Origin: a virus
Lineage: Duplodnaviria; Caudoviricetes
Strand: one strand, 5' to 3'
DNA: 64,000 nucleotides
IMG/VR virus record: IMGVR_UViG_3300037851_000542
Coordinates: 1-64,000 of that record
Shown here: piece by piece, positions 1 through 64,000 of the stretch
How positions within the stretch are numbered: position 1 is the stretch's first letter
Layout of the letters: every line of letters begins with the position of its first letter
Notes under the pieces: generated by a model
The model's database searches: none
Seen by the model: only the letters and a program-made list of their open reading frames with translations
What the model was told of the DNA's origin: nothing
Program-made: the position numbers and the translations under genes

Positions 1-227
1 TAAAGAACCAGTTTAAATTTAAAATATGACTTACCGGTGTGAATAATGAAGTGGTCAATGTCTGCATTTTCATATGCTTTTGAATTTTTTACCACATCTA
101 GATCAAAGACGGCACTTAATCCAGATTTAAAAATTACTAATATGTAATTATTGTTGTTACTTGCAGTATAATAATGAGAAGTTTCAATACCAGTATCTAA
201 CCTTTTTAGTAAATATTCGCAGCTCAT
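1..227 (-). CDS. small array protein, runs off the window start
   Basis: ATG at 227 overlaps the TGA of the 224..451 ORF (ATGA); open frame MSCEYLLK... to the window edge. Confidence 0.7.
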   Translation of the reverse strand, partial: MSCEYLLKRLDTGIETSHYYTASNNNNYILVIFKSGLSAVFDLDVVKNSKAYENADIDHFIIHTGKSYFKFKLVL

Positions 228-451
228 ATAAAATAAAAAATATCTTTATAATCCCTATGCTGCTTACAGATATTAAATCTTATAAACCTTTTATTCAATG
301 TATAGTAAGTCCTGTTCAATATAAACTCTTTTAAAGAAGTGTAGATCATAGGTTGTAAGTATATATCAACACTTATTGTTTGGTTGATACCTAGAGTTAA
401 AGGTTTTCCCATATTATTTTTATTAGCTATAGCTAAATAGGTATACTTCAC
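224..451 (-). CDS. small array protein with C-terminal tail
   Basis: MKYTYLAI...FYFI*. Confidence 0.8.
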   Translation of the reverse strand: MKYTYLAIANKNNMGKPLTLGINQTISVDIYLQPMIYTSLKEFILNRTYYTLNKRFIRFNICKQHRDYKDIFYFI

Positions 452-458
452 GGTTAAC

Positions 459-707
459 CTAAATTAAATATAATAAATCAGTCTTTAATCTTCCCATAGA
501 AATACCGTCTTTGCCAAATTTATCTGTTAAGGTAAAACCTTGAACATTATGATCTTGGAAGTGATATTCTTTTCTTTTTAAAAATTTAGTTAAGTCATGA
601 TAACGATAAACAGGAAAGTCCCAATACTTAACAAGTAAAAACATTTTGGCAGTAATTTCTACGGGATAGTATAATTCTGTGCCAAAATGATTTTTTGATA
701 ATATCAA
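459..707 (-). CDS. small array protein with C-terminal tail
   Basis: ends LLYLI*. Confidence 0.8.
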   Translation of the reverse strand: MILSKNHFGTELYYPVEITAKMFLLVKYWDFPVYRYHDLTKFLKRKEYHFQDHNVQGFTLTDKFGKDGISMGRLKTDLLYLI

Positions 708-738
708 ATAGTTTCCTTTCCTAGCAAATTTAGTTCTC

Positions 739-993
739 TTAAATTAAATAAAATAAATCCCTAATCTCTTTTCCGTGTCTATGTAAAATAATATTCTCAA
801 AACCAGAGTCAGTTAAATAGTCCGATTGGTATTTTATATACTCCTGTAATGAAATTATTATAGGGGCACAGTTTTTAATAAGTATTGAAACTTTTTGATT
901 TTCTGCTAAGTTATAAATAGCACAGTACGGATCAGTAAGGTTAGGATTATAATAATAACCATTAGGGTAAAAAGCTAAAAACTTATAAACCAT
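739..993 (-). CDS. small array protein with C-terminal tail
   Basis: MVYKFLAF...LFYLI*. Confidence 0.8.
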   Translation of the reverse strand: MVYKFLAFYPNGYYYNPNLTDPYCAIYNLAENQKVSILIKNCAPIIISLQEYIKYQSDYLTDSGFENIILHRHGKEIRDLFYLI

Positions 994-1002
994 TTGTAAG
1001 CT

Positions 1003-1242
1003 TTAAATTAAATAAAATATATCAGTGTAAAAGTCAAAGAAGTAAGGAGGAATATAAAAAGATTTAAAATATTGATTGCTTGTATAAAATTTTTTATTTT
1101 TAATAAAGGTTGGCACTTCTATAATTTTAATTGGATCGTCCACTAAATATATAGCAACTTTGGTATGACAAAGGTCTAGAACGCTATAATCAAAACTATC
1201 ATCTGCTTCGGGGTATTTAGAATTTAACAAAAGATACCTCAT
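1003..1242 (-). CDS. small array protein with C-terminal tail
   Basis: likely start MRYLLL at 1242 (track start overlaps the neighbour); ends IFYLI*. Confidence 0.8.
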   Translation of the reverse strand: MRYLLLNSKYPEADDSFDYSVLDLCHTKVAIYLVDDPIKIIEVPTFIKNKKFYTSNQYFKSFYIPPYFFDFYTDIFYLI

Positions 1243-1246
1243 AGTG

Positions 1247-1474
1247 CTACACGATATAGAAAATTCTCTGAAAAAACAAATATTTAGCATCAATAGTAGC
1301 ATACCTAAAGTCCTTATCTTTAGCAATTTCCGTCTGGTCTCTTATGAACTGAGATAAAGATATTGTTTTAGAACAGTTTTTATAGAAATCAACACTAACC
1401 CTTTGAATCGTGGGAAATTTAATTACCATCGGCGATTTATGATAGATGTCAAACACTAAATAGTCGTAATGCAT
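1247..1474 (-). CDS. small array protein with C-terminal tail
   Basis: MHYDYLVF...IFYIV*. Confidence 0.8.
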   Translation of the reverse strand: MHYDYLVFDIYHKSPMVIKFPTIQRVSVDFYKNCSKTISLSQFIRDQTEIAKDKDFRYATIDAKYLFFQRIFYIV

Positions 1475-1484
1475 AATTAAATAC

Positions 1485-1715
1485 TTATACTAAAATCAGT
1501 ATTACTTCAAACCAGTGCCCGCTTATTGTCGTACCCATTGAGTGAGAATTTTGTTTTCTTAATTGCATTGTATGTTTGTGTAGATTTTTCAAATTAGTTA
1601 TAATTTCGTGTCTTACATAACCTCCTTCGTTAAAAAAAGATATTTTAACTAAAGAGTCAGAAGGAAAAGCCGTTTGCCTCAGTTTGCCAGTTAAAGTGTT
1701 TACTAAGTATTTCAT
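1485..1715 (-). CDS. small array protein with C-terminal tail
   Basis: likely start MKYLV at 1715 (ATGA coupling); ends ILILV*. Confidence 0.8.
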   Translation of the reverse strand: MKYLVNTLTGKLRQTAFPSDSLVKISFFNEGGYVRHEIITNLKNLHKHTMQLRKQNSHSMGTTISGHWFEVILILV

Positions 1716-1954
1716 ATTAATCTCAACCATTTTTCAAAAGTAACACCTTCTTTTTCAATATAAAATTCAACAGCCCCTTTGGACTCTAATTTTGCTAAAT
1801 TAATATAAAGATGTTTCATATCGGTTACGATGCGGGAGGGTTTCGAATTCAGCCAGTTATCTTCAGTGCGATAGTATATATTTATTGAGGAATCTAAATC
1901 ATAGTCCATTATCATCATATACTTAACATACCAGGCTTTTACTAAGTATCTCAT
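1712..1954 (-). CDS. small array protein with C-terminal tail
   Basis: MRYLVK...WLRLI*, ATGA overlaps. Confidence 0.8.
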   Translation of the reverse strand: MRYLVKAWYVKYMMIMDYDLDSSINIYYRTEDNWLNSKPSRIVTDMKHLYINLAKLESKGAVEFYIEKEGVTFEKWLRLI

Positions 1955-2196
1955 ATCAGTATTAGCATAGTTGTGTACCAGTAACCATAGCCGCCAATCT
2001 GTATAACATCTGCTCCATCTATCTTTAATCTCATTAAATGTTTATGTAAGTTGTTCATATTGGTTTTAATTACGTCTTGTTTAAGATCGTCTTTATTACA
2101 AAAAATTATTCTAATTTCCGAGTAATCCGGAAAATTAGTTATTTTTAAACCAAAACCATCGAGAGAGTGTACCCTATGTGTTAAATATCCCCTCAT
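1951..2196 (-). CDS. small array protein with C-terminal tail
   Basis: MRGYLT...MLILI*; resembles 1485..1715. Confidence 0.8.
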   Translation of the reverse strand: MRGYLTHRVHSLDGFGLKITNFPDYSEIRIIFCNKDDLKQDVIKTNMNNLHKHLMRLKIDGADVIQIGGYGYWYTTMLILI

Positions 2197-2411
2197 ATAA
2201 AATAATAAATATTAGTATAAGCGTTCATAGTGTGCTTTAGGACATTTAAATCGCCAAAAGTGTTTTTAAACTCAGTAATTACTCTTTTTGGAGCCCCATC
2301 TCCTACTACATAATAATCTATTGTAACTCGATAAGGCTTGTATATAGAAAATCTAAACTCACAATCAATTACATCCCAGTTATTGTATACACTTTTTCTT
2401 AAATAATACAT
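2193..2411 (-). CDS. small array protein with C-terminal tail
   Basis: MYYLRK...IYYFI*. Confidence 0.8.
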   Translation of the reverse strand: MYYLRKSVYNNWDVIDCEFRFSIYKPYRVTIDYYVVGDGAPKRVITEFKNTFGDLNVLKHTMNAYTNIYYFI

Positions 2412-2412
2412 A

Positions 2413-2634
2413 TTAAACCAAGTAATAAATTGCTCTTACGTGCTTATCTTTTAGTAGTAAACTAATGTTTTTATTTTTGCCGCTCTTAAAAAGGTCTTTT
2501 ATGGTAAAAAATAATTCCCAACCAAAAACTTCCTCTAGATCACTTTCGTCTATTTTAGTATACATTATGATGTGAGCTTCATTTGGAAATTCAATATGTA
2601 TATTAATATGCGTGTAAGCTATGAAGTATTTCAT
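2413..2634 (-). CDS. small array protein with C-terminal tail
   Basis: MKYFIA...IYYLV*. Confidence 0.8.
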   Translation of the reverse strand: MKYFIAYTHINIHIEFPNEAHIIMYTKIDESDLEEVFGWELFFTIKDLFKSGKNKNISLLLKDKHVRAIYYLV

Positions 2635-2831
2635 ACTAGATAATAAATAGATTTTAAAGTTACAGTTCCGGTGTTATAATGGTCAGGTCCAAACATATCC
2701 ATAGCCATTCTGATTTCAGTAATATTCATTGGTTCAGGTAGATCTATTGTATCATACTTTATAGCTGGTTCAATCGGAAGGTCAAACACATCATTATTAT
2801 AAATATAAACTAAAAGATATTTTGTTCTCAT
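2631..2831 (-). CDS. small array protein with C-terminal tail
   Basis: likely start MRTKYLLV at 2831 (TAATG overlap); ends IYYLV*. Confidence 0.75.
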   Translation of the reverse strand: MRTKYLLVYIYNNDVFDLPIEPAIKYDTIDLPEPMNITEIRMAMDMFGPDHYNTGTVTLKSIYYLV

Positions 2832-3058
2832 TAGATTAGGTGATATATGTTTTCCAGTTGCTGAGCTTTGAATGTAAAACACATATCCTTAAATATAATT
2901 CTATGTTGATTTTTGAAATTTACACATTCTTTTGCAGATATAGGCATAGGAAGCTTACCGTACATGTGGCTAAAAAATACATCCCTACCGACGGCGGGAG
3001 AGAACAGAGGGTGCCCTTCTAGTTTCTGAAACCTTACTAAGTATATAGGCTTTTTCAT
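2831..3058 (-). CDS. small array protein with C-terminal tail
   Basis: likely start MKKPIYLV at 3058; ends IYHLI*. Confidence 0.75.
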   Translation of the reverse strand: MKKPIYLVRFQKLEGHPLFSPAVGRDVFFSHMYGKLPMPISAKECVNFKNQHRIIFKDMCFTFKAQQLENIYHLI

Positions 3059-3309
3059 ATTAAATACCAAAGTTTTCTGACATAGTGAGGAAACCAAACT
3101 ATCTTTTCTTTTTTTAAAAAAGTATTCAAGGCACCTATATTGTTAAAATTTAATGATACTGCATTTGAAGGAAGGTCTCCTTCAAAAATATCTATTAAAT
3201 CGTTGCTATCGTAACTTATATACTGTATTTTTATATTATTCTTTGCAAAATCTCCATTAAACATATCCTCACATAATGCAAGGTATTTATACTCAATATT
3301 AGTACTCAT
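3055..3309 (-). CDS. small array protein with C-terminal tail
   Basis: MSTNIEYKYLA...LWYLI*. Confidence 0.8.
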   Translation of the reverse strand: MSTNIEYKYLALCEDMFNGDFAKNNIKIQYISYDSNDLIDIFEGDLPSNAVSLNFNNIGALNTFLKKEKIVWFPHYVRKLWYLI

Positions 3310-3539
3310 ATTAAATGCCACAATTTTACTATTTGACGGTATTTATAGCACACGCAGCTCTTTTTTAAGATAGTATTTAAAGAGGTTATATCAGAGCTAG
3401 GCAAAGCATAACAAGCACAAATAAGCTTTATTTCCTCAGAGCTTACTCTACCTATAAAAGTCTCGCAACCAAGTGCAAGATACGTACTACTCAGGTAACT
3501 GTAATCATTATTACTATTAAATACCTTTTTTATTTTCAT
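3306..3539 (-). CDS. small array protein with C-terminal tail
   Basis: ends KLWHLI*. Confidence 0.75.
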   Translation of the reverse strand: MKIKKVFNSNNDYSYLSSTYLALGCETFIGRVSSEEIKLICACYALPSSDITSLNTILKKSCVCYKYRQIVKLWHLI

Positions 3540-3781
3540 ACCCAGTGCCAGAGTTTTAATGGTATTATAGCTCCTTTATTTGGGCATATTTTTCCATCAA
3601 TAGTTCCCTTTAAAAGAGCTTTTTTAATCCAGTATGCATAAAAGTTACTATTAGGAAACTCTATATCCCACACTAACTGTAAAATAACTTCTACTTCTTT
3701 CTCAGAAAAGAGACCTACATAAGGAGTGGCTGAATTGTCTTCTAAACCTTTACTGGAATTATATAGTAATAAGTATGTCAT
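3536..3781 (-). CDS. small array protein with C-terminal tail
   Basis: MTYLLL...KLWHWV*. Confidence 0.75.
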   Translation of the reverse strand: MTYLLLYNSSKGLEDNSATPYVGLFSEKEVEVILQLVWDIEFPNSNFYAYWIKKALLKGTIDGKICPNKGAIIPLKLWHWV

Positions 3782-4089
3782 TATATTAAATTTATCCTTT
3801 TTAAATCTGTGATTTTAATCCCTCCAAAACGCGCACGGGCATAACTTATTCCCATAGCCCAAGCTAGAGCGGGGTTAGTATCCCTTAGATACTCAAACTC
3901 GTGTTCTTTCGCATTATAATCGAATACACATTTATTGTTTAACTTTTTTTCAAAAACTGCTTTAATTGAAAGGGCATTCGACCTCCTTTTTTTAGGAGTA
4001 TAGTTAAGTTTTAATTCAGGGTGTACATAAATTAACACAGATTGTCCTGTTTCAACATTTAAGGCTATGATATTAGGTGTTGGTTTCAT
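3781..4089 (-). CDS. small array protein with C-terminal tail
   Basis: 102 aa; ends RINLI*. Confidence 0.75.
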   Translation of the reverse strand: MKPTPNIIALNVETGQSVLIYVHPELKLNYTPKKRRSNALSIKAVFEKKLNNKCVFDYNAKEHEFEYLRDTNPALAWAMGISYARARFGGIKITDLKRINLI

Positions 4090-4099
4090 TTTTAACTCT

Positions 4100-4327
4100 T
4101 TAGATTAAGATATTGATTGATTTTATTAATTCCTTCTGCCCTATCCACCATCCACCGTTATCTCTTATAATATATCTTAGCTTTTTAAATTTGTCATAGG
4201 TAAAACCGTTATAGGTAGAATCTCTGTAATATAAATAACTCTGATCTACAATCTTATATCGAATACCTAAAGCATATTTACTTTTTTTAGTGCAAACTAA
4301 ATACTTTTGATTACCTAATCTTTCCAC
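4100..4327 (-). CDS. small array protein with C-terminal tail
   Basis: KYLVC...SINILI*. Confidence 0.8.
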   Translation of the reverse strand: MERLGNQKYLVCTKKSKYALGIRYKIVDQSYLYYRDSTYNGFTYDKFKKLRYIIRDNGGWWIGQKELIKSINILI

Positions 4328-4341
4328 ACCCTGATCTGTTA

Positions 4342-4590
4342 TTAAATTAATATATGAATGGAAATTATAGATTCACCCAGTTGAAAACACCATTGCTCTT
4401 CGTGCTCTTCTAGAATATCTCTGATATGAATGAACTGCTCGTATGAATTACTGTGGTACAAATGGCAATTATCTAGCTCTTTCATAGTTTTAATCTTGTA
4501 TTCGGGGTTACCAGTAACAACACTAAAACAATTACTACTGATCTCTCTTTTGCCAGTAGTACGAATTAAATATTTAAAATTATGACTCAT
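4342..4590 (-). CDS. small array protein with C-terminal tail
   Basis: FKYLIR...SIHILI*. Confidence 0.8.
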   Translation of the reverse strand: MSHNFKYLIRTTGKREISSNCFSVVTGNPEYKIKTMKELDNCHLYHSNSYEQFIHIRDILEEHEEQWCFQLGESIISIHILI

Positions 4591-4593
4591 TTT

Positions 4594-4686
4594 TTATTCA
4601 GCCGTTAAATTAAAAACCCTAAAACTAGGATTAGCGCTATTATAATACCCACCATAAAACACTAGATATTTAACATTAACAGTCAT
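4594..4686 (-). pseudogene. probable truncated array member (30 aa)
   Basis: MTVNVKYLVF...AE*: family N-terminus but no tail. Confidence 0.4.
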
Positions 4687-4708
4687 TATTGTTTTCCGCT
4701 TGTCAACC

Positions 4709-4900
4709 TTAAATTAATATGTAAATAGCTTCTATAGACAACCAATTATGGAAACACCAAATAGTGCCATTTAATGACTTATCTAAACATATTTTGTAAT
4801 GTGCATATAAATCTATAGGATGTGCAATATCGTCCCACATCTCTAATAAACAGTGATGATTAGATCTTGCTTTACACACTAACCACTTACAGTCCCTCAT
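4709..4900 (-). CDS. small array protein with C-terminal tail
   Basis: KWLVC...AIYILI*. Confidence 0.75.
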   Translation of the reverse strand: MRDCKWLVCKARSNHHCLLEMWDDIAHPIDLYAHYKICLDKSLNGTIWCFHNWLSIEAIYILI

Positions 4901-4910
4901 TGCTATTCCC

Positions 4911-5141
4911 TTAAACTAGCATATATACATCTGCGACAGATGTACCGCATGGAAGTACTACATAAACCCCAGTTTTTTCTGTTATTTCTCGATCTTCTCT
5001 AATGTTCTTAATAAACTCTTTAACAGGCACTTCATATTCTCTTTCCAAATAGCTTAAATCTAAGATACGATGACTTCTAGTGTCTCCGCATAGCACTAAC
5101 CACTTACCGTTACTCATGTTTATCTGTTTACCACTACTCAT
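4911..5141 (-). CDS. small array protein with C-terminal tail
   Basis: KWLVLC...VYMLV*; sigma28-type promoter at 5187-5214 upstream. Confidence 0.75.
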   Translation of the reverse strand: MSSGKQINMSNGKWLVLCGDTRSHRILDLSYLEREYEVPVKEFIKNIREDREITEKTGVYVVLPCGTSVADVYMLV

Positions 5142-5283
5142 GTTTACCTGTTTGTTAAACTTTTAAATTTAAATCACTAAAAGTAGTATCGGTATTAAGT
5201 ATAAATAACTTTAACTATAAATGTACCATAGTGACTTTATTTCACGGAGGCTTTAAAATTTTTATAGGGTATACTAATAATCT

Positions 5284-5571
5284 TTAGATTAAATAAAGAA
5301 CATCTGTCCAGTAAAGGTTACACAGGTTAAAATCATCAAAGCTGAAACAAATAAAATTATCAGCTTGTAATTTGGATCGGTTATTAATAAAATAAGTTAA
5401 GTTACTTGACAAGTGAATAACTAAAGCGTCTTTAAAAGTACTGTGTGTTTTATAAAAGTTTACAGGTTCATTATTATCACAGCTTACAGATAAATAACCT
5501 CTATTTTCTTCTGAGTTAAACTTTTTACAGGGGCGCATTAAATAGCTGTATTTATTACCGTATTTATTCAT
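5284..5571 (-). CDS. small array protein with C-terminal tail
   Basis: YSYLMR...VLYLI*. Confidence 0.8.
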   Translation of the reverse strand: MNKYGNKYSYLMRPCKKFNSEENRGYLSVSCDNNEPVNFYKTHSTFKDALVIHLSSNLTYFINNRSKLQADNFICFSFDDFNLCNLYWTDVLYLI

Positions 5572-5579
5572 AAATAATC

Positions 5580-5858
5580 TTAGATTAAATAAAACACATC
5601 TTTATAGTGACCTAATGGTGGTTTATTACTAGTAGCATTATGTAGTCTAAAATGACTAACATGGTCACAATAAATATACTTAGCTTTGTTACTAATTAGC
5701 TCATTAATACTTATGACCTTAGTTGTATTTCTTCCTTGGGCGTCATCATTCTTATAATATCTTGGTATTCTTATCTTTTGCGATGAAGGGAGTAATTCTT
5801 TTACATAGAATGTTTTAATAGTAAAAGTAGTAATAAATAGGTAGTTATATTTAAGCAT
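5580..5858 (-). CDS. small array protein with C-terminal tail
   Basis: YNYLFI...YKDVFYLI*. Confidence 0.8.
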   Translation of the reverse strand: MLKYNYLFITTFTIKTFYVKELLPSSQKIRIPRYYKNDDAQGRNTTKVISINELISNKAKYIYCDHVSHFRLHNATSNKPPLGHYKDVFYLI

Positions 5859-5864
5859 ATTAAA

Positions 5865-6179
5865 TCATATCAGATAATATAATCTGTGGTAAGAATTTTC
5901 TGGTCCGCTGCCGCTAAATCTAAAATATTTAAAGGAATGGTGGTTATAATATTGAATTTTATTATTTAAAAACTCTTCGAAAGTTATTTCAAAATACTCA
6001 ACATAGGGGTAATTCTTTGTATAAATAAGAACAGTTTCTGGCGTTATTAAATCATCTTGATCAAACAAGTTATCTAATATTTTAAGCTTAGTGTACCAAC
6101 TGATATCCTTAAAAGGATCACTATCTTTTTTCCTATAAAATAATAAAAATCTTCCTTTATTGTAATCTATTTTTTTCAT
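5865..6179 (-). CDS. small array protein with C-terminal tail
   Basis: RFLLFY...LYYLI*. Confidence 0.8.
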   Translation of the reverse strand: MKKIDYNKGRFLLFYRKKDSDPFKDISWYTKLKILDNLFDQDDLITPETVLIYTKNYPYVEYFEITFEEFLNNKIQYYNHHSFKYFRFSGSGPENSYHRLYYLI

Positions 6180-6188
6180 AACTCTAAC

Positions 6189-6473
6189 CTAGATAAAGTA
6201 AAATATATTTTCATAGGTAGATAAAGGAGCAGTATGGGCACTATAGGTGCTTGGTTTTATTATAAAATACCTAAACATTGGTACATCTATCAAGCCGCTT
6301 TTATTTTTTAAAAAGTGGTCTATTTGAATTGGCTTCCTAAGGGTATCTATGGATGGAGAAGATGTATATACAATAATTTCTTCTTCGCCGGTTAAGTGTA
6401 GGATCTCTGGAATGTAAGTATTATAACCTGTGTACTCTACTCTAAATAATAAGTATTTACAACTAATAGGCAT
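6189..6473 (-). CDS. small array protein with C-terminal tail
   Basis: KYLLFR...YENIFYFI*. Confidence 0.8.
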   Translation of the reverse strand: MPISCKYLLFRVEYTGYNTYIPEILHLTGEEEIIVYTSSPSIDTLRKPIQIDHFLKNKSGLIDVPMFRYFIIKPSTYSAHTAPLSTYENIFYFI

Positions 6474-6475
6474 AG

Positions 6476-6745
6476 TTAGATAAAGTAAAAAGCATCTTTA
6501 TAATCTGGATCTACTCTGCTAAGGTGTGAGAAATTATTATATATAACTATGAAATATCTAAAGCCTGTATCTGAAGTAATACTATGTTTATTCCTAATAA
6601 ATTTATCTATACTCATTGCCTCAGGAGGTCTACCTCGTCTGTGGACATTAATCTTTTGTGCGCAATTTAGTTCTTTAGCTTTAATTTCTTGAATTCTATA
6701 AGGTCTTCTTATCAATAAGTATTTGCCCATTAAAGTATTATACAT
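6476..6745 (-). CDS. small array protein with C-terminal tail
   Basis: KYLLIR...DPDYKDAFYFI*; start 6745 or 6730. Confidence 0.8.
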   Translation of the reverse strand: MYNTLMGKYLLIRRPYRIQEIKAKELNCAQKINVHRRGRPPEAMSIDKFIRNKHSITSDTGFRYFIVIYNNFSHLSRVDPDYKDAFYFI

Positions 6746-6749
6746 TGTT

Positions 6750-7052
6750 TTAAATAAAATAAAAAGCATCTTTCCAGTACGGAGGATCTGTTTTGAAGTA
6801 AAGAATATGAGACGGATCTAAATCTGCCAGTGTGAAATATTGAAAGTTAAAATTAGGTAAAAGATTTTTTTTTCTAACAAACTCACTAAGCGTCACTGGT
6901 CTTAGAAAGTTTTGTTTATAAACTTTACCTTGTAAGTTTTTAGCATAAAAGTTTATCTTTTGGTCTAAAGGAAAAGAACTGTGAATAGGATCCCAACAGG
7001 GAAAGTCTTCACTCTTAAAGAATAATAAATAACTTTGAGTTTTATTTTCCAT
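6750..7052 (-). CDS. small array protein with C-terminal tail
   Basis: SYLLFF...DPPYWKDAFYFI*; close paralog of 6476. Confidence 0.8.
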   Translation of the reverse strand: MENKTQSYLLFFKSEDFPCWDPIHSSFPLDQKINFYAKNLQGKVYKQNFLRPVTLSEFVRKKNLLPNFNFQYFTLADLDPSHILYFKTDPPYWKDAFYFI

Positions 7053-7054
7053 TC

Positions 7055-7351
7055 TTATATAAAATAAAAAATAGTTTTAAATTTTAGTAATCCATACTCA
7101 TAGAAAAATTCACCTATACTCTTAGATCCAATATTTTTTGGGTCAGTCTCCCCTCCTTTTATATTTCTAAGTAGGTTTATATAACTCATACAATCTTTTA
7201 TTGGTTCTTTTTTTATAAAAACTCGTGGATCGTTTTTTGCCGCATAGAAATAAATATTTAAATCGTCTGATAAATCAACAGGCGTATATTCCCAGTAATT
7301 GCTATACCAACAATAATTTGTATATCTAAATATTAAATATTTATTATTCAT
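7055..7351 (-). CDS. small array protein with C-terminal tail
   Basis: KYLIFR...TIFYFI*. Confidence 0.8.
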   Translation of the reverse strand: MNNKYLIFRYTNYCWYSNYWEYTPVDLSDDLNIYFYAAKNDPRVFIKKEPIKDCMSYINLLRNIKGGETDPKNIGSKSIGEFFYEYGLLKFKTIFYFI

Positions 7352-7360
7352 CTGTAACTG

Positions 7361-7600
7361 TTAAATAAAATAATATAAATACTCATAGCAAAAGCGATCA
7401 CCATCTACCGAAAAAGCTTCTATTTTTAGGTCATTTGGTGGTTTTACGTTTTTAAAATGTTTTATATCTGATTTAATAGATTTCCAATCCCTGTTTAATA
7501 TTAATTCCCTTGGTTCAATATACCAAACTGTAATCTTAGTATTTTCATTTACTACAAATACCGCTTTAAAACTAACGGAGTCAACAGCTAACAATTTCAT
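7361..7600 (-). CDS. small array protein with C-terminal tail
   Basis: MKLLAV...YLYYFI*; paralog of 7605. Confidence 0.8.
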   Translation of the reverse strand: MKLLAVDSVSFKAVFVVNENTKITVWYIEPRELILNRDWKSIKSDIKHFKNVKPPNDLKIEAFSVDGDRFCYEYLYYFI

Positions 7601-7604
7601 ACAT

Positions 7605-7856
7605 TCAAATCAAGTAATAAAGCCCAGAAAAATGAGTTTCATCCTCTGGGACAATGTAAAAACAAGAAAAAGAATCAGCAAAATCTTTTTTTACTTTATT
7701 AAATCTTCTTAAATCTGAGATTACCCACTTGTGCTGAGGATTAGGATAGTCATTAAAACCAAAACCAGTAGAATACCAAACTTTTATTACTGTTTCTTGT
7801 GTAATTTTAACAGAGCAAAATGTTTTACCATCTCCCCTCCTTCCGAGTAATTTCAT
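7605..7856 (-). CDS. small array protein with C-terminal tail
   Basis: MKLLGR...GLYYLI*. Confidence 0.8.
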   Translation of the reverse strand: MKLLGRRGDGKTFCSVKITQETVIKVWYSTGFGFNDYPNPQHKWVISDLRRFNKVKKDFADSFSCFYIVPEDETHFSGLYYLI

Positions 7857-7860
7857 AATT

Positions 7861-8112
7861 TTAAATCAAATAATAGAGCTTATCAAGATTAGGGTTACCA
7901 CAGGATTGTATACTGTGAATCCAAGTTCTACACTTATTCCACTCATCACAGTTTTTTAAATCTATTACTGCTCCTTGTTTAAACGTATAGTAAATGTTGT
8001 GAATTCTTTTGCTATTATCCGTGTATGTAAAGTCTATTGCATTTCTATGTTTAATAAAATCAATTTTTATATCGGGTAGTAATTTATGTTGTTCTTTTGC
8101 TAAATACTGCAT
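7861..8112 (-). CDS. small array protein with C-terminal tail
   Basis: likely start MQYLAK at 8112; ends KLYYLI*. Confidence 0.8.
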   Translation of the reverse strand: MQYLAKEQHKLLPDIKIDFIKHRNAIDFTYTDNSKRIHNIYYTFKQGAVIDLKNCDEWNKCRTWIHSIQSCGNPNLDKLYYLI

Positions 8113-8116
8113 ACAC

Positions 8117-8368
8117 TTAAATAAAATAATAAAGCTTATGGTAAGCAATTACACTTTTATCTACACTCATTTCAAAATCGTCTTCTTGTGCAGATAGCCT
8201 ATTTAGAAACTTAAAAGCACCAGCTTTTTTTAGTGTGATAATATTGGAGACCCTGTGTTGGTCATCCAGATCCCAATATTTATAATAAATTGCTGTAGTT
8301 TTATTCAGGATGATAGCTCTAGGGTAGTCATTATTTTTTGCTAAATATTGCATTTTATTTTCACTCAT
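8117..8368 (-). CDS. small array protein with C-terminal tail
   Basis: MSENKMQYLAK...KLYYFI*; paralog of 7861. Confidence 0.8.
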   Translation of the reverse strand: MSENKMQYLAKNNDYPRAIILNKTTAIYYKYWDLDDQHRVSNIITLKKAGAFKFLNRLSAQEDDFEMSVDKSVIAYHKLYYFI

Positions 8369-8524
8369 ATCTAAGTGTCCCATAGTCAGTTAGATTAATG
8401 CTGCCCCGAATTTTTTTATACTAAACAATACCAGTCTATAATTGTATAAAAAGTGTTAGTGCTCTCTTCTAGAAATCTTACAACCACATTATCATCGGTA
8501 TAAAGTAAAAATAACTTTAGGTTT

Positions 8525-8830
8525 TTATACCCAGTATTTAGAAGTCCAATACACTATTTGTCTAAAACCCACACCACCTACTTCTAGTAAACCTAGTCTT
8601 AGACTTTGATCTTCAGACATTTCTTTGTTTATGTTATCAATACAAGATTCTAAATGTATTATGCTATTATACTGGTCCCAGCCCCAGCTTCTCTCTCTTA
8701 TTACTTTGAAAACCACAGTCCCATTAGTAAGGTCACTATAACTATATAGTAACCAGTGATCGCTTCCTTTAATTGTTTTACCTAGGTAATCGGTTTTAAA
8801 GCATTTAAATAAATATATTTTTTCACTCAT
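8525..8830 (-). CDS. small protein with tail-like end
   Basis: IYLFKC...SKYWV*; own sigma28-type promoter at 8867-8894. Confidence 0.75.
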   Translation of the reverse strand: MSEKIYLFKCFKTDYLGKTIKGSDHWLLYSYSDLTNGTVVFKVIRERSWGWDQYNSIIHLESCIDNINKEMSEDQSLRLGLLEVGGVGFRQIVYWTSKYWV

Positions 8831-9129
8831 AATATCCCTTTTAATTATATAACCTAATTAGATATGTATCGTCACTAATTAAAAATAACTTTAGTTAAAT
8901 AATTAGGAAGAGGACTAATCAAAGAGGATATGGGGAGATTTATAAGGATTGTCTCCTAGGTCAATTGGGGAATAGGGATTGCCGCCTAGGTTGATTCCAG
9001 TAATAAATACTGCCGCCTAGATAATGTCCCATAGTCATATAAGGTAATAACCCAGAATATAAAGTTCAGCCCCCAGTGATTGTTAAAAAATAACCGGATT
9101 CAATCCGGTTATAGGGGTGCTTTTAGGTA

Positions 9130-9540
9130 TTATCTAGTTATGGTTATGTTTACCAATTTAGGATCAATTCTGTGTAATTCTGTTAGGAATCTTAAAACTA
9201 CTCGGGAACAACGATCAATCTTTCCTGATCCGGTATTCCCTTCGATCATTCTCCAATTGTTACCTTGTGGTGTTCTACCGTTAGAATTAAGCATAAGGTT
9301 TAATAATTGAACTAGTACCATGTTTTGATTCAAAGCTATTGATACCATTGTTTCAATGGTTGATCTTGAATTATGGTATTTTCTATTATTGCTTAAAGAT
9401 TGGTGCTCATTATTTAAGTATCGGCAAGCTACCAAAGCATTTAATTGATCTACTGTCAACGATGATACTCTATAATCTTCATTAACTAAAGTGTATTTCC
9501 ATGTAGACTTACCATTATTGTAGTTTACTGAAGTTATCAT
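9130..9540 (-). CDS. hypothetical protein
   Basis: 136-aa ORF with AAGG upstream. Confidence 0.7.
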   Translation of the reverse strand: MITSVNYNNGKSTWKYTLVNEDYRVSSLTVDQLNALVACRYLNNEHQSLSNNRKYHNSRSTIETMVSIALNQNMVLVQLLNLMLNSNGRTPQGNNWRMIEGNTGSGKIDRCSRVVLRFLTELHRIDPKLVNITITR

Positions 9541-9959
9541 ACTTTACCTTTATATTAGTTAAACCGTTTCTTTCCTCTTATAGTAACTATCGACTATAAA
9601 CCGGAATTACTATAGCTTTAGATCAAGGTAATACGAATTATTCGTATATTTTATTTCTAATATTGTAACATACTGAAAACACATAAAATTATATTTCATA
9701 GGTAATTCTATTAGATTGATAAATAATTCTTTACAGCATTAAAGCTACCAGGATTGATTCTAATTAGTTTTATGGTCTATTGATACAATGGTATAGACTC
9801 AATACCGATCATTCAATGGTAACAATCCTCAATAGAATCAATAGGTTATGTTGGCATAGTTTTTTATTTTGTATGGATATTGCATAGCTTTATTTAAAGC
9901 TAATTTTAAATAAAAATATAAGAGAATTCCCTAGGGAATTCTCTTATATATCACATATA

Positions 9960-10163
9960 CTAGTTTTTCTTATGTTCTATTATCTCAGTTAATAATTTAT
10001 ATATTCCAGCTATAGCTGGGTTCTTGTTACCTTTAATAATAGACTTTAAACTATTATCTTTCATCTCGATTAGTGTATCAATTGATAATCCCATAAATAC
10101 ATGACAAGTAACATCATCATTCTGAACTAGGGAATCAAATATATTGCTCATAGTAATCACCAT
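9960..10163 (-). CDS. hypothetical cassette protein
   Basis: ORF between promoter 10283 and hairpin 9916. Confidence 0.7.
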   Translation of the reverse strand: MVITMSNIFDSLVQNDDVTCHVFMGLSIDTLIEMKDNSLKSIIKGNKNPAIAGIYKLLTEIIEHKKN

Positions 10164-11280
10164 TAGTTAATTAGATACTTTTATAAGTTCTTTTTTACAA
10201 GTTATTAGGATTAAAATACATATAAACAATTTAATAGCGATCATCTTATTCCTTTATTTGGTATCTTTCCTCTTATAGTAATTATCGGACTAATCAAGAA
10301 TACTCTTTAGGTTATTATTTAAAAATAGGTGATTCTCTTAGGTCACGCCATTATAAAAATAAGGTATAATCCTTTTACCTAAGTGTTTGAAAGTCTTACA
10401 TAATATAAACTTAATAGAATCAGCTATTTATAAGCTATTAATATACTTACATAAAATTAACCATATGAAATAATTCACTAAAATTAAGTATATGACATAC
10501 TTAAGGAAATCTAAGTAATTGATATAATTGAATAAATTTAACTATATAATATGTTTAAACAAAGTTAAGTATCTGATTTAATTAAGAAAAGTTAAGTACT
10601 CGATCTCAGGTAGAAACTATAACTTTCTTGTAGCTTTATATAAAGATAGCTTTAAATAAAGGCAAACGGTCAACCAAACCTAGCCTTTTTCAAGGCTAGG
10701 TTTTTATCATTATAAATTATTATATGTATTCTAGCTTTGTATTAGAAACTAAGAAATACCCCTAGGGGTATTTCTTAGTACCTCCTATTACAGTATAAAT
10801 AGATTCTTAGGAATCTTCTTATAGTGCCTACCATTCTTTTCTACAAATACTCTTATCTTATTCTCAGGAGCATTCTTTTTCATTATGAGTGTAGTTAATC
10901 CTAAACTCATGACAGCCCCGAATATTAATCCTACTAATACAGATAATACTTCTAACATTGTTCATTCTCCTGTGTTAATTCTTCTGTGGTTACTAATAGT
11001 CCTCTTGATTCTAATACTTTGTAATGGTCTTGGATGTCTTGTTCGGTGATCTCACCTAGTGATTCTGTATATAATCCTCCTAGTTCTTCTATTGAGGGTC
11101 TCATATTTTGGTACTCCTTTTTTTGCCTTATGTATATACTATCGGATCTAATCGTAGATTACTTTAGTTTTATTTTTCTCTCTAGGTAATTTTCTTAGGT
11201 GCCCCAAAATTAAATCAGCTTTATATAAAGCTAAGTATGTAAGCTAAGAGAATCCCCTAGGGGATTCTCTTAGTGTTATC

Positions 11281-11502
11281 TTATTCCCAATATAGCTTTC
11301 CTGATACAGCACCTTTTACTTTAGTTAAACCACAATCTTTCATAAATTGTTCTTTCTGTTTCCTTTCTATTGCTTTGATTGCTTTCTTTCTTAGTTCTTT
11401 ATACTCCTTTGGTTGGTCTAGTTCGGTTACTATGGTTCCAGTAGTATTGATTCGAATTGATCTTTCTTTGGTTTCTTTGTTTTGAAGTAGTGTATATTTC
11501 AT
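11281..11502 (-). CDS. hypothetical cassette protein
   Basis: promoter 11536, GGAG SD, terminator 11244. Confidence 0.8.
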   Translation of the reverse strand: MKYTLLQNKETKERSIRINTTGTIVTELDQPKEYKELRKKAIKAIERKQKEQFMKDCGLTKVKGAVSGKLYWE

Positions 11503-11590
11503 TTTAATTACTCCTATTTTTTGCCCATATAAGTATATCGGATGATATACTTATAAACTTTAGATTGAAATTACTACCTAGGAAATATTA

Positions 11591-11890
11591 CTAGTTTATC
11601 TCTTTGTTCTCTTGTCTTCCAAAGATAACAGTAGCACAATCAATAATCAAAGTAGGCTCTATATTGGTTACTACTGAAACGAATATAGCAGGCTCAAAAC
11701 ATCTCTTTTTAAGGGTATTAAGATGCTCTTGAGAATGTATAACCATATTACAGGTGATGTTATTGTTTACTTCGACTATTACACTTCCTAGTTCATCGTT
11801 TATGAATTTAGTTATCATTCCATATATAGGATAAGTTTTTCCTAGTTCTGGTTTTTCTACTTGCGGGTTTAGTTGTAATTGGTTGTTCAT
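11591..11890 (-). CDS. hypothetical cassette protein
   Basis: promoter 11931, AGGAG SD. Confidence 0.8.
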   Translation of the reverse strand: MNNQLQLNPQVEKPELGKTYPIYGMITKFINDELGSVIVEVNNNITCNMVIHSQEHLNTLKKRCFEPAIFVSVVTNIEPTLIIDCATVIFGRQENKEIN

Positions 11891-12107
11891 TGTAGCACTC
11901 CTAATATGGGTTTTTTCCTCTTAGTAATAGTATCGGATCTAATCAGATAAATCTTTATATTAAAATAGCTCTGTCTAGGTATTTTTCTTAGTTGCCCCGA
12001 AATAAAATCTGCTTTATGTAAAGCTAGGCAGTTGGCACGAAGATTGCATAGCTTTATATAAAGCTATCACATAATTAAGAGAATCCCCTAGAGGATTCTC
12101 TTACTCT

Positions 12108-12305
12108 TTAAAGTATTTGTAAACAGTATGTAGTTAGTGGTACTAGGTTTTTTTCTAAGTGTTCAGAGTAAAAATCAATCTTTAATTCTAGTTTAACTAA
12201 TAATTTTTCTTCCTGTTCTGTTAGTCTTCTGTGTAGCATTGCATTGCATAACTCAGTATGCTTATCTAGTGCTTTCTTTAGTTTTAGTTCCGTTTTAGTT
12301 AGCAT
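12108..12305 (-). CDS. hypothetical coiled-coil protein
   Basis: 65-aa ORF, AAGGA SD. Confidence 0.7.
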   Translation of the reverse strand: MLTKTELKLKKALDKHTELCNAMLHRRLTEQEEKLLVKLELKIDFYSEHLEKNLVPLTTYCLQIL

Positions 12306-12321
12306 CCTTTACCTTATGTTT

Positions 12322-12615
12322 TTATCCTATTATTACTACTCCGTTAACCTTATCACCTTTCTTTAATTGTTTAGCTTTACACTGCTCAACAAAATCTAAA
12401 GGAAAGTCAAACGGTACCGCTCCATAACTAGGTGACAAGTGCATAAAATACTTTGCATTACTGCCTTTACTATTTAATACTCCTTTTCCTGTAATTGGAT
12501 CAAATTGACCTATAGACTTGTCAGATTGGACCGTGATAGTCCTATCACCATCATTAAAAGGATATACACTAAATTCTTGTGGTTTTCTCATATTGCCTAG
12601 TTTTGCAGTGATCAT
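12322..12615 (-). CDS. hypothetical phage protein
   Basis: promoter 12649, GGAGG SD. Confidence 0.8.
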   Translation of the reverse strand: MITAKLGNMRKPQEFSVYPFNDGDRTITVQSDKSIGQFDPITGKGVLNSKGSNAKYFMHLSPSYGAVPFDFPLDFVEQCKAKQLKKGDKVNGVVIIG

Positions 12616-12783
12616 ATTACCTCCATTGTATCTTGCCTTATATAAGTATATCGGAGTACTTTTAATTTATCTTTAGGTTAAAGTAATATGTTTACGAGTT
12701 TTTCTTACTTGCCCCAGAATTAAATTAGCTTTATATAAAGCTATCGTACAAATAAGAGAATCCCCTAGAGGATTCTCTTATTT

Positions 12784-13014
12784 CTAATCAATTAGTGAAC
12801 CTAGACTCAACTCTAACTTTAGATTACGAAAATCCTCTAGTAGGTCATAACTAGCAGTGTAATAATGTCCTGTAAAAGATGCCTCTATTAGTCTACCGTT
12901 CACGATCTTATATATCGTCGTGTTCCTGCCAAAATCTTCAAAGACGATATTTACTTCGTGAACTTCGTTAAACATAACTCTATCCAGACCTAATTGATGT
13001 TCCGTGTATGTCAT
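12784..13014 (-). CDS. hypothetical cassette protein
   Basis: promoter 13058, AGGAG SD; shares TIYKIVNGRL-type motif with 15608. Confidence 0.8.
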   Translation of the reverse strand: MTYTEHQLGLDRVMFNEVHEVNIVFEDFGRNTTIYKIVNGRLIEASFTGHYYTASYDLLEDFRNLKLELSLGSLID

Positions 13015-13224
13015 GTCTTTACTCCTGTTGAAGGTTATTTTCTACTCTCATATACACTATCGACGCATAATTAAGAATCCTTTAGACCAATCTTAAGATG
13101 CTACGAAAAACTCGTAGGCTACCGAATCTTGCTTAGCTTTATATAAAGCTAATTTATATCACGTTAGCTTTATATAAAGCTAACCTCTGCTAATTTAATT
13201 TTGGCGCAATAATTGCATAGCTTT

Positions 13225-13515
13225 TTATTGGTATATACTAAGAATAATTAACCAAGGTATAACAGCTAGTGAAAAGTAAACAGTATTCAAACATATAAAT
13301 ATAACTTTGTAATGCTTACATAAAATAAATATGGATATGCCACATAATAAAGCAAACAATTTTCCTATAATTAAAGCGTTTATAACTCCATATTGAACCA
13401 TTAAATAGCTCAATAATGGATTACCCTCACCTTGTATAGAATGAGTACTAACACCAATATACGTTAGTACTCCATCTAGGATCTGTAATATTATAAAGGT
13501 TATTAGTAGGTTCAT
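13225..13515 (-). CDS. small membrane protein (DUF5658-like)
   Basis: ILQILDGVLTYIGV...GEGNPLL pattern, 3 hydrophobic segments. Confidence 0.65.
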   Translation of the reverse strand: MNLLITFIILQILDGVLTYIGVSTHSIQGEGNPLLSYLMVQYGVINALIIGKLFALLCGISIFILCKHYKVIFICLNTVYFSLAVIPWLIILSIYQ

Positions 13516-13520
13516 ATAGT

Positions 13521-13766
13521 TTAACAGGTTACTAATGCTACTGCTAGTTTATCATCATCTAGTAGTTTTATGTATATGCTGGAAAAATATGTTTCACTTA
13601 TTACGCCATCAAAAAAATCATCTTTGAGGTACATAGCGTCATCAATATCAAACCATCTACCTTTTAACTCAAATCCTTCTACTAAATCTTTTGATGGATC
13701 TTCCTCATTCGGTCTAAATTCTACATCAACAACCTTTACATAGTGGATAGTTTGTTCATTGCTCAT
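13521..13766 (-). CDS. hypothetical acidic protein
   Basis: promoter 13800. Confidence 0.75.
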   Translation of the reverse strand: MSNEQTIHYVKVVDVEFRPNEEDPSKDLVEGFELKGRWFDIDDAMYLKDDFFDGVISETYFSSIYIKLLDDDKLAVALVTC

Positions 13767-14200
13767 AAATGTTACCTATGTTTTTTTGCCTATAGTAGTT
13801 ATCGGAACGAATCAAAGAATACTTTACACTTAAATCTTATTTCTAGGTAATTTTCTTAGTTGCGCCGAAATGTCTTAGCTTTATATAAAGCTGGCACAAG
13901 ACTTGCTTAGCTTTATATAAAGCTAAGCCGTTGGCACGATTCTTGCATTATGCATAACCTGTGCCATAAGTGAATCTATTAGAGTCTGGTAGAATCTATC
14001 AAAGTCCTATAGCTTTATATAAAGTCTTGCGCACGCGCACGGACAACTTTATATAAAGGTAGCTTTATATAAAGGCAAACGTGTAACCAAACCTAGCTTT
14101 ATATTAATATAGCTTTATATTATTGCAAAAACCTTAACCAAACCTAGCTTTATATTAGAGTCTAAGAAATACCCCTAGGGGTATTTCTTAGTAGTTTACT

Positions 14201-15031
14201 TTAGTATACAAATCCTAAACTTTCAATATCTTTTCTGAATTCAGCCATTAGAGCAGGTAAACGATCAAGTAATAGTTTTGTTAATTCCTCTTTAGGTAAT
14301 GATAATTGTTCGTCGGTAGCATCCGGCCAAATTCCGGTATTTCTAGCCTTATCTAGTTCTCTTTCTTTTCCTTCACTGAAGGAAGTAGCTACTTTGATTA
14401 TTTCAAAATCATTTTTAACAAATTCATCCCAAATTAAAGGATTCTTAGAAGTATCACCATAAAAATCTAAAGCAAAAGGGCATTCATGCCATTTTGTTGT
14501 GTAACCTTCTGGCGATAACTTACTAGAAAAATTGCTAGGGTTATCTTTACCATAAGGAACTTCTACTAGCTTTATATTAGATAAGTATCCTCTATTTTCT
14601 TCAATCCATTTTATAAATGATTTGGAGTAGTTAGTAAATGGCACATTAAAGTTATTAAACTTAACAGCATATTCAAAGGATGATGGTTCACCTTTAGATC
14701 TTCCCCAACAATCCTTATCACCAGCCAAATAAACCGTATTATTAACATAATACATAGGCTGATCGGAACTACAGAGATGCCATTTGATTAAATGAGCATA
14801 TTCAGGAAAATGTTCTTGTATTTGATCGTGTATACATCCTCCTGAACCTTCACGCCATCTACCACGATCTAAGTATTCGGTTTCTCCTGTAATAGCAAAG
14901 GTATTGTGTTTATTATTGCATTCGTCATCATACCTAATTTTTACTCTGATTCTTTCTGTACCTTCATTGAATAGCTTCCAATCAGATTGAATAACTTGTT
15001 TCTTAGTTAATATGCTTTCTGGTAGTGACAT
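14201..15031 (-). CDS. conserved hypothetical phage protein (276 aa)
   Basis: long clean ORF, promoter 15075, terminator 14162. Confidence 0.85.
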   Translation of the reverse strand: MSLPESILTKKQVIQSDWKLFNEGTERIRVKIRYDDECNNKHNTFAITGETEYLDRGRWREGSGGCIHDQIQEHFPEYAHLIKWHLCSSDQPMYYVNNTVYLAGDKDCWGRSKGEPSSFEYAVKFNNFNVPFTNYSKSFIKWIEENRGYLSNIKLVEVPYGKDNPSNFSSKLSPEGYTTKWHECPFALDFYGDTSKNPLIWDEFVKNDFEIIKVATSFSEGKERELDKARNTGIWPDATDEQLSLPKEELTKLLLDRLPALMAEFRKDIESLGFVY

Positions 15032-15250
15032 CTTTTTATTCCTTATTAAAAGGTTTTTTTCCTCTTATATTAACTATCGGTATTATATTCAGAATGCTTT
15101 AGATTGATTTGTTCTTTCTAGGTATTTTTCCTACTTGCCCCGCATCAAACCTGCTTTATATAAAGCAGGTTTATGGTAACTGAGCTTTATATAAAGCTCA
15201 GTATATAAGCTAAAAGAATCCCCTAGGGGATTCTTTTAGTTTGTTAAAAT

Positions 15251-15535
15251 TTAATTTGCAGTAAAGGATCTACTTTCAGGAGTATTAATAACAATAGGAT
15301 CAAAGTCATGTAATTGTGTTTCTCCTGTTAATGATTGTATCTTACTTGCAAATAATCTGGATACTCTATGTTGATTAACCCATTCAGTACCTTTATTGTT
15401 TTCATTAGCTAATTGCCACAATCTTTCCGTAATAGCAGAAAAGGATCTTACTACACCACTAAGATTACAAGCATTCTGAACCTGTATTGCTTCATTTATT
15501 AGTTCACTTTCTGAATAATTAGTATATCGTGACAT
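15251..15535 (-). CDS. hypothetical cassette protein
   Basis: promoter 15574, GGAG SD, terminator 15210. Confidence 0.8.
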   Translation of the reverse strand: MSRYTNYSESELINEAIQVQNACNLSGVVRSFSAITERLWQLANENNKGTEWVNQHRVSRLFASKIQSLTGETQLHDFDPIVINTPESRSFTAN

Positions 15536-15607
15536 GTTATATTCTCCTATATAATTTTTCCTACTAAATAAACTATCGGCACAATTTAAAATAAACTTTA
15601 GGTTAAT

Positions 15608-15997
15608 TTATCGGTAAAGATTAGAATACTGTGAATCTTTTAATTTTGCTTTTAAGTCTTCTACTACATAACCAATATGACTAGTAAATTTTGCTGATAC
15701 TAGTCTATCATTTATTACCTCATAGATAAGAGTATGGGGAAACTTTTTACCAAAGGTAAGAAATACTCTTAAGTGTTTTTTGTTTGCCGTATAAAAATAA
15801 ATGTTATTATTGTGATCTGTATACTTCCATGTTTCATTGACTTTATGGTGTAAATTTATAATAGCGTTTAATGCTTTGATTCTAGATTGTGTTAATTTAC
15901 TTTCATTATTGGCTTCACTTTTTTTACAATCTTCTAAATGCTTTTCTAAGTCAGCCAATTTTTTAAATAGTCTTATTTCTTTAGTAGTAGTATTCAT
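15608..15997 (-). CDS. hypothetical cassette protein
   Basis: promoter 16032. Confidence 0.8.
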   Translation of the reverse strand: MNTTTKEIRLFKKLADLEKHLEDCKKSEANNESKLTQSRIKALNAIINLHHKVNETWKYTDHNNNIYFYTANKKHLRVFLTFGKKFPHTLIYEVINDRLVSAKFTSHIGYVVEDLKAKLKDSQYSNLYR

Positions 15998-16604
15998 ATG
16001 ATTACCTTCTATTTGTTTGCCTATAGTAGTCTATCGGTTCAATAAATAATAATCTTTAGTTTAAAATTAAAATCTAGGTAAATTTCTTAGTCCTTCTCGA
16101 ACAATGCCTAGCTTTATATAAAGCTAGGAAGCTGGCACGAATCTTGTTTGACTTTATCATAATAACATTGTATACTTATTTTGTTGGGGTGAATATACTC
16201 ACTTCGATCAGGACGGACGGGACTGTAGGACTTGCCCTTAGAAACCCCTATTTTCGGATAGCGGGAGTAGTCACATAAAGTGAGCTTTATATAAAGATGG
16301 CTTTATATAAGCGCCATATATAGCCATACCTTGCTTTATATAAAGTTGGCTTTACCTAATTGCAAAATAGACCACCAAACTTAGCTTTATATTAAAATCT
16401 ATTAGATACCCCTAGGGGTATCTAATAGATATGTTATTACTTTTTATCCTTTAACATACAAATTAAACCATTACCTACCCATATAGTTTTATAACCTAGT
16501 GATTTAGCTTTCATATAGTAACTAATATACCTGTTATTTATGATTATCTCATTCCTATTAGATGAATTTCTATATACTTTTTTCACTTTTATTACTCCTG
16601 TTTT

Positions 16605-17138
16605 TTACAATATACTTTCTCTAATGTCATAAAATACCATATCGGGTATAGGTCGATCTCTATTTGTTCTAGAACTAAATATGCTTAGTCCTAAATTACT
16701 ACATATTTCTATTCTATCCCGTTGATTTAAAACCTCGTACCAATATTTATTAATTTCGTTATATTCGGCTTCAGAAATGGCATCTTCATTATACAGTGGA
16801 TAATTCTCTAATGCGCCCAAAATTTCATATACTTTATTTAATACTACCTCACTTGTTTGCTTATGTACTAGTATGGTTTCTATCCAACCTACTGCCCAAT
16901 GATTAGCCTGTATTGATTGAATCATAGGTTCATTACTATCTAACATTGAAACTGTTTCTTCAGTTAGTTTTTCTAAATCCCTTAAGATGCATTCAAAGTT
17001 TACATTAGTATATAATTTGCTATCTCTATGCCTACCATATACCTCAATATAATCATAGAATGTAGGACCAAAGTAGGAATCTGGTAATTTCCAAAAGTTA
17101 TCTGATAGTGCTTCCAAGTTAGTGTTATGTCCTACCAT
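16605..17138 (-). CDS. conserved hypothetical phage protein
   Basis: HWAVGWIETILV motif; promoter 17180, GAGG SD. Confidence 0.8.
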   Translation of the reverse strand: MVGHNTNLEALSDNFWKLPDSYFGPTFYDYIEVYGRHRDSKLYTNVNFECILRDLEKLTEETVSMLDSNEPMIQSIQANHWAVGWIETILVHKQTSEVVLNKVYEILGALENYPLYNEDAISEAEYNEINKYWYEVLNQRDRIEICSNLGLSIFSSRTNRDRPIPDMVFYDIRESIL

Positions 17139-17380
17139 TTTTTATTACCTCTTATGTTTTGTTTTTCCCTATATATGTATATCGGATCTAATCGTAATAA
17201 TCTTTAGACTAGAATTATATTACTAGGTAATTTTCTTAGGTGCGCCAAAATAAAACTGGCTTTGTACAAAGCTTTGCAATCGGCGTGCCAGCTTCGTAGC
17301 TTTATATAAAGCTACGTTTATAAAAAAAGATGCCGGTGCAGAACCTCACCGGCTAGGTTTTTATAGAGTAGGAGTATTAA

Positions 17381-17629
17381 CTATGAGGTAGGATTTAAAT
17401 TATTTAATCTTCTTTCTAAGTTAGAACATTGAGGTTCAAATTGTTTAATTTCTTGTTCAAATATGTATCTTATTTTAGAAACATTTTTAGTCTCTTTATA
17501 AAACCTGTAAGGTGAAACATAATTTAGTTGAGGATGCTTGATATATAACCAACCTAAATCACCATTGTAATACTCTTTTACATCATTACAAAGGTTATCG
17601 AATAATTTGCTGTTTATTTTATCTGACAT
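17381..17629 (-). CDS. hypothetical cassette protein
   Basis: promoter 17664, GGAG SD. Confidence 0.75.
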   Translation of the reverse strand: MSDKINSKLFDNLCNDVKEYYNGDLGWLYIKHPQLNYVSPYRFYKETKNVSKIRYIFEQEIKQFEPQCSNLERRLNNLNPTS

Positions 17630-17693
17630 ATTTCTTACTCCTATGTTTTTCCCTATATATGTTTATCGGCGGTAATTGAATTAAACTTTAGAA

Positions 17694-18092
17694 CTAATTT
17701 ACTTTATTTGTAAGTTTTGCGATCTCCTTTAAATGATTAGCAGGTGAATACTCATTTTTAGGTTCAAACGTTTTACCCTTTCTCAGGTCTTGTATATAGT
17801 TTTTAGGTAATGTAATATCAAAGTAATGGTTTAATCTCCTATGATCTCCTTTACAATCTTCAATTGTAATAGGTCTCATATTATTATTAGGCTCAGGAAA
17901 GATACTATCAAACTCTAATTGTAAAGTTTTAAGTTCAGAGCAGGTACCGTTAAATGTTATGTTTATTACAGTTCTAGATTGACCACAAGTGTTAAAATCA
18001 GTAAACTTGTTTATAATATGTCCTTTACTTTTAAGGAAGTTTATAGCGTTGTTTCTTTCCTCTATAGTGGTTTCAAAGTTATCACGTATCAT
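17694..18092 (-). CDS. hypothetical cassette protein
   Basis: promoter 18132, AGGAG SD. Confidence 0.8.
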   Translation of the reverse strand: MIRDNFETTIEERNNAINFLKSKGHIINKFTDFNTCGQSRTVINITFNGTCSELKTLQLEFDSIFPEPNNNMRPITIEDCKGDHRRLNHYFDITLPKNYIQDLRKGKTFEPKNEYSPANHLKEIAKLTNKVN

Positions 18093-18444
18093 ATTAAACT
18101 CCTTAAGTTATTTTATTCCGCCTATGTATTCTATCGTCACTTGATTATATAAACTTTAGTTTAAAATAAAAGTCTAAGAGTTTTTCTTACTATGCTTTAT
18201 ATCAAGTAGCTTTATCTAAAGCTGAGGTTTTTAAAAGTACCGGATCTGTAAAATCAGATCCGCCTAGCTAGATTAACTCTCTTGTGATTCCTTTATAGCA
18301 TTTTTCTTTTGATTAGTCCTAGTCCTGTTCCTTTTTGTTCTCTTATCTTGCATAGAGGTATTACGGCAAGCCATAGTATTATTAGGGTCTATTCTATCTT
18401 TATAGTTGTTTTTCTTTTTTGTCATAATACTCCTATAGTATACA

Positions 18445-18768
18445 CTAACTTTTATCGGCGTTTGATACTCTTACCCCAAAATTAACGACATCTCTAAGAT
18501 TTTGGGCTGTTATTTTCCAAGATGGCTCATATCCGCATAAATCTAAACCGCTATCCTCTTCTGCTGCCTCTATAAGTGTAGAAAGGTAGTATCTTGCTAC
18601 AAATTGCCCACGTCCCATATCAAAAGAATGTCTTGTATCGTAAAATTCAATAACTGGTTCCTCTTTATCATGTGTCAGACAATCTTCTAAACCGTATGGA
18701 CTGCCCTTAACTAAAACTCTTACATTGAAGGTTATTCCTTGATTGTTAGTTACTTGAATCATATACAC
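18445..18768 (-). CDS. conserved hypothetical phage protein
   Basis: EPVIEFYDTRH...GQFVARYYLSTL motif; promoter 18796. Confidence 0.8.
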   Translation of the reverse strand: MYMIQVTNNQGITFNVRVLVKGSPYGLEDCLTHDKEEPVIEFYDTRHSFDMGRGQFVARYYLSTLIEAAEEDSGLDLCGYEPSWKITAQNLRDVVNFGVRVSNADKS

Positions 18769-19277
18769 CCTATAGTTGTTTGCCTATATAATAACTATCG
18801 GCTTGTTTATATATTATCTTTAGGTTAAAATTTATATATGCAAGTTTTTCTTAGTAGTCCCAGAAATAAACTAGCTTTATATAAAGCGTAGCGTTATATA
18901 AAGCTAGGCGAGCGGCTTTATATAAAGCTAAGCTTTATATAAGCGTCACACGTAGCCATACCTTGCTTTATGTAAAGTCAGCTTAAAATGATCGCAAAAT
19001 AGGCAGCCAAACCTTAGTTTAAGTTATAAATTAAAAAATAGCACTAGAGGGTAGTTTTAGCTTTATATAAAGCAAGATCGTATTTAAAAAAGGTGCCGGA
19101 GGCGAAAACCTCTCCGGCTAGGTTAGGAGGAACTATGATATGCTTAAAGAAAAAAGAGGATACAGGAAAATAAATCTAATGATTAAGGAGGTAATAAACT
19201 GAGATACTATGCTTATTTACTTTCCTCTACCCTCTATATAATATATCGTCACGTTTGTTAAATTACTTTAGTCTTTT

Positions 19278-19571
19278 TTAATAATTATTAATATTTATTT
19301 TTGCCTGCTCTAAACTTTCTATACCCTTTTCTAAGGTCTCAATTTCTCCTGTAAAGGTTTTATCTCCACTAATAGGGTTAGTCACGTACTTAGCTTGTCT
19401 AATAGCAAATACCCTTGTATTATCCTCAAAGCATTTCTTTTCTGAGGTAATAAAAGTACCATTACTAAACAGTTTACTTTCTACTTTTGAAGCGAAAAAC
19501 CTCATAGTATCAAGATCAAAGAAGTGATGTCCAATATCTTTATTAAGTTTTTTTATTTCCTGTATATTCAT
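19278..19571 (-). CDS. conserved hypothetical phage protein
   Basis: GHHFFDLDTMRFFASKV motif. Confidence 0.8.
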   Translation of the reverse strand: MNIQEIKKLNKDIGHHFFDLDTMRFFASKVESKLFSNGTFITSEKKCFEDNTRVFAIRQAKYVTNPISGDKTFTGEIETLEKGIESLEQAKININNY

Positions 19572-19573
19572 TT

Positions 19574-19774
19574 TTAATTATCCTCTTTTATTTCATAAAC
19601 TCCCCAAGTATCAATATCTTGGGTATCAATATATTCAAATAAGATATCGTCGGAACCGTCTTCAAGTTTATTATTGGCTAATTCTATAGCCTGTTCTACT
19701 GACTCGGCTTCCACTTCAAATATTTTAAGCCATCTTTCGTGTACATTAACATGATACTTTTTTTTAGTAGTCAT
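19574..19774 (-). CDS. DpnD/PcfM-like small protein
   Basis: YHVNVHE...FEVEAESVEQAIELA pattern; promoter 19810. Confidence 0.6.
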   Translation of the reverse strand: MTTKKKYHVNVHERWLKIFEVEAESVEQAIELANNKLEDGSDDILFEYIDTQDIDTWGVYEIKEDN

Positions 19775-19967
19775 TTTTTTAATCTCCTATAATTTACCTT
19801 CTAATATTATATCGGCGAGTTTATAGTTTATCTTTAGATTGATTTATTATTTCTAAGTAAATTTCTTATTTGCTCCAGAGCATATGTTAGCTTTATATAG
19901 AGTTAGCTTTATATAAAGCAGGTATATAGGACTAAGAGAATCCCGTAGGGGATTCTCTTAGTTTGGT

Positions 19968-20189
19968 TTAACCTACTAATTGATTTAACTGTGATTGGTC
20001 TACTAATGTTTTTGGATTGCTTCCAACCCAAGAATTTATATGCCTAGTTGTTGTCTTAGTGTAGTATGTATTGGTAACAAAGTATCCTTGATTAGGTATA
20101 TACACGGCTACAGGAGTACTATAACTATACAAAACAATCATACCTTTGATATGTACCTCAGTTTTATTTTTTGCTAAACTTTTAATCAT
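19968..20189 (-). CDS. small phage protein, paralog of 22177
   Basis: shared SLAKNKT...LYSYSTPVA...KTT.RHINSWV. Confidence 0.8.
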   Translation of the reverse strand: MIKSLAKNKTEVHIKGMIVLYSYSTPVAVYIPNQGYFVTNTYYTKTTTRHINSWVGSNPKTLVDQSQLNQLVG

Positions 20190-20425
20190 TTGGATTGACT
20201 CGCTGGACTATTTACAACACTAGGAGCAACAATTTCACCAATAAAGTTTATTAATCCTTCTATACCTTCAATATCTTCTTTTAAAAGTTCTTCGGCATCT
20301 TCATCACTTATGAAGTGTATAAGATCATTTTTTAGCCTGATTTGTACCTCTATTAAAGTATTCAATTGTTTTTCTAATAGATCTAAGTCTACATTTTTAA
20401 TTGTAATATCTTTTGTATTGCTCAT
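20186..20425 (-). CDS. hypothetical protein
   Basis: promoter 20463, GGAG SD. Confidence 0.75.
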   Translation of the reverse strand: MSNTKDITIKNVDLDLLEKQLNTLIEVQIRLKNDLIHFISDEDAEELLKEDIEGIEGLINFIGEIVAPSVVNSPASQSK

Positions 20426-20637
20426 CTTAGTAACTCCCTAAATAATTTACCTTCTAATATTATATCGGCTTGATCAATAATTATCTTTAGGTTAATTACG
20501 TGTTCTAATAGTTTTTCTTAGATTAATATTAAATAAAGGTAGCTTTATATAAAGCTACCTTTATTTAAAGCTAGATTTATATAAAGTTAGTATACTGAGA
20601 CTAAGAGAATCCCGTAGGGGATTCTCTTAGGTGTTTA

Positions 20638-21387
20638 TTATTCTTTTGTAAATAGTTCTAATAGTATCCTACCCTCTTGTAATGCCCTATCAATACCAAA
20701 GAAACCCCAACATGATTCTAAGATTTCATCTTCAGTATGATGACATGAGTTACAAGTATTAGTCTTAGTCACAACAAAACCATAAACATCACCTTCTAGG
20801 TATTTTGCATAAGTCTTAACTTCATTATTAAGGTATTCTAGTATTTGTTCCTTTGATTTATCCTTTAATCCTTCAGATTCAATCTTTGATTTGGTAACAT
20901 ATATCCAGCCTACTTGACCACTATCCCGACCGCAACTAAACCCACTTGTGTTCATTGTAATACCACCATGCTCATATGCATGTAGGTTTAAGTATATTAC
21001 ACTATCAGGAAGATCCGTAACTGTTTGTATGCGTTCTACCGTAGTTTCAAACAATAAGTTTATAGACCGATCATAACTATGTTCTAGGATTTCCCTGTAT
21101 TGACTTATATTACCTTTACAAGTGTTAAGAATAAAATCTAGTTTTTCTTGTTCAGTAGCCTCACTTTCCCATATATCTATTAGAAAAGATTCAGGTTCTT
21201 TATAATTGTGTTTGTCTCCTAACCTATAACCCCTATGAAAGCATATCATTGTTCCTAGGTTATCCCATTCTCTAGGCGACATGGGACAATCATCATTAAG
21301 TATTTCAAGTTTATACCCGTTTTTTACTTCTTTGTGTATTACATATGATGACATAATTATTACCTCTATAATAGTTTTTCTACTCAC
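20638..21387 (-). CDS. conserved hypothetical phage protein (~240 aa)
   Basis: SPREWDNLGTMICFH...HGGITM...SGQVGWIY...YLEGDVYGF...ESCWGFFG; start probably about 21355. Confidence 0.85.
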   Translation of the reverse strand: MSRKTIIEVIIMSSYVIHKEVKNGYKLEILNDDCPMSPREWDNLGTMICFHRGYRLGDKHNYKEPESFLIDIWESEATEQEKLDFILNTCKGNISQYREILEHSYDRSINLLFETTVERIQTVTDLPDSVIYLNLHAYEHGGITMNTSGFSCGRDSGQVGWIYVTKSKIESEGLKDKSKEQILEYLNNEVKTYAKYLEGDVYGFVVTKTNTCNSCHHTEDEILESCWGFFGIDRALQEGRILLELFTKE

Positions 21388-21451
21388 ATTAATATTATCG
21401 GCTACAATATGAATAATCTTTAGGTTAAAATTATAGGTCTAGGTGTTTTTC

Positions 21452-21940
21452 TTATCCACCTCTATTACCTCTATATTCTTTTTCTACTTTAGTCTGTAAT
21501 AATCCTTTTTTATATACTATTTTTCCCTGAAACGCTTGCCCGCTTTCATAGTAACTCAGTTTAATATCTACTAAAGGGAATTTTAAAGCCAATTCTTCAA
21601 TAACCGGTTCTGGCGGTGACCAAGCCGTTAGAAAAGAAACTAAAACTCTTTTTTGTATTCTTTTAGTAGTCGGTAAATTTTCCAGCTGTATTTCGTAAGC
21701 GTTCCATTTGGTACCCCAATTCTCTACACACCAATTATACCCACCAGAATTAAAACCGCTACCCTCTTTTATTTTATCGGCTTCCAAATACCTGGAAGGA
21801 TAAGGAATCAATGTATTAAAATCAAAAATAGACTCACTAGTTTTAATACAATCTAAAACCTTTTGAACATCTTCTATTTTACCTTGAATTAAAAGATCAT
21901 TTTCTACGTGATTAGGCATCCTTTTCTCCCTATGAAACAC
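21452..21940 (-). CDS. DUF1281/YubB ferredoxin-like family protein
   Basis: MPNHVENDL...NWCVENWGTKWNA...FLTAWSPP motifs. Confidence 0.75.
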   Translation of the reverse strand: MFHREKRMPNHVENDLLIQGKIEDVQKVLDCIKTSESIFDFNTLIPYPSRYLEADKIKEGSGFNSGGYNWCVENWGTKWNAYEIQLENLPTTKRIQKRVLVSFLTAWSPPEPVIEELALKFPLVDIKLSYYESGQAFQGKIVYKKGLLQTKVEKEYRGNRGG

Positions 21941-22176
21941 AAATTTAAAATTCTTTTCCTAGTATAATTATCGGACGTATTATCAATTAACTTTAGATTG
22001 AATTATAGGTTTAGGTGTTTTTCTTAGTAATCCCAAAACCAATGTTGGCTTTATATAAAGCTGGAAAGTTGGTATGATTTATGCATAGCTTTATATTAAG
22101 CTACTTTATATAAAGCTATTGGATAAATAAAAATTGCCGTAGTCGGAACCCCTACGGCTAGGTTTATGTTTAAAGG

Positions 22177-22413
22177 TTATAGAAAACTATGTATTACTGA
22201 ATCCGATACGTGTCTTTGGTTGACTAAAGGAGTTACCCAAGAATTTATGTGACGTTTTGTCGTTTTAGAGTAGTTTAAATAATCTTTGGATATTAGGTAT
22301 TCTCCCTTGGTAAAAATTGCTACTGGTGTTGAATAAGAATATAATATTTTAGTTCCATCTAGCTTATAAATTACTGTTTTATTTTTTGCTAAACTTTCAA
22401 GTCTTTGCATCAA
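22177..22413 (-). CDS. small phage protein, paralog of 19968
   Basis: SLAKNKT...LYSYSTPVA...KTTKRHINSWV. Confidence 0.8.
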   Translation of the reverse strand: MMQRLESLAKNKTVIYKLDGTKILYSYSTPVAIFTKGEYLISKDYLNYSKTTKRHINSWVTPLVNQRHVSDSVIHSFL

Positions 22414-22661
22414 TGTAATTCCTCATCAAATAAAATAGTTACCGGTTTTTCTATATTAGTTATTTTTATATTCTTAGTCTCCAATTCATTTATAAAGTTT
22501 CTTAACTCATCTCTATATAAGGTAAGGGCTTCACCTTGTATACTTTTATCTGTATTATTAAATTTAGTGAATACAATACTAGTTCTATCGGTATCAGACA
22601 GAACTAATCCTATTAGGTTGTTATTTTCATCCTTAATAGTTTTCTTTATATGTCTTTCCAT
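22410..22661 (-). CDS. hypothetical protein
   Basis: ATGA-coupled to 22177. Confidence 0.7.
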   Translation of the reverse strand: MERHIKKTIKDENNNLIGLVLSDTDRTSIVFTKFNNTDKSIQGEALTLYRDELRNFINELETKNIKITNIEKPVTILFDEELH

Positions 22662-22666
22662 ATTGT

Positions 22667-22972
22667 TTAATCTCTATAGTGTATGCAGTTTCTAACTACT
22701 TCCCAATTGATCCCTACTTCTGAGTCGTGATTATCTTTTAAATCACATAAAACAGCAAAGGCTTGGTCATCCGTTAAATTTGTATCCATTTCTTGAGCTT
22801 CCATCTTTATATCTTCTATAGACCACATCAATGCAATTTGGCTAGTAGGATCAAATTTTAGAACATCTTTTGGAAAAAGCTCTAACAGTTTTTTAACTTC
22901 CTCTATTGTTGGGTTTTCACTATCTACGAATTCTTGTAATGTTTTCATCTTATTTACTCTTATTTTTACCAC
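22667..22972 (-). CDS. conserved hypothetical phage protein
   Basis: WSIEDI...LTDDQAFAVL...HDSEVGINWEV motif; promoter 22981. Confidence 0.75.
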   Translation of the reverse strand: MVKIRVNKMKTLQEFVDSENPTIEEVKKLLELFPKDVLKFDPTSQIALMWSIEDIKMEAQEMDTNLTDDQAFAVLCDLKDNHDSEVGINWEVVRNCIHYRD

Positions 22973-23015
22973 TAATTATTTATCGGCATTATTATAAAAT
23001 AACTTTAGGTTAAAA

Positions 23016-23291
23016 CTAAATATCTATAAAATATAGGTCTTGATCAGTATAAGGCAATGGTTCTACTACTTCTACAAAGTCCCAACATTTAGGTTGATAC
23101 ATTGTAGCTATATCTTCCCTTGCCTCTTGTTCATTTTTAAATTTACCTTCAATTATATCATCTCCTACAGTTATTTGGTTTGATTGAACATCATAAACTA
23201 TTAGTGCTCTTAAATAGTGTGGTATGTCTTCCGTATTACCAATGTTAATGCTACCTATAATTACTTTTTCCATAATTAAATTCCTATTCAA
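23016..23291 (-). CDS. hypothetical protein
   Basis: ORF in cassette. Confidence 0.7.
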   Translation of the reverse strand: MNRNLIMEKVIIGSINIGNTEDIPHYLRALIVYDVQSNQITVGDDIIEGKFKNEQEAREDIATMYQPKCWDFVEVVEPLPYTDQDLYFIDI

Positions 23292-23496
23292 AGTCTATGT
23301 TTATTGCCTTTGTCCATATACCATCTAAAAGAATATGTAATCCGAATTCATCATCTTCACAAGTATCATCTGCTTTAGTCTCAAATAATCTAGAATCCTC
23401 AGTACTGATAAATCTTCCATCTTCTAAAGGTAACCATAGATCTTGACCTGTTAAATCTTTTCTTACCTTCACAGTATGCTTTACAGTATTATTCAT
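23284..23496 (-). CDS. hypothetical protein
   Basis: promoter 23542. Confidence 0.75.
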   Translation of the reverse strand: MNNTVKHTVKVRKDLTGQDLWLPLEDGRFISTEDSRLFETKADDTCEDDEFGLHILLDGIWTKAINIDFE

Positions 23497-23770
23497 ATTG
23501 GTACCTTTATTTAAGATAGCTTATTTGCCTTCTAATAATAGTATCGTCATTGTTATAAATAATCTTTAAACTAAAATTGTAGTACTAGGTAAATCTATTA
23601 GGTGCGCCGAAATTAAAAGTAGCTTTATATAAAGTTGCTTTATAGCAAGCTAGCTTTATATAAAGCCAGCTTGATGGCACGAATCTTGCTTAGCTTTATA
23701 TAAAGCTACCACACGACTTTATATAAAGCGTAGCTTTATATAAAGTTATAACACAGCTTGATATAAAGTT

Positions 23771-23835
23771 GATCGAACGATCAACCGATCAAAAGATCTA
23801 ATGATCATTTGGGAAACTCACAACCAAACCTAGGC
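23771..23835. repeat. GATC ladder copy 1 (5 GATC at 8-bp period) plus CCAAACCTAGG
   Basis: GATC at 23771, 23779, 23787, 23795, 23803. Confidence 0.9.
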
Positions 23836-24039
23836 TTTTTATTATAATGCGGTTTTAGTTTATTATTTTATTTTTGGGGCACTATATGAAAATGAAACTA
23901 TAAAAAGGCACCCACCCCTTTTACCTATAATGTAATAATATGATCGCTAATCTTATAATATATTCAAAATATGATCGCTAAAGTTATTATATATGAATAT
24001 TTCTGACGCTAAAACATTCATATATAACAAAATAAATCG

Positions 24040-24351
24040 CTAACCTATATCCTTAGTTAAGAACCAATTCCTGTCATACATATCCTGAGTAAATATAATT
24101 TTCTTTAGGTCTGTCTTATCAAATACTGACTCAGTAAGATCTAGGTCTGAAGTAATAGAACTCAATTGATAGTATTGCTTCTCTTGATTTCTATACCTGT
24201 ACTTGTTTACTCCAACTACTTTAGTATTATAAATCGCGGCAAAAGATTCATCCTCCTGATTAGGATCAGCCTTAAGTTTAACATATAAAGTATAGTTACC
24301 TCTGAGTTCGATATTATTTATATCTATAATAGCAAGGTCTTGTTCTGACAT
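24040..24351 (-). CDS. hypothetical protein, paralog-like to 24376
   Basis: YTLYV...YDRNWFLTKD versus YTLHV...YGKTWWLVKD. Confidence 0.75.
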   Translation of the reverse strand: MSEQDLAIIDINNIELRGNYTLYVKLKADPNQEDESFAAIYNTKVVGVNKYRYRNQEKQYYQLSSITSDLDLTESVFDKTDLKKIIFTQDMYDRNWFLTKDIG

Positions 24352-24375
24352 GTCATACTCCTTTATAAAATAAAA

Positions 24376-24600
24376 TTAATCTTTTACTAGCCACCAAGTT
24401 TTACCATAATTCTCTGGTGTGAAAGCAAGATCACATACATCTACTTGTACTGCAATCTTATCGCCACACTTTGAGTCAAAATAAAAATTAGAACTTACCT
24501 TATTATCCAGTTTTACTTCTTTTGCTATACCTTGCACCTCCGTATGAGATACATGTAAGGTATATTCATCTTCCTTGTTCAGGTCTTCCAGTTTAATCAT
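24376..24600 (-). CDS. hypothetical protein
   Basis: promoter 24637. Confidence 0.75.
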   Translation of the reverse strand: MIKLEDLNKEDEYTLHVSHTEVQGIAKEVKLDNKVSSNFYFDSKCGDKIAVQVDVCDLAFTPENYGKTWWLVKD

Positions 24601-24660
24601 AGCTTAATATCCCTTATAGCTTAGCCACTAAATAACTATCGGCGCAGTAAGTAAATAACT

Positions 24661-24948
24661 TTAGATTAAAAATACTAATTTATCTGAATCCAGTAGTATT
24701 GCTGTGTGTATATTTGTAAATTTTGGCGTCGGTGTGGTTTGAACCTGCAACTCCATATAGAAATCGTCCAGAGCAGTAATTTTTCCGGCGACCCAAATAA
24801 AACCGTCTGACTTTCTTTTGATTAGACAAGAAGTACCAACCAAAGTAATACCATTACCAAGCATCCTTAAAAGCCTATCTGTATGAGTACCTTCAAATAT
24901 ATCCTCAAAACTAGGAAGATTAGTATTTATCATATAAAGAAGAACCAC
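24661..24948 (-). CDS. small protein with C-terminal tail
   Basis: ends LVFLI*; stop lies inside the next -35 box. Confidence 0.75.
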   Translation of the reverse strand: MVLLYMINTNLPSFEDIFEGTHTDRLLRMLGNGITLVGTSCLIKRKSDGFIWVAGKITALDDFYMELQVQTTPTPKFTNIHTAILLDSDKLVFLI

Positions 24949-25196
24949 TGAGTATTAGTAGAATCTTTGTGAAAAAAGAAATCCTGTGTCATATAAGAAA
25001 CAATTTTTGTTTTTACGTCCGCATACTTAATTGACCAATCTTGCTCATTATTATCAGTACCCTTAGATACTATTACCCAAGTCTTATTTAATCCTAAATG
25101 ATCGGGGCTATATAAAACTTTAGGTACTTTTATAAAAGTATTTCCATTGTTAAATATAGCCTTTAGTTTATCTTGATTAGTAGGTTTAGTTATCAT
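24930..25196 (-). CDS. small protein with C-terminal tail
   Basis: ends WFFFI*; promoter 25232. Confidence 0.75.
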   Translation of the reverse strand: MITKPTNQDKLKAIFNNGNTFIKVPKVLYSPDHLGLNKTWVIVSKGTDNNEQDWSIKYADVKTKIVSYMTQDFFFHKDSTNTQWFFFI

Positions 25197-25427
25197 CTAG
25201 GTTGATAGTCTCCATAAAAGTATAACATAGGTATCGGCACATACTTAAGATAACTTTAGATATATTTTACTGACCCAGCTTTATATAAAGCGTAGCTTTA
25301 TATAAAGCCCTAGGTTGGTATGATTTATGCATAGCTTTATATCAAGCTGAGCTTGATATAAAGCACCCTTTATTTAAAGCTAGATTTATATAAAGCTAAA
25401 TTAAAATACATAGCTTTATATAAAGTC

Positions 25428-25491
25428 GATCAGCAGATCAAACGATCAAAAGATCTAATGATCATTTGGGAAATTGATCACCAAACCTAGG
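25428..25491. repeat. GATC ladder copy 2
   Basis: GATC at 25428, 25436, 25444, 25452, 25460 and 25476. Confidence 0.9.
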
Positions 25492-25834
25492 CTTTTTAGC
25501 AATTGATTTTTTAATCTATAAATTACTTATTTGGTAACCTGTGGAAGATTATAATTTATAAATAGACCCCACCCTATTGATTTTAAACCTAGTTTAAACT
25601 TTCATTAATTAATGAAAGTTCCTGTAAAAATAGGGTCACTATGGGATAGTTATTTTAGGCTAAAGTTATTTAATATTTAAGTCGTATTATTTATATCAAA
25701 ATTAAAGTATATAATTATATAGACAAACTTTAGATTAAAATAGAGTAGAATAGTAGTATATTTAGTGTGATATATAAATAAACTTTAGATTAAAAACAGG
25801 TTAAAAGTGCTACTATGGGACGGAGAATAAAGAC

Positions 25835-26158
25835 TTAAATTAAAAACTGATAATTATATAACTTATAACCTAAACATAAAAACCATTCTAATTTGGTAAC
25901 ACCACTACCATTACTATAAAAAACAGGATGGTGATGTTTAAGATCTAAGTCTACTGGAGAAACACTATAACTAATATTATAATTAATTCTAGAGGTAATA
26001 GATCTAAGTGTAACAGTTTTAGTAATGATTACAAGACGAAACTGGGGTTTATGACCTATTTCAAATAAGGTTAGCAAAGTAATACTAGATTTATTTCTAA
26101 GTAATCGTTTTATATCTTTTGAGGTTAGTGGAAAAGAATAAGGCTTCTTAGGCGTCAT
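25835..26158 (-). CDS. small protein with C-terminal tail
   Basis: ends YQFLI*. Confidence 0.7.
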   Translation of the reverse strand: MTPKKPYSFPLTSKDIKRLLRNKSSITLLTLFEIGHKPQFRLVIITKTVTLRSITSRINYNISYSVSPVDLDLKHHHPVFYSNGSGVTKLEWFLCLGYKLYNYQFLI

Positions 26159-26256
26159 AATAACAGGTTTTTAGTGAAAATTACCCAACCTATTTATTAG
26201 AGACTAGTCTCTAATAAGAAGATCAGTATTTTTATTAAATATTTTCCTTAAAATAA

Positions 26257-26577
26257 TCAAATCAGGTAGAAAAATAAATGACTTTCTATGTTATCCTTGT
26301 ACATAAATATATTTTCGGGCTTTGTAAACTCATTTCTTGCCTCTAATTTCCATACATTACCATAAACAGAAGACCCCTGAGTAATAGGAATACACCTAAA
26401 AGCATTAAAAGAGTTAAAATAAGTTTTAGTAAGCCTGTCTTTAGGCACACACACCATAAACATATTTATACTTCTATGCAGTGCTTTATTTTTATCTATA
26501 ACCCCTTTGTGGTCGCTGCGTAAAAAACGTAATAACTTCTGATAAGATTTTAAAAACTCACCATTAACACTAGTCAT
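26257..26577 (-). CDS. small protein with C-terminal tail
   Basis: ends LFFYLI*. Confidence 0.75.
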   Translation of the reverse strand: MTSVNGEFLKSYQKLLRFLRSDHKGVIDKNKALHRSINMFMVCVPKDRLTKTYFNSFNAFRCIPITQGSSVYGNVWKLEARNEFTKPENIFMYKDNIESHLFFYLI

Positions 26578-27608
26578 TAGGTCCTTTGATTATTTCATAT
26601 AAAATAATACCAACTAGTACTGCAATTATAGTTAATCCAAAGCAAAAGTGGGGTAAAAATTCCATAATACTATTCCTCGTCGTCATCACTAAGATAAACT
26701 ACATAGATAGAGATTGTTAATAATATACCAATAAATACAAAAAGACCTAAGAGAAATTCTAAAAGAAGTGCCATAAACTACCTATGATAACAATTAAATT
26801 TCAATGATAAACAGTATCCTTATTTGACCTTTTACTTATTATTTTCTTGTTCTATAATCACCGCATCAATATTTTTTAAGATAGCAAAAAACTCCGCATA
26901 TAAGTCTTTTCTTGCCTTGCTTTCCTCTAGCGCTTTTCTTTCTAGCTCTAGTCTCTCGGTCTCTTTTTTAAGAACAAAACTCTTATAATCCAAATATAAT
27001 CCTCAAGCAGCCCATATACCTACACATAAACCAACAAAATAAAAAACAACTCCAAACAAAGTCATAAACAAATACCTATAATAAAAATTAAATTTCGGGG
27101 CAAAATAGATTTATTTCTTTGATTAGTCCCAAAAGATCTCCTTTAAAAAAGGAAACACAGCAACCCCAATAGAAACAAAAACAATACCCAATAATACATT
27201 CTCTAACATAAACTGTCCATTAAAAAATAAAGTTATATAGATCCTATCGGCAGATTACTAGGATTACTTTAGTGTTATTTATGCAGGAAAGGTACTTTGT
27301 CTAGGGCTTTATATAAAGCGCCGAGCTTTATATAAAGCTAGAAGTCCTAGGATGGATTGTAAGAGCTTAAAATGCCTAGGTTAATAGTAGAGAGTGGGTA
27401 AGCAAGAAAAGCCCGTTAAGGGCTTTTCTTGGCTGCTGTAAATTAAATCTAGGTTTACATTAATTATGTGTATTTAAATAAGTTTACACAGTGTGCTACC
27501 CGTAGGGGTATAATATAGGTTTAACCTAGGGTATTATATAAATATTAATTAAGTATTAATTCTAATTTAATTAAATATTAGCTAGAGGTATAATAAACCT
27601 TAACACAA

Positions 27609-27735
27609 GAAGGAAAGCAAGCTTTCCTTCTCTCCTACCTCTGACGAGGAAAGCAAGCTTTCCCTAGCTACCCTTAGCCTAGGAAAAGCAAGCTTTTCCT
27701 TACCCTTCCTAGGGGGTAAAAAGCAAGCTTTTTAC
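27609..27735. repeat. four phased hairpins, core AAAGC-AA-GCTTT
   Basis: inverted repeats at 27609-27630, 27648-27663, 27681-27700, 27716-27735; centres 35-36 bp apart. Confidence 0.9.
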
Positions 27736-27875
27736 TCATACCTTGAACCATAGACCTATGGGTAGTTTTATACCCTGTAAAATCACCTATAACTAGCTTT
27801 ATACCTTATGGGGTCTATTCTCTCTATAAACCCTGTTAGGTATAAAATCACAGGTTTTATTGTGTCACTATGGGA

Positions 27876-28000
27876 TATAGAAAAATACTAGAACTTGTTT
27901 CTAGTATTTTTCTAGTGTTTGGGTAAATGTTCTAGTATATTTCTAGTACTTACTAGAATAAGGAGGGTTTAAGGCTAAAATGTTCTAGTATTTTTCTATA
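27876..28000. repeat. GTTCTAGTA(T)TTTTCTA repeats (3 direct, 1 inverted)
   Basis: 27876-27894 is the reverse complement of 27982-28000; further copies near 27898 and 27929. Confidence 0.75.
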
Positions 28001-28180
28001 AAAGAAGTTGATGGGATTTATGCTTTTTATAGTAAAAAAGGCACTATGGGACAAAGAAGGTATATAGATGAGTTAGAGAAGGGATATACAGATTATATGT
28101 TATATTCTTTTTATAATAAAACTAAGCTAAAGTTTCTTTTAGTTACTACCGATATAGATCATATATAAATCTTACTTTTA

Positions 28181-28366
28181 TTGAATTATATAACCCTGTG
28201 TGTTAGAAGAGAGCTTGTAGGGATAGTAGAACTTTTAACACAATATGGGGCAGAGGTTACTGTTTATAATAACTATGCTTTAAATGAATCTTTAAAGCTC
28301 TCTTGTGGTCATAAGATGGCTAGGGTTCTTATTATCTTATTTGTCTTTGTTTTTACATTATCTTAA
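28181..28366 (+). pseudogene. ankyrin-repeat fragment
   Basis: GIVELLTQYGAEVTVYNNYAL resembles one ANK repeat; TTG start, no tail. Confidence 0.4.
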
Positions 28367-28458
28367 ATTTATGTCTTGCGCCCGAAAAAAATACTCAAGT
28401 TATATAGGGTTTGCGCCGATACCTTTATTGATTAGTTACTTATATAAAGTTATTGCTT

Positions 28459-28728
28459 ATGAGTGTAGATGATATTAAAGAGGCAGTATCTGATGATCAG
28501 TATATAAATTGGTTCTATGATGCTTGTGAAAAAGGAGATCTGGATCTAGCTAAAAATCTATACAATAAGGGTATGGACTTAGGTATAAATATTTACCTAT
28601 CTGAGGATGGAAGCACTATAATAAACTGCCTTAAGAATGGTCATTATGATGTAGTTAAGTATATAATTACTAAGGGCTCTTCAATATCTTCTTTAGACGT
28701 TTTAGATGAATTTCTCAGGATTATTTAA
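28459..28728 (+). CDS. short ankyrin-like protein with tail
   Basis: FYDACEKGDLDLAKNL...NGHYDVVKYII; ends FLRII*. Confidence 0.75.
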   Translation: MSVDDIKEAVSDDQYINWFYDACEKGDLDLAKNLYNKGMDLGINIYLSEDGSTIINCLKNGHYDVVKYIITKGSSISSLDVLDEFLRII

Positions 28729-28738
28729 TTATATACTT

Positions 28739-28999
28739 ATGGATTTATATTTTGATGATGATTCTCATGACCCCCGGCAGCTTTTCTATAATGCATGTCA
28801 ATCTGGAGATTTAGCGCTTGTTAAGAGGTTATTTGAAACAGGTAGAGTTGTTATAGCTTTAAAAGGAGAGTGTTCAGAGTGTTCATATTCACTAAGTATA
28901 GCTCTTAACCATAGGCAGTATGGTATTATTGGGTACTTAAATAGTATAGGAGTTGGGTGTTGTTTAGAGGATATAAGAAGATTTTATAGGATTATTTAA
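28739..28999 (+). CDS. short ankyrin-like protein with tail
   Basis: FYNACQSGDLALVKRL; ends FYRII*. Confidence 0.75.
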   Translation: MDLYFDDDSHDPRQLFYNACQSGDLALVKRLFETGRVVIALKGECSECSYSLSIALNHRQYGIIGYLNSIGVGCCLEDIRRFYRII

Positions 29000-29085
29000 A
29001 TAAGCGTTTCTATGTCTATTATAGTAATGTGTATAGGGTTTTGTATTGGTCTGTTTACATTTCTAGTCCAATTCCTTATCCTTAA

Positions 29086-29331
29086 GCACTGCCCCCGAAA
29101 AAAAAAGCTCGTGTAGTTCCCGTAGGGTCCTTACTTTGTGCCTGTGGTGAAAAAGAGGATTTAGATACAGTTAAGAGGTTAGTTGAGTCTGGGATCATAG
29201 ACAAGCCGTCTTTAGATGCGGGTTTAACAACTAGTAGTATTTGTAGAAACAGAGAAATATCCAAATATTTAATTACAAATGGCGCTACACCTGCTTGTTT
29301 AAAAGACCTAGAAGCTTTTTATATTATTTAA
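29086..29331 (+). pseudogene. ankyrin-like frame with no canonical start (not in the ORF track)
   Basis: open frame ...CACGEKEDLDTVKRLVESG...ISKYLITNGA...EAFYII*. Confidence 0.55.
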
Positions 29332-29339
29332 ATAAGATT

Positions 29340-29762
29340 ATGTTTAAAGACCAGCGTACTGCCGACAATTTATTTTACTTGGCGTGTGAACAAGGAGACC
29401 TAGAGGAGGTTAAAAAACTAATTATAAGAGAGCAGATTTATATACAAGACGTAGGAACTCAGGGTGTCATTTTAAGCTCTATAAAGGGAAATTTAAAAAT
29501 AATTAAGTTCTTAATTGAGGTAATGAATGTTAAAATAGCGTACCCGATTAGTAATTTAAGTGCCCTAAGTGAGGCAGCTAGAAATGGACATTTTGAGGTA
29601 GTAAAGTACTTGGTATCAAAAGGAGCTAGTGTCACAGAAAGAGACAGTGCCCCTTTTAGGTGGGCAATGGTAAAGAGACATTATCACATTGGAATGTATC
29701 TGTTTAACCAAGGATCAATACCTGACTCAGAACACTTAGCTAGACTTTTTAATTTTATTTAA
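29340..29762 (+). CDS. ankyrin-repeat protein with tail
   Basis: LACEQGDL, AARNGHFEVVKYLVSKGA; ends LFNFI*. Confidence 0.85.
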   Translation: MFKDQRTADNLFYLACEQGDLEEVKKLIIREQIYIQDVGTQGVILSSIKGNLKIIKFLIEVMNVKIAYPISNLSALSEAARNGHFEVVKYLVSKGASVTERDSAPFRWAMVKRHYHIGMYLFNQGSIPDSEHLARLFNFI

Positions 29763-30040
29763 ATAAAATACCAGAGTTTAGATGCATTATTTACGGGGCT
29801 TAATACTTGAGTATAATTCTCTTTTTCATCAAAGGGTGCTACTACTATGGCATAGTTAAATTTAAATTCTTTGATGTATATTCCTATTAAATGATCCATT
29901 GTGAAGACATTCCAGTGCCATAAATATGCATATTCTTTGCCCCATTTTAAATTTAAAATATGATCATTAGGTATAGATTTAACTTCTGAGTTCTCTAAAT
30001 GGGAGTATTTTTTTGGCAAACTAGGCTGAGTATGGGACAT
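29759..30040 (-). CDS. small protein with C-terminal tail
   Basis: ends KLWYFI*. Confidence 0.7.
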   Translation of the reverse strand: MSHTQPSLPKKYSHLENSEVKSIPNDHILNLKWGKEYAYLWHWNVFTMDHLIGIYIKEFKFNYAIVVAPFDEKENYTQVLSPVNNASKLWYFI

Positions 30041-30792
30041 AGGGTTTTTGGCTTAAAAGGTTTATAGTTAACAGTTTACTGTAAACTGTGCAATTTTAAA
30101 AAACCAGACTGTTTTTTTCTAAAGTTGTTAAAATTACCTGCCTAGAAGGGGTATCCTACTAGTCATTATAGCACATAAACAGGTCACTATGGGATACTTT
30201 TCATTAAAAAATACGGTTAAATTTTGAATTAAATTTGACTCATAATGGCGCATAAATCACTCATAATTAACGCACAACTTACCCATAATATAGGGCATAT
30301 TTAGGTCATTTTACCCCTATATTTAAGCCTAAACTTGAGCAAAAATAAGGTCATTTTGGAGGCAAATTTATAGGTAATTTTTGACCTAATTTTCATTAGT
30401 TTTTAGTGCTAATTTCGACAGTAATTTACCCTATTTTGAGCCTTAATTTAATACAGATTTAAGGGTATTTTACCTTTAGTTCAGACTTAAATTTAATCAA
30501 AAAGTTACTGCCTTGAAACCTAAATCAGAAGATCATTAGTCAATTTTTAGATTAAATTATTTTAAAATAATGTTAAAATACCTAAAAAATAAATTATTTA
30601 AAAATGATTAAAATTGGTAAAAAGAGCTAATATCCCATAGTAAAAGGGTATTTTATAGCTATTAAATTGGTATTATTTTATTTTTAAATAAAAAAGACTA
30701 AAGTTTTAGAGAAAAGCAGTCGATAGGTGATAGACTTAAGATTGATAATACTTTTAAGTAACTTTATAACAATTAATAAGGAATAAATAAAC

Positions 30793-31860
30793 ATGGTATA
30801 CTTAATAACTCAACTAAAAGAAGCAACTGCAAATGGAGATTTACATCAGTTTAAAGAATTAGCTAAAGAGGCTAATAGCGAACTTCTAATCAGCAAAGAT
30901 TTAATTTTCTCGGTTACCAAAGGTTCAAATTTTGAAATAGTTAAATATCTCATAGATCAGTGCAAAATTGATGTACAAATATATAATAATATACTTTTAA
31001 TATTCCATTCCAGCAGAGGAAATGTAGATAATGTTGAGTATCTTTTAGATCGTGGTGCGGACTTACAAAGTCAAGATAATATGCCTTTTATAACGAGTGC
31101 TATAGTTGGGGATTTAAAAATGGCACGTTTTTTTCTCAATCGCGGAGCAGATATTCATGCCCGTGAAGATGAAGCCCTTGTAAAGGCAGCAGCACGCAGT
31201 GGAATAGAAATGATTAAATTTTTAGTGGAAAATGGGGCAGATGTTCAGGCTCAAGATAACGGTGCTTTTAAAAACAGTCTTTGTAATAGCAATCCTGAGG
31301 TTGCTAAATTTCTACTTGAGTATGGGGTTAACTCAATAGAAGCAAAAGTCGAGGGACTAACTAGATGTGCCCAAGAAAAAAACTTTGAGATGTTTAAGCT
31401 TTTAGTAGAGAAAGGTGCCTGCCTAGACATTAACAATAGTTATTTTTTACGTCAAGGTCTCTCTAATGGTGACTTGGAGCTAGTTAAGTATTTATTAGAG
31501 TTAGGCGCAGACATAAATAGTACTGAGAATCGTGCTCTGACTATTGCAGCTGCTAATGGGTACTTTGAGTTAGTTAAATTTTTAGTGGAAAAAGGTGCTG
31601 ATGTAAAAGCTAATGACAGTGAGGCTTTTAGATTTGCTGCCGAAAAAAATTATCTAGGTATAGTTAAATATCTTTTAGAGCAGGGAGCCAATATACATGC
31701 TGATAACAGCTCTGCTTTGAAGCAGAGCGCTATGCTAGGGCATTTTGAAGTATTTGAATATTTGCTAGAGCAAGGTGCAGACCTTGCTACATTAAACGAT
31801 CAAAAACTGAAAAAATTTATTAAAAGTGCTCATAGCAATATAGCTAAGTATTTAGTTTAA
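30793..31860 (+). CDS. ankyrin-repeat protein (~10 repeats)
   Basis: repeated G..E.VK.L.E.GAD..A.D..AL units; ends AKYLV*. Confidence 0.95.
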   Translation: MVYLITQLKEATANGDLHQFKELAKEANSELLISKDLIFSVTKGSNFEIVKYLIDQCKIDVQIYNNILLIFHSSRGNVDNVEYLLDRGADLQSQDNMPFITSAIVGDLKMARFFLNRGADIHAREDEALVKAAARSGIEMIKFLVENGADVQAQDNGAFKNSLCNSNPEVAKFLLEYGVNSIEAKVEGLTRCAQEKNFEMFKLLVEKGACLDINNSYFLRQGLSNGDLELVKYLLELGADINSTENRALTIAAANGYFELVKFLVEKGADVKANDSEAFRFAAEKNYLGIVKYLLEQGANIHADNSSALKQSAMLGHFEVFEYLLEQGADLATLNDQKLKKFIKSAHSNIAKYLV

Positions 31861-31870
31861 AGTAACAGAT

Positions 31871-32767
31871 GTGATAAGAACTAAAGCGCAAAAATCATTA
31901 GAATTTAACCAAATATTAAATGCTTATGAGGAATTAGACTTTAAACTAGTTAAGTCTTTGGCAGCACAGGGAATCAGACCCAGAAAAGCTGATTTAATGC
32001 ATTGCTATTATCAATGTGCTTATTATGGTAGGTTAGATATGCTTAAGCATTTAATAGCTTACCATAACACTTCGAGTAAATCTTATATAAATTTTGCAGC
32101 TAATTCAGCTTTGTTTAGTGGGCAACTAAACATTATTAAATACCTAGATAAATTAGGGGCAGAATACAGTTGGGATGCCTTTAAGGACGCTTGTGAGAAT
32201 GGACATTTTGAAGTTATAAAGTATATAATAAATGGAGAATGTTATAGTACAGGAACTATAATTAAAGGTTTAAAAGGCTCTGTTTTAGGAAATCAATTAG
32301 AAATAACCAAGTTTCTGTTAAATATTCTTTTAAACTTGCCCCCAGAAAGCTTTTATTGTGACCCTTATGATGTTATTAGTGACTGTGCTCATACAAGCAT
32401 TGTCAGTCATAATGGGGATATTTTAAACTTATTGTGGAAAACTACATCTTTAAATCCGTCTACTGAGTTATTAGAGTCAGCAGTTAATTCAAGAAACCTA
32501 TATGCTTTAAAACTTCTAACAAAACATAAAGCGTGGTTAACTCCAGAGCTATTAATATTCAGTATTATGTTAGATATAGCTGAACCATACCCTAATAGCC
32601 CTATAACGGCGTATATTCTCAAAAATATAAATGTAAGTACTATTAAATTTGTGCACCTTACTCGTTTACTGAGAATTAAACAGCACCAACTAGTAAAAGA
32701 ACTTACCGTGAATAGAGGGTGTAAAGTTAATAAACGAATAATGAAAAGATTATATTATGTTATTTAA
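31871..32767 (+). CDS. degenerate ankyrin-repeat protein with tail
   Basis: AYYGRLDMLKHL, ALFSGQLNIIKYL, ACENGHFEVIKYI; ends LYYVI*. Confidence 0.8.
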   Translation: MIRTKAQKSLEFNQILNAYEELDFKLVKSLAAQGIRPRKADLMHCYYQCAYYGRLDMLKHLIAYHNTSSKSYINFAANSALFSGQLNIIKYLDKLGAEYSWDAFKDACENGHFEVIKYIINGECYSTGTIIKGLKGSVLGNQLEITKFLLNILLNLPPESFYCDPYDVISDCAHTSIVSHNGDILNLLWKTTSLNPSTELLESAVNSRNLYALKLLTKHKAWLTPELLIFSIMLDIAEPYPNSPITAYILKNINVSTIKFVHLTRLLRIKQHQLVKELTVNRGCKVNKRIMKRLYYVI

Positions 32768-32844
32768 ATTCAGCTAAAGTTTATTTTAATGTGCGCCGAT
32801 AGTAATATTATAGGGAAAAAGATTAACTGTTAAAAAGGACTACA

Positions 32845-33027
32845 ATGAGTCAAAATTTAAATAAAGAAAGCGAGCAGGCGAAAAAAGAACAAATTATTGA
32901 CGATATTAATAATAGTCTGTTAGAAATTAAACAAGTAACAGGAGCAGGAATATTAAACCTTTCCCAGTTAGGATATCTTCAAGGTATTCTCAAAAGCCTT
33001 ATAACCCCTGTCGTAATTGAGGAATAA
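32845..33027 (+). CDS. hypothetical protein
   Basis: promoter 32774, AGGA SD. Confidence 0.7.
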   Translation: MSQNLNKESEQAKKEQIIDDINNSLLEIKQVTGAGILNLSQLGYLQGILKSLITPVVIEE

Positions 33028-33415
33028 GATGAATCAAGACTTAAACAGAGAAGAGTATTTAAAAAAGATTTCAGAGTTAGTTTTAGGAGAGCTAGTTGTA
33101 GTTAGCACTTGGGACTACTCGACTCAGCATTTTGAGGTTAGAAAAGTAGAAAAATTAACCAATAAACTAATAGTTTTAGATAATAATTTGAGATTCAACA
33201 AAGAGAATGGTAGAGTTTGGGGAGGTAACCACGGAAGAACTCCTTACTTATTGATCCTAACACCAGAGGTGGGTAATGCAGTAAGGAAATACAAGTTAAT
33301 TAGATCTGTAAAAACTAACTTGGACAAAGTAAAAAGTTTAAAACTAGATGAGCTAAGCACTGATACCCTGAGTATTTTAAAAGAAGTGCTAGAAAAGACT
33401 CTTGAGAAAAAATAA
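33017..33415 (+). CDS. hypothetical phage protein
   Basis: clean ORF in operon. Confidence 0.75.
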   Translation: MRNKMNQDLNREEYLKKISELVLGELVVVSTWDYSTQHFEVRKVEKLTNKLIVLDNNLRFNKENGRVWGGNHGRTPYLLILTPEVGNAVRKYKLIRSVKTNLDKVKSLKLDELSTDTLSILKEVLEKTLEKK

Positions 33416-33437
33416 CAATTAGTTTAAAACTTTATAT

Positions 33438-33806
33438 ATGTCTGCAGAATTAAAGAAAAAAGAAAAAGACTTTTGGACACTAGAAAAAGTCATTAGTAGT
33501 GCCCAAAATGCCCGCAACCTAGGTCACGGAATTGCTTGGTGGCACGCTAACGGTGAAGGTGCTTGTGCTTGGGCAATAAGACACGGGTACTATACCGAAA
33601 TTACTAAGATTATCTTTAAAACTAAAAAACGGCATACAAAAGCTTCGGCTTTTAAAAGTGCCAAAATTGCAGCAGATGCAGGTCTTAGAATTAGCGATTG
33701 GCGCAGAAAAGATGCTGTAGCTTATAATTGGGTAATTAATAAAGGGTATTTACCTGAAGTCAGACAAAGTATTTTTAAACTAAGTCCAGTTTATAGAAGC
33801 AAGTAG
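33438..33806 (+). CDS. hypothetical protein with two helical repeats (WTLEKV...AY.W...KG)
   Basis: internal repeat ACAWAIRHGY / AYNWVINKGY. Confidence 0.7.
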   Translation: MSAELKKKEKDFWTLEKVISSAQNARNLGHGIAWWHANGEGACAWAIRHGYYTEITKIIFKTKKRHTKASAFKSAKIAADAGLRISDWRRKDAVAYNWVINKGYLPEVRQSIFKLSPVYRSK

Positions 33807-33826
33807 TTTTTGAAAATTATTAATTA

Positions 33827-34612
33827 TTAATTATTAGTATCTGTATCTACCCATTCAAAACTGTACCCTTTGTAAGTTTTAGTTGTAGTTTTATTATATA
33901 ATATGCTACTCAAATAACTGAGGTTAATTTTTAATTCTCTAGCGCAGGCTGCTTTAGATTTATAGATGCGTTCTTTTTTAGTTTGTGTATGAATTGCTTT
34001 TACAGGTTTAGATATAGCAGAAACTACAGTTCTTTTATCATATAACCTTTGTTGAGAGCCTCCAGAGAATACAATATTTTTATTTTTTATATCTTTAATT
34101 TTGGAATCTATGGTTTTTTTAATTTCGGTCTCTGGGTAATCATTAGCAAAACTAAATGTTAAAAAATGCTTAAATGATTTTTGAGAACCGTACCTAACTC
34201 TTTCACATATCTTCTGAGCTTTTTCTTTTGATATTTTTAAATCTTTACTTAAAGTGGCGTAATCTTTATAAAATTTAACCTCTAATGTTCTGACATTAAG
34301 CGTAACATTTGTAAACCTTTGTAGGCGATTTTCATTATCAAACAAGGGTACAAACTGTCTTTTTACTTCTAGTTCTACTATAAACCTATCACTCTCCTTT
34401 AACACTGAGCAAATAGGCTCTAATTTAAAATTGTTTTTATTTGGGATATATTTCCTTATATATTTATATTGAGGTATAACACTTCTATGCATGTAGCATA
34501 AGTCTCTATGTTTTCTTGTTCTTGCTCTTAAGTTTGTAGTTGACCCTATATATGCTGGGGTTTCTATATTGGGTAAGAAAATTCCGTAGATGATCGCATG
34601 TTTTTTACTCAT
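33827..34612 (-). CDS. GIY-YIG homing endonuclease with C-terminal NUMOD1-like HTH
   Basis: IIYGIF...AYIGST.NL..R.RKH; KPVKAI...IYKSKAACARELKI. Confidence 0.8.
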   Translation of the reverse strand: MSKKHAIIYGIFLPNIETPAYIGSTTNLRARTRKHRDLCYMHRSVIPQYKYIRKYIPNKNNFKLEPICSVLKESDRFIVELEVKRQFVPLFDNENRLQRFTNVTLNVRTLEVKFYKDYATLSKDLKISKEKAQKICERVRYGSQKSFKHFLTFSFANDYPETEIKKTIDSKIKDIKNKNIVFSGGSQQRLYDKRTVVSAISKPVKAIHTQTKKERIYKSKAACARELKINLSYLSSILYNKTTTKTYKGYSFEWVDTDTNN

Positions 34613-34754
34613 TATGTTAAAATAGCATACGCCTTTTAACTAGACAAGTTTATTTAAAACCTGAAAATTAAATTTTACATTTTGCGCCCGAAAAAACTTA
34701 AGTTTCTAAAGAGAAGTGCCGATAGAGTAATATGGAATTAACTTTTAATATGAA

Positions 34755-35087
34755 TTGGCACATATGGATTGGGATCAAATATTCTCAGAAGCTTGTGAAA
34801 CAGGAGATTTAGCCACAGTTAAAAAACTTTCAAAGGTGGTTACAAAAAGAGCACTAAAAGAGGGTTTGTGGATAAGCGCCCAAAATTACGAAGGCAACGC
34901 ACCGGAAGATCAAGAAGATCAGTTCGAAATAATTAAGTATTTAGTAGAAAAGAAAAAAATAAATGTTAAAGAGTTTGATGATGGTTTAATTAGCGGGATT
35001 GACAGTATAAAAATAGGTAGATATTTAATTGAAAAAGGTTTAAAATGTAGTTCTGCGTATCTTCTTGGGTTTTTTCACTTTATTTAA
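34755..35087 (+). CDS. short ankyrin-like protein with tail
   Basis: FSEACETGDLATVKKL...FEIIKYLVE; ends FFHFI*; promoter 34697. Confidence 0.75.
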   Translation: MAHMDWDQIFSEACETGDLATVKKLSKVVTKRALKEGLWISAQNYEGNAPEDQEDQFEIIKYLVEKKKINVKEFDDGLISGIDSIKIGRYLIEKGLKCSSAYLLGFFHFI

Positions 35088-35255
35088 TTTTATGTTTTTT
35101 GGGACAACAATGAAATTAGTCAGTATCGATCTAGATGTAATGTTTCTAGAAGTAGTTCTAGAGAGAAGTAATGGAGAAATTGTAAGTATTAAGGTATTCA
35201 CAATGTTTGTTGTATTTATTATTTGTATTGTTGCGCACTTGCTGGGGTTAATGTA

Positions 35256-35702
35256 ATGAGTAGTTCTAATACTATATTTCTAGATCCTTTAGAACCTCTT
35301 GTATTCTCCAGTAACAATTATATTGTACCTAATAATGCCGAGTTTAAATTTAGAGAATACGATAAATCTGTAAAAATACTAGGAACTATAACTAAAACAT
35401 TAGTAGACTTCCGTGAAGATCGTATGAGTTTAAAAATACCTAGAGGCTGGACAACAAGAGCATCTGCAAAAGACATACATGATGCTATGGTAAAAAGTCT
35501 TATAAGTTTCGGAACATCTACCTTAACAATAAGAGCTGGTAATAAAATAGTATTCGAATGTAGTATGAAAAAACCTGGTCTTATCCATAGTTATAAGAAA
35601 CTCAAACCAACAGACAAGCAATTTCTTAAACACTTGGCAGAAGAGATAAGGAAAACTATGTTGGCTGAAGCTATAGTTACTAAAAAACTACATTTTATCT
35701 AA
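35256..35702 (+). CDS. hypothetical protein with tail
   Basis: ends KLHFI*; stop lies inside a -35 box. Confidence 0.75.
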   Translation: MSSSNTIFLDPLEPLVFSSNNYIVPNNAEFKFREYDKSVKILGTITKTLVDFREDRMSLKIPRGWTTRASAKDIHDAMVKSLISFGTSTLTIRAGNKIVFECSMKKPGLIHSYKKLKPTDKQFLKHLAEEIRKTMLAEAIVTKKLHFI

Positions 35703-35880
35703 AGTTATTTTAAATAGCTGTCGATACAAGCTATAGTAGATAAACTTTATTTTAAAAAGGATTAGTATTATGGTTAATTTTATAAAAGGCGTGACATTTA
35801 TTTGGATTTTTGCAGTATCTGTATACCTACTGATAACTATCTTAAATCACCTTCCATTATTTTGCTTTAAGGTAGGATAG

Positions 35881-36147
35881 TCAAATCAGGTAAAGTAAAA
35901 AACTCATATTGCTATGCCCTTTCTTCATTGCTGATGGAAAGGCATAGAATACTTGTTTTTTAGATTTACTAAATGTTATTTTAGCAATCTTGCTTTCGTT
36001 ATCCCATCGTTCTATTTTAGAAATACTATAAGAGGAAATACACAACGGACTAGAGAGATCAAAATATAAAAATTTATACTCTATAACAGTTTTGTCTTTT
36101 AAAAGACCTTCTGGGTCTATGCTTTTAAGTGCGTTTAAATAGTCCAT
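35881..36147 (-). CDS. small protein with tail
   Basis: ends FLLYLI*. Confidence 0.75.
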   Translation of the reverse strand: MDYLNALKSIDPEGLLKDKTVIEYKFLYFDLSSPLCISSYSISKIERWDNESKIAKITFSKSKKQVFYAFPSAMKKGHSNMSFLLYLI

Positions 36148-36148
36148 A

Positions 36149-36445
36149 TTAGATTAGATATAGTAATCTGTGAGGTGGGCTATTTCTTTCATTCCTAGGA
36201 TTAAATACATCCAAGTTTAATTCTGAAGGAAACATACGGTTTCTAATTGGAGAAGTATATTCAAAACTAAGTGTTTGTAGTCTGCTGCCTCCGGCATTAT
36301 AAGGTCTAATAACTATTTTTACATTCTTTATAGAAGAGTAAAGGTAGCCATCATTACCACTGCTCACGGGGGTGACTAATATATATCTACTTTTTGCATC
36401 TATTAAAGGAAAGGACTTTAAAAACGAACCGTATTGAAAAATCAT
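36149..36445 (-). CDS. small protein with tail
   Basis: ends RLLYLI*. Confidence 0.75.
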   Translation of the reverse strand: MIFQYGSFLKSFPLIDAKSRYILVTPVSSGNDGYLYSSIKNVKIVIRPYNAGGSRLQTLSFEYTSPIRNRMFPSELNLDVFNPRNERNSPPHRLLYLI

Positions 36446-36449
36446 GTGT

Positions 36450-36689
36450 TTAAATTAAATAAAAAACTTGCCAGTTCATTCCATAATTAGGTATATAAAA
36501 TATGGTTTTGTCTACGTCCTCAAACTTTTCAATAGGTACAATATCAATGTGGTTGCGATCCATTTTATAGTAAACCCTATCAAATATGTAAGCCCACTGA
36601 TCCTCCATCTTGGCTACCAGTAAAAAATGAGTACCAAGGTACCTTTCGTTAAAGGTTTTTAGAAACATATGAATTTGAATTTCTTTCAT
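36450..36689 (-). CDS. small protein with tail
   Basis: ends QVFYLI*. Confidence 0.75.
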   Translation of the reverse strand: MKEIQIHMFLKTFNERYLGTHFLLVAKMEDQWAYIFDRVYYKMDRNHIDIVPIEKFEDVDKTIFYIPNYGMNWQVFYLI

Positions 36690-36759
36690 CTATTGATCTT
36701 AACATTTAATTGTTGTAAAATCAAATCATAACAAGTCTGCACTAATTGTTCTATAATTT

Positions 36760-37254
36760 ATGACAAATTTAACACCTCAGCCCCAAAAAATACAACTACA
36801 ACAAGTATCTAAAGACGAATTAATATCCTATGTCAAATTTAACAATTTAGCTGTACTAAAAAAGGTACTAACAAGGTATAATGTTTCAGCTATAGTACCT
36901 TACCTGCATACAAGTACTTTAGCTATTTTAAAGCATTGTACTTCTAACAAACTTCTCAGTAAACCTCAGATACAAAATATACTTACTGCTGCTCTTTTTT
37001 CCAGAAATAAAAAGACTGTTTCGTATCTAAAAAGTCTAGGGTATAAGGTTGAAATTAAACACCTTCTTAATGTGATAGGTAAACTGGAGGAGTTAGATGA
37101 GAAAATTAAATCAGCCAAACTAAAATTACATCTTTACTACTCTGCAGAAGATACAATAAAATATAATAAGCAGCTAGATAAAGTTATTAACCTTAAAAAA
37201 GAATATAAAAAAACCTATTACGCTTGTTTATATACACTTTCTGAGATTTTTTAA
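36760..37254 (+). CDS. hypothetical helical protein (weak ANK-like segments)
   Basis: AALFSRNKKTVSYLKSLG segment. Confidence 0.65.
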   Translation: MTNLTPQPQKIQLQQVSKDELISYVKFNNLAVLKKVLTRYNVSAIVPYLHTSTLAILKHCTSNKLLSKPQIQNILTAALFSRNKKTVSYLKSLGYKVEIKHLLNVIGKLEELDEKIKSAKLKLHLYYSAEDTIKYNKQLDKVINLKKEYKKTYYACLYTLSEIF

Positions 37255-37263
37255 TAAACTAAA

Positions 37264-37731
37264 ATGTATCATACAAATTTAAAATTACTCACAGGCAAGC
37301 TACAAAAAATAAAAACAGATCATTTAAACAATACTACTGTAGACTTACCTGATGCTTGGAAACAGTACCCAGTTTTTAGAAATAAGTTTAAAAATGTAGT
37401 AGATGCTGCTATAGAAGAAATGTTATATTTAAACTCTAATATTGTTAATTCGGGCTGTAAATTAAACATGTTTGGCTATGATTCTATTAAAAGTAAACTA
37501 CTAGATCATCACTACTTGGTGTACTTTAAAATACTAAAAGACACAACCAGCATAGGGTTCCCTACACTATACTTGGAAGGTAATTCACTTACCAATGAAG
37601 TATATACCAGAATAGTGAGTAACAGCACAGAAGATGTATTACAAATGAATATAAACGATTGGGATAAAGACTCCGTAATGTTTGTATTTGAAAAGTTTGC
37701 AGAAGAGTGTTTAAATGGGTACTTGTTGTAG
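37264..37731 (+). CDS. hypothetical protein with tail-like end
   Basis: ends NGYLL*. Confidence 0.7.
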   Translation: MYHTNLKLLTGKLQKIKTDHLNNTTVDLPDAWKQYPVFRNKFKNVVDAAIEEMLYLNSNIVNSGCKLNMFGYDSIKSKLLDHHYLVYFKILKDTTSIGFPTLYLEGNSLTNEVYTRIVSNSTEDVLQMNINDWDKDSVMFVFEKFAEECLNGYLL

Positions 37732-38294
37732 GATCTAATAGAATGTTTGATGCCACAGCCTGTTTTGTAATAAACCCAGATAGAGAAAAGGCTCATATTG
37801 ATAGTTTGGTTAGAGATAATAAAAGAACAGCTCTAAAATTTTATATTAAAATAAGAGCTAGTTTCGCAGTTTCGTATTGCGATAAAAGAAAAGAGGTAAT
37901 CAGGTATGGTCTTTCTGAGCTGGAAAAAACCTATAAAGCAGGCAAGAAAGTTTTTTATTATAAATTTATAACAAAATTAATAGATCATTTGATTAGGAAA
38001 GGTCTGTATAAGCCTGATATTTTTTTGTTTGATTTACTAGGTGATTTTATCTATGAATTTAAGAATAAACATTTGATGTTAAAGTTACTTGATTGCCTTG
38101 TATACTTTACACCAGATATTTCTTACATTAAAAGTCTTATGAGGACTTTAAAACTCACTTACATACCATTGCACACTGCTTGTATCTTTTGTATAAAATT
38201 TTCTATAAAAGACATTTTAGATATGCACGAGTTGTATGGTTTAAGTCTGCATATCACTAAAGGAGATTTAAGCCGTAAAGTAATTTTAGTCTAA
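37707..38294 (+). CDS. hypothetical protein with tail-like end
   Basis: ends KVILV*; real start probably the ATG near 37743. Confidence 0.7.
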   Translation: MFKWVLVVGSNRMFDATACFVINPDREKAHIDSLVRDNKRTALKFYIKIRASFAVSYCDKRKEVIRYGLSELEKTYKAGKKVFYYKFITKLIDHLIRKGLYKPDIFLFDLLGDFIYEFKNKHLMLKLLDCLVYFTPDISYIKSLMRTLKLTYIPLHTACIFCIKFSIKDILDMHELYGLSLHITKGDLSRKVILV

Positions 38295-38349
38295 AGTTTT
38301 ATTATACCTCTGCCGATATAATATTTAGGCTAACTTTAATAGAACTAAA

Positions 38350-38568
38350 ATGGATTTAATTGTAATAGAGTATACAACCCTTGCTTCTTACTTCTGTTCA
38401 GTGGTATTATTTGGACTAGGGTTTATTGGCTTAGGTATTTATAAGCTCTTAGAGTCTAATAGTATAGCTCCTATAGTGGTACCTGTTTATTATTGTGTAG
38501 TTGCTTCTTTTGTATTTATAGAAATGTTTAGTTTTTTATTATTATTGGCAGTAAAATGGCAACTTTAG
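38350..38568 (+). CDS. small 2-TM membrane protein
   Basis: two hydrophobic segments; promoter 38291. Confidence 0.7.
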   Translation: MDLIVIEYTTLASYFCSVVLFGLGFIGLGIYKLLESNSIAPIVVPVYYCVVASFVFIEMFSFLLLLAVKWQL

Positions 38569-38725
38569 CCCCGAAAAAAAATAAACAATCAGGTGATTCA
38601 GACATTGGAAGTATGTTTATGATACTTGTAATCATATTTATGTTTATTATTTGGTTTAGTTGGTACTTGGATGTTAGAAGAAAAAGTTGGCATAATAATG
38701 ATCAAAACAAGTTAATTATAGAAGG

Positions 38726-38780
38726 TTGACAAGCAGTAGTGTTTTTGCTACTATACCTTAACTCTAAAGTTAAGGTATAG
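38726..38780 (+). promoter_or_regulatory. sigma70-type promoter and 12-bp inverted repeat upstream of tnpA
   Basis: TTGACA(38726)-N17-TACTAT(38749); CTATACCTTAAC-N6-GTTAAGGTATAG at 38751-38780. Confidence 0.75.
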
Positions 38781-39380
38781 TTAACTAGGCGATACTATAA
38801 GAGGAAGGAAGCAAGTCAGATTCTTGGATTGCACCCGAATACAATTAGAAGATATGAGAAAGAGGGAATTATCAACGGGATTAGGAATTCAGCAGGACAG
38901 AGGCTGCTTGATCTCGACTCCTATCTTGGCAGATCTAAAAGAAACAGAACAATCTGTTACTGCCGAGTCTCGTCGTCGAAGTAAAAAGACGATCTTGTCA
39001 GACAAATCCTCTACATGCAAGAGCAATTCCCAAACGCAGAGATTATCTCGGATGTCGGAAGTGGGATCAACTTTAAAAGAAAGGGACTTAAAGCCATTTT
39101 GGAATCAGCAATGTGCGGAGATAAGTGCACAGTTATTGTTGCCCACAGAGATCGTCTTGCGAGATTTGGCTTCGAACTCATTGAGTTTGTCCTTGAACAA
39201 AACGGTGGGAGGATCTTGGTTCTCGACAAAAGTTTACACTCACCTCAATCCGAGCTTACCAACGATCTGCTCGCAATACTTACCGTCTTTAGCTGCAGGA
39301 TGCACTGGCTCCGTAATTACCGTACAAAAATCAAAGAAGATAAAGCTCTTTCTAACAGCGGACCAAAGAAGAAAGATTAG
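38781..39380 (+). pseudogene. tnpA: IS607 TnpA (MerR-HTH + serine recombinase) with an internal stop
   Basis: KEASQILGLHPNTIRRYEKEG...CYCRVSSSK*KDDL..Q...DVGSGINFKRKGL...AHRDRLARFGFE; TAA at 38982-38984 where Gln is expected; no ATG at the 5' end. Confidence 0.85.
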
Positions 39381-40449
39381 ACATTGGGAAGGGGTGTCCC
39401 GACTTCTTTTTAATAAAACCGTAGCTCTTTTAAAGGATGGTACGGTTAAGTCCTCTTGGAGGTCTATAAAGACCGATCTTATTACTTCCCTACCAGACTG
39501 GTCGCATACAGCGCCCTACCAAGTTAGATCTATAGCTATACGAGATGCTTGCTTAGCAGTATCTGCAGCAAAGAAAAAATTCCTGAAAACAGGGGAGTTT
39601 CAAGAAGTAAGCTTTCGAAGAAAGCATACAGCCCTGAAAAGCATCTATATCCCTAGCTCTGCGGTAAAACCAAGTAAAGTCAGAGCTAAAAGCGCCAAAA
39701 TCTATTTCCGCCTTTTAGGTGATGTTAGATTAGCTGAAAAATTACCAGAATCGCACGGAGACTGTCGGTTAGTAATCTCGAACGGAGAATACTTTCTGAA
39801 TGTATCTTACAAAGCAACCTTCTTACCTAACTCTAGCGAAAACCAAACGAAAGTTAGGCAGAGAGTAGTTGCTTTGGATCCTGGTATTCGTTCGTTTGTT
39901 ACTTTTTTCGCTGAGAACTCTTTTGGTAAGATCGGGCAAGGAGATATTGGGAGGATAGGGAGGCTTTGCTATTACCTAGACTCTCTTTATTCTAAAATTG
40001 CCAAAGCAACGTCTAAATCAAAATATCGAATGCGGAAAGCTGCTGCTAGAATTAGAAAGAAAGTCAGAAACTTAATCGACGAACTTCATCATAAGTCCGC
40101 TGCCTTTCTAACTTCAAATTACGATTTAATCCTTCTTCCTAAATTCGAAACATCTAAAATGGTTCAAAGAAGTTACAGAAAGATTAGATCCAAAACCGCC
40201 AGAGCTATGTTGACTTTCGCGCATTATAAATTTAAGATGTTCTTAAATCATAAAGCGAACGAAAATAATGCAAAAGTCTTAGAAGTTTGCGAAGCTTACA
40301 CTTCGAAAACTAAATCTTGGTCGGGCGAAATAGTAAAAAATCTCGGCGGCAATAAGTATATAAAAGAAAAAGATCTAATTTTAGATCGAGATTTTAACGG
40401 CGCTAGAAATATCCTCGTTAAAACTTTAAGCGGGTTTAACAAAAGTTAA
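39313..40449 (+). CDS. tnpB: IS607 TnpB RNA-guided nuclease (start approximate)
   Basis: KKIKLF N-terminus, VVALDPGIRSF, LLPKFETSKM, LDRDFNGARNI RuvC motifs; the upstream part of the 541-aa track ORF is an alternate-frame read of tnpA. Confidence 0.85.
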   Translation, partial: VITVQKSKKIKLFLTADQRRKIRHWEGVSRLLFNKTVALLKDGTVKSSWRSIKTDLITSLPDWSHTAPYQVRSIAIRDACLAVSAAKKKFLKTGEFQEVSFRRKHTALKSIYIPSSAVKPSKVRAKSAKIYFRLLGDVRLAEKLPESHGDCRLVISNGEYFLNVSYKATFLPNSSENQTKVRQRVVALDPGIRSFVTFFAENSFGKIGQGDIGRIGRLCYYLDSLYSKIAKATSKSKYRMRKAAARIRKKVRNLIDELHHKSAAFLTSNYDLILLPKFETSKMVQRSYRKIRSKTARAMLTFAHYKFKMFLNHKANENNAKVLEVCEAYTSKTKSWSGEIVKNLGGNKYIKEKDLILDRDFNGARNILVKTLSGFNKS

Positions 40450-40499
40450 ACCCTTTGGGAGATTCCCCCTGTTTTTATCCGGCGCAATCCGAATAAAAA

Positions 40500-40694
40500 T
40501 TGCAGTGTTTTCGAATGGTAACATTAGTTAACATAATTGAATCGGTAGTAAGTATGTTCAGAGTTAAAAAAGTAGATAGACTTCTTAATCCCTCAAATGT
40601 TAAACTGAGTAAGGAAGCACAAGAAGTAGCTTTACAAAGATTTAAGGTGTTAGAAAAAAGTATTAAAGATTACGTAAAAAGATATAAGAAATGA
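40500..40694 (+). CDS. hypothetical protein
   Basis: start probably the ATG near 40554. Confidence 0.55.
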   Translation: MQCFRMVTLVNIIESVVSMFRVKKVDRLLNPSNVKLSKEAQEVALQRFKVLEKSIKDYVKRYKK

Positions 40695-40882
40695 GAAAAG
40701 TACCCTATACAGAAAAAAGAGAAAATGAGGAATATTTTATCAAAGGTAGTGCAATAAAATACAATGACCCTTTGGAAGATAAAGAAAGTTTAAAACAAAT
40801 TGTAAAAAATATTATAATTACTTTTGCAGTGTTTACAGCATTTATGATTATAATAGGTCTACTTATTTCTGTAATGAAATAA
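40691..40882 (+). CDS. small membrane protein
   Basis: C-terminal TM segment; ATGA coupling. Confidence 0.65.
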   Translation: MRKVPYTEKRENEEYFIKGSAIKYNDPLEDKESLKQIVKNIIITFAVFTAFMIIIGLLISVMK

Positions 40883-40901
40883 ATATCTTAAAAAGATAAA
40901 C

Positions 40902-41237
40902 ATGAAATTACAAGTTAAATACCACTCTAATTACGACTATAAAGACTTAACGAAGCCTTTTCAATCTGTTAGCCTTGTAACTGATTCTGTAGCTCTTTTT
41001 ACTGAAAACTACGATGAAGAGGTCCTTATAAGACTTTTCTTTGGCGTATGTCCTGAGATTACAATATCCTTAACAAAAAAAGACAAGCATTTTACTAAGG
41101 ATTTAGAAATATTAAAGGGACTACGAGGAGACATAGATCATAGTTGGTTGCGTAATCCAGCAGGAGGAAAACCATATTTAGGCAACTCTTGCTGTTGTTT
41201 CTCAGTATGTTTTTTAAACATTGAAAGGTTAGAATAG
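40902..41237 (+). CDS. hypothetical protein, paralog of 41257
   Basis: MKL.V.Y..N...FQS.S...IER shared. Confidence 0.75.
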   Translation: MKLQVKYHSNYDYKDLTKPFQSVSLVTDSVALFTENYDEEVLIRLFFGVCPEITISLTKKDKHFTKDLEILKGLRGDIDHSWLRNPAGGKPYLGNSCCCFSVCFLNIERLE

Positions 41238-41256
41238 CCCTTAAAATTAATAAATT

Positions 41257-41571
41257 ATGAAATTAAAAGTTATCTATAAACAGAATACTGCTAACTTCAG
41301 GAACTTTGAGTATTTTAATTTTACTGGAGAGTTTCAAAGTATTTCTGTGGATAATTGTAGCAAAGGTACTGGCATAAAGATAATTTTTAAAGAAGCGCCT
41401 GTAGTTAAAATTATTATAGGCGATACTACTCAAGAAGATGAAATATATTTAGAAAGGTTAAGGCAAAACCTAGAAAATGAGTATAAAGTCTGTCTAAGTG
41501 ATTCCGGTTACTTCAGCGCGATAAGCTATAAATTTTCAGCAGGTACTTTAAGAATTGAAAGAGTAAATTAG
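41257..41571 (+). CDS. hypothetical protein, paralog of 40902
   Basis: see 40902. Confidence 0.75.
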   Translation: MKLKVIYKQNTANFRNFEYFNFTGEFQSISVDNCSKGTGIKIIFKEAPVVKIIIGDTTQEDEIYLERLRQNLENEYKVCLSDSGYFSAISYKFSAGTLRIERVN

Positions 41572-41576
41572 GATAT

Positions 41577-41969
41577 ATGAAAAGTAAATTAGATTTTTCA
41601 GATCTTGTAGGAGGTGTTATAATTGAAATTAAGGGTTTGCAGAGCGGATCCGATGAAATAATATTTGTCTTAAAAGACGGACGTAAACTCACAATGTACC
41701 ACGATCAAGATTGTTGTGAGAATGTTGCTGTAGAGGATTTTGAAGGCGATATATTAGATATGCTAAATACACCTATACTCAAAGCAGAAATGTCAACTAA
41801 TCAAAACGATCCTGAAGAGGACGCCGGTGATAGTTTTACTTGGACTTTCTATAAACTAGCAACAATTAAAGGATCTTTAGATATAAGATGGTATGGGACA
41901 TCAAATGGTTACTATTCTGAAGAGGTCTATTTAAAGTGGGAAATTCCTGAGTTTAAATATATTATTTAA
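41577..41969 (+). CDS. conserved phage protein
   Basis: MYHDQDCCENV...SFTWTFYKLAT.KG...IRWYGTSNGYYSE motif; ends FKYII*. Confidence 0.8.
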   Translation: MKSKLDFSDLVGGVIIEIKGLQSGSDEIIFVLKDGRKLTMYHDQDCCENVAVEDFEGDILDMLNTPILKAEMSTNQNDPEEDAGDSFTWTFYKLATIKGSLDIRWYGTSNGYYSEEVYLKWEIPEFKYII

Positions 41970-42056
41970 TTTAAAAATAGGAAATTTTATACTCAAGTAT
42001 TTTACCATTAGTACCGATATATTCTATGGAAATAGTAATTTTATAAAAGGGAAGAT

Positions 42057-42287
42057 ATGGAATACCAAATTGTAAATCAAGATAATAAAAGAAGTTATAT
42101 AATTGTAACTGTAGGTAATAGTCAAGTAAAAATTACCAAAGATATAGGCGACTGGTTTACAGTAGAAAAACTAAATCCAGAAGTAACTAGTTACAATGAT
42201 TATATTTTTCTGCGTAGTGTTCCAGCAACCAGTTTTAATGAAGCTATTGAAAAAGTAAAAGAACTTCAAGAAAAATTTAGTTTGTAA
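42057..42287 (+). CDS. hypothetical protein
   Basis: promoter 41992. Confidence 0.7.
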   Translation: MEYQIVNQDNKRSYIIVTVGNSQVKITKDIGDWFTVEKLNPEVTSYNDYIFLRSVPATSFNEAIEKVKELQEKFSL

Positions 42288-42302
42288 ACTACTAAAGGAT
42301 TA

Positions 42303-42527
42303 ATGGAACTATACAAAGACATTGACTTTGAAGAGCTTGAAAAAAAGATTAAAAGTATAGTAAAATTAAAAGATATACACATGTTTGATCTACTGGATCA
42401 TAAGGATCTAGCCAAAGAAAATGAAGACGGTATTAGAATAGCTGTTTCACGTCTCCTACAGAAAGGAGAAATCGTATTTAAGAATGAACTGCTGTCGTCA
42501 ATTAGTAAATTTTCTCATCTTATTTAA
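42303..42527 (+). CDS. small protein, possible wHTH, tail-like end
   Basis: IRIAVSRLLQKGEI; ends FSHLI*. Confidence 0.6.
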   Translation: MELYKDIDFEELEKKIKSIVKLKDIHMFDLLDHKDLAKENEDGIRIAVSRLLQKGEIVFKNELLSSISKFSHLI

Positions 42528-42544
42528 ATTAAGGGATTAAAAAT

Positions 42545-42742
42545 ATGTTACAACAACCAAAACCTGTAGTACCTATAAATGAATATTTTGGTGGATCAGA
42601 TTATATGTACGTTATTTACGTCTCAGTCGGATTTGGTCTAGTTTTAGGCTTTCTTCCTTTAATTTGTGACGGCGCAAGAAAAGAAGAAGAAGAAAGAAAA
42701 CGAAAAGTATGTTTAGACCACGGGGGCATCTTGAGTATATAG
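42545..42742 (+). CDS. small membrane protein
   Basis: single TM segment. Confidence 0.6.
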   Translation: MLQQPKPVVPINEYFGGSDYMYVIYVSVGFGLVLGFLPLICDGARKEEEERKRKVCLDHGGILSI

Positions 42743-42821
42743 CATTATCTGATGGTACCTTTTATTGTACAGACGTAGAGTCAGAGGTTATTATTAATAT
42801 AGAAAACTTAAAACAACTAAG

Positions 42822-43907
42822 ATGAGAGATCAATTAGAAGAGGTCACTGAGAGGTACGAGCAGGTTGGGCAGATGTTGTCAGATCCGTCTACTATCCACG
42901 ACCGTGAGAAGTTTTCGAGATTGTCCCGTGAGCATAAAGACCTAAAGGAAATTGTTGCCACCTTTACTGCCTTTAAGCGGGTAGCTGAAGAGATTGAGGG
43001 AAATCAAGCGATTATTAAGGAGGGTAGTGATAATGAGTTGGCAGAAATGGCTCAGCTTGAGCTTAAGGAGCTTCAAGATAAAAGTGAAGCATTGGAGGAG
43101 CAGTTGCATGTTCTACTGCTGCCAAAAGATCCTCTTGACGAAAAAAACGTAATTTTGGAAATACGGGCAGGTACTGGTGGAAATGAGGCATCTCTGTTCG
43201 CTGGGGAATTGCTCCGCATGTATCTTCGATATGCTGAGCACCGTGGTTGGAAAAGTGAGCTGATGGACAGTAACTCATCTGAAGCTAGGGGTTTCAAGGA
43301 GGTGTCAGTGCTGTTATCCGGTGAAAAGGTCTATAGTAGGTTAAAGTTTGAGGCGGGAGTACATCGAGTACAAAGAGTGCCGGTAACCGAATCGCAGGGC
43401 AGAATCCATACTTCTACGGTAACAGTTGCAGTGATGCCGGAGGCTGAGGATATAGAAGTAGACGTTTATGATAAAGACATTCGGGTTGATGTTTATCGTG
43501 CGGGCGGACCCGGAGGGCAGTGTGTAAATACAACTGATTCAGCAGTTCGCCTTACCCATCTTCCCACGGGAATAGTTGTAGCGATGCAGGACGAAAAATC
43601 GCAACACAAGAACAAAGAGAAGGCGATGCGAGTTCTGAAGGCTCGGATCCTAGCAAAAAAAGAGGAGGAGCAGGCTGCTGAACGACGGGATGAAAGGCGG
43701 AGTCAAGTGGGGACCGGAGAACGTTCGGAGAAGATCAGGACATATAACTTTCCACAGTCAAGAGTTACTGATCATAGAATTCATTTGACGGTACACGCTT
43801 TGGATCAAGTGCTTAATGGAAGCCTTGATCTTTTGCTTGAGCCTATTATTGTGGAGTCTAGGGCTCAAAGTATTTCGCAGCAGAAGCAGGGAATTACCAA
43901 TATCTAA
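42822..43907 (+). CDS. prfA: peptide chain release factor 1
   Basis: EIRAGTGGNEA, GVHRVQRVPVTESQGRIHTS (PxT motif specific to RF1), GGPGGQ.VNTT (GGQ), RTYNFPQSRVTDHRI. Confidence 0.97.
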   Translation: MRDQLEEVTERYEQVGQMLSDPSTIHDREKFSRLSREHKDLKEIVATFTAFKRVAEEIEGNQAIIKEGSDNELAEMAQLELKELQDKSEALEEQLHVLLLPKDPLDEKNVILEIRAGTGGNEASLFAGELLRMYLRYAEHRGWKSELMDSNSSEARGFKEVSVLLSGEKVYSRLKFEAGVHRVQRVPVTESQGRIHTSTVTVAVMPEAEDIEVDVYDKDIRVDVYRAGGPGGQCVNTTDSAVRLTHLPTGIVVAMQDEKSQHKNKEKAMRVLKARILAKKEEEQAAERRDERRSQVGTGERSEKIRTYNFPQSRVTDHRIHLTVHALDQVLNGSLDLLLEPIIVESRAQSISQQKQGITNI

Positions 43908-44134
43908 AACTTAAAATAAATTATTTAATTTAAAAATACGGGGAGTTAATGAGAATAGTAAACAACTTAGATCCATTACTTTTATTGAGCAATGTTAAAG
44001 GTGAGCTTAGATGTACAAAAGGAGGAGAAAAAGTTGGACGTTTATATAGTGATGACTAAATTTTTAGCCTAAAGTTTTGTTATATTGTTGCCGATAATAT
44101 ATACATAAGAGTTATTTATTGGAGATATTTATAT

Positions 44135-45247
44135 ATGTGTGACAATATAACAAAGTTTGAGATGTCTATCGCAGGGTGTAACAAGAATAACCAGTTATTA
44201 GCTAAATTACATGAAAAATACGGTACTACTAAGGCTTTACCTCCTGAGACTGCATTCGTAGTAGGTCATACTCTACTATACGGTCCTGCAGGCTGTGGCA
44301 AAACTTCCTCAGCTTTAAAATGTGTAGAATTAGCAGGAGCGTCTGAAGAAAATAAAACTTTTTTTAAACTGTCTGCAGACAGTATTAATACAACTATAGA
44401 ATTTGTCAGAATACTAGAAGCAATATTAAACTGGGAAGGGTATCTTTGCAACTATGGTAAAATAGACCATAAGCATTGCGGTAAAAGGTGTTGTATTAAG
44501 GATCCAGTTCACCCTAGAGGACCAATTAAGCCTATTTACTTATTTATTGATGAAATTCACAACCTCAAAAAAGAAGTCCAAGAAGGGCTATTACTAATAT
44601 TAGAAGATTTCAGGTATCAGTATCGTGACGGAAATATAAACTATGATGTTCGATTTCCAAAGTTTACATTGCTTGCAGCTACAACTGATCCTGGGTTGCT
44701 TTTAAAGCCACTTATTAGCAGGTTTAAAATCAAATTAAAGGTTGATAGAAAAACTGATCAAGATATGGAATCAGTAGTTACTAGATTAGCAACAGAAAGA
44801 GGGCTAATACTAGAGCAAAAATCAGTTGAAGTTTTAAGTAGGATTTCGCAGGGGATTCCAAGAGAAGCACGTAACCACGTAGAGGGTTTATATAATTGCT
44901 GGGCTTATTTATTACATAATAATTCATCCATAGAAGGGCTTAGGGAGGATATTATTACTGGTAATGTAGCTGCCTACTATGCTAAAATTAATAATTTTAT
45001 ACAAGACGGTACTTCCCAAGAGCAATTAAATGTATTACTATATTTGAGCGGTAAGAGTGATAACGGTAAGTATATTACTGCCGGGGTCAAAAAATTATGT
45101 AATTCTTTAAGCTTTGATGAAAATTATTATTTATCCTTTATAGAGCCTAGGTTAATATTGAACGGATTGATTGATACGGCGCAATCAAGAAAGATTACTA
45201 ATAAAGGGCTAGAGTACTTAAACAGTATAAATAACAACTTGGATTAA
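44135..45247 (+). CDS. ruvB: RuvB-like AAA+ ATPase (Holliday junction branch-migration motor family)
   Basis: LLYGPAGCGKT, LFIDEIH, FTLLAATTDPGLLLKPLISRF, GIPREA, C-terminal IEPRLI..GLI. Confidence 0.8.
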   Translation: MCDNITKFEMSIAGCNKNNQLLAKLHEKYGTTKALPPETAFVVGHTLLYGPAGCGKTSSALKCVELAGASEENKTFFKLSADSINTTIEFVRILEAILNWEGYLCNYGKIDHKHCGKRCCIKDPVHPRGPIKPIYLFIDEIHNLKKEVQEGLLLILEDFRYQYRDGNINYDVRFPKFTLLAATTDPGLLLKPLISRFKIKLKVDRKTDQDMESVVTRLATERGLILEQKSVEVLSRISQGIPREARNHVEGLYNCWAYLLHNNSSIEGLREDIITGNVAAYYAKINNFIQDGTSQEQLNVLLYLSGKSDNGKYITAGVKKLCNSLSFDENYYLSFIEPRLILNGLIDTAQSRKITNKGLEYLNSINNNLD

Positions 45248-45248
45248 A

Positions 45249-45449
45249 ATGAGAGACCCTAAACGTATACCAAAATTACTAGATCTTATTAAAAAATTAT
45301 GGGAAAAAAATCCAGATTTAAGGTTACTTCAAATGTTGGGCAATCTATTTAATAGTGGTTTTGATCCTTATTACACGGAAGATGATATTTTATATAAAAA
45401 GTTAATTCAAATGTATGGCGATCCTGATTTAAAGGATAAAAACAACTAA
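45249..45449 (+). CDS. small conserved phage protein (DUF1040-like)
   Basis: MRDPKRIPKLLDLIKKLWEKNPDLRLLQML. Confidence 0.7.
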   Translation: MRDPKRIPKLLDLIKKLWEKNPDLRLLQMLGNLFNSGFDPYYTEDDILYKKLIQMYGDPDLKDKNN

Positions 45450-45504
45450 AGTTATTTTTAACTTATACCAATATATAAATATCAACTTAAATTATAGGAA
45501 CAGT

Positions 45505-45864
45505 ATGGGAAGAACAATTATTAAACTGGCAGATAGATACTTAGAGTGGTCTTCTATAGTTGACGCTCCTGCCACTTATGGTATGACTCTTGAGGAATTT
45601 AAAAATTACTACGAACAGTCCTACGGTACCAGTTCTATGGCTGAATTAGAGGAAAGACTTAAAAGGGTAGAAAAAACAGGCACAAGCTCTATGTCAGAGG
45701 AAACTGTAGACGAGTTGATATCTTTTAATAGAGCCGGATTTGAGGAAAGTTGTTTAAGCAAGGAAGAACTTATTGATCATTATGTAATAATTCCGGAACA
45801 GTTTTCAGTTAAGTTGGGTAAGAAGTTATCCTTAAGTAAAGATTTAGAAAACCTAAAAAAGTGA
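45505..45864 (+). CDS. conserved hypothetical phage protein
   Basis: YLEWSSIVDAP...RVEKTGTSS...FNRAG motif. Confidence 0.75.
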   Translation: MGRTIIKLADRYLEWSSIVDAPATYGMTLEEFKNYYEQSYGTSSMAELEERLKRVEKTGTSSMSEETVDELISFNRAGFEESCLSKEELIDHYVIIPEQFSVKLGKKLSLSKDLENLKK

Positions 45865-45963
45865 AATAATTTAAGCACTCTGTATAATTAATCATAAAAC
45901 TCTTGAGGATATTATCCTTAACACTGGTAATTTAAAAATTAAAAATTATTACTTATAGCCAAG

Positions 45964-46155
45964 ATGTTTAATAACCCTTTAATTAAAACCATTAAAGTTC
46001 CGGCAAACTTTAATGGAACTGTTATAGTGAAATATGATATAACCTATGAGAAATTTAGGAGAATAAATCTTTTAGCTAATGGACATACTTACCCTAAAAT
46101 TTCAACAGCTAATACTTGCTCTAAATACCCTACTAGTCATTTTGATAAGAATTAA
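45964..46155 (+). CDS. hypothetical protein
   Basis: short ORF. Confidence 0.5.
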   Translation: MFNNPLIKTIKVPANFNGTVIVKYDITYEKFRRINLLANGHTYPKISTANTCSKYPTSHFDKN

Positions 46156-46223
46156 ATTAATTTTTAATTAAAGTTTTTTATAATCTGCGCCGATATAAAT
46201 ATTGTTAATAACATTTAAAACCA

Positions 46224-46487
46224 ATGGAAAATACGGCTACAATAAACATCTCATTACCAGACCAGCTATCAGACTATGTTAAATCTAGAATAGATATAGA
46301 AGGCTATCAAACTGTAAGTGAGTATTTTAGACATTTAGTTAGAGAAGATCAGAAAAGTAAAACTGTGTCTACAATTAACAATCTTATTGAGGAAGCTTTA
46401 AATTCTCCAAGTACTCCTTTAACTGATGAGGACTGGTCCTTACTTAGAAATAAACTAGAGCAACATAGAGCTAAAAAAATAGATTAA
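46224..46487 (+). CDS. ParD-like ribbon-helix-helix antitoxin (no adjacent toxin)
   Basis: TINISLPDQLSDYVKSRI..EGYQTVSEYFRHLVREDQ...IEEALNSP; promoter 46168. Confidence 0.75.
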   Translation: MENTATINISLPDQLSDYVKSRIDIEGYQTVSEYFRHLVREDQKSKTVSTINNLIEEALNSPSTPLTDEDWSLLRNKLEQHRAKKID

Positions 46488-46492
46488 ATTAT

Positions 46493-46735
46493 ATGGCGTT
46501 AAAGGTTAAACAAGATTTTATTAATATACCTTATAGAGATATTGGGGCAGGACAATTTACAACTGAAAGGGTAATTTCTGTAAATGGTAATACAGTCATA
46601 GTCCACAGCTCAAATTTAGAAAACGGTAATATTAAATGTGAAATTACCAACCGTATTAAAAATGAAGTATGTTTTATTATACCTTGCACTGATGTTTTAG
46701 ATGGATATAGATTCTCTAGTATAATTTTAGTATAG
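46493..46735 (+). CDS. small beta protein with tail, paralog of 46744
   Basis: VISVNG...NG.I.C...IP; ends SIILV*. Confidence 0.7.
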   Translation: MALKVKQDFINIPYRDIGAGQFTTERVISVNGNTVIVHSSNLENGNIKCEITNRIKNEVCFIIPCTDVLDGYRFSSIILV

Positions 46736-46743
46736 TTAAAAAT

Positions 46744-46998
46744 ATGTTTGATAAATTTATTTCTATAAAACTGCCCTGTAAGTGTCTAAGTAATCCTGTT
46801 ATAGATTTTCTTACTGATACACGCACTGTTTCAGTTTTTGGTCATAAGTTTATAGTAGATAGAAGTTCATACTGGAATGGTGCTATTTTCTGCACTGCTT
46901 ATAAAAATCCTTCTAATAGTACCATTAGAGTGAAAATACCTTATAATAAAATTGTGACTAAAGTCAGTAGTGGAACTTTCATTTTAAATTTGATATAA
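46744..46998 (+). CDS. small beta protein with tail
   Basis: TVSVFG...NGAIFC...IP; ends ILNLI*. Confidence 0.7.
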   Translation: MFDKFISIKLPCKCLSNPVIDFLTDTRTVSVFGHKFIVDRSSYWNGAIFCTAYKNPSNSTIRVKIPYNKIVTKVSSGTFILNLI

Positions 46999-47006
46999 TT
47001 AAAAAT

Positions 47007-47267
47007 ATGTTTGAACAAAGAATAGAAGATATAGCTGAAATGATTTATTTTCTGGGGCACCAAGGCAAAGGTGTAACAGATATAACTGTAGCAATCAGTA
47101 ATAAATATAACCTAAATGAAACCAGTTCTATCTCTAGAATATTAGAGGAGTACTTTGATCCTAGTACTAAGCTGGGTTTACAAAAATCAGCAGAATTAAT
47201 AAATAGTGAAATAATGCTAAAGGAGTTAGAACAACATTCCGATATAATCTATGACAGTTTTAGATAG
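47007..47267 (+). CDS. hypothetical protein
   Basis: clean ORF. Confidence 0.7.
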   Translation: MFEQRIEDIAEMIYFLGHQGKGVTDITVAISNKYNLNETSSISRILEEYFDPSTKLGLQKSAELINSEIMLKELEQHSDIIYDSFR

Positions 47268-47286
47268 ATTAAAATAGGATTATAGT

Positions 47287-48336
47287 ATGAGTAAGTTTGA
47301 AGCACCTTTAACAACCTTTACTTTATCACCCCATGAGAATGCAGATTCATTATCTATAGCTCAAGTAGGCGGATGGACTTGTGTTGTAAAAACAGAAGAT
47401 TTTATTAATGAAACTCTAGGTGTATACTTACCTTTAGATTCTATTGCTGATGAAAATCATCCATTACTTTTTTTTCTTGGCGGCAAAAGAGTTAAAACTG
47501 TTAAACTAAGAGGAGTTATATCACAAGGTTTATTATTACCTTTTTCAAAAGTAATAGAATATATGAAAACTACTTTGGGAATGTCTGAAGCTTCTATAGA
47601 AAAAGTTAGTATATTAGGTAAAGACTTCGTAGGCATACTAAGGGTTAGAAGATGGGAAGACTCTACTAAACTATCTTTAGGCGGTGATGCTGAAACCCCT
47701 AATCCTTTATTTAATAAGTATACAGATATTGAGAATATTAAAAACTTTACAAATGTTATAGTTAAAGGGGAACATATAAATCTCCAAGAGAAGCTTCACG
47801 GTTCTAGTAGTCGGTTCTCCCTAATCAATAATGAACTTATGATCGGTTCTAGAAATATCCAATTAAAAATTGAGGCTGAAAAAGAACCTAACTCTATATG
47901 GCATTATGTTTACAGAAGCAATAACCTAAAAGATAAACTTGAGCTGCTAGCTAAAATAACTGGCTCTTCTCATGTAGGTATATATGGTGAAATAGTGGGT
48001 AAAGGTATTCAGGATCTTCACTATAATCATAATACCCCTTATCTTTATGTTTATGATATAGTAGTAGATGGTAATTATGTTAGCCCCGATCTTTGTGAGC
48101 ATTATTGCAAAGAACTATCTTTAACTCATATTCCTATTCTTTTTAAAGGTCAATACACAGAAAACTTATTGCAATTAAGGTTAGGAAAAAGTACACTTGC
48201 TGATCATGTGAGAGAGGGTATTATTATAAAACCTATGATACCTAGGACTGATCCAGCTTTAGGTAGAGTAGTTTTAAAAGTAATTAGTGAAGACTACTTG
48301 ATGAGAAAGAATCCAAAAGATGCTAAGGATATTTAA
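47287..48336 (+). CDS. ATP-dependent RNA ligase (Rnl2/DRB0094-like)
   Basis: N-terminal HENADSL...GWTCVVK, QEKLHGSS (motif I), YGEIVG, YVYDI, REGIIIKP, LKVISEDYL. Confidence 0.85.
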   Translation: MSKFEAPLTTFTLSPHENADSLSIAQVGGWTCVVKTEDFINETLGVYLPLDSIADENHPLLFFLGGKRVKTVKLRGVISQGLLLPFSKVIEYMKTTLGMSEASIEKVSILGKDFVGILRVRRWEDSTKLSLGGDAETPNPLFNKYTDIENIKNFTNVIVKGEHINLQEKLHGSSSRFSLINNELMIGSRNIQLKIEAEKEPNSIWHYVYRSNNLKDKLELLAKITGSSHVGIYGEIVGKGIQDLHYNHNTPYLYVYDIVVDGNYVSPDLCEHYCKELSLTHIPILFKGQYTENLLQLRLGKSTLADHVREGIIIKPMIPRTDPALGRVVLKVISEDYLMRKNPKDAKDI

Positions 48337-48345
48337 AGGAACTCT

Positions 48346-48714
48346 ATGGCTTACTACTTCATTGTTAAGAGCAGCACTGATTCTAGGTATGGAGTACTTT
48401 CTATTGAAAAGACTACCTCTAAAAAAAGAATAAAGAGTTTTCTCCTGCAACATGAGAAAACTAAAGATAATTATGAGTTTACTTTTCCTGATTTAGCAAA
48501 AGAAAATACTTATGGTTCTAATTTTCATAGGAATATAGTTAGAGTTTATGGATTAGAGAAAGCTTTACCTTTACGGGAACTAAAAAAAGAAGCATCTAAA
48601 GCACAAAAAGCTAATTATGGATCAATCTATTCTAAATCTTACTCTCTAGACAATATTATAGAGAATTATCTTTATAAGCACGCATACAGGATTGATCAAG
48701 TTGAGGATCTTTAA
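48346..48714 (+). CDS. hypothetical protein
   Basis: clean ORF in operon. Confidence 0.7.
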   Translation: MAYYFIVKSSTDSRYGVLSIEKTTSKKRIKSFLLQHEKTKDNYEFTFPDLAKENTYGSNFHRNIVRVYGLEKALPLRELKKEASKAQKANYGSIYSKSYSLDNIIENYLYKHAYRIDQVEDL

Positions 48715-49059
48715 GTGAGCAAATTTAAAAAAGTTACATCTGGTTTTTATTATAAAAATAATGATATAATATCCAATAGTCTTTCTCCTTTAACTTTCTC
48801 TATAAGTAATTGCCCTAGACTTAAAGAAAAAATATTAGCACTGGCTAAACAGGTTTACAAGTTGAACAATAAATATGATGACGGGGTGAATAATATTTCT
48901 TTTTATGATTATAGAAATTTTCAAATTCACAGTAAAACAGGTAAAAGTTTAGGGATTAATTTTGCTATTTTTCACGTAGAGGTAGATGGATTTATTGTTA
49001 CTGGTGAACTAGGCGACGAGAAAACAGAATTTAAAACAGGCTGGATACAACTAAAGTGA
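48715..49059 (+). CDS. hypothetical protein
   Basis: GTG start abutting the previous stop. Confidence 0.65.
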   Translation: MSKFKKVTSGFYYKNNDIISNSLSPLTFSISNCPRLKEKILALAKQVYKLNNKYDDGVNNISFYDYRNFQIHSKTGKSLGINFAIFHVEVDGFIVTGELGDEKTEFKTGWIQLK

Positions 49060-49385
49060 AAAGAAGAAGAATAAAAAAACTCGCGCCGCCATTAAAAAAA
49101 CAGTGGAAAACTACAGATATTATGTTAGACTTAGTTTATTATACTAAAGAAATACCTTATCCTGTATATAAACATCCAGACGGTGGGTACGTAATAGCTG
49201 ATAATACACCTAGAACTTTAATCTGGTGGCAGGATTATATAGGGGATTTTTTAAGGATAATAAGAGCATCTAATCCAGAAGAATTAGCAGTAAAGTATTT
49301 AGTATTCTTTCTAAACCCAGAGGTTATACAAATACAGCTCGAAGAGGATGCCGAAGTTTATGAAGATGATGAATTTAATAATTGA
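49056..49385 (+). CDS. hypothetical protein
   Basis: GTGA coupling. Confidence 0.65.
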   Translation: MKRRRIKKLAPPLKKQWKTTDIMLDLVYYTKEIPYPVYKHPDGGYVIADNTPRTLIWWQDYIGDFLRIIRASNPEELAVKYLVFFLNPEVIQIQLEEDAEVYEDDEFNN

Positions 49386-49603
49386 ATAAACATATGAGAT
49401 CTGAAATTAGAATAGAAGTAGAAGAAGTAAAAAATTTAACTGAAGAACAGTTTGAGTATTTACTATTAAACTTTAGATGCATCTTTACAGAAAACAAAGT
49501 AGACAAAGGGGTGAGTTTACCCTATGAAGATGCTAAAATTCTATTTGAGGTAGAAGAAAAGTACAATCAAACTTTAGAAGAGCTAAAAGAAAAACTGTTA
49601 TAA
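49382..49603 (+). CDS. hypothetical protein
   Basis: clean ORF. Confidence 0.6.
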   Translation: MNKHMRSEIRIEVEEVKNLTEEQFEYLLLNFRCIFTENKVDKGVSLPYEDAKILFEVEEKYNQTLEELKEKLL

Positions 49604-49616
49604 TCTGAGTAAAAGT

Positions 49617-49880
49617 ATGAACATAAAACTACAAGACTTTAAAGATCACATTGATAGTGCTATTGTATTAGGTGATATTAAAAAAGATACTGAGTATAGA
49701 TTATTTTATAATTACCCTAGGATCTCAGAGTCTGATATAACAGTGGATAATGACATATGCACTTTAAATGGTATAGTCTTAGACACGTATTATATCTTTA
49801 AATCTGAGCACAAACTAATTAAATTGTTAGCTTTTGAAAATAAAGATTATCTAAAAAACTGGTACTTAAAAGAAGTTTAA
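49617..49880 (+). CDS. hypothetical protein
   Basis: clean ORF. Confidence 0.7.
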   Translation: MNIKLQDFKDHIDSAIVLGDIKKDTEYRLFYNYPRISESDITVDNDICTLNGIVLDTYYIFKSEHKLIKLLAFENKDYLKNWYLKEV

Positions 49881-49881
49881 A

Positions 49882-50136
49882 ATGAGAGGACTATCAACCT
49901 GTTTCTTTTTATTTATAGTCTTAATATATCTTTATGGGTTTTACTGGGTCGCCGCGCTCAACCGTAATAATTACTTAGATAGAAGCAAGATCTGGTATGA
50001 TATTGATCCTAACAGTGAAGAGTACCTTGAGTCTAAAAGTCCGTACCAATCTTTTAAAATTATAGCTAGAGTTCTTCTATTTATGATCTGTATAATAGTC
50101 ATAACTATTATTAGGATTGCATTTAATTTACCTTAA
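49882..50136 (+). CDS. 2-TM membrane protein
   Basis: hydrophobic N- and C-terminal segments. Confidence 0.7.
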   Translation: MRGLSTCFFLFIVLIYLYGFYWVAALNRNNYLDRSKIWYDIDPNSEEYLESKSPYQSFKIIARVLLFMICIIVITIIRIAFNLP

Positions 50137-50179
50137 ATAATGCTAAAAGTTATTTTTTAATATCAATTAAAGGAATAAA

Positions 50180-50437
50180 ATGACAAAAAATGTTGAGATA
50201 AAGAATTATAAAAATAAGGAAGTCTCTTGGGGTCGAGGATTGAGAGATGGTCTATTGGGGCTTAAAAATTTAGATGAAAATACTGCATATTTTGAAGGCT
50301 ATAAAAAAGTGCCCATCCAAAGGAAAGCACTTGGACCTGTTTATGTTGAAGTACCTAAAACTGTTATAGAAATGTTATCGTTTGAGGAGAACACAGAAAA
50401 GAAACTAGGAGTAAACAAGCAATATGGCAGACGATAA
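50180..50437 (+). CDS. hypothetical protein
   Basis: AAGGA SD. Confidence 0.65.
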   Translation: MTKNVEIKNYKNKEVSWGRGLRDGLLGLKNLDENTAYFEGYKKVPIQRKALGPVYVEVPKTVIEMLSFEENTEKKLGVNKQYGRR

Positions 50438-50705
50438 ACTTCCAGACGAAAGTATGTGTACATCCTTTGCAAGGCTAGTCAGTGCTATTCAACACGCCGA
50501 GGAAACCGGCGCTCTCGATAATATCGAATTCTTGGCAGAGGCATTAGAAATCTACCAAACCAACTTTGAGTATAACCACTCTTTTATGCGTAAGGGACCT
50601 GCATATATGCTAAAAGCGAGGGAATTACTTCGTTTATGGGCAGAGAAAAAGTATTCGGAGGATTCGAACGACGTAGCTAAGGTAAATACTAAGGTAGTCA
50701 ATTAA
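50424..50705 (+). CDS. hypothetical protein
   Basis: AGGAG SD. Confidence 0.7.
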   Translation: MADDKLPDESMCTSFARLVSAIQHAEETGALDNIEFLAEALEIYQTNFEYNHSFMRKGPAYMLKARELLRLWAEKKYSEDSNDVAKVNTKVVN

Positions 50706-51024
50706 TGAAATAGAAAGAACATGTCTTTATTAATTTCCTGAGAGTAACCAGTGGGAAGCAGAAGTTTGGACTTTATTCGTTCACTTAACCAAACCCTAAG
50801 CAGATAAAATTAGATCTAAAATAAAGAAAGCTTCTGGTTCTTATTTAAACCTGTCTACTAGGGTCTCCTGCTCTCAACCTTATAGCTTTAAACTTTGTAA
50901 GCGTTCAGCTGAGGAAGTTGAAAGTCTGGTGAAGAGAAGCTCCGGTGGGTATCACCCAAGATACTCTGTAGCTAAGAAGGTAGATCTTAAAAAGGATTTA
51001 TACAAGCTGGGTATATTCAGATAG
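50704..51024 (+). pseudogene. possible decayed gene with two in-frame TAA
   Basis: protein-like frame NEIERTCLY*FPESNQWEAEVW...TKP*ADKIRSKIK...KLGIFR*; TAA at 50731 and 50797. Confidence 0.3.
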
Positions 51025-51108
51025 AATTAACTAAAGTTTTGTAGCATATTGACCGATAAGTAATAAGTAATAAGTAATAAGTAAACATTAACTTATATAA
51101 GGTAAAAT

Positions 51109-51882
51109 ATGATAATTAAAATAAAAATACTTCTATTAATTTTAGTAACTATTTGTACTACAGCAACTGCTCAAGAAGTTGTTCCGGAAACAATAGTAGT
51201 TAACATACATACCAAATACTTAAAGGAGGTGATATTTGCTTACGCTGATTACGATCCTAATGAAAGTGGTACCTTAAATAAAAGTTCTTCCATTCGTACC
51301 GTAGTTGTCACAAAAGATTCTAAAGTTTATTTCAGTGAGCCTTTTGATTCTGAAGATACAGAATTAACCAGATTTCTTGGAAACTGGATGAAGCCCTACT
51401 CTGGAGAGTATAGAATGGTTACAGATGGTTTTGGTAGAATTTTTGTTAAACCGTCTCTTTGGTGGTATGAGGATGATCAAGTAAAAGAGCACCAATTACT
51501 ATATGAGGATGAGTTTGGAAAGCAGTATAAACGTGTTAGTCCAAAAGATGCTCCAAGTTCATTAAAAAACTCTTGTAAGTGTATAGATATTACTCATCAA
51601 ATGTTTCACGCGCAAAAGCATAATTTAGAAATTGTGACTTATGATTTAGAAAATAATGATTGGGATAAATTAGTTAGAACTCTAGACCGAGAAGAACTTA
51701 GTCTTGCAACTGATGAAGTAAGATTACAAAAGTATATAGATAATGGTTACTCAGATACTAGCATTTTTTACCAAGTATTTCCAACTTTAATAACAGCCTT
51801 TTTACTGAGCTTTATCCCAGTAATTGTAATTGTACTTATCGTGATAATTCTCCTCTATCTTCGCGCTGCTACCTGGAGGTAA
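51109..51882 (+). CDS. exported protein with signal peptide and C-terminal TM anchor
   Basis: MIIKIKILLLILVTICTTATAQ; hydrophobic C-terminus; promoter 51031. Confidence 0.75.
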   Translation: MIIKIKILLLILVTICTTATAQEVVPETIVVNIHTKYLKEVIFAYADYDPNESGTLNKSSSIRTVVVTKDSKVYFSEPFDSEDTELTRFLGNWMKPYSGEYRMVTDGFGRIFVKPSLWWYEDDQVKEHQLLYEDEFGKQYKRVSPKDAPSSLKNSCKCIDITHQMFHAQKHNLEIVTYDLENNDWDKLVRTLDREELSLATDEVRLQKYIDNGYSDTSIFYQVFPTLITAFLLSFIPVIVIVLIVIILLYLRAATWR

Positions 51883-51963
51883 ATAACTAAAGTTTATTTT
51901 AATTTGCTCCGATATAATTAATTAGAAGAAGATTTGTTATAAACTTAAATAAGGATATATAAA

Positions 51964-52407
51964 ATGTCGCTTGAACATGTAAAAGACTACCTAGAAACTT
52001 TACCTCAAATTAAAGGAATTGAATTAGTACTTCATAGTTATGCTAGCATCTGCGATGCTTACGGCAATATCATTGTTGGAGCAAATGGTTATATTACTAG
52101 AAAAGACTATTTTTCTATCCACGAGCGTATGCAAATCTTAAAAGAGCTAGACCGACCGGAAGAAAAGATGAGAGTTAGTGAGTTTTTACTGGCTCATCCA
52201 GAGATATCACGTAGAGCAGACGATGAGTACTGTATAGCAGTAAAAGGCATCGCTACTATTTATGCTGTGGTGCGCCCAGAAGAGGAAGGAGATAAACCGG
52301 GACTCTGGTGGGGCTCTTCTTGGTGGGATGACTTGTCCCCTTCTGTTTTACGCCGTATAGCAGAAGCTAAAGAGTTATTAGAAGAAGGAGAGCTTGTACA
52401 TGGTTAA
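51964..52407 (+). CDS. hypothetical protein
   Basis: promoter 51887, AAGGA SD. Confidence 0.75.
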   Translation: MSLEHVKDYLETLPQIKGIELVLHSYASICDAYGNIIVGANGYITRKDYFSIHERMQILKELDRPEEKMRVSEFLLAHPEISRRADDEYCIAVKGIATIYAVVRPEEEGDKPGLWWGSSWWDDLSPSVLRRIAEAKELLEEGELVHG

Positions 52408-52780
52408 AGTTGAACCTGAAAAAAACAATACTGAACATTTAGATAGGAAAATTCAAGAAAGATTAGAACATTTAAAGTCTCTAGAAAAAGGTTGGTACTG
52501 GGATGGAGAAGGAGAGCCTGTATCTGAAATAGCAATTAATGAAGCTAATAAATTAATAAGTGCAAGACCAGACCTGAAATCGTATTACCGATTGTATCCT
52601 GTACCAGAGGGTGGCATTTCTATAGAGTTTGAAAAATCAAATTTATTAATATCAATTTATATTAATAATGATGGTATTGTTATAGCAGATCAAAGTGGTA
52701 TAGCTTCAGAAAGAGAATTTGAAGGTGAGTTTACTGGGGTTAATGCAGAGTTTTTAGCGTTATTTAATAAATATGTCTAA
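52394..52780 (+). CDS. hypothetical protein
   Basis: LEKGWYWDGEGEP...PVPEGGISIEF motif. Confidence 0.75.
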   Translation: MYMVKVEPEKNNTEHLDRKIQERLEHLKSLEKGWYWDGEGEPVSEIAINEANKLISARPDLKSYYRLYPVPEGGISIEFEKSNLLISIYINNDGIVIADQSGIASEREFEGEFTGVNAEFLALFNKYV

Positions 52781-52833
52781 AGTTATTCTCTATTAGCGCC
52801 GATATAAATAATATAAGATTTATGGAGTAATAA

Positions 52834-53169
52834 ATGAAATTGCCAGAACTTACCTGTCCAAAAATTGATTATATTGCAGAAGCTATTAAATCTAGTTTAA
52901 AAAATTGTGATAAAATTGAGTTTTATGAATCTTGGGCAGAAACTCCTGAGCAGTATTCAAAAGAAATACAAGAACTTAAAGATCGAGCCCGTGAAATTTC
53001 TTGGAAACTAAGTGATTTAGAAAGTACCTTAGAAGAAGTTAGGTCAGCTAATAAAGAATTAAGGGAAAAAGCTTTAGAGTATATGGATTTATATTTAGAA
53101 CTTTTTAAAGAAAAAAGTAAGGAAAAACAAGTAGCAGGAATAACTATTTATTGTTATGATAAGGATTAA
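52834..53169 (+). CDS. coiled-coil phage protein
   Basis: TCPKID...LEEVRSANKELRE; promoter 52777. Confidence 0.75.
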   Translation: MKLPELTCPKIDYIAEAIKSSLKNCDKIEFYESWAETPEQYSKEIQELKDRAREISWKLSDLESTLEEVRSANKELREKALEYMDLYLELFKEKSKEKQVAGITIYCYDKD

Positions 53170-53629
53170 TATGGGATTTTTTAGTTGGAAAACAGCAGAT
53201 ACAAATCTTAGTATTCCTAATATACACTCGTGTCGTAAAACTTTTACGGTTTATATGATTACAGAAGATAAAATTTGGGAAGAAACCAGCTATAACGGCT
53301 ATGGAATCTTCGGAGGTAAGGATATTTATGCCCTTATAGTTGAAATGAATGGTTTAGTACCAGAAGGGTTAAGCACAGAAGATGAGAATTATGAAGAGGT
53401 AATTAGGGACAAGGGTATAGGTTTAATATTTAATAATAACCCCTCCGGAGATTTTGAAGTTGCCGCAAATAACGGTATTAAAGTACCTAAATTAGTTGAG
53501 AATAAAGGGGTTAGATATGATGAAGTAGGTCATAGTGCCCCTTGTCTAGATCAAGGCTTTTTCTATGACAACGATGATTCAGCTATTGACGCAGATTGGG
53601 ATACTGATTATGACGGCTGTGGTGGATAA
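53156..53629 (+). CDS. conserved hypothetical phage protein
   Basis: MGFFSW.TADT..SI...YNGYGIFGGKDIY...DQGFFY; start probably 53171. Confidence 0.8.
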   Translation: MIRINMGFFSWKTADTNLSIPNIHSCRKTFTVYMITEDKIWEETSYNGYGIFGGKDIYALIVEMNGLVPEGLSTEDENYEEVIRDKGIGLIFNNNPSGDFEVAANNGIKVPKLVENKGVRYDEVGHSAPCLDQGFFYDNDDSAIDADWDTDYDGCGG

Positions 53630-53673
53630 AGGATAAAATTAAGCATATAATTAATTTAAAAATAAAAGGAAAA

Positions 53674-54156
53674 ATGAAAAATAAAATAGTACTAGCACTT
53701 TTAATTACAGCAGTAGGTTGCACCCCTATGGCTAAAAGGACAAACTCTATTGAAGGTGGGTGGGTCTCTAAACCTTTAAATAAGCGAACATTTTACATAA
53801 GCTACCAGGGTAATTATTTAACTAGCAACACTACAGCAGAACAATTAGCTCTTGACCAGGCGCACAATACTTGTTTAAAAGCAGGAAATTCAGGAGAATT
53901 TAAAATAGTAAACGGCAGTACAACATCGTCGCATCTCCAAATTGGAGCATTTATGGCTTCGGTGTCACTGGATAAACCGACTGCTTCATACATTATAGAG
54001 TGTGAATCTACTCAAAGGTTAAATAACCTTGTAAATTATAGATTTAATACGCCTAAGACTATAGTGTCATATCCTGAAAATAATACTGGGACTATTAATA
54101 GGCAGAGATTCAACAAAGCTTGGGAAAAATATCTTAAAAATAACAGTAAGGAATAG
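53674..54156 (+). CDS. putative lipoprotein
   Basis: MKNKIVLALLITAVG-C lipobox. Confidence 0.7.
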   Translation: MKNKIVLALLITAVGCTPMAKRTNSIEGGWVSKPLNKRTFYISYQGNYLTSNTTAEQLALDQAHNTCLKAGNSGEFKIVNGSTTSSHLQIGAFMASVSLDKPTASYIIECESTQRLNNLVNYRFNTPKTIVSYPENNTGTINRQRFNKAWEKYLKNNSKE

Positions 54157-54321
54157 TATTATGATTTACCTTTTAATAATTATATTTCATCATACTGGTA
54201 GAGCTGTTGCTATAGACCATATAGAATTCAATAGTAGTGCCAGCTGTGAGATCACAGCAAGCTCTGTGAGAAAGTTAGACCCAAGGATAGAAACATTTTG
54301 TGTATTTAAAGGTTAAATGAA

Positions 54322-54708
54322 ATGAAGTGGTTTAAATATTTCTTATTAGGTCACAGCGATATAAATACTGTAATAGGCGATATTGCAGTAGCTGTATTAG
54401 AGTTAGAGGATTTGCTTAATATAAAAGAAAGACTTAAAACGTCTACTAAAGGCGTAACCTACGGTATTCTAGTAGATCATAATAAGTTAATTGTAGAATC
54501 TACTAAAAAACTTGTAGGTCTTATTGGAATAGTAAAAGCATTAGAAGATATAGACGGTAAAGATTATAGTAGTAGTTTTTCTAGAGTTGCACTTTTAAAT
54601 GCTGTATTAAAAAATGAACTACCTGCTTTTTTAAAGGAGCTAAGGGAGGTTACAACTATTAAACCAGATGTTACTAAGAGACAAATAATTACATTTAACC
54701 CAAATTAA
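54322..54708 (+). CDS. hypothetical protein
   Basis: clean ORF. Confidence 0.7.
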   Translation: MKWFKYFLLGHSDINTVIGDIAVAVLELEDLLNIKERLKTSTKGVTYGILVDHNKLIVESTKKLVGLIGIVKALEDIDGKDYSSSFSRVALLNAVLKNELPAFLKELREVTTIKPDVTKRQIITFNPN

Positions 54709-54710
54709 AT

Positions 54711-56141
54711 TTAAATATAGTTCACATTATTATATAAAGCTTTTAATGTATTTTCTCTTTCAATGCTCCAATTAGTGAGCATTGAATGTGGGTTTGATTT
54801 ATCTTGATAATCTAGTACTACAGCTACTGCTTTTTCAGGTAAATATCTTAGTATTCTACCAGTACTTTGAATCATAGTTGTAGTATTCTTTCCTGTAAAA
54901 GGACCTACTAATTGAATAGCACTCAGTTGTGGAACATTAAAACCTGTATCAAATAACTTATAGGTACCCACAATAACATCTATAAGATTATCTTTAACTG
55001 CTTCTACATCTAAGTCTAATTGTTTGTGGTCTACTGAGAATCCACCTTTATTGTCTGATTTATATGGAAAGGATACACTTAGTCCTTGCTCCCTTAATAA
55101 ATTAGCTAATGTTTTACCGTGGTCTACTCTATTAACACACATTATAACTTTATGGTTTAAGGTTTTAACTAGGTTATATGTGTCTGTAATAATCATTAGG
55201 TTGCGCGGAATGCTATTACTGATATCTTCTTCTAAGGAGTGTTTAGCTTTGAACTTAGCCCACTGGGGCATACTGTTACTAAAGTTATAGTAAAAGTTTA
55301 AGTTTGTTTTTCTAATCATACAGACTGGTGTTAGTCTCTTGGGTATTGATGTTTCTGGTATATGGACTTGTATTGGACCAAAAAGGGCTTCCATTAATTT
55401 ATTTTTCTGTTCATCTCTATAATGTTCTGGTGTGGCAGAAAACCCATATAATCTTTCTGCGCCCAGATTTAAAATAGCATTTCTACTTGTTAAGGCACTA
55501 CTAAAATGAACCTCATCATAGAGAACCATATAGAACTGATTCCTGAGCCTCTCAATATCAAAAGAGGACTTTCCAATAGTTCTTAAAGATCCTACTGTAA
55601 TAGGTTTTATACTAAATTGCTTTTGTTTTATTAGTCCAATATCTTCTTTTGGTATGCCTAATACTTTTTCTACTTCTCTAGTAAATTGTCTAAGTAGTAT
55701 GTCTTTGTCTGCTAAGAATAAAATAGGACCTTTATTCTGGAGCCCTATTATTAGATTCATACAAATAGTTTTACCTGAGCCTGCAGCGCTTTGAAATCTG
55801 CCTACTTTATGCTTTAATAAGCTTTTTACAGCATCTCCTTGGTAAGCAAAAGGACCTGTAGTATAATTTATATTAGGACTTATTCTAAAACTTTGATCAG
55901 TATATTTATGTTCCTGATCTTCTAATTTATAACTTAGGTTAGCTTGTTCCAGGTATTTAATAAGATTATATAAAAGACCCCTTGGTATTTTTACATAATC
56001 TTTGTCTTCACTGTAAAGATTAACGTATTCTACTTGTTCATCTGACTCTAAAGTAAAATAACAATCTGATTGTAATCTTTGTCTTATAATAAGAGGAAGG
56101 TTATAAACATATAACCCATCCTCGATTTTTATGGTGACCAT
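54711..56141 (-). CDS. superfamily 2 DNA helicase (UvsW/XPB-like)
   Basis: YQGDAV (Q motif), SAAGSGKT, YDEVH, GFSATP, FDTGFNVP, QSTGRILR. Confidence 0.9.
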   Translation of the reverse strand: MVTIKIEDGLYVYNLPLIIRQRLQSDCYFTLESDEQVEYVNLYSEDKDYVKIPRGLLYNLIKYLEQANLSYKLEDQEHKYTDQSFRISPNINYTTGPFAYQGDAVKSLLKHKVGRFQSAAGSGKTICMNLIIGLQNKGPILFLADKDILLRQFTREVEKVLGIPKEDIGLIKQKQFSIKPITVGSLRTIGKSSFDIERLRNQFYMVLYDEVHFSSALTSRNAILNLGAERLYGFSATPEHYRDEQKNKLMEALFGPIQVHIPETSIPKRLTPVCMIRKTNLNFYYNFSNSMPQWAKFKAKHSLEEDISNSIPRNLMIITDTYNLVKTLNHKVIMCVNRVDHGKTLANLLREQGLSVSFPYKSDNKGGFSVDHKQLDLDVEAVKDNLIDVIVGTYKLFDTGFNVPQLSAIQLVGPFTGKNTTTMIQSTGRILRYLPEKAVAVVLDYQDKSNPHSMLTNWSIERENTLKALYNNVNYI

Positions 56142-56150
56142 TTAAGGATA

Positions 56151-57032
56151 TCACATAGTAGGCATAACAGCACTAGGTAAACTGTTACCTAACGCATTCT
56201 GAATATTATTTACATCCTGTTGATTTGCCGGTTGAACTTGAGGCACTGGATTATGAATAATCACTTGCTCTTGTTGCTGCGGAACAACCTGCTGCTGTTG
56301 CACATACTGTGGCTGCTGAACAGCTTGAGTAGGCTGTACGTATTGTGGCTGCTGAGGTTGATGCGGCACAAACTGTGACTCTACAGGAGTCTGCACGTAC
56401 TGTGGCTGTTGCTGAAGCGCTGTGGATGGTGCCTGAACATACTGCTGCGTCTGAGGCTGTTGTACATACTGTTGCTGCTGTTGCTGTTGCTGTTGAGGAA
56501 CAAATTGCTGAGGTGCTGCCATAACTTGTGGAGGAGGTTGCATCCCAGGAGCATACACAGGCTGTTGCTGCTGCGGTTGTTGCATCTGCTGTTGTTGTGG
56601 GGCTTGACCTTGATTATCATTACTAGGTTTAGCAAAGATGTTTTTTAGCATAGCGTTAACTTTATCATCTATAACCATACCCTTAACGTAGGTAAGATTT
56701 ACATAGACTCCGCCACCTTCTCCACCTACTTCTTTTAAACTGAGCTGTCCGTTAACTGCTACCTTAACAGATTTATACATTTCACCTAAGTATGCATTTG
56801 GATTAGCTTTATCGTGATAAACATTGGCAATTGCAAGAGCAAATCTGTCTTGAGCTGGGTCTTTACAGAAGTATGAACAGTTAATTTTTCCGGCGGTAAA
56901 CTTATTTTCAACATCTTTCCCTAGACCATCTACATATACGGTGAATCCCATTATAGTACCGTTTTGATCTTGCTTAACTATCTTGGCAGGGTATATAACT
57001 TTACCAATAAATCCGTGACTAAATATATCCAT
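56151..57032 (-). CDS. SSB-like OB-fold protein with a long Q/P-rich tail
   Basis: N-terminal ~135 aa beta-rich (FIGKV...FTVYV...KVAVNGQL); C-terminal ~155 aa Q/P/V/Y low-complexity. Confidence 0.6.
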   Translation of the reverse strand: MDIFSHGFIGKVIYPAKIVKQDQNGTIMGFTVYVDGLGKDVENKFTAGKINCSYFCKDPAQDRFALAIANVYHDKANPNAYLGEMYKSVKVAVNGQLSLKEVGGEGGGVYVNLTYVKGMVIDDKVNAMLKNIFAKPSNDNQGQAPQQQQMQQPQQQQPVYAPGMQPPPQVMAAPQQFVPQQQQQQQQQYVQQPQTQQYVQAPSTALQQQPQYVQTPVESQFVPHQPQQPQYVQPTQAVQQPQYVQQQQVVPQQQEQVIIHNPVPQVQPANQQDVNNIQNALGNSLPSAVMPTM

Positions 57033-57130
57033 TTTTCTTTTCCTATCTGTAAAAATATACCTAAAGTTTTATCTTAATTGTTCCGATAGAACATATGTGA
57101 TTAGAGTATATTAAAGCACAAGGGTAGAAT

Positions 57131-57487
57131 ATGCAAGTTAAAAACCAAGAAATTATTAAAAACTTAGTAACTTTATTAACAATCAGTGAAGAAATGTCTA
57201 ACTCTAAGGACAGTTCCTGTAAGTTTAATGCCTTTTTTTCTACGGTGCAATCAGAATTAGAAACTATTGGTAATCTCCTAGATCAAGTAAGAAATGACTA
57301 CATTGAACAAGTAAAGGACGGTACTATACAAAATGTATGCCAAAGTTTACTTGAAATATCAAATGTAAATTTAAATATAAATTACTCTCAGGAAAATGTT
57401 GCTTTATCGGATGAGTTTAATGTAAACTATAATACTGAAACAGTAGATTCAAGTTTATTCCTAACAGACCTGTCGGAACTAAATTAA
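57131..57487 (+). CDS. hypothetical protein
   Basis: promoter 57061. Confidence 0.75.
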   Translation: MQVKNQEIIKNLVTLLTISEEMSNSKDSSCKFNAFFSTVQSELETIGNLLDQVRNDYIEQVKDGTIQNVCQSLLEISNVNLNINYSQENVALSDEFNVNYNTETVDSSLFLTDLSELN

Positions 57488-58228
57488 ATGGAAAAAAGTA
57501 ATATACGTTATATTCTAACAATTGATTTAGAACTGACTTGTGATGATCACCCTAATTGGTCTCCAGAATTTCAAGAAATTATAGAAATAGGATGGGTTCT
57601 ATCTGATCTAGAATATAATATTATAAAAGAAGGTCAGTTCTTTGTAAAACCTCTAAGAAATAGGATAATATCTGATTATTGCACTAAACTTACAGGGATA
57701 ACACAAGAAGACGTAAAATATGAAAAAAAACTATCAGTTGCTGTACACAACTGGTATAATGAATTAGAGTGCCCTTCAAATGAGATAATGTTAGCTGGTT
57801 GGGGAAATGACGCTGAGTGGCTAAAAAAGGAATTAAAAGAGCAGGGTTATGATCTTGCATTTGATTATAATTATATTAATATAAAATTAGCTGACCAACT
57901 TTTATATAAGAGACCACAAGGTAGACGGGGCTTAAAAGCTGTTTGCGAAAGTTTAAACCTAAGTATGGAGTCTCCCCAACATAGGGCGCTTCCTGATGCT
58001 AAAACAGCGTTTAAAGTATTAAAAACTCATAAACTAGGTGTATTAGATTACGCTATTAGTAAGGATAGGACTTACAAACAAGCTCTCACTAGAAAATATA
58101 GTAATATGGTAGATAAACTAGTTAAAAGATCCAACCTGACACAAGAAAAATCATTAAAATTGCTACAATATACCGATTATGATTTTACTAAAGCTTTAAA
58201 CATTTTTAAACTTTTAAAAGAAGATTAA
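57488..58228 (+). CDS. DEDDh 3'-5' exonuclease (ERI/KapD-like)
   Basis: IDLELTC (ExoI), EIIEIG, CTKLTGITQEDV, WGNDA, QHRALPDA (ExoIII). Confidence 0.85.
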   Translation: MEKSNIRYILTIDLELTCDDHPNWSPEFQEIIEIGWVLSDLEYNIIKEGQFFVKPLRNRIISDYCTKLTGITQEDVKYEKKLSVAVHNWYNELECPSNEIMLAGWGNDAEWLKKELKEQGYDLAFDYNYINIKLADQLLYKRPQGRRGLKAVCESLNLSMESPQHRALPDAKTAFKVLKTHKLGVLDYAISKDRTYKQALTRKYSNMVDKLVKRSNLTQEKSLKLLQYTDYDFTKALNIFKLLKED

Positions 58229-58233
58229 TTTTA

Positions 58234-58554
58234 ATGTACAGTGATCAATTAGACCTTTGTGTAAAAAACATTCTTTTTTTAGAAGACCAGCTACTAAAAT
58301 TAGCTGCCAGAAAGGATCTTCCATCTTTTGTTTATGGTAGACTAGAACAACATTTAGAAATAGTTAAAGTTCAGAAAAAAAATGTAATTAGAATGAATAC
58401 TTTAATTAAACAAAACTATGAATCTGATGAGATCTTTCAATGTTCGGCTAGAATTAAAGCACTTGCTGAGATGATCAATAGAGACTGTCTAGATATAATT
58501 AACACTTTAAAAAACAAACAAAATCCTAAGGAAAGCGAAAACAATGAAAATTAA
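58234..58554 (+). CDS. hypothetical protein
   Basis: clean ORF. Confidence 0.7.
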   Translation: MYSDQLDLCVKNILFLEDQLLKLAARKDLPSFVYGRLEQHLEIVKVQKKNVIRMNTLIKQNYESDEIFQCSARIKALAEMINRDCLDIINTLKNKQNPKESENNEN

Positions 58555-58810
58555 ACTAACAGTAACAGATACAAAAAAACCTATGAAGTTTCAAACCAGA
58601 CAAGGGAATTTAACCTCTTTTGATAGCGACCCTGCTACTGACTACTCGCATGTTACATTTGGGTTTGAAGATGCAACACCAGTCTCAATAATTTTTAGTA
58701 TACCTGATATGCCAGTTATTTTACAGCTAAAAGATGACTTCCTTAAAGGTAAAATTGGAGGCACTTATAAAATTAATACTTCTGAAATCACAATTGTTAA
58801 AGTTAACTAG
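58544..58810 (+). CDS. hypothetical protein
   Basis: AAGGA SD. Confidence 0.7.
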   Translation: MKIKLTVTDTKKPMKFQTRQGNLTSFDSDPATDYSHVTFGFEDATPVSIIFSIPDMPVILQLKDDFLKGKIGGTYKINTSEITIVKVN

Positions 58811-59141
58811 TAGAAATTTAATGGACTATACTGAAAAGAAAATATATAAAATAACTGCATCTATAAAAGCCCTTTACTCTGGAGTAGAAATATCTTACCC
58901 TCCTTATGGACACATAGTTATGTTCAAGGAAGGGGAGCCTATTACTACAAACGGTAAGACTTTTGTACTGCACGAAGATACTTTGTTTGTAAAATATATA
59001 AACAAAGAAGGGGAGATTACTTTTTCTAATTTTTATTTATTAAATATAAGTGGGTTCTTTAATTTCTTGGCAGAACTATCAGATCACGAGTTAGCTATTT
59101 ATACGGGACAAGCTATATTAAATACAAACAACTTTAAATAA
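58734..59141 (+). CDS. hypothetical protein
   Basis: real start probably MDYTEKK near 58821. Confidence 0.65.
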   Translation: MTSLKVKLEALIKLILLKSQLLKLTSRNLMDYTEKKIYKITASIKALYSGVEISYPPYGHIVMFKEGEPITTNGKTFVLHEDTLFVKYINKEGEITFSNFYLLNISGFFNFLAELSDHELAIYTGQAILNTNNFK

Positions 59142-59625
59142 CTTTAACTAACCACCAAGTATTGCTATAATCTTTAAAGTTACGTATTATTTTAACCTGT
59201 TTGTTGTTTTTAAGACACATTATATAAAAATCAGCTAAAGGGTTATCTATTTTTTGGTATAACTTCTTTATGTTATATAAAGTCCCATTGCTATAGAGTT
59301 GATAATATTTATATTTTCTTACTATATCTTTATAGTCCCTTATACCTACTTCTAGGTCCCTAAAGGCGGTTTTTATATTTGGTTTTTTTAAAAGCCCCCA
59401 AATTACTTTATACTGACCGGTCGTTCTTAACTGTCTGTGCTTTGATTGGGTCTGTAAATCAAAGTACTCTACTATAACCATATAATTTTTAACATAGATA
59501 CTAATAATATCGTATATTCTGCCACCACTTAAAAAGTAATAATGTTCTGGATCAATGTTATTAAACTGAGATAGATCTCTGGGGTTTAGGTCTGGAGACC
59601 TGCTTAATAATAGATTAAAGTCCAT
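59134..59625 (-). CDS. two-domain small phage protein, tail-like end
   Basis: duplicated YY.L...G..Y.I unit; ends WWLVKVI*. Confidence 0.7.
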   Translation of the reverse strand: MDFNLLLSRSPDLNPRDLSQFNNIDPEHYYFLSGGRIYDIISIYVKNYMVIVEYFDLQTQSKHRQLRTTGQYKVIWGLLKKPNIKTAFRDLEVGIRDYKDIVRKYKYYQLYSNGTLYNIKKLYQKIDNPLADFYIMCLKNNKQVKIIRNFKDYSNTWWLVKVI

Positions 59626-59634
59626 TGTTTTACT

Positions 59635-59668
59635 ACAATTTTCACAATTTTCACAATTTTCACAATTT
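59635..59668. repeat. 9-bp tandem repeat ACAATTTTC x3.8
   Basis: read directly. Confidence 0.85.
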
Positions 59669-59703
59669 GTGAGCTGTGAATTTACAGTTTGTAAATTGTA
59701 AAT

Positions 59704-59913
59704 TTACTCAACGTTCTCATCTGATAAATCGCTTTCCAACATCACAGGTTGAGCGCTTTTAATTTTCCACATTGAATAAACATCAAATAACATACTGCCT
59801 ATAAGAAACATAAACAACAAAAAGAATAATACAAAAAAATCTCTGGCTATTACAAATAAGAACTTCACTTTTGTCTCCTGAAAAGGTATAATAAATAGAT
59901 ACATCTTCTTCAA
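59704..59913 (-). CDS. small membrane protein
   Basis: hydrophobic core. Confidence 0.55.
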   Translation of the reverse strand: MKKMYLFIIPFQETKVKFLFVIARDFFVLFFLLFMFLIGSMLFDVYSMWKIKSAQPVMLESDLSDENVE

Positions 59914-59926
59914 TTATATATAAAAA

Positions 59927-60505
59927 TTGGAACAATTTCAAATGGTTAATCCAAATAATTCTAAAATTTTAGTTATTGCAGGTCCTACTGGGTCAGGTAA
60001 AACCACAATTCAGGCTGAATTACTTAAAAGAAATCCTGAATCGCTGTGTAAAATTGTAACTTGCACCAGTAGACCCTTAAGATCCAATGAAAAACAAGGG
60101 GATCCTTATTGTTTTCTTAGCCAATCAGAGTTTGAGGATAAGATAAATAATGGTGAATTTTTAGAATGGGTTAAGTATGATAATAGCTACTATGGTACCC
60201 CTAAAGATGCTTTTTTGGGCTTAATAGCTACTCCAGTAGCTATTATGGACTTAAGAGGTGTTATAGAATTAATTGAATTATACCCTGATCGTACTGAAGG
60301 AATTTTAATTTATGCTGGCTTTGAAACCCTTAAATCTAGGTTAAGTAAAAGAACAGATTCTAGTTATGATAGAGCTTCTTTACTTTTAGCAAACGAGTTA
60401 GAAGAGTTTAAGGAAGTTGAAAATATATTTACTTTGGCTTTTGATAATGATATTTATGATTTAGATCATATTTGCACTTCTATAGAGAAGAAATTTCTTC
60501 TATGA
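59927..60505 (+). CDS. gmk: guanylate kinase
   Basis: VIAGPTGSGKTT, TCTSRPLRSNEKQGDPYCF, FLEWVKYDNSYYGTP. Confidence 0.9.
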   Translation: MEQFQMVNPNNSKILVIAGPTGSGKTTIQAELLKRNPESLCKIVTCTSRPLRSNEKQGDPYCFLSQSEFEDKINNGEFLEWVKYDNSYYGTPKDAFLGLIATPVAIMDLRGVIELIELYPDRTEGILIYAGFETLKSRLSKRTDSSYDRASLLLANELEEFKEVENIFTLAFDNDIYDLDHICTSIEKKFLL

Positions 60506-61218
60506 CCCGATTTAATAACACAAAGTCTTTAACCTATAAAGAATTAGAATACTTATTACAGACTCAGAAATTCTTTAGGGTACTAAACGACAAGAATAAT
60601 AAGACCTATTTTTGTGAAGTAGAGGTAATTGATAATAATATTTGTTGCTTTAATACTGTTTCAAATAGGCTCATTTATAGGTTCCCCAAGGAGGAGCTGG
60701 GTATAAAGTATAAAATAATACCAGACTCTCATTATTTAAATTTTAAAAAAATACAATCTATAGGTGCAAAGGAGCTTACTGAGTTTTTACTAGGAGCAAA
60801 AAGAAAAGGTATTATTCACATCCCTGTAACAATTTATTTTGAGTGCAAGCCAAAGATTTATAACAAATGTGCTTTTCTAGACGTTACATATAGTAGCCTT
60901 ACTGATATAACAGAAGGGGACATTGAGTTAGGATACTTAAGTCCCGATATGACAACTAGACATAATTTAAAATTAGGAGATCTAGGGACAGCTTTTAAAT
61001 TACAAATACCTAAGGATTTTGTATTCTTTTCTACTCTGGCTAGCCGTAATAGTTTGAGAACCGTGAATACATTTTCCTCTGAGGAAAGCAGAAATATACT
61101 TAAGGTTATGTATGATTTAAAGTTCGGATTAAGAGGTTACGTACTAAGTAATATACACAGTGTAAAGTTACCATACTCCTCTAGTAACTATCCTGTAAAA
61201 TTTCTCTATCTGGTTTAG
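60502..61218 (+). CDS. hypothetical protein with tail
   Basis: ATGA-coupled to gmk; ends FLYLV*. Confidence 0.75.
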   Translation: MTRFNNTKSLTYKELEYLLQTQKFFRVLNDKNNKTYFCEVEVIDNNICCFNTVSNRLIYRFPKEELGIKYKIIPDSHYLNFKKIQSIGAKELTEFLLGAKRKGIIHIPVTIYFECKPKIYNKCAFLDVTYSSLTDITEGDIELGYLSPDMTTRHNLKLGDLGTAFKLQIPKDFVFFSTLASRNSLRTVNTFSSEESRNILKVMYDLKFGLRGYVLSNIHSVKLPYSSSNYPVKFLYLV

Positions 61219-61219
61219 A

Positions 61220-61552
61220 ATGCTTACCATAGATCAATTATATAACTACTGGGCGAAGTATCAACACACTACTTTTATAACTTTAAACAATGAAAATAGA
61301 CCTTACAAAGTAAGTTCTAACCCGCTTAGAGCGCCCTGGAAATTTAAATTAAAAGGGCATTGTATTTATATTGAAGAAAGATGTTTTGTTTTTAATAAAA
61401 TAAGGCACAATATGATAGGAAATGCCCTTATAATATTAGATCATAAAACTGAAACAGACTCTATAGAAACAGTGGTTATAAAACTGCCTAGGTTTTATAA
61501 CCAAGATGCTTTAATCACTGATCCTAGGATTAAAAAAATACATTTAATTTAA
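61220..61552 (+). CDS. hypothetical protein with tail
   Basis: ends KIHLI*. Confidence 0.7.
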   Translation: MLTIDQLYNYWAKYQHTTFITLNNENRPYKVSSNPLRAPWKFKLKGHCIYIEERCFVFNKIRHNMIGNALIILDHKTETDSIETVVIKLPRFYNQDALITDPRIKKIHLI

Positions 61553-61857
61553 AGCAAATTGTAACCATTAGGATAAAGAGAATTATACTGAGCAATAAAC
61601 TGACGCTCTTTAATTCTTACCTCTGATAAAGTTAAACCTTCTTCTAAAACTTCCATAACAAAAGATTCTTTTCCCAGAAGTCTTATGGCTGAATATAAAG
61701 GTTTATTATAATACTTATGGTGATGTGATCCATAAGCAATTGAAAAATGTGTTAATCTTCTTCTATTAGCATCATTAGTAATGCCTATATAAACTCTGTC
61801 TGGTTTATTTGTTGACCAGAGTTTGTATAGTAGATATTGTTTACCTTGACATTCCAA
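61549..61857 (-). CDS. GIY-YIG nuclease (single domain)
   Basis: YLLYKL...VYIGITND..RR..H...LYSAIR..G...F...VLE...ERQFI...N...GYN. Confidence 0.85.
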   Translation of the reverse strand: MECQGKQYLLYKLWSTNKPDRVYIGITNDANRRRLTHFSIAYGSHHHKYYNKPLYSAIRLLGKESFVMEVLEEGLTLSEVRIKERQFIAQYNSLYPNGYNLL

Positions 61858-61860
61858 TAG

Positions 61861-62307
61861 TTAGTTTTCTTTATTAAGTGTGCTTTTTAATTTCTTGTAC
61901 TCTGCAAGAGAATCTCTTTTCTTAATTTCTGGAGCGGCTTTAATTTCAACATTACTAGTCTGAACTTCAATATCAAAAATATCGTTTACTTTATTCAACT
62001 CAGAAAGTACACTTCTACTGACACTTAAGGTATTCACATTAGGTTCTTCCGTGAATTCAGGTGTATGAATAGGCTCATCAGAAAAGTATAGGTTTAGTTC
62101 AAAAATTAAAGCATCTTCTGAACTATCAAACCCGATAACTTTATAGCTTTCTATACCTATGTTTTTAGACCTTAATCCTGTGGGTAAGCTGGGCGTAACT
62201 TCTGAGACCAGAAACCGCCTAAAAACGGGGGTTTCTGGTATGAATACTTTTGAAATAGGCACTGTTATAGTTTTTTTCATTTTAAAAAATCCTGTGCTAG
62301 GTTCCAC
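61861..62307 (-). CDS. hypothetical protein
   Basis: start probably MKKT near 62280. Confidence 0.6.
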   Translation of the reverse strand: MEPSTGFFKMKKTITVPISKVFIPETPVFRRFLVSEVTPSLPTGLRSKNIGIESYKVIGFDSSEDALIFELNLYFSDEPIHTPEFTEEPNVNTLSVSRSVLSELNKVNDIFDIEVQTSNVEIKAAPEIKKRDSLAEYKKLKSTLNKEN

Positions 62308-63188
62308 ATATCTACATTAAAGTCTATAACAAAATTTATACCTGTTGGCGTTTTAGGTTTTCTGTATTTTGTCTCATTGTTTTTAACTGTGCCTACTTCA
62401 TAATGAGGTACTAGTAAGTTCTCATGTACCCTATTATACACTTTCCAAAGTCTGTTTCCTTCATCAGCTTCTCTATGTACTTTAAGTACATCTTTTACAT
62501 TTACTACTTTATCAAGAAATCTGAGTTTTATAGCTTTTTCAGCAAACTCTCTTGTTTCAGCACTAGTAAGTATTTTACTATACATTTTATTAATTTGCAA
62601 CTTTAACAGAGGCAAATGTTCAACTAATTCTTGCATAACTTTAGGAAGATACTCGGGTTGATCTGAGTAATGTTTCATTGACCATTTAAAAATACCCCCA
62701 GCAATTACATTATGCAAACTAACTGTTCTAAAAAATCCTAGTTGTAGTGTTTGCTTAGTGGTACCGTCGTGAGCACCTGTCTGAACTATTGTAAGCTTTC
62801 CTTCTCCTTCTAGGTCAAAGCTAGTAGATCCGTGATGATATGTTGCCCTGTATTTTTGAAACCCTACCCTGTGCTGGTTTCTTTTTTGGCGGCGCTGTTC
62901 TTGGTACTGTTGAATCTTCCATCCTCTTGTATTTAGATTTTCAATAACTGAGATATCGTCAGTTTTTCTAAACTTAGAAGTAGTACTTTGTGGATCTCTT
63001 TCAGTAATTATTATGGCGCTTTTTGGTAACAAAATTTCATTGTTTAAGAGGGCTTTAAGTTGTCTTTCAGACAATCTAGATTCTTTTTTTACTGGGACAG
63101 TTGCTATAGAAGGTTGCATAGAAGTTTCCAATATGTTAAAATTAAAAAGTAAAATATCTTCTATTAAGTATATCGACACCGAATACAA
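62277..63188 (-). CDS. DUF932/DUF945-like protein
   Basis: GWKIQ...AHDGTT...LQLGFFRTV...NRLWKVYNRVHENL; real start probably MQPSI about 63116; promoter at 63171-63198. Confidence 0.65.
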   Translation of the reverse strand: MYSVSIYLIEDILLFNFNILETSMQPSIATVPVKKESRLSERQLKALLNNEILLPKSAIIITERDPQSTTSKFRKTDDISVIENLNTRGWKIQQYQEQRRQKRNQHRVGFQKYRATYHHGSTSFDLEGEGKLTIVQTGAHDGTTKQTLQLGFFRTVSLHNVIAGGIFKWSMKHYSDQPEYLPKVMQELVEHLPLLKLQINKMYSKILTSAETREFAEKAIKLRFLDKVVNVKDVLKVHREADEGNRLWKVYNRVHENLLVPHYEVGTVKNNETKYRKPKTPTGINFVIDFNVDMWNLAQDFLK

Positions 63189-63198
63189 ATAACTTTAG
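63171..63198 (-). promoter_or_regulatory. sigma28-type promoter
   Basis: CTAAAG-N16-TCGATA. Confidence 0.7.
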
Positions 63199-63213
63199 AC
63201 TATAATTAACTCC

Positions 63214-63402
63214 ATGTCATATTTTTTTATTTATTTACTAGGTTGCTTTGCTTCTGGTCTGTTAGTACCTTGCACGACAAAGATACTAGAATCTCCACCA
63301 TCGGTACTAGAGTTCATTATTACTATAGTAGCCTCTTGGATAGGTGTTGTGTTACAGATAGGGCTTATTATAGTTTTTATACTGCTTTATTTTTTGACCT
63401 AA
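63214..63402 (+). CDS. small 2-TM membrane protein
   Basis: two hydrophobic segments. Confidence 0.55.
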   Translation: MSYFFIYLLGCFASGLLVPCTTKILESPPSVLEFIITIVASWIGVVLQIGLIIVFILLYFLT

Positions 63403-63406
63403 TCTA

Positions 63407-63628
63407 CTATTCTAATATAATTTCAAATACTAGATTATCCTTTACAATAGAGGATTTTATAGATTTCAGGTTATAGTACCTTTTATAATTTAAAAAAGAC
63501 TTTCCTGCTAAAAATTCTTCTAGTACTTCTTGAGGATCAGTCTTTTTATAATTACAAGGTAGATGCATAAACTCCAACTTAGAGTTTATGTAGAACTTAT
63601 AGTGAATGTCTGAGTCAAAGTTTGTCAT
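63407..63628 (-). CDS. hypothetical protein
   Basis: clean ORF. Confidence 0.65.
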   Translation of the reverse strand: MTNFDSDIHYKFYINSKLEFMHLPCNYKKTDPQEVLEEFLAGKSFLNYKRYYNLKSIKSSIVKDNLVFEIILE

Positions 63629-63632
63629 ATAG

Positions 63633-64000
63633 TTAAATTAAAAATACTCTATCGGGAGCAGTCCATAATCTCTGTTCCTGTGTTAAGGTATAATCCTCAA
63701 ACTTCTCATCGCCTTTAAATAAAAATAGATACTTAAAATCCTTACTGGGGCTGTAAGTGTAAACTTTATTAGTGTCTAAATCGAGGTAATAGGCAAAACG
63801 TTTATTGCTAAACAAATACACATAATTTTCTAATCTAATTTGCCCTACTGCTAAGCGTGGATTCCTATTACTGGTATGGTTTGAATAGGGAATAGGCTGC
63901 CATTTACCTTCTTCAATGTATCTTAAAACCTGTTTAAAAGATAGTGGACCAAAGCTTGACCTTGACCCCCAATAAGAAGTATTTGAACTATAAGTGTGTA
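63633..64000 (-). CDS. 5'-partial protein with tail
   Basis: the frame of the track ORF stays open to the window end (at least 121 aa); ends RVFLI*. Confidence 0.7.
   Translation of the reverse strand, partial: HTYSSNTSYWGSRSSFGPLSFKQVLRYIEEGKWQPIPYSNHTSNRNPRLAVGQIRLENYVYLFSNKRFAYYLDLDTNKVYTYSPSKDFKYLFLFKGDEKFEDYTLTQEQRLWTAPDRVFLI

Follow-up and report, generated by a model that had tools for sequence, protein, structure and literature searches.

Layout of the cassette array

The window analyzed here, 64,000 nt in length, belongs to the 259,994-bp record of an uncultured lake/freshwater phage. It contains an array of about 20 short transcription units, spread over ≈17.5 kb of the minus strand, that all have one composite regulatory block in common (Table 1). 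Only 61% of the array (9886–27339) is coding. In the direction of transcription, the block consists of a hairpin or terminator, one to six palindromes that follow after a gap of 8–14 nt, a TAAG box, a sigma-28-type promoter, and a conserved leader carrying a strong ribosome-binding site. Block sequences of 16–60 nt return every 0.4–1.5 kb along the array. Array-specific parts are the palindromes, the TAAG box and the leader; the promoter type is found beyond the array as well.

A preliminary description had placed the array at 9100–25500. The region was correct, but its limits were not, and the true run continues slightly past the proposed end. That description also counted about 20 units with the same order of elements, and the order and spacing are indeed fixed; at seven operon-internal promoters, the palindrome and the hairpin are both missing. 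A CTAG-centred terminator had been assigned to each block. About ten of the hairpins are perfect CTAG-centred palindromes (−16 to −22 kcal/mol) that lack a U-run, whereas five are ordinary terminators with a GC stem and a T-run. The strong hairpins are found 100–150 nt upstream of the −35 element, with the palindromes and the TAAG box in between. The cargo genes are mostly unrelated to one another, as originally proposed: there are only three weak or paralogous pairs in 37 ORFs, and Pfam and PHROG scans gave matches for almost none of the array ORFs.

Table 1. Features of the cassette array in window coordinates. L numbers denote relative contigs.
Feature	Position	Strand	Remarks
Cassette array, entire	9886..27339	-	18 palindrome groups, 24 sigma-28-like promoters, ~37 small ORFs
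Block promoter, example (TAAAG-N17-CGATA)	11140..11166	-	27 nt
Further 27-nt promoters (1st half), starts	10283, 11536, 11931, 12649, 13058, 13800, 15075, 15574, 16032, 17180, 17664, 18132	-	
Further 27-nt promoters (2nd half), starts	18796, 19244, 19810, 20463, 21396, 21969, 22981, 23542, 24637, 25232, 27245	-	
TAAG box, example (GGGGCA..CTAAGAAAA..TACCTAG)	11172..11205	-	
Palindrome group, 1 copy	9886..9901	.	
Palindrome group, 1 copy	10632..10647	.	degenerate neighbour
Palindrome group, 1 copy	11217..11232	.	with hairpin 11244-11273, forms 56-nt unit duplicated around extra 59-aa cassette in relatives
Palindrome group, 2 copies	12010..12065	.	sigma-54-like box between
Palindrome, 1 copy	12727..12742	.	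right-hand crossover site, 392-bp 76-aa cassette indel
Palindrome group, 2 copies	13135..13181	.	copy 13135-13150 is left-hand crossover site, 392-bp 76-aa cassette indel
Palindrome group, 5 copies	13877..14076	.	three sigma-54-like boxes
Palindrome group, 2 copies	15152..15198	.	
Palindrome group, 3 copies	16110..16347	.	around GC-richer ~150-nt element
Palindrome, 1 copy	17298..17313	.	degenerate copy at 17258-17273
Palindrome, 1 copy	18208..18223	.	
Palindrome group, 4 copies	18873..19074	.	1 copy in relatives; crossover within a palindrome
Palindrome group, 2 copies	19889..19920	.	
Palindrome group, 3 abutting copies	20541..20588	.	
Palindrome group, 3 copies	22047..22117	.	
Palindrome group, 5 copies	23621..23770	.	
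Palindrome group, 6 copies	25277..25427	.	nearest copy only 26.5 nt upstream of -35
Palindrome group, 2 copies	27305..27339	.	array head
CTAG-centred perfect hairpin, no U-run	11244..11273	.	-21.7 kcal/mol
Similar CTAG hairpins	9916-9949, 10748-10779, 12076-12103, 12753-12780, 14162-14191, 15207-15242, 16397-16430, 19932-19961, 20601-20630	.	
Ordinary intrinsic terminator, GC stem + T-run	17322..17353	-	
Other GC-stem + T-run terminators	~9095-9122, 18233-18264, 19086-19118, 22127-22158	-	
Variable cassette: promoter 13058, 76-aa ORF, hairpin	12743..13134	-	missing in L395, L397, L398
Three cassettes (129-, 94-, 276-aa ORFs)	13927..16283	-	missing between matching blocks in L398; in gene order of 5,276-bp relative contig
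Variable 105-aa ORF, between promoter 18796 and 50-aa ORF	18442..18795	-	missing in L400, L401, L403
Variable cassette: hairpin, 2 palindromes, promoter 19810, 66-aa DpnD/PcfM-like ORF	19578..19966	-	missing in L403, replaced in L401/L402, present in L400
Variable 155-aa DUF1281_C ORF cassette, promoter 21969	21455..21990	-	missing in L399, L401, L402; repeated TAAG-box/promoter block at its bounds
Variable 77-aa ORF, DUF8033-type	22168..22415	-	paralogue of 19968-20189; missing in L399, L401, L402
Swapped cargo between two conserved promoters	23014..23531	-	L399 has one 147-aa ORF in place of the 70-aa + 85-aa ORFs

Array-confined repeats: fixed spacing and selective constraint

The palindrome, AGCTTTATATAAAGCT, matches the window 45 times at ≤2 mismatches, compared to 0.14 matches expected, and these copies form 18 groups of one to six, consistent with the one to several palindromes per block that had been noted before. 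The complete record contains 46 copies, 45 of them inside the array. Positions 3–15 are 91–100% conserved, with both halves alike. The two-fold symmetry reaches 18 bp (T-...-A), and some copies lengthen to perfect palindromes of 24–40 nt. Copy-to-copy spacings are 16–17, 31–32 and 40 nt. Sixteen of the 24 minus-strand array promoters have palindromes within ≈130 nt upstream, and for 13 of these 16 the first T of TAAAG follows the centre of the nearest one by 57.5–60.5 nt (14 with the degenerate copy at 17258–17273). Thus, a two-fold symmetric site recurs at promoters of one class, as in an operator regulon.

The array promoters do not have a TTGACA/TATAAT pair, but are of the type TAAAG-N17-CGATA. 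A genome-wide search that permitted spacers of 13–17 nt returned 49 matches, in which the spacer was always 17 nt. Of these, 24 are minus-strand sites at 10.2–27.3 kb, and 12 further sigma-28-like promoters are on the plus strand at 28–57 kb, where they drive plus-strand genes. The sigma-28-like promoter, previously taken for a feature of the cassettes, is therefore a genome-wide class instead. The spacer described as common to the promoters at 11140 and 17180 is identical at all 17 bases. The sigma-28 (FliA/SigD) promoter has the form TAAA-N15-GCCGATAA; the phage −35 TAAAG(T) and −10 (G)CCGATA elements match it, with fixed spacing in the 49 sites, but the phage spacer is one base longer than in the textbook form. 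A sigma-like ORF of the phage itself is located at 78.3–79.3 kb of the record. At 14 promoters, the TAAG box (TAAGAAA) starts 31–33 nt upstream of TAAAG.

Identity by element class was computed against six relative contigs. The −35 and −10 elements were identical at 150/150 and 130/130 positions, respectively, followed by the TAAG box (0.935), the palindromes (0.888) and other intergenic DNA (0.829). The corresponding values for codon positions 1, 2 and 3 were 0.88, 0.92 and 0.76.

Relatives differ in cassette content, with crossovers in block elements

The relatives are nine short contig fragments, independently assembled (ENA, JGI and several Logan runs). They are collinear with the window at 77–93% DNA identity and share its palindrome, TAAG box and promoter. 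These relatives differ from the window by at least 15 events in which a whole ORF or cassette is inserted, deleted or replaced, each scored as a difference that may be a gain on one side or a loss on the other. The main events each recur in two to four independent assemblies.

Several of the junctions fall in the blocks. The crossover for the 392-bp indel that carries the 76-aa cassette is in an exact 16-bp palindrome, and others are in a 56-nt hairpin-plus-palindrome repeat (the duplicated unit) and in a 37–48-nt TAAG-box/promoter repeat. In another case, the palindrome copy number goes from four to one between relatives, with the crossover within a palindrome. One cassette insertion is exact from stop codon to stop codon. 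About one-third of the events are clean single-ORF indels within operons, and their junctions show hardly any block homology or none at all. No cassette reordering was seen among the nine collinear contigs. A check of cassette order and content in relatives had been suggested in the preliminary description, and the outcome is the opposite of an identical order with no breakpoints at the blocks.

Shared control, alternatives and known systems

On balance, we favour reading the region as a hyperplastic accessory-gene array in which the reused block provides both shared control and portable homology for recombination, with variation gauged within array contigs only. The block would put every unit under a single control. 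The promoter would be read by a sigma-28-like holoenzyme containing either FliA from the host or a sigma-like protein that the phage encodes. The palindromes are most likely upstream operators, docking sites for a putative dimeric DNA-binding protein that would act from upstream, with the nearest site ≈93 nt ahead of the likely transcription start. Because the palindromes are upstream of the core promoter and not over it, simple repression by occlusion is unlikely. We infer that a protein binds the palindromes and that it could either boost or shut off the whole class jointly. It may also stop read-through between units, while the hairpin or terminator would close the preceding unit. The cassette genes may be expressed early, and the cargo may function in host takeover. 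Ordinary phage recombination between the recurring blocks would delete, insert or replace cassettes. The block sequences recur at short intervals, and so could serve as portable homology; recombination between them would leave related phages with different cargo sets.

Searches of the genome with HTH_3, HTH_17 and HU/IHF profiles returned nothing relevant, Pfam and PHROG scans of the array ORFs and the neighbouring plus-strand ORFs found no DNA-binding domain, and three basic proteins looked up in the Atlas yielded no usable information. With none recognizable in the phage, the cognate binder may have a novel fold or be host-encoded.

We considered the possibility that the palindromes are neutral or selfish repeats, spreading and varying in number through unequal recombination or replication slippage, with a role only as recombination substrates. 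Their copy number ranges from one to six within the genome and differs freely at the same site among relatives, as neutral repeats would too; the copy-to-copy spacings fit tandem units, and the palindromes contain crossovers. Their conservation (0.89) only moderately exceeds that of other intergenic DNA (0.83). However, it is above that of both third codon positions and other intergenic DNA, and is symmetric over both half-sites. Furthermore, the nearest palindrome is found at a fixed distance from the promoter, and the palindromes are strictly limited to a single promoter class and region, being missing at the promoters of the same type at 28–57 kb. A purely neutral or selfish role is thus unlikely.

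It is quite unlikely that the palindromes are activator or repressor sites of an enhancer-type sigma-54 layer, in which antisense or intergenic transcripts insulate or tune the cassettes. Boxes with the perfect TGGCAC-N5-TTGC consensus do occur in the inter-palindrome spacers, mostly antisense to the cargo genes. Genome-wide there are 11 such boxes (GG and GC kept, ≤1 mismatch), and the seven in the array all adjoin palindromes. At orthologous sites, the −24 and −12 elements are kept and the 5-nt spacer is altered (for example, at 12033 compared to L395), and many bacteria use sigma-54 and sigma-28 as their two flagellar sigma factors. However, the boxes are present at only ≈7 of the 18 palindrome groups, and they sit in a repeated 40-nt unit, so that the copies are not independent. 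The gap between box and palindrome is 0–10 nt, compared to the usual 80–150 nt for activator sites. Neither a sigma-54 gene (rpoN) nor a GAFTGA activator was found in the phage, the sole Sigma54_activat match being a weak, general AAA+ one to the clamp-loader-like ORF, which does not have the motif, and one pair of boxes (13932–13966) forms an inverted repeat that resembles a protein site rather than a pair of promoters. A wiring of the array to both host flagellar sigma factors, with sense transcription of all cassettes from sigma-28-type promoters and with the palindrome stacks as enhancers or operators of the conserved sigma-54-type boxes between them, which would create an antisense or insulating layer under an activator, is very unlikely; if true, the accessory array would sense the motility state of the host via two sigma factors at once.

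That the palindromes act through structure, as RNA hairpins or DNA cruciforms that add termination, give RNase III a target or signal replication or packaging, is highly improbable: although a hairpin always precedes them by 8–14 nt and some are perfect to 24–40 nt, the 16-mer folds with only −3.6 kcal/mol compared to −16 to −22 kcal/mol for the array's strong hairpins, no Rfam family matches the palindromes, and most of them would stay untranscribed since they are downstream of strong hairpins. The weak fold and the symmetry of both halves point to recognition of double-stranded DNA by a dimer rather than to RNA structure. Equally improbable is an integron-like system in which a dedicated recombinase would act on the hairpins or palindromes: each cassette is closed by an inverted repeat, whether perfect or imperfect, like attC in integrons, and one insertion runs from stop codon to stop codon, but the crossovers map to four block elements and not to a single core site, and the cassettes have their own promoters. 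No phage-encoded tyrosine recombinase was found, and the sole serine recombinase gene, of IS607 type at 38.9 kb, is broken, which makes general homologous recombination a better fit than a dedicated site-specific system.

A composite block with shared control and portable homology has partial counterparts in other systems. In the host-takeover module of the Bacillus phage SPO1 and the pre-early/early regions of T5-like phages, tiny genes are densely arranged at one genome end, as single genes or pairs with a strong promoter, a terminator and a strong ribosome-binding site of their own, and are served by the main sigma factor of the host. The array described here is likewise a row of very small genes so equipped, but differs in its shared palindromes and sigma-28-type promoters; to our knowledge, no shared upstream palindrome array has been described for the SPO1 and T5-like modules. 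The stoperators of Cluster A mycobacteriophages, the P1 C1 operators, the IncP KorA/KorB operators and the Aca-controlled anti-defence operons similarly have one short site at many promoters or gaps, so that one protein could control many units. Those systems have an established binder, and their sites usually lie over the promoter or inside transcription units, whereas the phage sites are upstream, in tandem stacks, and have a putative binder only.

The preliminary description had compared the region to the promoter-early stem-loop (PeSL) cassettes of T4-type phages such as RB49. PeSLs are found in the hyperplastic regions of RB49 and phi1 (Arbiol et al. 2010, PMC2839356). Their early promoter is strong, sigma-70-like and preceded by an AT-rich region, a stem-loop (terminator) lies in or beside it, and the modules form excised mini-circles (PMC2839356). 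The block described here differs in having a sigma-28-type promoter, a hairpin 100–150 nt upstream of the −35 element, and the array of one to six copies of the 16-bp palindrome and the TAAG box, both of which PeSLs lack (PMC2839356). In both systems, a short repeated module with a promoter and, in the block at a greater distance from it, a stem-loop precedes small ORFans that are gathered in one plastic region, and the insertions, deletions and replacements among close relatives have junctions in the modules (PMC2839356). Cassettes are gained, lost and replaced with junctions in the palindrome, the hairpin-plus-palindrome and the TAAG-box/promoter repeats; the analogy to PeSLs as a recombining cassette region therefore holds.

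Promoters, palindromes and hairpins of the array

The window covers the first 64 kb of a 259,994-bp IMG/VR virus record, which has 33% G+C and an estimated completeness of about 95%. No deposited phage is closely related to it, and a megablast search of the region against GenBank phages returned no match. GGCC occurs only seven times in the whole record, compared to about 213 expected (observed/expected about 0.03), suggesting that a host restriction system cutting at this site is being avoided. AGCT, CTAG and GATC are not depleted, and the idea of AGCT as a restriction site was consequently dropped. Leftward genes begin at about 27.4 kb and rightward ones at about 28.1 kb, and the strand-switch region between them could be a control hub or origin.

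The promoter-like motif TAAAG-N17-CGATA was found at 49 sites genome-wide, 24 of them on the minus strand at 10.2–27.3 kb, and the spacer was 17 nt at all 49, although 13–17 nt were allowed. Another 12 of these promoters lie upstream of plus-strand genes at 28–57 kb, without palindromes, and this type of promoter is thus a class used across the genome. The preliminary description had included a sigma28 promoter in the repeated order of elements. That order is borne out, but the promoter type is not specific to the array. The features that mark the array are the palindromes, the GGGGCA..CTAAGAAAA..TACCTAG element (TAAG box) and a TATAGGCAAAAA-like leader.

The window contains 45 copies of the palindrome, AGCTTTATATAAAGCT with at most two mismatches, versus 0.14 expected from shuffles, and 45 of the 46 copies genome-wide lie within 9886–27339. 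The copies form 18 groups of one to six, with preferred centre-to-centre spacings of 16–17, 31–32 and 40 nt. Positions 3–15 are 91–100% conserved on both halves, the symmetry reaches 18 bp, and the hairpin potential of the 16-mer is weak (−3.6 kcal/mol). Palindromes are found within about 130 nt upstream at 16 of the 24 array promoters, and the nearest centre is 57.5–60.5 nt upstream of the −35 element in 13 of these 16. The TAAG box starts 31–33 nt upstream at 14 promoters, and the gap from the hairpin to the first palindrome is 8–14 nt. The CTAG-centred elements previously described as terminators were present as about ten hairpins, perfect palindromes of 26–34 nt (−16 to −22 kcal/mol), but these lack a U-run; five further hairpins are ordinary terminators.

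Scanning the region for Rfam families and tRNAs gave no credible match. One promoter precedes about 145 nt without an ORF, closed by an intrinsic terminator; this stretch is a candidate small regulatory RNA. Its predicted fold (−34.2 kcal/mol; z = −2.8) was equalled by 0 of 200 shuffles, and it has an exposed CU-rich stretch that includes CCUCCU (anti-Shine–Dalgarno).

Features of the array and its surroundings (window positions, except where a contig is named; L395–L403 are contig fragments of close relatives)
Feature	Position	Content	Relatives
392-bp unit	12743–13134	promoter at 13058, 76-aa ORF, hairpin	absent from L395, L397, L398
59-aa cassette		flanked on both sides by the 56-nt hairpin-plus-palindrome unit	extra in L395, L396, L398
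56-nt unit	11217–11272	single in window	
155-aa ORF unit	21455–21990	bracketed by two TAAG-box/promoter copies	absent from L399, L401, L402
Extra palindromes	18888–19058	three in window	L400/L401/L403 junction overlaps palindrome by 15–19 nt
66-aa ORF cassette	19578–19966	hairpin, two palindromes, promoter at 19810	present in L400
70-aa + 85-aa ORFs		between two conserved promoters	one 147-aa ORF in L399
Three cassettes	13927–16283		missing between two similar blocks in L398
Sigma-54-consensus boxes	12033–12047(+), 13202–13216(+), 13892–13906(+), 13932–13946(+), 13952–13966(−), 17276–17290(−), 23675–23689(+)		
Weaker sigma-54-like copy	16134–16147(+)		
Candidate small RNA	19088–19236(−)	promoter 19244–19270	81–91% in L400, L401, L403
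~70-nt duplicated element	23771–23845, 25428–25500	GATC every 8 bp, then CCAAACCTAGGC; in two largest intergenic gaps	
Shorter CTAGGTTTGGT-type copies	about 10690, 14090, 14140, 16380, 19020		
GC-richer ~150-nt element	16130–16280	intergenic, upstream of promoter at 16032; RNA structure of 16155–16285 not unusual	74%-similar copy at another intergenic site (L401 4052–4244), upstream of 17180-type promoter
Strand-switch region	27400–28130	gene-free	
Four phased small palindromes	27609–27735	built around AAAGCTTGCTTT; half-site resembles inside-out array palindrome	
About seven TACTAGAA repeats	27900–28000	within strand-switch region	
Ankyrin-repeat proteins	28181–32767(+)	several; first plus-strand genes beside array	
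ProQ C-terminal-like protein	33017–33415		
IS607/TnpB-type element	38790–40449	serine recombinase frame interrupted by in-frame TAA	

Cargo genes and their arrangement in relatives

The coding share of the array is 61%. Only three weak or paralogous pairs were found among the 37 cargo ORFs, in agreement with the earlier impression that they are mostly unrelated, and almost none has a known family. The exceptions are DUF5658, DUF7447, DpnD/PcfM-like, DUF1281_C (Api92-like) and a widespread 238-aa family. The 238-aa protein has 59 distant homologues (28–41%) in unrelated viral contigs, and the block was found with none of them; the 298-aa neighbour and the sigma-like ORF had no close relatives in IMG/VR. 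Many unrelated cargo proteins (24661–26577 and elsewhere in the array) share a C-terminal hydrophobic tail (for example ...FFYLI, ...YQFLI, ...WFFFI, ...LVFLI).

Motif scans of public collections found no other genome with the array. Scanning IMG/VR gave only single chance matches to the exact palindrome, in 74 contigs, and, among the matches listed, only single matches to the promoter pattern; among 185,579 species genomes, an 18-mer scan matched at 57 places, each single and scattered, with no array and no host clue. Paired-palindrome matches in metagenome contigs were rejected as 12-bp satellite arrays on eukaryote-like contigs, none of which had the promoter. These AGCTTTATATAG-type satellites (contigs L255–L372, e.g. 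L315, L305 and L297, from a small number of soil or root metagenomes) include the palindrome sequence by coincidence and have no relation to the phage. Terminase-based IMG/VR relatives (G003–G005; 43–47% identity) share the promoter motif (8 and 2 sites), and their fragments do not extend over the array region and are uninformative on palindromes. The terminase of a 254,845-bp JGI relative matches at 55%.

Relatives of the array itself were found via 90%-identity cluster look-ups of cargo proteins. Nine short, independently assembled contigs were recovered in this way. One ENA sample yielded L395, L399 and L403, a JGI sample yielded L396 and L400, and four Logan runs yielded L397, L398, L401 and L402. 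A further contig of 5,276 bp was used for gene order only. As a control outside the array, eight plus-strand proteins had no relatives at ≥90%, and a helicase gave short contigs only. The relative contigs align collinearly to the window at 77–93% DNA identity, and the palindrome, TAAG box and promoter are all present.

Identity to the relatives was complete in the −35 (150/150) and −10 (130/130) elements, followed by the TAAG box (0.935), palindromes (0.888), promoter spacers (0.852) and other intergenic sequence (0.829); for codon positions 1, 2 and 3 it was 0.88, 0.92 and 0.76. This distribution by position class shows the cargo ORFs to be real genes under purifying selection. By the same comparison, the promoter elements are essential, and the palindromes and TAAG box are constrained, less strictly than the promoter elements.

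Chained alignments revealed at least 15 structural differences between the window and the relatives over about 18 kb, several with junctions inside blocks, supporting the PeSL-like (promoter-early stem-loop) reading proposed in the preliminary description. At the 392-bp unit, the relative tracks the window through the palindrome at 13135–13150 and resumes right after that at 12727–12742, which makes the 16-bp palindrome itself the crossover. The relatives’ junction at the 155-aa unit overlaps both TAAG-box/promoter copies, by 37–48 nt. The 66-aa cassette is missing in L403, with a junction from stop codon to stop codon, and L401 and L402 have 186 nt in its place. In five other differences a single ORF is cleanly inserted or deleted within an operon (94, 65, 74, 77 and 105 aa), the 105-aa ORF being flanked by a short leader repeat (ACTATAGG). 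Most relative blocks best match their positional orthologue, with no clear signal of block-level gene conversion.

Assembly error is unlikely to explain these differences, since each main event is seen again in two to four assemblies from different pipelines, and since the shared sequence at the 392-bp junction is shorter than the assemblers’ word length. Logan contigs of two source-like runs break at the repeated hairpins and blocks, with no deletion joint reported, and contigs of run X1 leave 14192–16400 without cover, a gap that proves nothing.

Recombination and proposed control at the blocks

The repeated blocks would place every unit under the same control, and probably also provide scattered homology at which recombination can take place, as has been suggested for PeSLs. 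Crossovers fall in at least four different elements of the block, there is no tyrosine recombinase in the genome, and the only serine recombinase is the broken IS607-type one. General homologous recombination is thus a better fit than a dedicated site-specific system.

The palindromes are most likely upstream operators for a dimeric protein, because of their two-fold symmetry, weak hairpin potential, fixed promoter distance, restriction to one promoter subset, and constraint. HTH_3, HTH_17 and HU/IHF profiles run against the genome, together with Pfam and PHROG scans of the array ORFs and the adjoining plus-strand ORFs, identified no palindrome-binding protein. A competing or additional layer is suggested by sigma-54 consensus matches (TGGCAC-N5-TTGC) in the inter-palindrome spacers: seven of 11 boxes genome-wide are in the array, five of these seven antisense to the genes, and relatives keep the −24 and −12 elements while the spacer changes. 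However, the phage encodes neither rpoN nor a GAFTGA activator, and the sigma-54 layer ranks below the operators because only a minority of palindrome groups has a box.

If the palindrome is indeed an operator, a single protein would control about 16 promoters and about 35 orphan genes, and the operator would provide a handle to find the regulator and to switch the whole accessory set, probably anti-host or anti-defence genes, on or off. The block also flags exchangeable cargo genes of an uncultured jumbo phage, which helps rank orphan genes for functional screens.

Comparison with PeSL cassettes

The palindrome sequence had no match in the searched literature. Among described systems, the nearest is the PeSL cassette found in RB49-type phages, in which repeated modules were proposed to supply dispersed homology for recombination (PMC2839356). 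The two are alike in their plastic location, ORFan cargo, and insertions and deletions at the modules. They differ in promoter class and hairpin placement, and PeSLs lack the palindrome stack and TAAG box that are both present in the array. The module described here is richer, comprising a hairpin, a putative operator stack, an upstream box and an alternative-sigma promoter, and the array is one of few non-T4-type cases in which modular shuffling at repeated regulatory cassettes is visible directly in natural variants.

Follow-up and report, generated by a model that had tools for sequence, protein, structure and literature searches.

A 16-base palindrome concentrated in one part of a freshwater phage genome as a predicted operator of early-gene cassettes

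The cluster A mycobacteriophages carry stoperators, about 30 repressor sites (bound by gp71 in phage L5) that far exceed the promoters in number and lie in intergenic DNA; the sites are asymmetric, 13 bp long, oriented with transcription and found genome-wide, and they block elongation. The plasmid-encoded ParB-family protein KorB uses 12 OB operators on plasmid RK2 and acts next to a promoter or at a distance, so an excess of sites and promoter control can coexist. In the T4-type phages RB49 and phi1, about 50 intergenic cassettes called PeSL (promoter-early stem-loop) each consist of a terminator stem-loop and an early promoter of host type; they precede small uncharacterised genes in variable regions and shuffle those genes by inter-PeSL recombination (Arbiol et al. 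2010, PMC2839356). [quoted passage not shown] PeSL cassettes, SPBRE with MrpR and the stoperators are the closest known systems to the locus described here.

Our window, the whole stretch of 64,000 nucleotides that was analysed, belongs to an uncultured freshwater phage with a genome of about 260 kb (259,994 bp). It contains 13 exact copies of the 16-base palindrome AGCTTTATATAAAGCT against 0.00 expected from shuffled sequences, and 45 copies with two or fewer mismatches against 0.14 expected. In the whole genome the palindrome is found 13, 31, 46 and 64 times when up to 0, 1, 2 and 3 mismatches are allowed, and the region from 9.6 to 27.4 kb, which is 7% of the genome, accounts for 13, 31, 45 and 54 of these copies, respectively; the 12-bp core CTTTATATAAAG occurs 34 times in the genome, every time within the same region. 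A first-pass annotation had described about 50 copies in a single 17-kb region, all of them intergenic, stacked at 15-17 bp with up to seven per gap and in two cases extended (15181-15200 and 17295-17316), and all of this holds: 54 copies with three or fewer mismatches are present, both extended palindromes are real and 54 of 54 copies are intergenic, although intergenic DNA makes up only 38.6% of positions 9541-27400 (0.386^54 = 5e-23). The motif is not equally common elsewhere, as the remaining 240 kb of the genome has zero copies with one or no mismatch. The limits of 10.6-27.4 kb given for full copies need a small revision: no copy with one or no mismatch lies outside 9.6-27.4 kb, but near-copies occur at 9614 and 9886 and a single two-mismatch copy at 251006. 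The most frequent pitch between copies is 16 bp (8 times), followed by 17 (5), 40 (4) and 15 (2), the extra palindromes being either stacked at 15-17 bp or placed 40 bp apart on the two sides of a sigma-54-type box. The domain, an abutting stack within it and its right-hand end are as follows.

9614-27339, no strand assigned: palindrome domain with all 54 copies (three or fewer mismatches) in 20 intergenic clusters of 1-7 copies, among leftward (minus-strand) small-gene cassettes
20541-20588, no strand assigned: three abutting copies at 16-bp pitch
27305-27339, no strand assigned: final pair of copies, preceding the sigma-28-type promoter 27245-27271 and adjoining the strand-switch region

Positions 2-14 of the palindrome are 91-100% conserved across the copies, G and C positions included, which indicates base-specific reading and not mere AT-richness. 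The identical 16-mer is found at matching positions in relatives from at least four other samples (77-84% protein identity), and in contigs from four other samples 7.3% of palindrome columns are substituted compared with 15.4% of other intergenic columns (Fisher p = 1e-6).

The palindromes are part of a larger minus-strand block that is repeated in complete form about 13 times around unrelated small genes. Its elements, in order, are a terminator hairpin, one or more palindromes, a second conserved element (consensus tYGGgGCAMcTAAGAAAAWtaCCTAGa) and a sigma-28 (FliA)-type promoter, TAAAG-N16-CCGATA, and the spacer DNA between them has diverged. A canonical example reads as follows.

11105-11280, minus strand: complete block, with the hairpin at 11243-11274 and the palindrome at 11217-11232
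11182-11198, minus strand: second element of this block, CTAAGAAAATTACCTAG
11140-11166, minus strand: promoter TAAAG-N16-CCGATA of this block, followed by a ribosome-binding site and the ATG at 11104

Of the 23 sigma-28-type promoters of the region, 14 have a palindrome centred 78.5-81.5 nt upstream of CCGATA, which places this centre about 92 nt before the inferred transcription start. Core promoters are always clear of the nearest palindrome, all copies lying at least 40 nt before the downstream CCGATA. Both the palindrome and the second element are absent from the 21 sigma-28-type promoters found elsewhere in the genome, so the block defines a separate promoter class. The linked promoters also have a weaker extended -35 match (TAAAGTT in 2 of 14, against 21 of 30 simple promoters; p = 0.0009). 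Terminator-like sites are predicted 17 times against 6.8 expected, and the 71 sigma-70-like matches are below the shuffled expectation of 100.7.

The putative terminator hairpin and sigma-28-type promoter in about 13 blocks between small genes recall the PeSL cassettes, and here too relatives differ from one another in entire cassettes, with a junction at a palindrome in the one locus seen. Unlike PeSLs, which have sigma-70 promoters and no separate strictly conserved palindrome, the blocks described here have FliA-type promoters, 1-7 palindromes of 16 bp, a second element and sigma-54-type boxes. With SPBRE they share a short conserved motif repeated in the intergenic promoter regions of one phage, here in a fixed promoter register; the roughly 10 SPBRE sites belong to a temperate phage and serve to maintain lysogeny, whereas here a search for an integrase gave none and the 54 sites, in stacks of up to seven, precede the core promoters. 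As with stoperators, the sites far outnumber the promoters across the intergenic DNA of one phage, but they are symmetric, restricted in location and outside the parts predicted to be transcribed. As with the OB operators of KorB, many promoters of a mobile genome share one palindrome, here of about 16 bp; the sequences are unrelated.

A second fixed arrangement involves the sigma-54-type boxes. Allowing one mismatch, the window has 10 matches to TGGCAC-N5-TTGC where 1.08 would be expected, with the -24 GG and -12 GC elements at canonical spacing, and 8 of the 10 boxes adjoin palindromes. The layout is palindrome, 7 nt, box, 1-2 nt, palindrome, which centres the palindromes at about -41 and -1 relative to the box, and the boxes are mostly oriented opposite to the sigma-28-type promoters.

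12010-12065, plus strand: composite unit of palindrome 12010-12025, 7 nt, box TGGCACGAAGATTGC at 12033-12047 and palindrome 12050-12065; the box faces away from the minus-strand genes
13877-14110, no strand assigned: six-copy cluster with plus-strand boxes at 13892-13906 and 13932-13946 and an inverted box (minus strand) at 13952-13966; conserved in relatives L301 and L302
16110-16147, plus strand: palindrome 16110-16125 followed by a box at 16133-16147 in which TTGT replaces TTGC; L301 has TTGC
17258-17313, minus strand: composite unit in the opposite orientation, with palindrome 17298-17313, a gene-strand box at 17276-17290 and a degenerate palindrome at 17258-17273 that has a symmetric double change; the box is kept in the L299 orthologue and absent in L301
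22047-22117, no strand assigned: cluster of three copies, the first two of which are separated by a weak sigma-54-like box, TGGTATGATTTATGCA at 22070-22085
23621-23770, no strand assigned: seven-copy stack with a box at 23675-23689 inside; an orthologue is present in L304
25277-25427, no strand assigned: stack of seven copies that includes a weak sigma-54-like box (25316-25331); the copy closest to CCGATA has its centre 47.5 nt upstream of it

Beyond the stack at 23621-23770, GATC sites form a ladder.

Our favoured explanation, which we hold to be somewhat better than an even bet, is that the palindromes are double-stranded DNA operator sites through which a symmetric dimeric regulator governs the early cassettes. 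One symmetric, probably dimeric, sequence-specific protein would dock on the palindromes and co-control about 14 complex promoters of leftward early-gene cassettes, each cassette carrying a reusable block of terminator hairpin, 1-7 palindromes, second element and a FliA-type promoter that is probably read by host sigma-28 polymerase. Further copies of the palindrome would load more protein cooperatively, covering the opposite-facing sigma-54-type box. The path from SPBRE to MrpR may be regarded as a precedent for this kind of prediction. Three points count against an operator: Pfam and protein-family scans of the phage gave no candidate binder, a centre at about -92 cannot support repression by simple occlusion, and up to seven copies are more than one promoter needs. 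We lean, by a narrow preference, to a regulator that boosts or licenses the promoters rather than one that shuts them off by looping or coating, because a centre near -92 is typical of upstream activators, the core promoter is left clear and the linked promoters have the weaker extended -35, a difference that may come solely from common descent of duplicated blocks. The first-pass annotation had proposed an array of protein sites on the DNA, which fits the data; its use of the site excess as a sign of a non-transcriptional role is weakened, because 14 of 23 promoters have a palindrome at a set distance and many of the extra copies bracket a sigma-54-type box in fixed register.

A rather unlikely alternative is that the palindrome/box/palindrome units are working sigma-54-dependent promoters, the palindrome being both an enhancer site and an AT-rich melting region. 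Transcription from them would run mainly opposite to the early cassettes, and the resulting antisense or short hairpin-ended RNAs would switch the early genes off. The excess and fixed layout of the boxes are in line with this proposal, and the relatives keep the -24 and -12 parts while the 5 intervening bases change. Transcripts from sigma-54 promoters would begin about 12 nt downstream of the GC, and the start predicted from the -12 element coincides with the palindrome centre; several downstream hairpins score as plus-strand terminators, and the phage contigs L241, L188, L202 and L236 also pair sigma-54-type with sigma-28-type boxes back to back. The association of palindromic sites with TGGCAC-N5-TTGC boxes resembles that of sigma-54 upstream activating sequences. 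However, such enhancer sites are usually 80-150 bp upstream of the box, whereas here the palindromes abut or overlap the box region, and at about -41 and -1 they would get in the way of the polymerase. Most of the 54 copies flank no box (about 10 do). Among the orthologous boxes, L301 has lost one and L304 carries AG in place of the essential GG of another. A search downstream of the boxes gave neither a coding nor a structured RNA target. Neither sigma-54 nor an enhancer-binding ATPase was found in the phage genome. The AAA+ match of the phage is to RuvB.

It is less probable still that the repeats are kept chiefly as sites where mobile regulatory cassettes recombine, shuffling small genes as PeSL or REP/BIME-like elements without a dedicated binder. 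The repetition of the block around unrelated genes is what such a process would leave, and between relatives both the gene cassettes and the palindrome copy number differ, the latter by whole units through insertion or deletion. One locus shows a junction directly.

18873-19074, no strand assigned: five-copy cluster whose palindrome 19059-19074 is the cassette gain/loss junction in relative L299

In L299 the matching palindrome is fused directly to the promoter of gene 17694-18092 and two genes with four palindromes are missing (one locus seen), while a third relative has an intermediate gene list there; the PeSL cassettes of T4-type phages behave comparably (PMC2839356). Similarity would suffice for recombination, however, and so 13 of 16 positions conserved at 91-100% amid drifting spacers are left unexplained, as are the fixed promoter distance and the halved substitution rate. 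A recombination role and an operator role are compatible with each other.

The array could also act as a decoy, titrating a host DNA-binding protein such as a regulator or nucleoid protein without controlling the adjacent phage promoters, which we consider improbable. Numerous high-quality copies in a short region would suit a sponge, as would the lack of a recognisable phage-encoded binder: the 38 proteins encoded in the palindrome region have no DNA-binding Pfam domain, and genome scans with HTH_3, HTH_8, ParB_N, HU and integrase families returned only a homing endonuclease, an IS607 remnant and a weak sub-threshold ParB_N match. A sponge requires neither the promoter register nor the exclusive location between terminator and promoter, and none of the prokaryote genomes of the species collection has paired copies of the 16-mer.

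We give even less credence to centromere or DNA-organising sites of the parS/ParB, parC/ParR or KorB type, positioning or compacting the phage DNA perhaps by way of an actin-like system. A multi-copy 16-bp palindrome does resemble parS and the KorB operators, and the phage encodes an actin-like protein with an adaptor at 202200-203841. This operon (at about 202 kb) is some 175 kb from the array with no palindrome near it, whereas parC repeats adjoin theirs; the adaptor has no DNA-binding Pfam match; no ParB-family protein in the phage is above threshold, the sole ParB_N match reaching 14.9-16 bits against a cut-off of 26.3; neither a classical HTH nor HU was found; and the sites are locked to promoter elements. 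The centromere-like array suggested at first is therefore unsupported, and the same applies to a protective scaffold on first-injected DNA, since the contig ends overlap by 163 nt and the coordinate origin is arbitrary.

The least credible proposal, made earlier for hairpin repeats in small RNAs and extendable to untranslated regions or extruded DNA cruciforms, draws on the perfect self-complementarity of the palindrome, on symmetric double changes in two copies (15152 and 17258) and on one orthologous pair whose flanks differ yet remain complementary (cgt/acg in the window, ccat/atgg in L299), all compatible with hairpin or cruciform effects, but several results speak against it: substitutions disrupt the symmetry of a pair 66 times and restore it twice, as expected of degenerate binding sites and not of selected hairpins or REP/BIME-type repeats; the copies sit past the upstream terminator and before the downstream promoter and would thus be mostly untranscribed; the 6-7-bp AT-rich stem is weak; and Rfam gave nothing meaningful.

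As a predicted operator array, the palindrome domain is most likely an unusual version of a known type of phage control. There is also a small chance that the early cassettes draw on the two flagellar sigma factors of a motile host, with the palindrome binder, as enhancer factor or gatekeeper, flipping between the sigma-28 promoters, which would drive the genes, and opposite-firing sigma-54 promoters or polymerase traps. If true, the phage would carry a sigma-54 regulon of its own, and the early-to-later switch would be of a new kind.

The record is 259,994 bp long with a GC content of about 30%, and the window is its first 64 kb. Positions 1-163 of the window match positions 259832-259994 of the genome at 162/163 nucleotides; the contig is a circularly closed assembly or carries a short terminal repeat, though IMG/VR lists it as linear, and its coordinate origin is therefore arbitrary and permits no inference on which DNA enters the cell first. 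Within the window the palindrome AGCTTTATATAAAGCT has 13 exact copies, compared with 0 in shuffled sequences, and 45 copies at up to two mismatches, compared with 0.14 expected. Counted over the whole genome, all 31 copies with at most one mismatch lie in 9.9-27.3 kb, and allowing three mismatches gives 54 copies within 9.6-27.4 kb and 10 background matches outside. These 54 copies form 20 clusters of one to seven and all 54 are intergenic, in a region with an intergenic share of 38.6%; their pitch is mainly 15-17 bp, which corresponds to abutting sites, and otherwise 40 bp. The first-pass annotation had described about 50 intergenic copies, often stacked and confined to one 17-kb region, and the counts and clusters bear out both the description and the confinement; its limits have to be widened, with near-copies also at 9614 and 9886. 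The palindrome is a real feature, under selection and tied to promoters.

From 9 to 27 kb, every gene is small and encoded on the minus strand. The longer gaps between these genes share one block, which is read on the minus strand, begins with the upstream gene's stop codon and is composed of:

Part 1, minus-strand reading: GC-rich hairpin, CTAAGAGAATCCCCTAGGGGATTCTCTTAG or a canonical terminator
Part 2, minus-strand reading: about 12 nt between hairpin and palindrome
Part 3, minus-strand reading: the palindrome, one to seven times
Part 4, minus-strand reading: second conserved element, tYGGgGCAMcTAAGAAAAWtaCCTAGa
Part 5, minus-strand reading: TAAAG-N16-CCGATA, followed by a ribosome-binding site and ATG

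Short gaps contain TAAAG-N16-CCGATA alone. Terminator-like sites number 17 (6.8 expected), and a genome-wide check found the second element and the hairpin to be restricted to the early region as well. Within the block the spacers have diverged, and palindrome, second element and promoter boxes stand out between them as conserved islands.

Other repeats occur close to the blocks. In the strand-switch gap, four copies of CTAGAAAAATACTAG in both orientations occupy 27877-27999; they resemble the block's second element (CTAAGAAAAATACCTAG) as well as one of the two arms of the terminator hairpins, and may represent a second repeated binding site. Four hairpins at 27609-27735, in the gap where gene orientation flips, have a common AAAGC-AA-GCTTT apex, and both half-motifs of this apex, AAAGC and GCTTT, recur in the palindrome. 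GATC ladders with 8-bp spacing, followed by CCAAACCTAGG, adjoin the two seven-copy stacks (23771-23803 and 25428-25460), and the ladder is kept, shorter by one or two units, in L304, a contig of a relative.

TAAAG-N16-CCGATA is a promoter of the sigma-28 (FliA) type, with 44 strict matches in the genome, of which the minus strand of the early region carries 23. For 14 of these 23, the centre of a palindrome is located 78.5-81.5 nt 5' of the first C of CCGATA. Transcription from FliA promoters starts about 12 nt past this C, and with such a start the palindrome centre would fall at about -92. The nearest palindrome centre is 47.5 nt from CCGATA, which leaves the core promoter free in every case. 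Sigma-28-type promoters in the rest of the genome lack both the palindrome and the second element; the palindrome therefore sets apart a distinct class among promoters that are ordinary in other respects. The extended -35 sequence TAAAGTT is found in 2 of 14 palindrome-linked promoters compared with 21 of 30 others (p = 0.0009), which would fit a dependence on an upstream activator, or may alternatively be due to the mere common descent of the blocks. The host sigma-28 enzyme is the likelier reader of these promoters, because the only sigma factor of the phage (78288-79259) is not FliA-like (score 19 bits, cut-off 189.6). For sigma-70 promoters that the palindrome itself might form, matches are fewer than the shuffled expectation. 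The attack-phase promoters of Bdellovibrio, TTAAG-N16-CCGATA, have an N16 spacing identical to that of the phage promoters (PMC3627812), and the FliA-N16 promoters of the phage thus point to a possible Bdellovibrio-like host.

A megablast search of 10-28 kb against GenBank phages returned nothing, and neither IMG/VR nor GenBank contained a close relative: the terminase relatives are just 27% identical in GenBank, and in IMG/VR are fragments of 43-47% identity that lack the motif. Distant IMG/VR homologues of two early proteins (L160-L184) showed no comparable palindrome and, in all but one, no TAAAG-N16-CCGATA, and homologues of the 276-aa protein at 49% identity (L305-L307) reside within unrelated 52-kb phages. 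For three early proteins, a large protein collection did yield homologues with identities of 77-84%, on contigs from at least four other samples (L299 and L301-L304), and in these relatives the gene order, the block and the 16-mer are all the same as in the window. Across seven aligned orthologous gaps, 7.3% of palindrome columns are substituted compared with 15.4% of the rest (Fisher p = 1e-6), and the copy number of the palindrome differs between relatives by whole units. Searches for paired palindromes gave none in IMG/VR and 14 matches in prokaryote genomes of a species collection, 0 of them with this 16-mer. Among the metagenome matches listed, those with many copies were read through and set aside as noise, being a 12-bp satellite repeat, probably eukaryotic, and no locus carried the promoter block of the phage.

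Positions 2-14 of the palindrome (GCTTTATATAAAG) are 91-100% conserved, with a T before and an A after in 59-70% of copies. In variant copies the symmetry is broken in 66 pairs and compensated in 2, which favours a putative binding site in duplex DNA that a symmetric protein would recognise. The likeliest reading, which we consider somewhat probable, is that the palindromes form an array of operators through which a single regulator acts on the early cassettes. The search for the binder was negative in its scope: Pfam assigned no DNA-binding domain to any of the 38 early-region proteins, and family scans for HTH_3, HTH_8, Sigma54_activat, Sigma54_DBD, ParB_N, HU and integrase gave no regulator, HU and integrase being absent from the genome by these scans, and the matches being limited to RuvB, an HTH-bearing homing endonuclease, an IS607 remnant and a ParB_N hit below threshold. 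In SPbeta a repeated element is bound by a recombinase-like repressor (PMC10516654), a case which shows that the fold of such a regulator can be a surprising one.

The array could also be combined with sigma-54-type promoters. TGGCAC-N5-TTGC, with at most one mismatch, occurs 10 times in the window compared with 1.08 expected, and 8 of the 10 boxes adjoin palindromes in the layout palindrome, 7 nt, TGGCACnnnnnTTGCW, 1-2 nt, palindrome, which accounts for the 40-bp pitch. Six of these eight read along the plus strand and stand back to back with the sigma-28 promoter, and the start predicted from the -12 element would coincide with the centre of the downstream palindrome. Weaker boxes are also present:

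22070, plus strand: weaker sigma-54-type box
25316, plus strand: weaker sigma-54-type box

In the relatives TGGCAC and TTGC are kept while the five bases between them have changed, but one box is absent in L301, another has GG changed to AG in L304, and by the family scans, Sigma54_activat and Sigma54_DBD included, the phage encodes neither sigma-54 nor an enhancer-binding ATPase; we regard this combined arrangement as rather unlikely. Downstream of the box at 16133, a non-coding, GC-richer stretch of about 130 nt between palindromes (16150-16285) is strongly conserved in L301 and folds no better than its shuffles on either strand (z = -0.78 and +0.51). Four IMG/VR contigs of unrelated phages with 37-44% GC (L241, L188, L202 and L236) have several perfect TGGCAC-N5-TTGC boxes, which are arranged either back to back with TAAAG-N16-CCGATA promoters or in tandem with them, and these contigs also carry their own short repeats; sigma-54-type promoters may be in wider use among phages than in the present genome alone.

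Of the roles proposed in the first-pass annotation, hairpin repeats in small RNAs conflict with the broken symmetry and with the position of the copies between terminator and promoter, which leaves them mostly untranscribed, and Rfam returned sub-threshold chance matches alone. A centromere or parS-like array is likewise disfavoured, as the ParB_N match is sub-threshold and the actin-like operon with its adaptor, at about 202 kb, is not close to any palindrome and gave no DNA-binding match. A further reading, that of a restriction decoy, is unlikely because the rest of the genome does not avoid AGCT (observed/expected 0.95). In the genome outside 9-28 kb, GGCC is nearly absent (6 compared with 198.5 expected), and CATG (observed/expected 0.24) and CGCG (0.41) are avoided too, which suggests pressure from host restriction enzymes.

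The putative operator array belongs to a system of cassettes in which genes are shuffled as well. In L299 a palindrome matching 19059-19074 is joined straight to the promoter of the gene at 17694-18092, with two genes and four palindromes missing, and the gene content of a third relative is intermediate. Since the relatives differ by cassettes, the blocks are also places where cassettes come and go, like the promoter-early stem-loop (PeSL) cassettes of T4-type phages, which are places of cassette gain and loss (PMC2839356). The 66-aa gene at 19574-19774 is missing in L299, where the same promoter block leads directly to the DUF7447 gene, so that exactly one gene has been gained or lost.

The kind of system is already known, and what is new is its architecture. 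The array is a ready bait for regulator discovery, terminator, operator and promoter form a compact, testable set of parts, and the sigma-54-type boxes within the array, together with the similar box pairs on contigs of other phages, bring up a question that has received little study, whether phages use sigma-54. Should the palindrome be an operator, a single protein would control about 14 transcription units and some 35 small proteins of unknown function, which are probably the host-takeover set of a giant phage. This phage seems to begin its programme from flagellar-type (FliA) promoters, and, given the spacing match with the Bdellovibrio attack-phase promoters, the block may show the takeover of a non-growing, swimming cell.

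Follow-up and report, generated by a model that had tools for sequence, protein, structure and literature searches.

Sigma-54-type -24/-12 boxes in fixed register with a palindrome in the early-gene cassettes of an uncultured 260-kb phage

The window, i.e. the whole stretch of 64,000 nt that was analysed, belongs to a phage of freshwater origin with a 260-kb genome, and contains a leftward block (9130–26993, minus strand) comprising some 38 small genes, most of them orphans. Hairpin families, a palindrome, an upstream element and a promoter are common to about 25 spacers, arranged as a cassette in the order hairpin, one or more palindromes (in some cases accompanied by a box of the type discussed below), the conserved upstream element TTYGGSGCANCTAAGAAAANTACCTAG, the promoter TAAAG-N16-CCGATA, a Shine-Dalgarno sequence and the start codon. 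Matches to sigma-70-like promoters are depleted in the block (70 vs. 101 ± 9), and the early promoter matches the consensus TTAAG-N16-CCGATA of FliA, the global attack-phase sigma factor of Bdellovibrio (Karunker et al. 2013, PMC3627812). This likeness to the FliA regulon of B. bacteriovorus includes the 16-nt spacer and concerns the promoters neighbouring the boxes, not the boxes themselves. Thus, the phage appears already to rely on alternative sigma factors of its probable host, and, since FliA is the attack-phase sigma factor, its sigma-28-type promoters probably mirror the state of the cell that it meets. An echo of flagellar regulatory hierarchies, suggested by a previous reading of the sequence alone, can therefore be sharpened to the Bdellovibrio FliA, an attack-phase sigma factor with the same N16 promoter. 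The repeated modules of hairpin and early promoter, which lie between small accessory genes and undergo indels and replacements between close relatives, resemble the PeSLs of T4-type phages (Arbiol et al. 2010, PMC2839356; Comeau et al. 2014, PMC4122927). Unlike PeSLs, they carry a promoter of the sigma-28 rather than the sigma-70 type, with palindrome arrays and a sigma-54-type box in addition, and the ten large proteins of the phage that were tested yielded no T4-type marker.

The palindrome AGCTTTATATAAAGCT occurs 55 times if up to 3 mismatches are allowed, compared to 2.1 expected, and all but one of them lie between 9.6 and 27.3 kb. This field (9614–27339; 54 sites of the 16/18-bp sequence TAGCTTTATATAAAGCTA at the same threshold) includes every exact copy found in the genome, and its layouts comprise singles, doublets at 16–17 bp and pairs at 31–32 or 40 bp. 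Most likely, the palindrome is the operator of a dimeric DNA-binding protein of the phage, a candidate binder that we infer from the sites; the sole ParB_N match in the genome scored 15–16 bits, below the cut-off for the ParB family.

All boxes listed in the sequence-only reading were found where it had placed them. The pattern TGGYAY-N5-WTGCW has 8 matches in the window versus 0.47 expected (none of 100 shuffles reached 8), and 9 matches in the entire 260 kb, 8 of them clustered within 13.3 kb (12.0–25.4 kb) and all of these in spacers of the leftward early-gene block. The strict version, TGGCAC-N5-TTGC, occurs five times genome-wide, always inside the same stretch, compared to about 0.1 sites per genome expected from our rough base-composition estimate. 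The genome thus has about ten sigma-54-type boxes (5 strict and 4 or 5 variant); vestigial boxes are seen at 9868 and 13117. TGG and the TG of the -12 element are retained in 10/10 boxes, the spacing is invariant and no box contains an indel. The phage sites resemble the sigma-54 promoters of E. coli (glnAp2, pspA, hypA) in the -24 TGGCAC, the -12 TTGC, the precise distance between the two, the extended consensus (-28 is G, -27 is Y, and in most boxes a G follows TGGCAC), the AT-rich region past -12 and the tolerated variants: TGGTAT, TGGCGC, TTGT and ATGC all occur among the ChIP-validated E. coli sigma-54 sites, which include ndh, patA, pspA/pspG and hycA (PMC4591121, Table 1).

The box is part of a 56-bp unit composed of a palindrome, 6 nt, YTGGCACG-N4-TTGCWT and a second palindrome. 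Full units are found on the plus strand at 12010–12065 (palindrome 12010–12025, 6-nt linker, box TTGGCACGAAGATTGCAT at 12032–12049, palindrome 12050–12065) and at 23652–23707 (box ATGGCACGAATCTTGCTT at 23674–23691), the latter within a seven-palindrome array and followed by a cluster of five GATC sites. The unit at 22047–22102 (plus strand) exhibits the variant box TGGTAT/ATGC (22069–22086); an identical box (25315–25332) occurs in a unit with a 5-nt linker at 25294–25348 (plus strand), followed by a palindrome array and five clustered GATC sites. An inverted, gene-sense unit occupies 17258–17313 on the minus strand, with the box CTGGCACGCCGATTGCAA at 17274–17291 (hereafter 17275). Three boxes share the spacer at 13877–13968, two on the plus strand (13891–13908 and 13931–13948) and one on the minus strand (13949–13967, hereafter 13951); here, a palindrome at 13877–13892 overlaps the first box and a second one follows at 13909–13924. 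In the unit at 16110–16165 (plus strand) the palindrome and linker precede the box CTGGCACGAATCTTGTTT (16132–16149), whose -12 element has decayed to TTGT, and a degenerate palindrome. Finally, a degenerate box TTGGCGCAATAATTGCAT (TGGCGC, 13201–13218) with a degenerate palindrome (13201–13234, plus strand) abuts the stop codon of the gene at 13225–13515.

It had been proposed that the palindrome starts exactly 2 nt past the GC of the -12 element; this is so for boxes 12032, 13891, 17275, 22069, 23675 and 25315 and, with a degenerate palindrome, for 13201, and a degenerate palindrome in the same register was also found at 16132. The upstream palindrome is separated from the box by a 6-nt linker in six units and by 5 nt in one, and overlaps it by 2 nt in another. 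A core matching at 10/10 positions was present at the exact offset in 4 of 128 palindrome flanks, the background being 1e-5 per position. The accompanying suggestion that the palindrome would cover the melting and start region is borne out geometrically, as it spans about -9 to +7.

A close relative (L118/L119, ~82% nucleotide identity) possesses orthologous boxes at corresponding places, including all three boxes of the triple-box spacer, and at 16132 it carries an intact TTGC compared to TTGT in the phage. In four orthologous boxes the cores differ at 1/40 positions versus 9/20 in the N5 spacers (Fisher p = 9e-5), which supports the view that the boxes are held by selection in the relative; likewise, the paralogous boxes have at least six different spacers, yet only 9 deviations among their 100 core positions. 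Because the spacer GAATC recurs, in three copies of the phage and in L118, some of this contrast may stem from gene conversion among the copies and not from independent substitution. The box is also gained or lost as a discrete unit: at 17275, linker and box form a clean 24-bp insertion with respect to L118, whose two palindromes abut. Together with a cassette replacement between L121 and L118, two strains of the relative, with its breakpoint at a box and palindrome (an assembly error in L121 is possible), this makes two indel or replacement events between relatives with breakpoints in the modules. Such mobility, along with the invertibility of the unit, the identity of boxes 22069 and 25315 and the common GAATC spacer, would be expected if the boxes were functionless passengers of a repeated module spread by recombination or gene conversion at the palindromes, with the register reflecting common descent. 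We consider this improbable: spacers and linkers diverged freely but cores and spacing did not, the boxes are free of indels, their orthologs are retained at 82% overall identity, and, judging from the rough estimate given above, chance would hardly produce a complete sigma-54 consensus.

The orientation of the boxes fits a promoter less easily. As previously noted, most of them (8/10) oppose the direction of the genes, the only gene-facing ones being 13951 and 17275, and boxes 13931 and 13951 face each other. The claim that the boxes point toward a terminator is clear for 12032, which aims at the hairpin 12077–12103 of the preceding cassette, and for 22069, which aims at the hairpin 22134–22160, and terminator scoring picks out several cassette hairpins on the plus strand, the direction of the antisense boxes; the remaining boxes aim into more palindromes or extended non-coding spacer. 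Downstream of the boxes, neither an Rfam family nor a significant fold was detected, and the 8/10 boxes that lack a conserved product downstream argue against the sigma-54 promoter reading. Moreover, the facing pair 13931/13951, which two holoenzymes cannot occupy at once, resembles a 35-bp inverted repeat of the kind bound by dimeric proteins. Alternatively, a different protein, most likely encoded by the phage, might read the two-part site together with the palindromes as a composite early-cassette operator, in which case its likeness to sigma-54 sites would be coincidental. Such a protein could explain why the boxes occur only beside a phage-specific palindrome, why their orientation suits a promoter poorly and why the long inverted repeat, of the kind that dimers typically bind, is kept in the relative, and any of the orphan proteins in which the block is rich could be the binder. 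This possibility is nonetheless doubtful, as 10–12 positions, the spacing, the preferences at -28 and -27 and the tolerated variants would all have to coincide with those of sigma-54, and the search for a binder yielded no candidate apart from the insignificant ParB-like match.

The host of the phage is probably a predatory-type Bdellovibrionota bacterium. The RF1 gene of the phage (46% GC vs. 30% for the whole phage genome) shares 89% amino acid and 84.5% nucleotide identity with a prfA gene that sits on a bacterial contig with Sua5, GroEL and GroES in a Bdellovibrionota genome from a lake. The assignment is drawn from this one transferred gene and from the promoter likeness, and the GC content of the host-like genomes (38–54% vs. 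30% in the phage) counts against it. We know of no jumbo phage of the Bdellovibrionota. This lake genome (G005) and four relatives all encode rpoN (5/5 genomes) and 4–9 sigma-54 activators each, and FliA is encoded in 4/5; in the phage genome, neither an rpoN gene nor a sigma-54 activator gene was found. A host lacking rpoN had been named as an argument against the boxes, but it loses its force, because the probable host lineage encodes rpoN. No description of a sigma-54 regulon was found in the study of Karunker et al. 2013 (PMC3627812). As the palindrome shows no enrichment in the host-like genomes, it is probably not the site of a host activator. Both host activators inspected (n = 2) have DNA-binding domains, so activation from solution is unsupported. 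The two runs listed with the sequence are both DNA, with no RNA run among them.

Sites for the cognate AAA+ activators usually lie 80–150 bp upstream of sigma-54 promoters, and none was recognised near the boxes. Unlike classical sigma-54 promoters, the phage sites thus have neither an activator gene nor a recognisable upstream activator site, mostly face away from genes, and are flanked on both sides by a palindrome at fixed distance, in a lytic-type jumbo phage; no published case of such palindrome-flanked sites in a lytic-type jumbo phage turned up in our literature searches. They share with the non-canonical sites of E. coli and Salmonella (intragenic, antisense or inactive; Bonocora et al. 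2015, PMC4591121) that they are conserved and do not precede genes, but they differ in being clustered between genes as part of a repeated cassette, in fixed phase with another protein-type site. For the non-canonical sites, inactive closed complexes, decoys and unusual transcripts were discussed (PMC4591121). In line with the decoys suggested by the sequence-only reading, the scarce host sigma-54 holoenzyme could bind the phage boxes and never fire, either parked or titrated on replicating phage DNA, damping the host sigma-54 regulons, or forming complexes with an architectural or insulating role where cassettes meet, with the palindrome binder holding them from either side. The lack of an activator gene and site, the near-consensus quality of most boxes, their presence in several copies per genome, their mostly non-coding targets, the covering of the start region by the palindrome and the existence of stable inactive sigma-54 complexes would all agree with a sink. 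We regard it as rather unlikely, since only about ten sites are present per genome, a sink needs neither a fixed register nor an orientation bias, and the decay of 16132 in the phage and the absence of one box from the relative indicate that how many sites a phage carries is only loosely maintained. Of the sequence-only interpretation, the sigma-54-type sequence, the exact spacing and the geometry thus stand, while its roadblock idea is weakened, as intragenic sigma-54 closed complexes in E. coli exerted no roadblock effect on overlapping genes (PMC4591121).

Our preferred explanation, which we put forward tentatively and with less than even confidence, is that the boxes are genuine RpoN -24/-12 elements, read by the host sigma-54 RNA polymerase and gated by a palindrome binder in PeSL-like cassettes. 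The palindromes populate the terminator-promoter cassettes that separate the early genes, with the 6-nt linker and 18-nt box as an optional 24-bp insert between two palindrome copies. Docked as a closed complex, the sigma-54 holoenzyme would extend from about -34 to -5; the melting and start region would be formed by the second palindrome (-9 to +7), whose centre is AT-rich, so that the palindrome binder would compete with the polymerase or gate it. A host activator could then fire the 8 antisense boxes to yield only short counter-transcripts into the preceding hairpin or a non-coding spacer, and the sense boxes 13951 and 17275 would place the following gene under additional sigma-54 control. 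A bolder version, which we judge unlikely, is that the unit is a trap or switch in which a phage protein on the flanking operators locks the closed complex or replaces the AAA+ activator. If it locks the complex, sigma-54 would be sequestered and the host sigma-54 responses silenced during infection; if it replaces the activator, sigma-54 promoters would be fired without an enhancer-binding protein. Either would constitute a new viral way to use or disarm enhancer-dependent transcription.

Among bacterial sigma factors, sigma-54 alone occupies promoters silently until an ATPase triggers the start; to our knowledge, there is hardly any description of lytic phages making use of it. The jumbo phage studied here, which lacks a sigma-54 or activator gene, appears to keep consensus-grade sigma-54-type sites under selection. 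Should the host holoenzyme bind them, the 56-bp unit would provide a tractable object for the study of viral exploitation, gating or sequestration of the enhancer-dependent polymerase. Our analysis ties this uncultured 260-kb phage to a probable Bdellovibrionota host, and the boxes, if so bound, together with the sigma-28-type early promoters suggest that its regulation is tied to attack-phase physiology in a predatory-type bacterium.

The phage genome (259,994 bp, GC ~30%, the window being its first 64 kb) carries ~38 small, mostly orphan genes that run leftward from 27.0 to ~9.1 kb, and the spacers of this early-gene block follow one common modular plan. Read in gene direction, a cassette consists of a hairpin from one of a few repeated families, at least one copy of a 16/18-bp palindrome (TAGCTTTATATAAAGCTA), a conserved upstream element (TTYGGSGCANCTAAGAAAANTACCTAG) ~39–40 nt before the -35, the promoter TAAAG-N16-CCGATA, and a Shine-Dalgarno site with the start codon. 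The promoter, of sigma-28 type, is present in 40 copies genome-wide, 20 of them in the block, while sigma-70-like promoter matches are depleted at 9000–28000 of the window (70 vs 101 ± 9 in shuffles). The element TTYGGSGCANCTAAGAAAANTACCTAG, a possible activator or UP-type site, keeps a constant spacing to the sigma-28-type promoters (e.g. 11975–12005 and 17225–17255) and is retained in a relative phage. Among the large cassette hairpins at 9000–28000, terminator scores are more frequent for the + strand than for the gene strand. Another recurrent motif, AACCAAACCTAG, lies in long spacers beside palindromes or half-hairpins (10664–10710, 14070–14160, 16370–16400, 23820–23850 and 25480–25510), and two paralogous long spacers carry, right after palindrome arrays, five GATC sites with an exact 8-bp period (23771–23806 and 25428–25463; 0 expected), possibly a signal of methylation or SeqA type, or one for an origin or packaging.

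The palindrome is found at 55 sites with at most 3 mismatches (2.1 expected), and the genome's 13 exact copies are all confined to 11.2–27.3 kb. Some of the palindromes flank sigma-54-type -24/-12 boxes, and others occur box-free, as singles, abutting doublets or pairs 31–32 bp apart, which suggests that the box is an add-on to a pre-existing operator lattice. Matches to TGGYAY-N5-WTGCW number 8 in the window against 0.47 expected, a count reached by no shuffle; of the 9 matches genome-wide 8 are inside 12.0–25.4 kb, as are all 5 matches to the strict TGGCAC-N5-TTGC. Placed side by side, the units show a single design: palindrome, a 6-nt linker ending in G, YTGGCACG-N4-TTGCWT, and palindrome again. 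The downstream palindrome starts exactly 2 nt past the GC at six boxes, and boxes 13201 and 16132 have a degenerate palindrome at the same offset; six units have an upstream linker of 6 nt, the one at 25310 has 5 nt, and at 13891 a 2-nt overlap takes its place. Examined from the palindrome side, 4 of 128 flanks show a full 10/10 core at this offset, the background being 1e-5 per position. The + strand carries eight boxes, which point against the genes, and the gene strand two (13951 and 17275); boxes 13931 and 13951 converge, leaving 3 nt between their -12 elements. Thus, the sequence-only reading described the arrangement correctly. An extended palindrome taking in the TTGC was rejected, since the right flanks lack the mirror sequence.

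In sequence, the boxes fit sigma-54 promoters. The base before the Y is G in all units, corresponding to the -28 purine in the published sigma-54 consensus, and G follows TGGCAC in most boxes. The deviations TGGTAT, TGGCGC, TTGT and ATGC are each present among ChIP-validated E. coli sigma-54 sites (TGGTAT in ndh and dcuD, TGGCGC in patA, TTGT in pspA, pspG and ygeW, ATGC in hycA and zraP; PMC4591121 Table 1). In context, however, the boxes differ from sigma-54 promoters, most having no downstream product, and no activator site was recognised for any of them; it is possible, if doubtful, that they are the site of another protein. Read as a sigma-70 promoter, the unit would comprise TTGGCA, 17 nt and TATATA; this was rejected, because it gives no reason for the conservation of TTGC and its -10 is short of the final T.

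The 276-aa product, used as a protein query, led to an 81%-identical protein and, with it, to four contigs of a close relative (L118, L119, L121 and L122), collinear with 18.3–13.2 kb of this phage at ~82% nucleotide identity. The relative shares the palindrome, the promoters and the sigma-54-type boxes, the latter at equivalent places. In the aligned spacers of four boxes (three at 13.9 kb, one at 16.1 kb) only 1 of 40 core positions has changed, by the decay of TTGC into TTGT in the 16.1-kb box of this phage, whereas 9 of 20 positions differ in the N5 spacers (Fisher p = 9e-5 for core vs spacer); the 6-nt linker differs at 3 of 6 positions and the palindromes are conserved. Paralogous copies show at least 6 different spacers, core deviations at 9 of 100 positions and no indel in any box. 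Three copies in this phage share the spacer GAATC with one box of L118, so part of the core-vs-spacer pattern may stem from gene conversion among copies. Against this record of changes, it appears improbable that the boxes are passenger sequence. The unit at 17258–17313 contains an exact 24-bp insertion of linker and box in gene sense, the two palindromes abutting in the relative. The context upstream of the 162-aa gene differs in the relative's contig, so box 22069 has no orthologous comparison.

Comparison of strains L118 and L121 of the relative shows a replacement that begins just ahead of box and palindrome: different cassettes follow the 177-aa gene (L121:3560–3715 vs L118:1990–2133), with the breakpoint at box and palindrome, which reflects either a cassette exchange like that of PeSLs or an assembly join at the repeat. 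On the + strand directly downstream of box 16132, a GC-richer non-coding segment of ~100 nt (16185–16285; L118 ~1900–2000) is ~93% conserved in the relative; it has no Rfam match and folds no better than shuffles. The IMG/VR search with the 276-aa protein returned unrelated GC-rich phages only, searches for relatives via the sigma factor and a tail-fibre protein gave no match, and the sigma factor was absent from size-matched jumbo contigs. Exact-protein look-ups found only copies of this phage from other samples, 100% identical and without variation.

As to who could read the boxes, the phage has no match to Sigma54_DBD, only weak matches to Sigma54_activat in two other proteins, one of them the clamp-loader ATPase, and a single, divergent sigma-70-family gene at 78.3 kb. 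Its RF1 gene (42822–43907), with 46% GC in a 30% GC genome, is 89% identical in amino acids and 84.5% in nucleotides to prfA of a lake Bdellovibrionota genome (G005), the next-best matches being at 56–63%, again mostly in Bdellovibrionota. The prfA contig (7 kb, 44–51% GC) also encodes Sua5, GroEL and GroES, and its gene content and GC identify it as bacterial and not a mis-binned piece of phage. This match points to a probable Bdellovibrionota host for this 260-kb phage. The early promoter TAAAG-N16-CCGATA (5187–57088 of the window and the rest of the genome) matches the Bdellovibrio attack-phase consensus with the same 16-nt spacer; in Bdellovibrio bacteriovorus mapping placed TTAAG-N16-CCGATA at 92 of the 140 attack-phase promoters, and FliA is the global attack-phase sigma (PMC3627812). 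The spacer match favours host FliA as the likely reader of the phage promoters. A phage presumably meets such a predator only in the free-swimming attack phase, so early promoters of attack-phase type make sense. RpoN is present in all five host-like genomes (G005 and four relatives), together with 4–9 enhancer-binding proteins, and FliA in 4 of 5; combined with the RF1 match and the FliA-type promoter, this makes it very probable that the host has sigma-54. The sequence-only reading had counted a host lacking rpoN against itself, and the probable host, judged from G005 and its relatives, is not of that kind. In these genomes the strict sigma-54 pattern is no commoner than its reversed control, and TAAAG-N16-CCGATA is mildly enriched (20 vs 5). 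A host activator without a DNA-binding domain was rejected, the two inspected both having HTH_8. A GC-richer island of the phage (37–39% GC) carries a 541-aa transposase gene (38824–40449), to which the host-like genomes gave no match.

The palindrome is not enriched in the host-like genomes, so its reader is more likely phage-encoded. No candidate binder was found in the phage; a ParB-type protein was rejected, the ParB-like match being insignificant. Neither palindrome arrays (74 matches, single and of chance type) nor the composite of palindrome and box were found in IMG/VR, and 17 matches in metagenome contigs were all in unrelated contexts, with one palindrome each and no array.

With the GC placed at -13/-12, the downstream palindrome would span about -9 to +7, its TTTATATAAA centre falling in the melting region, with the upstream palindrome at about -49 to -34. 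The gap between the palindrome centres would be taken up by a closed complex, which would also overlap the downstream palindrome, so that a palindrome-bound protein and the holoenzyme would have to compete or touch. The + strand path from boxes 12032 and 22069 reaches the preceding cassette's hairpin after 30–70 nt, where antisense transcripts would run into it; elsewhere in the block, several hairpins of the cassettes have + strand terminator scores. Downstream of boxes 23675 and 25315 are long non-coding spacers with further palindromes and the GATC cluster, into which their transcripts would run, and the sense boxes (13951 and 17275) would transcribe into the next gene. The search for structured RNA downstream of the boxes gave no Rfam match near a family threshold; folds of 16150–16290 are no better than shuffles, and at 23700 and 25342 the palindromes themselves dominate. 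The sequencing runs listed as containing 12000–21999 of the window are two from DNA, possibly the source samples themselves, and none from RNA. We tentatively favour host sigma-54 holoenzyme sites that would be gated by the palindrome binder and would yield at most short counter-transcripts. Or perhaps the holoenzyme sites serve as a non-productive sink or in an architectural role? This we consider unlikely, and its roadblock version, also proposed in the sequence-only reading, is weakened by E. coli, where intragenic sigma-54 complexes leave the overlapping genes unaffected (PMC4591121).

The cassettes operate in the manner of PeSLs in T4-type phages (PMC2839356, PMC4122927) but differ from them in the sigma-28-type promoter and the extra elements, and ten large proteins of this phage gave no T4-type marker. 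In the literature searched there is no description of arrays of sigma-54-type sites in a lytic phage. The finding is of fairly high interest, since its question can be put to a direct test on a short, well-defined DNA unit.
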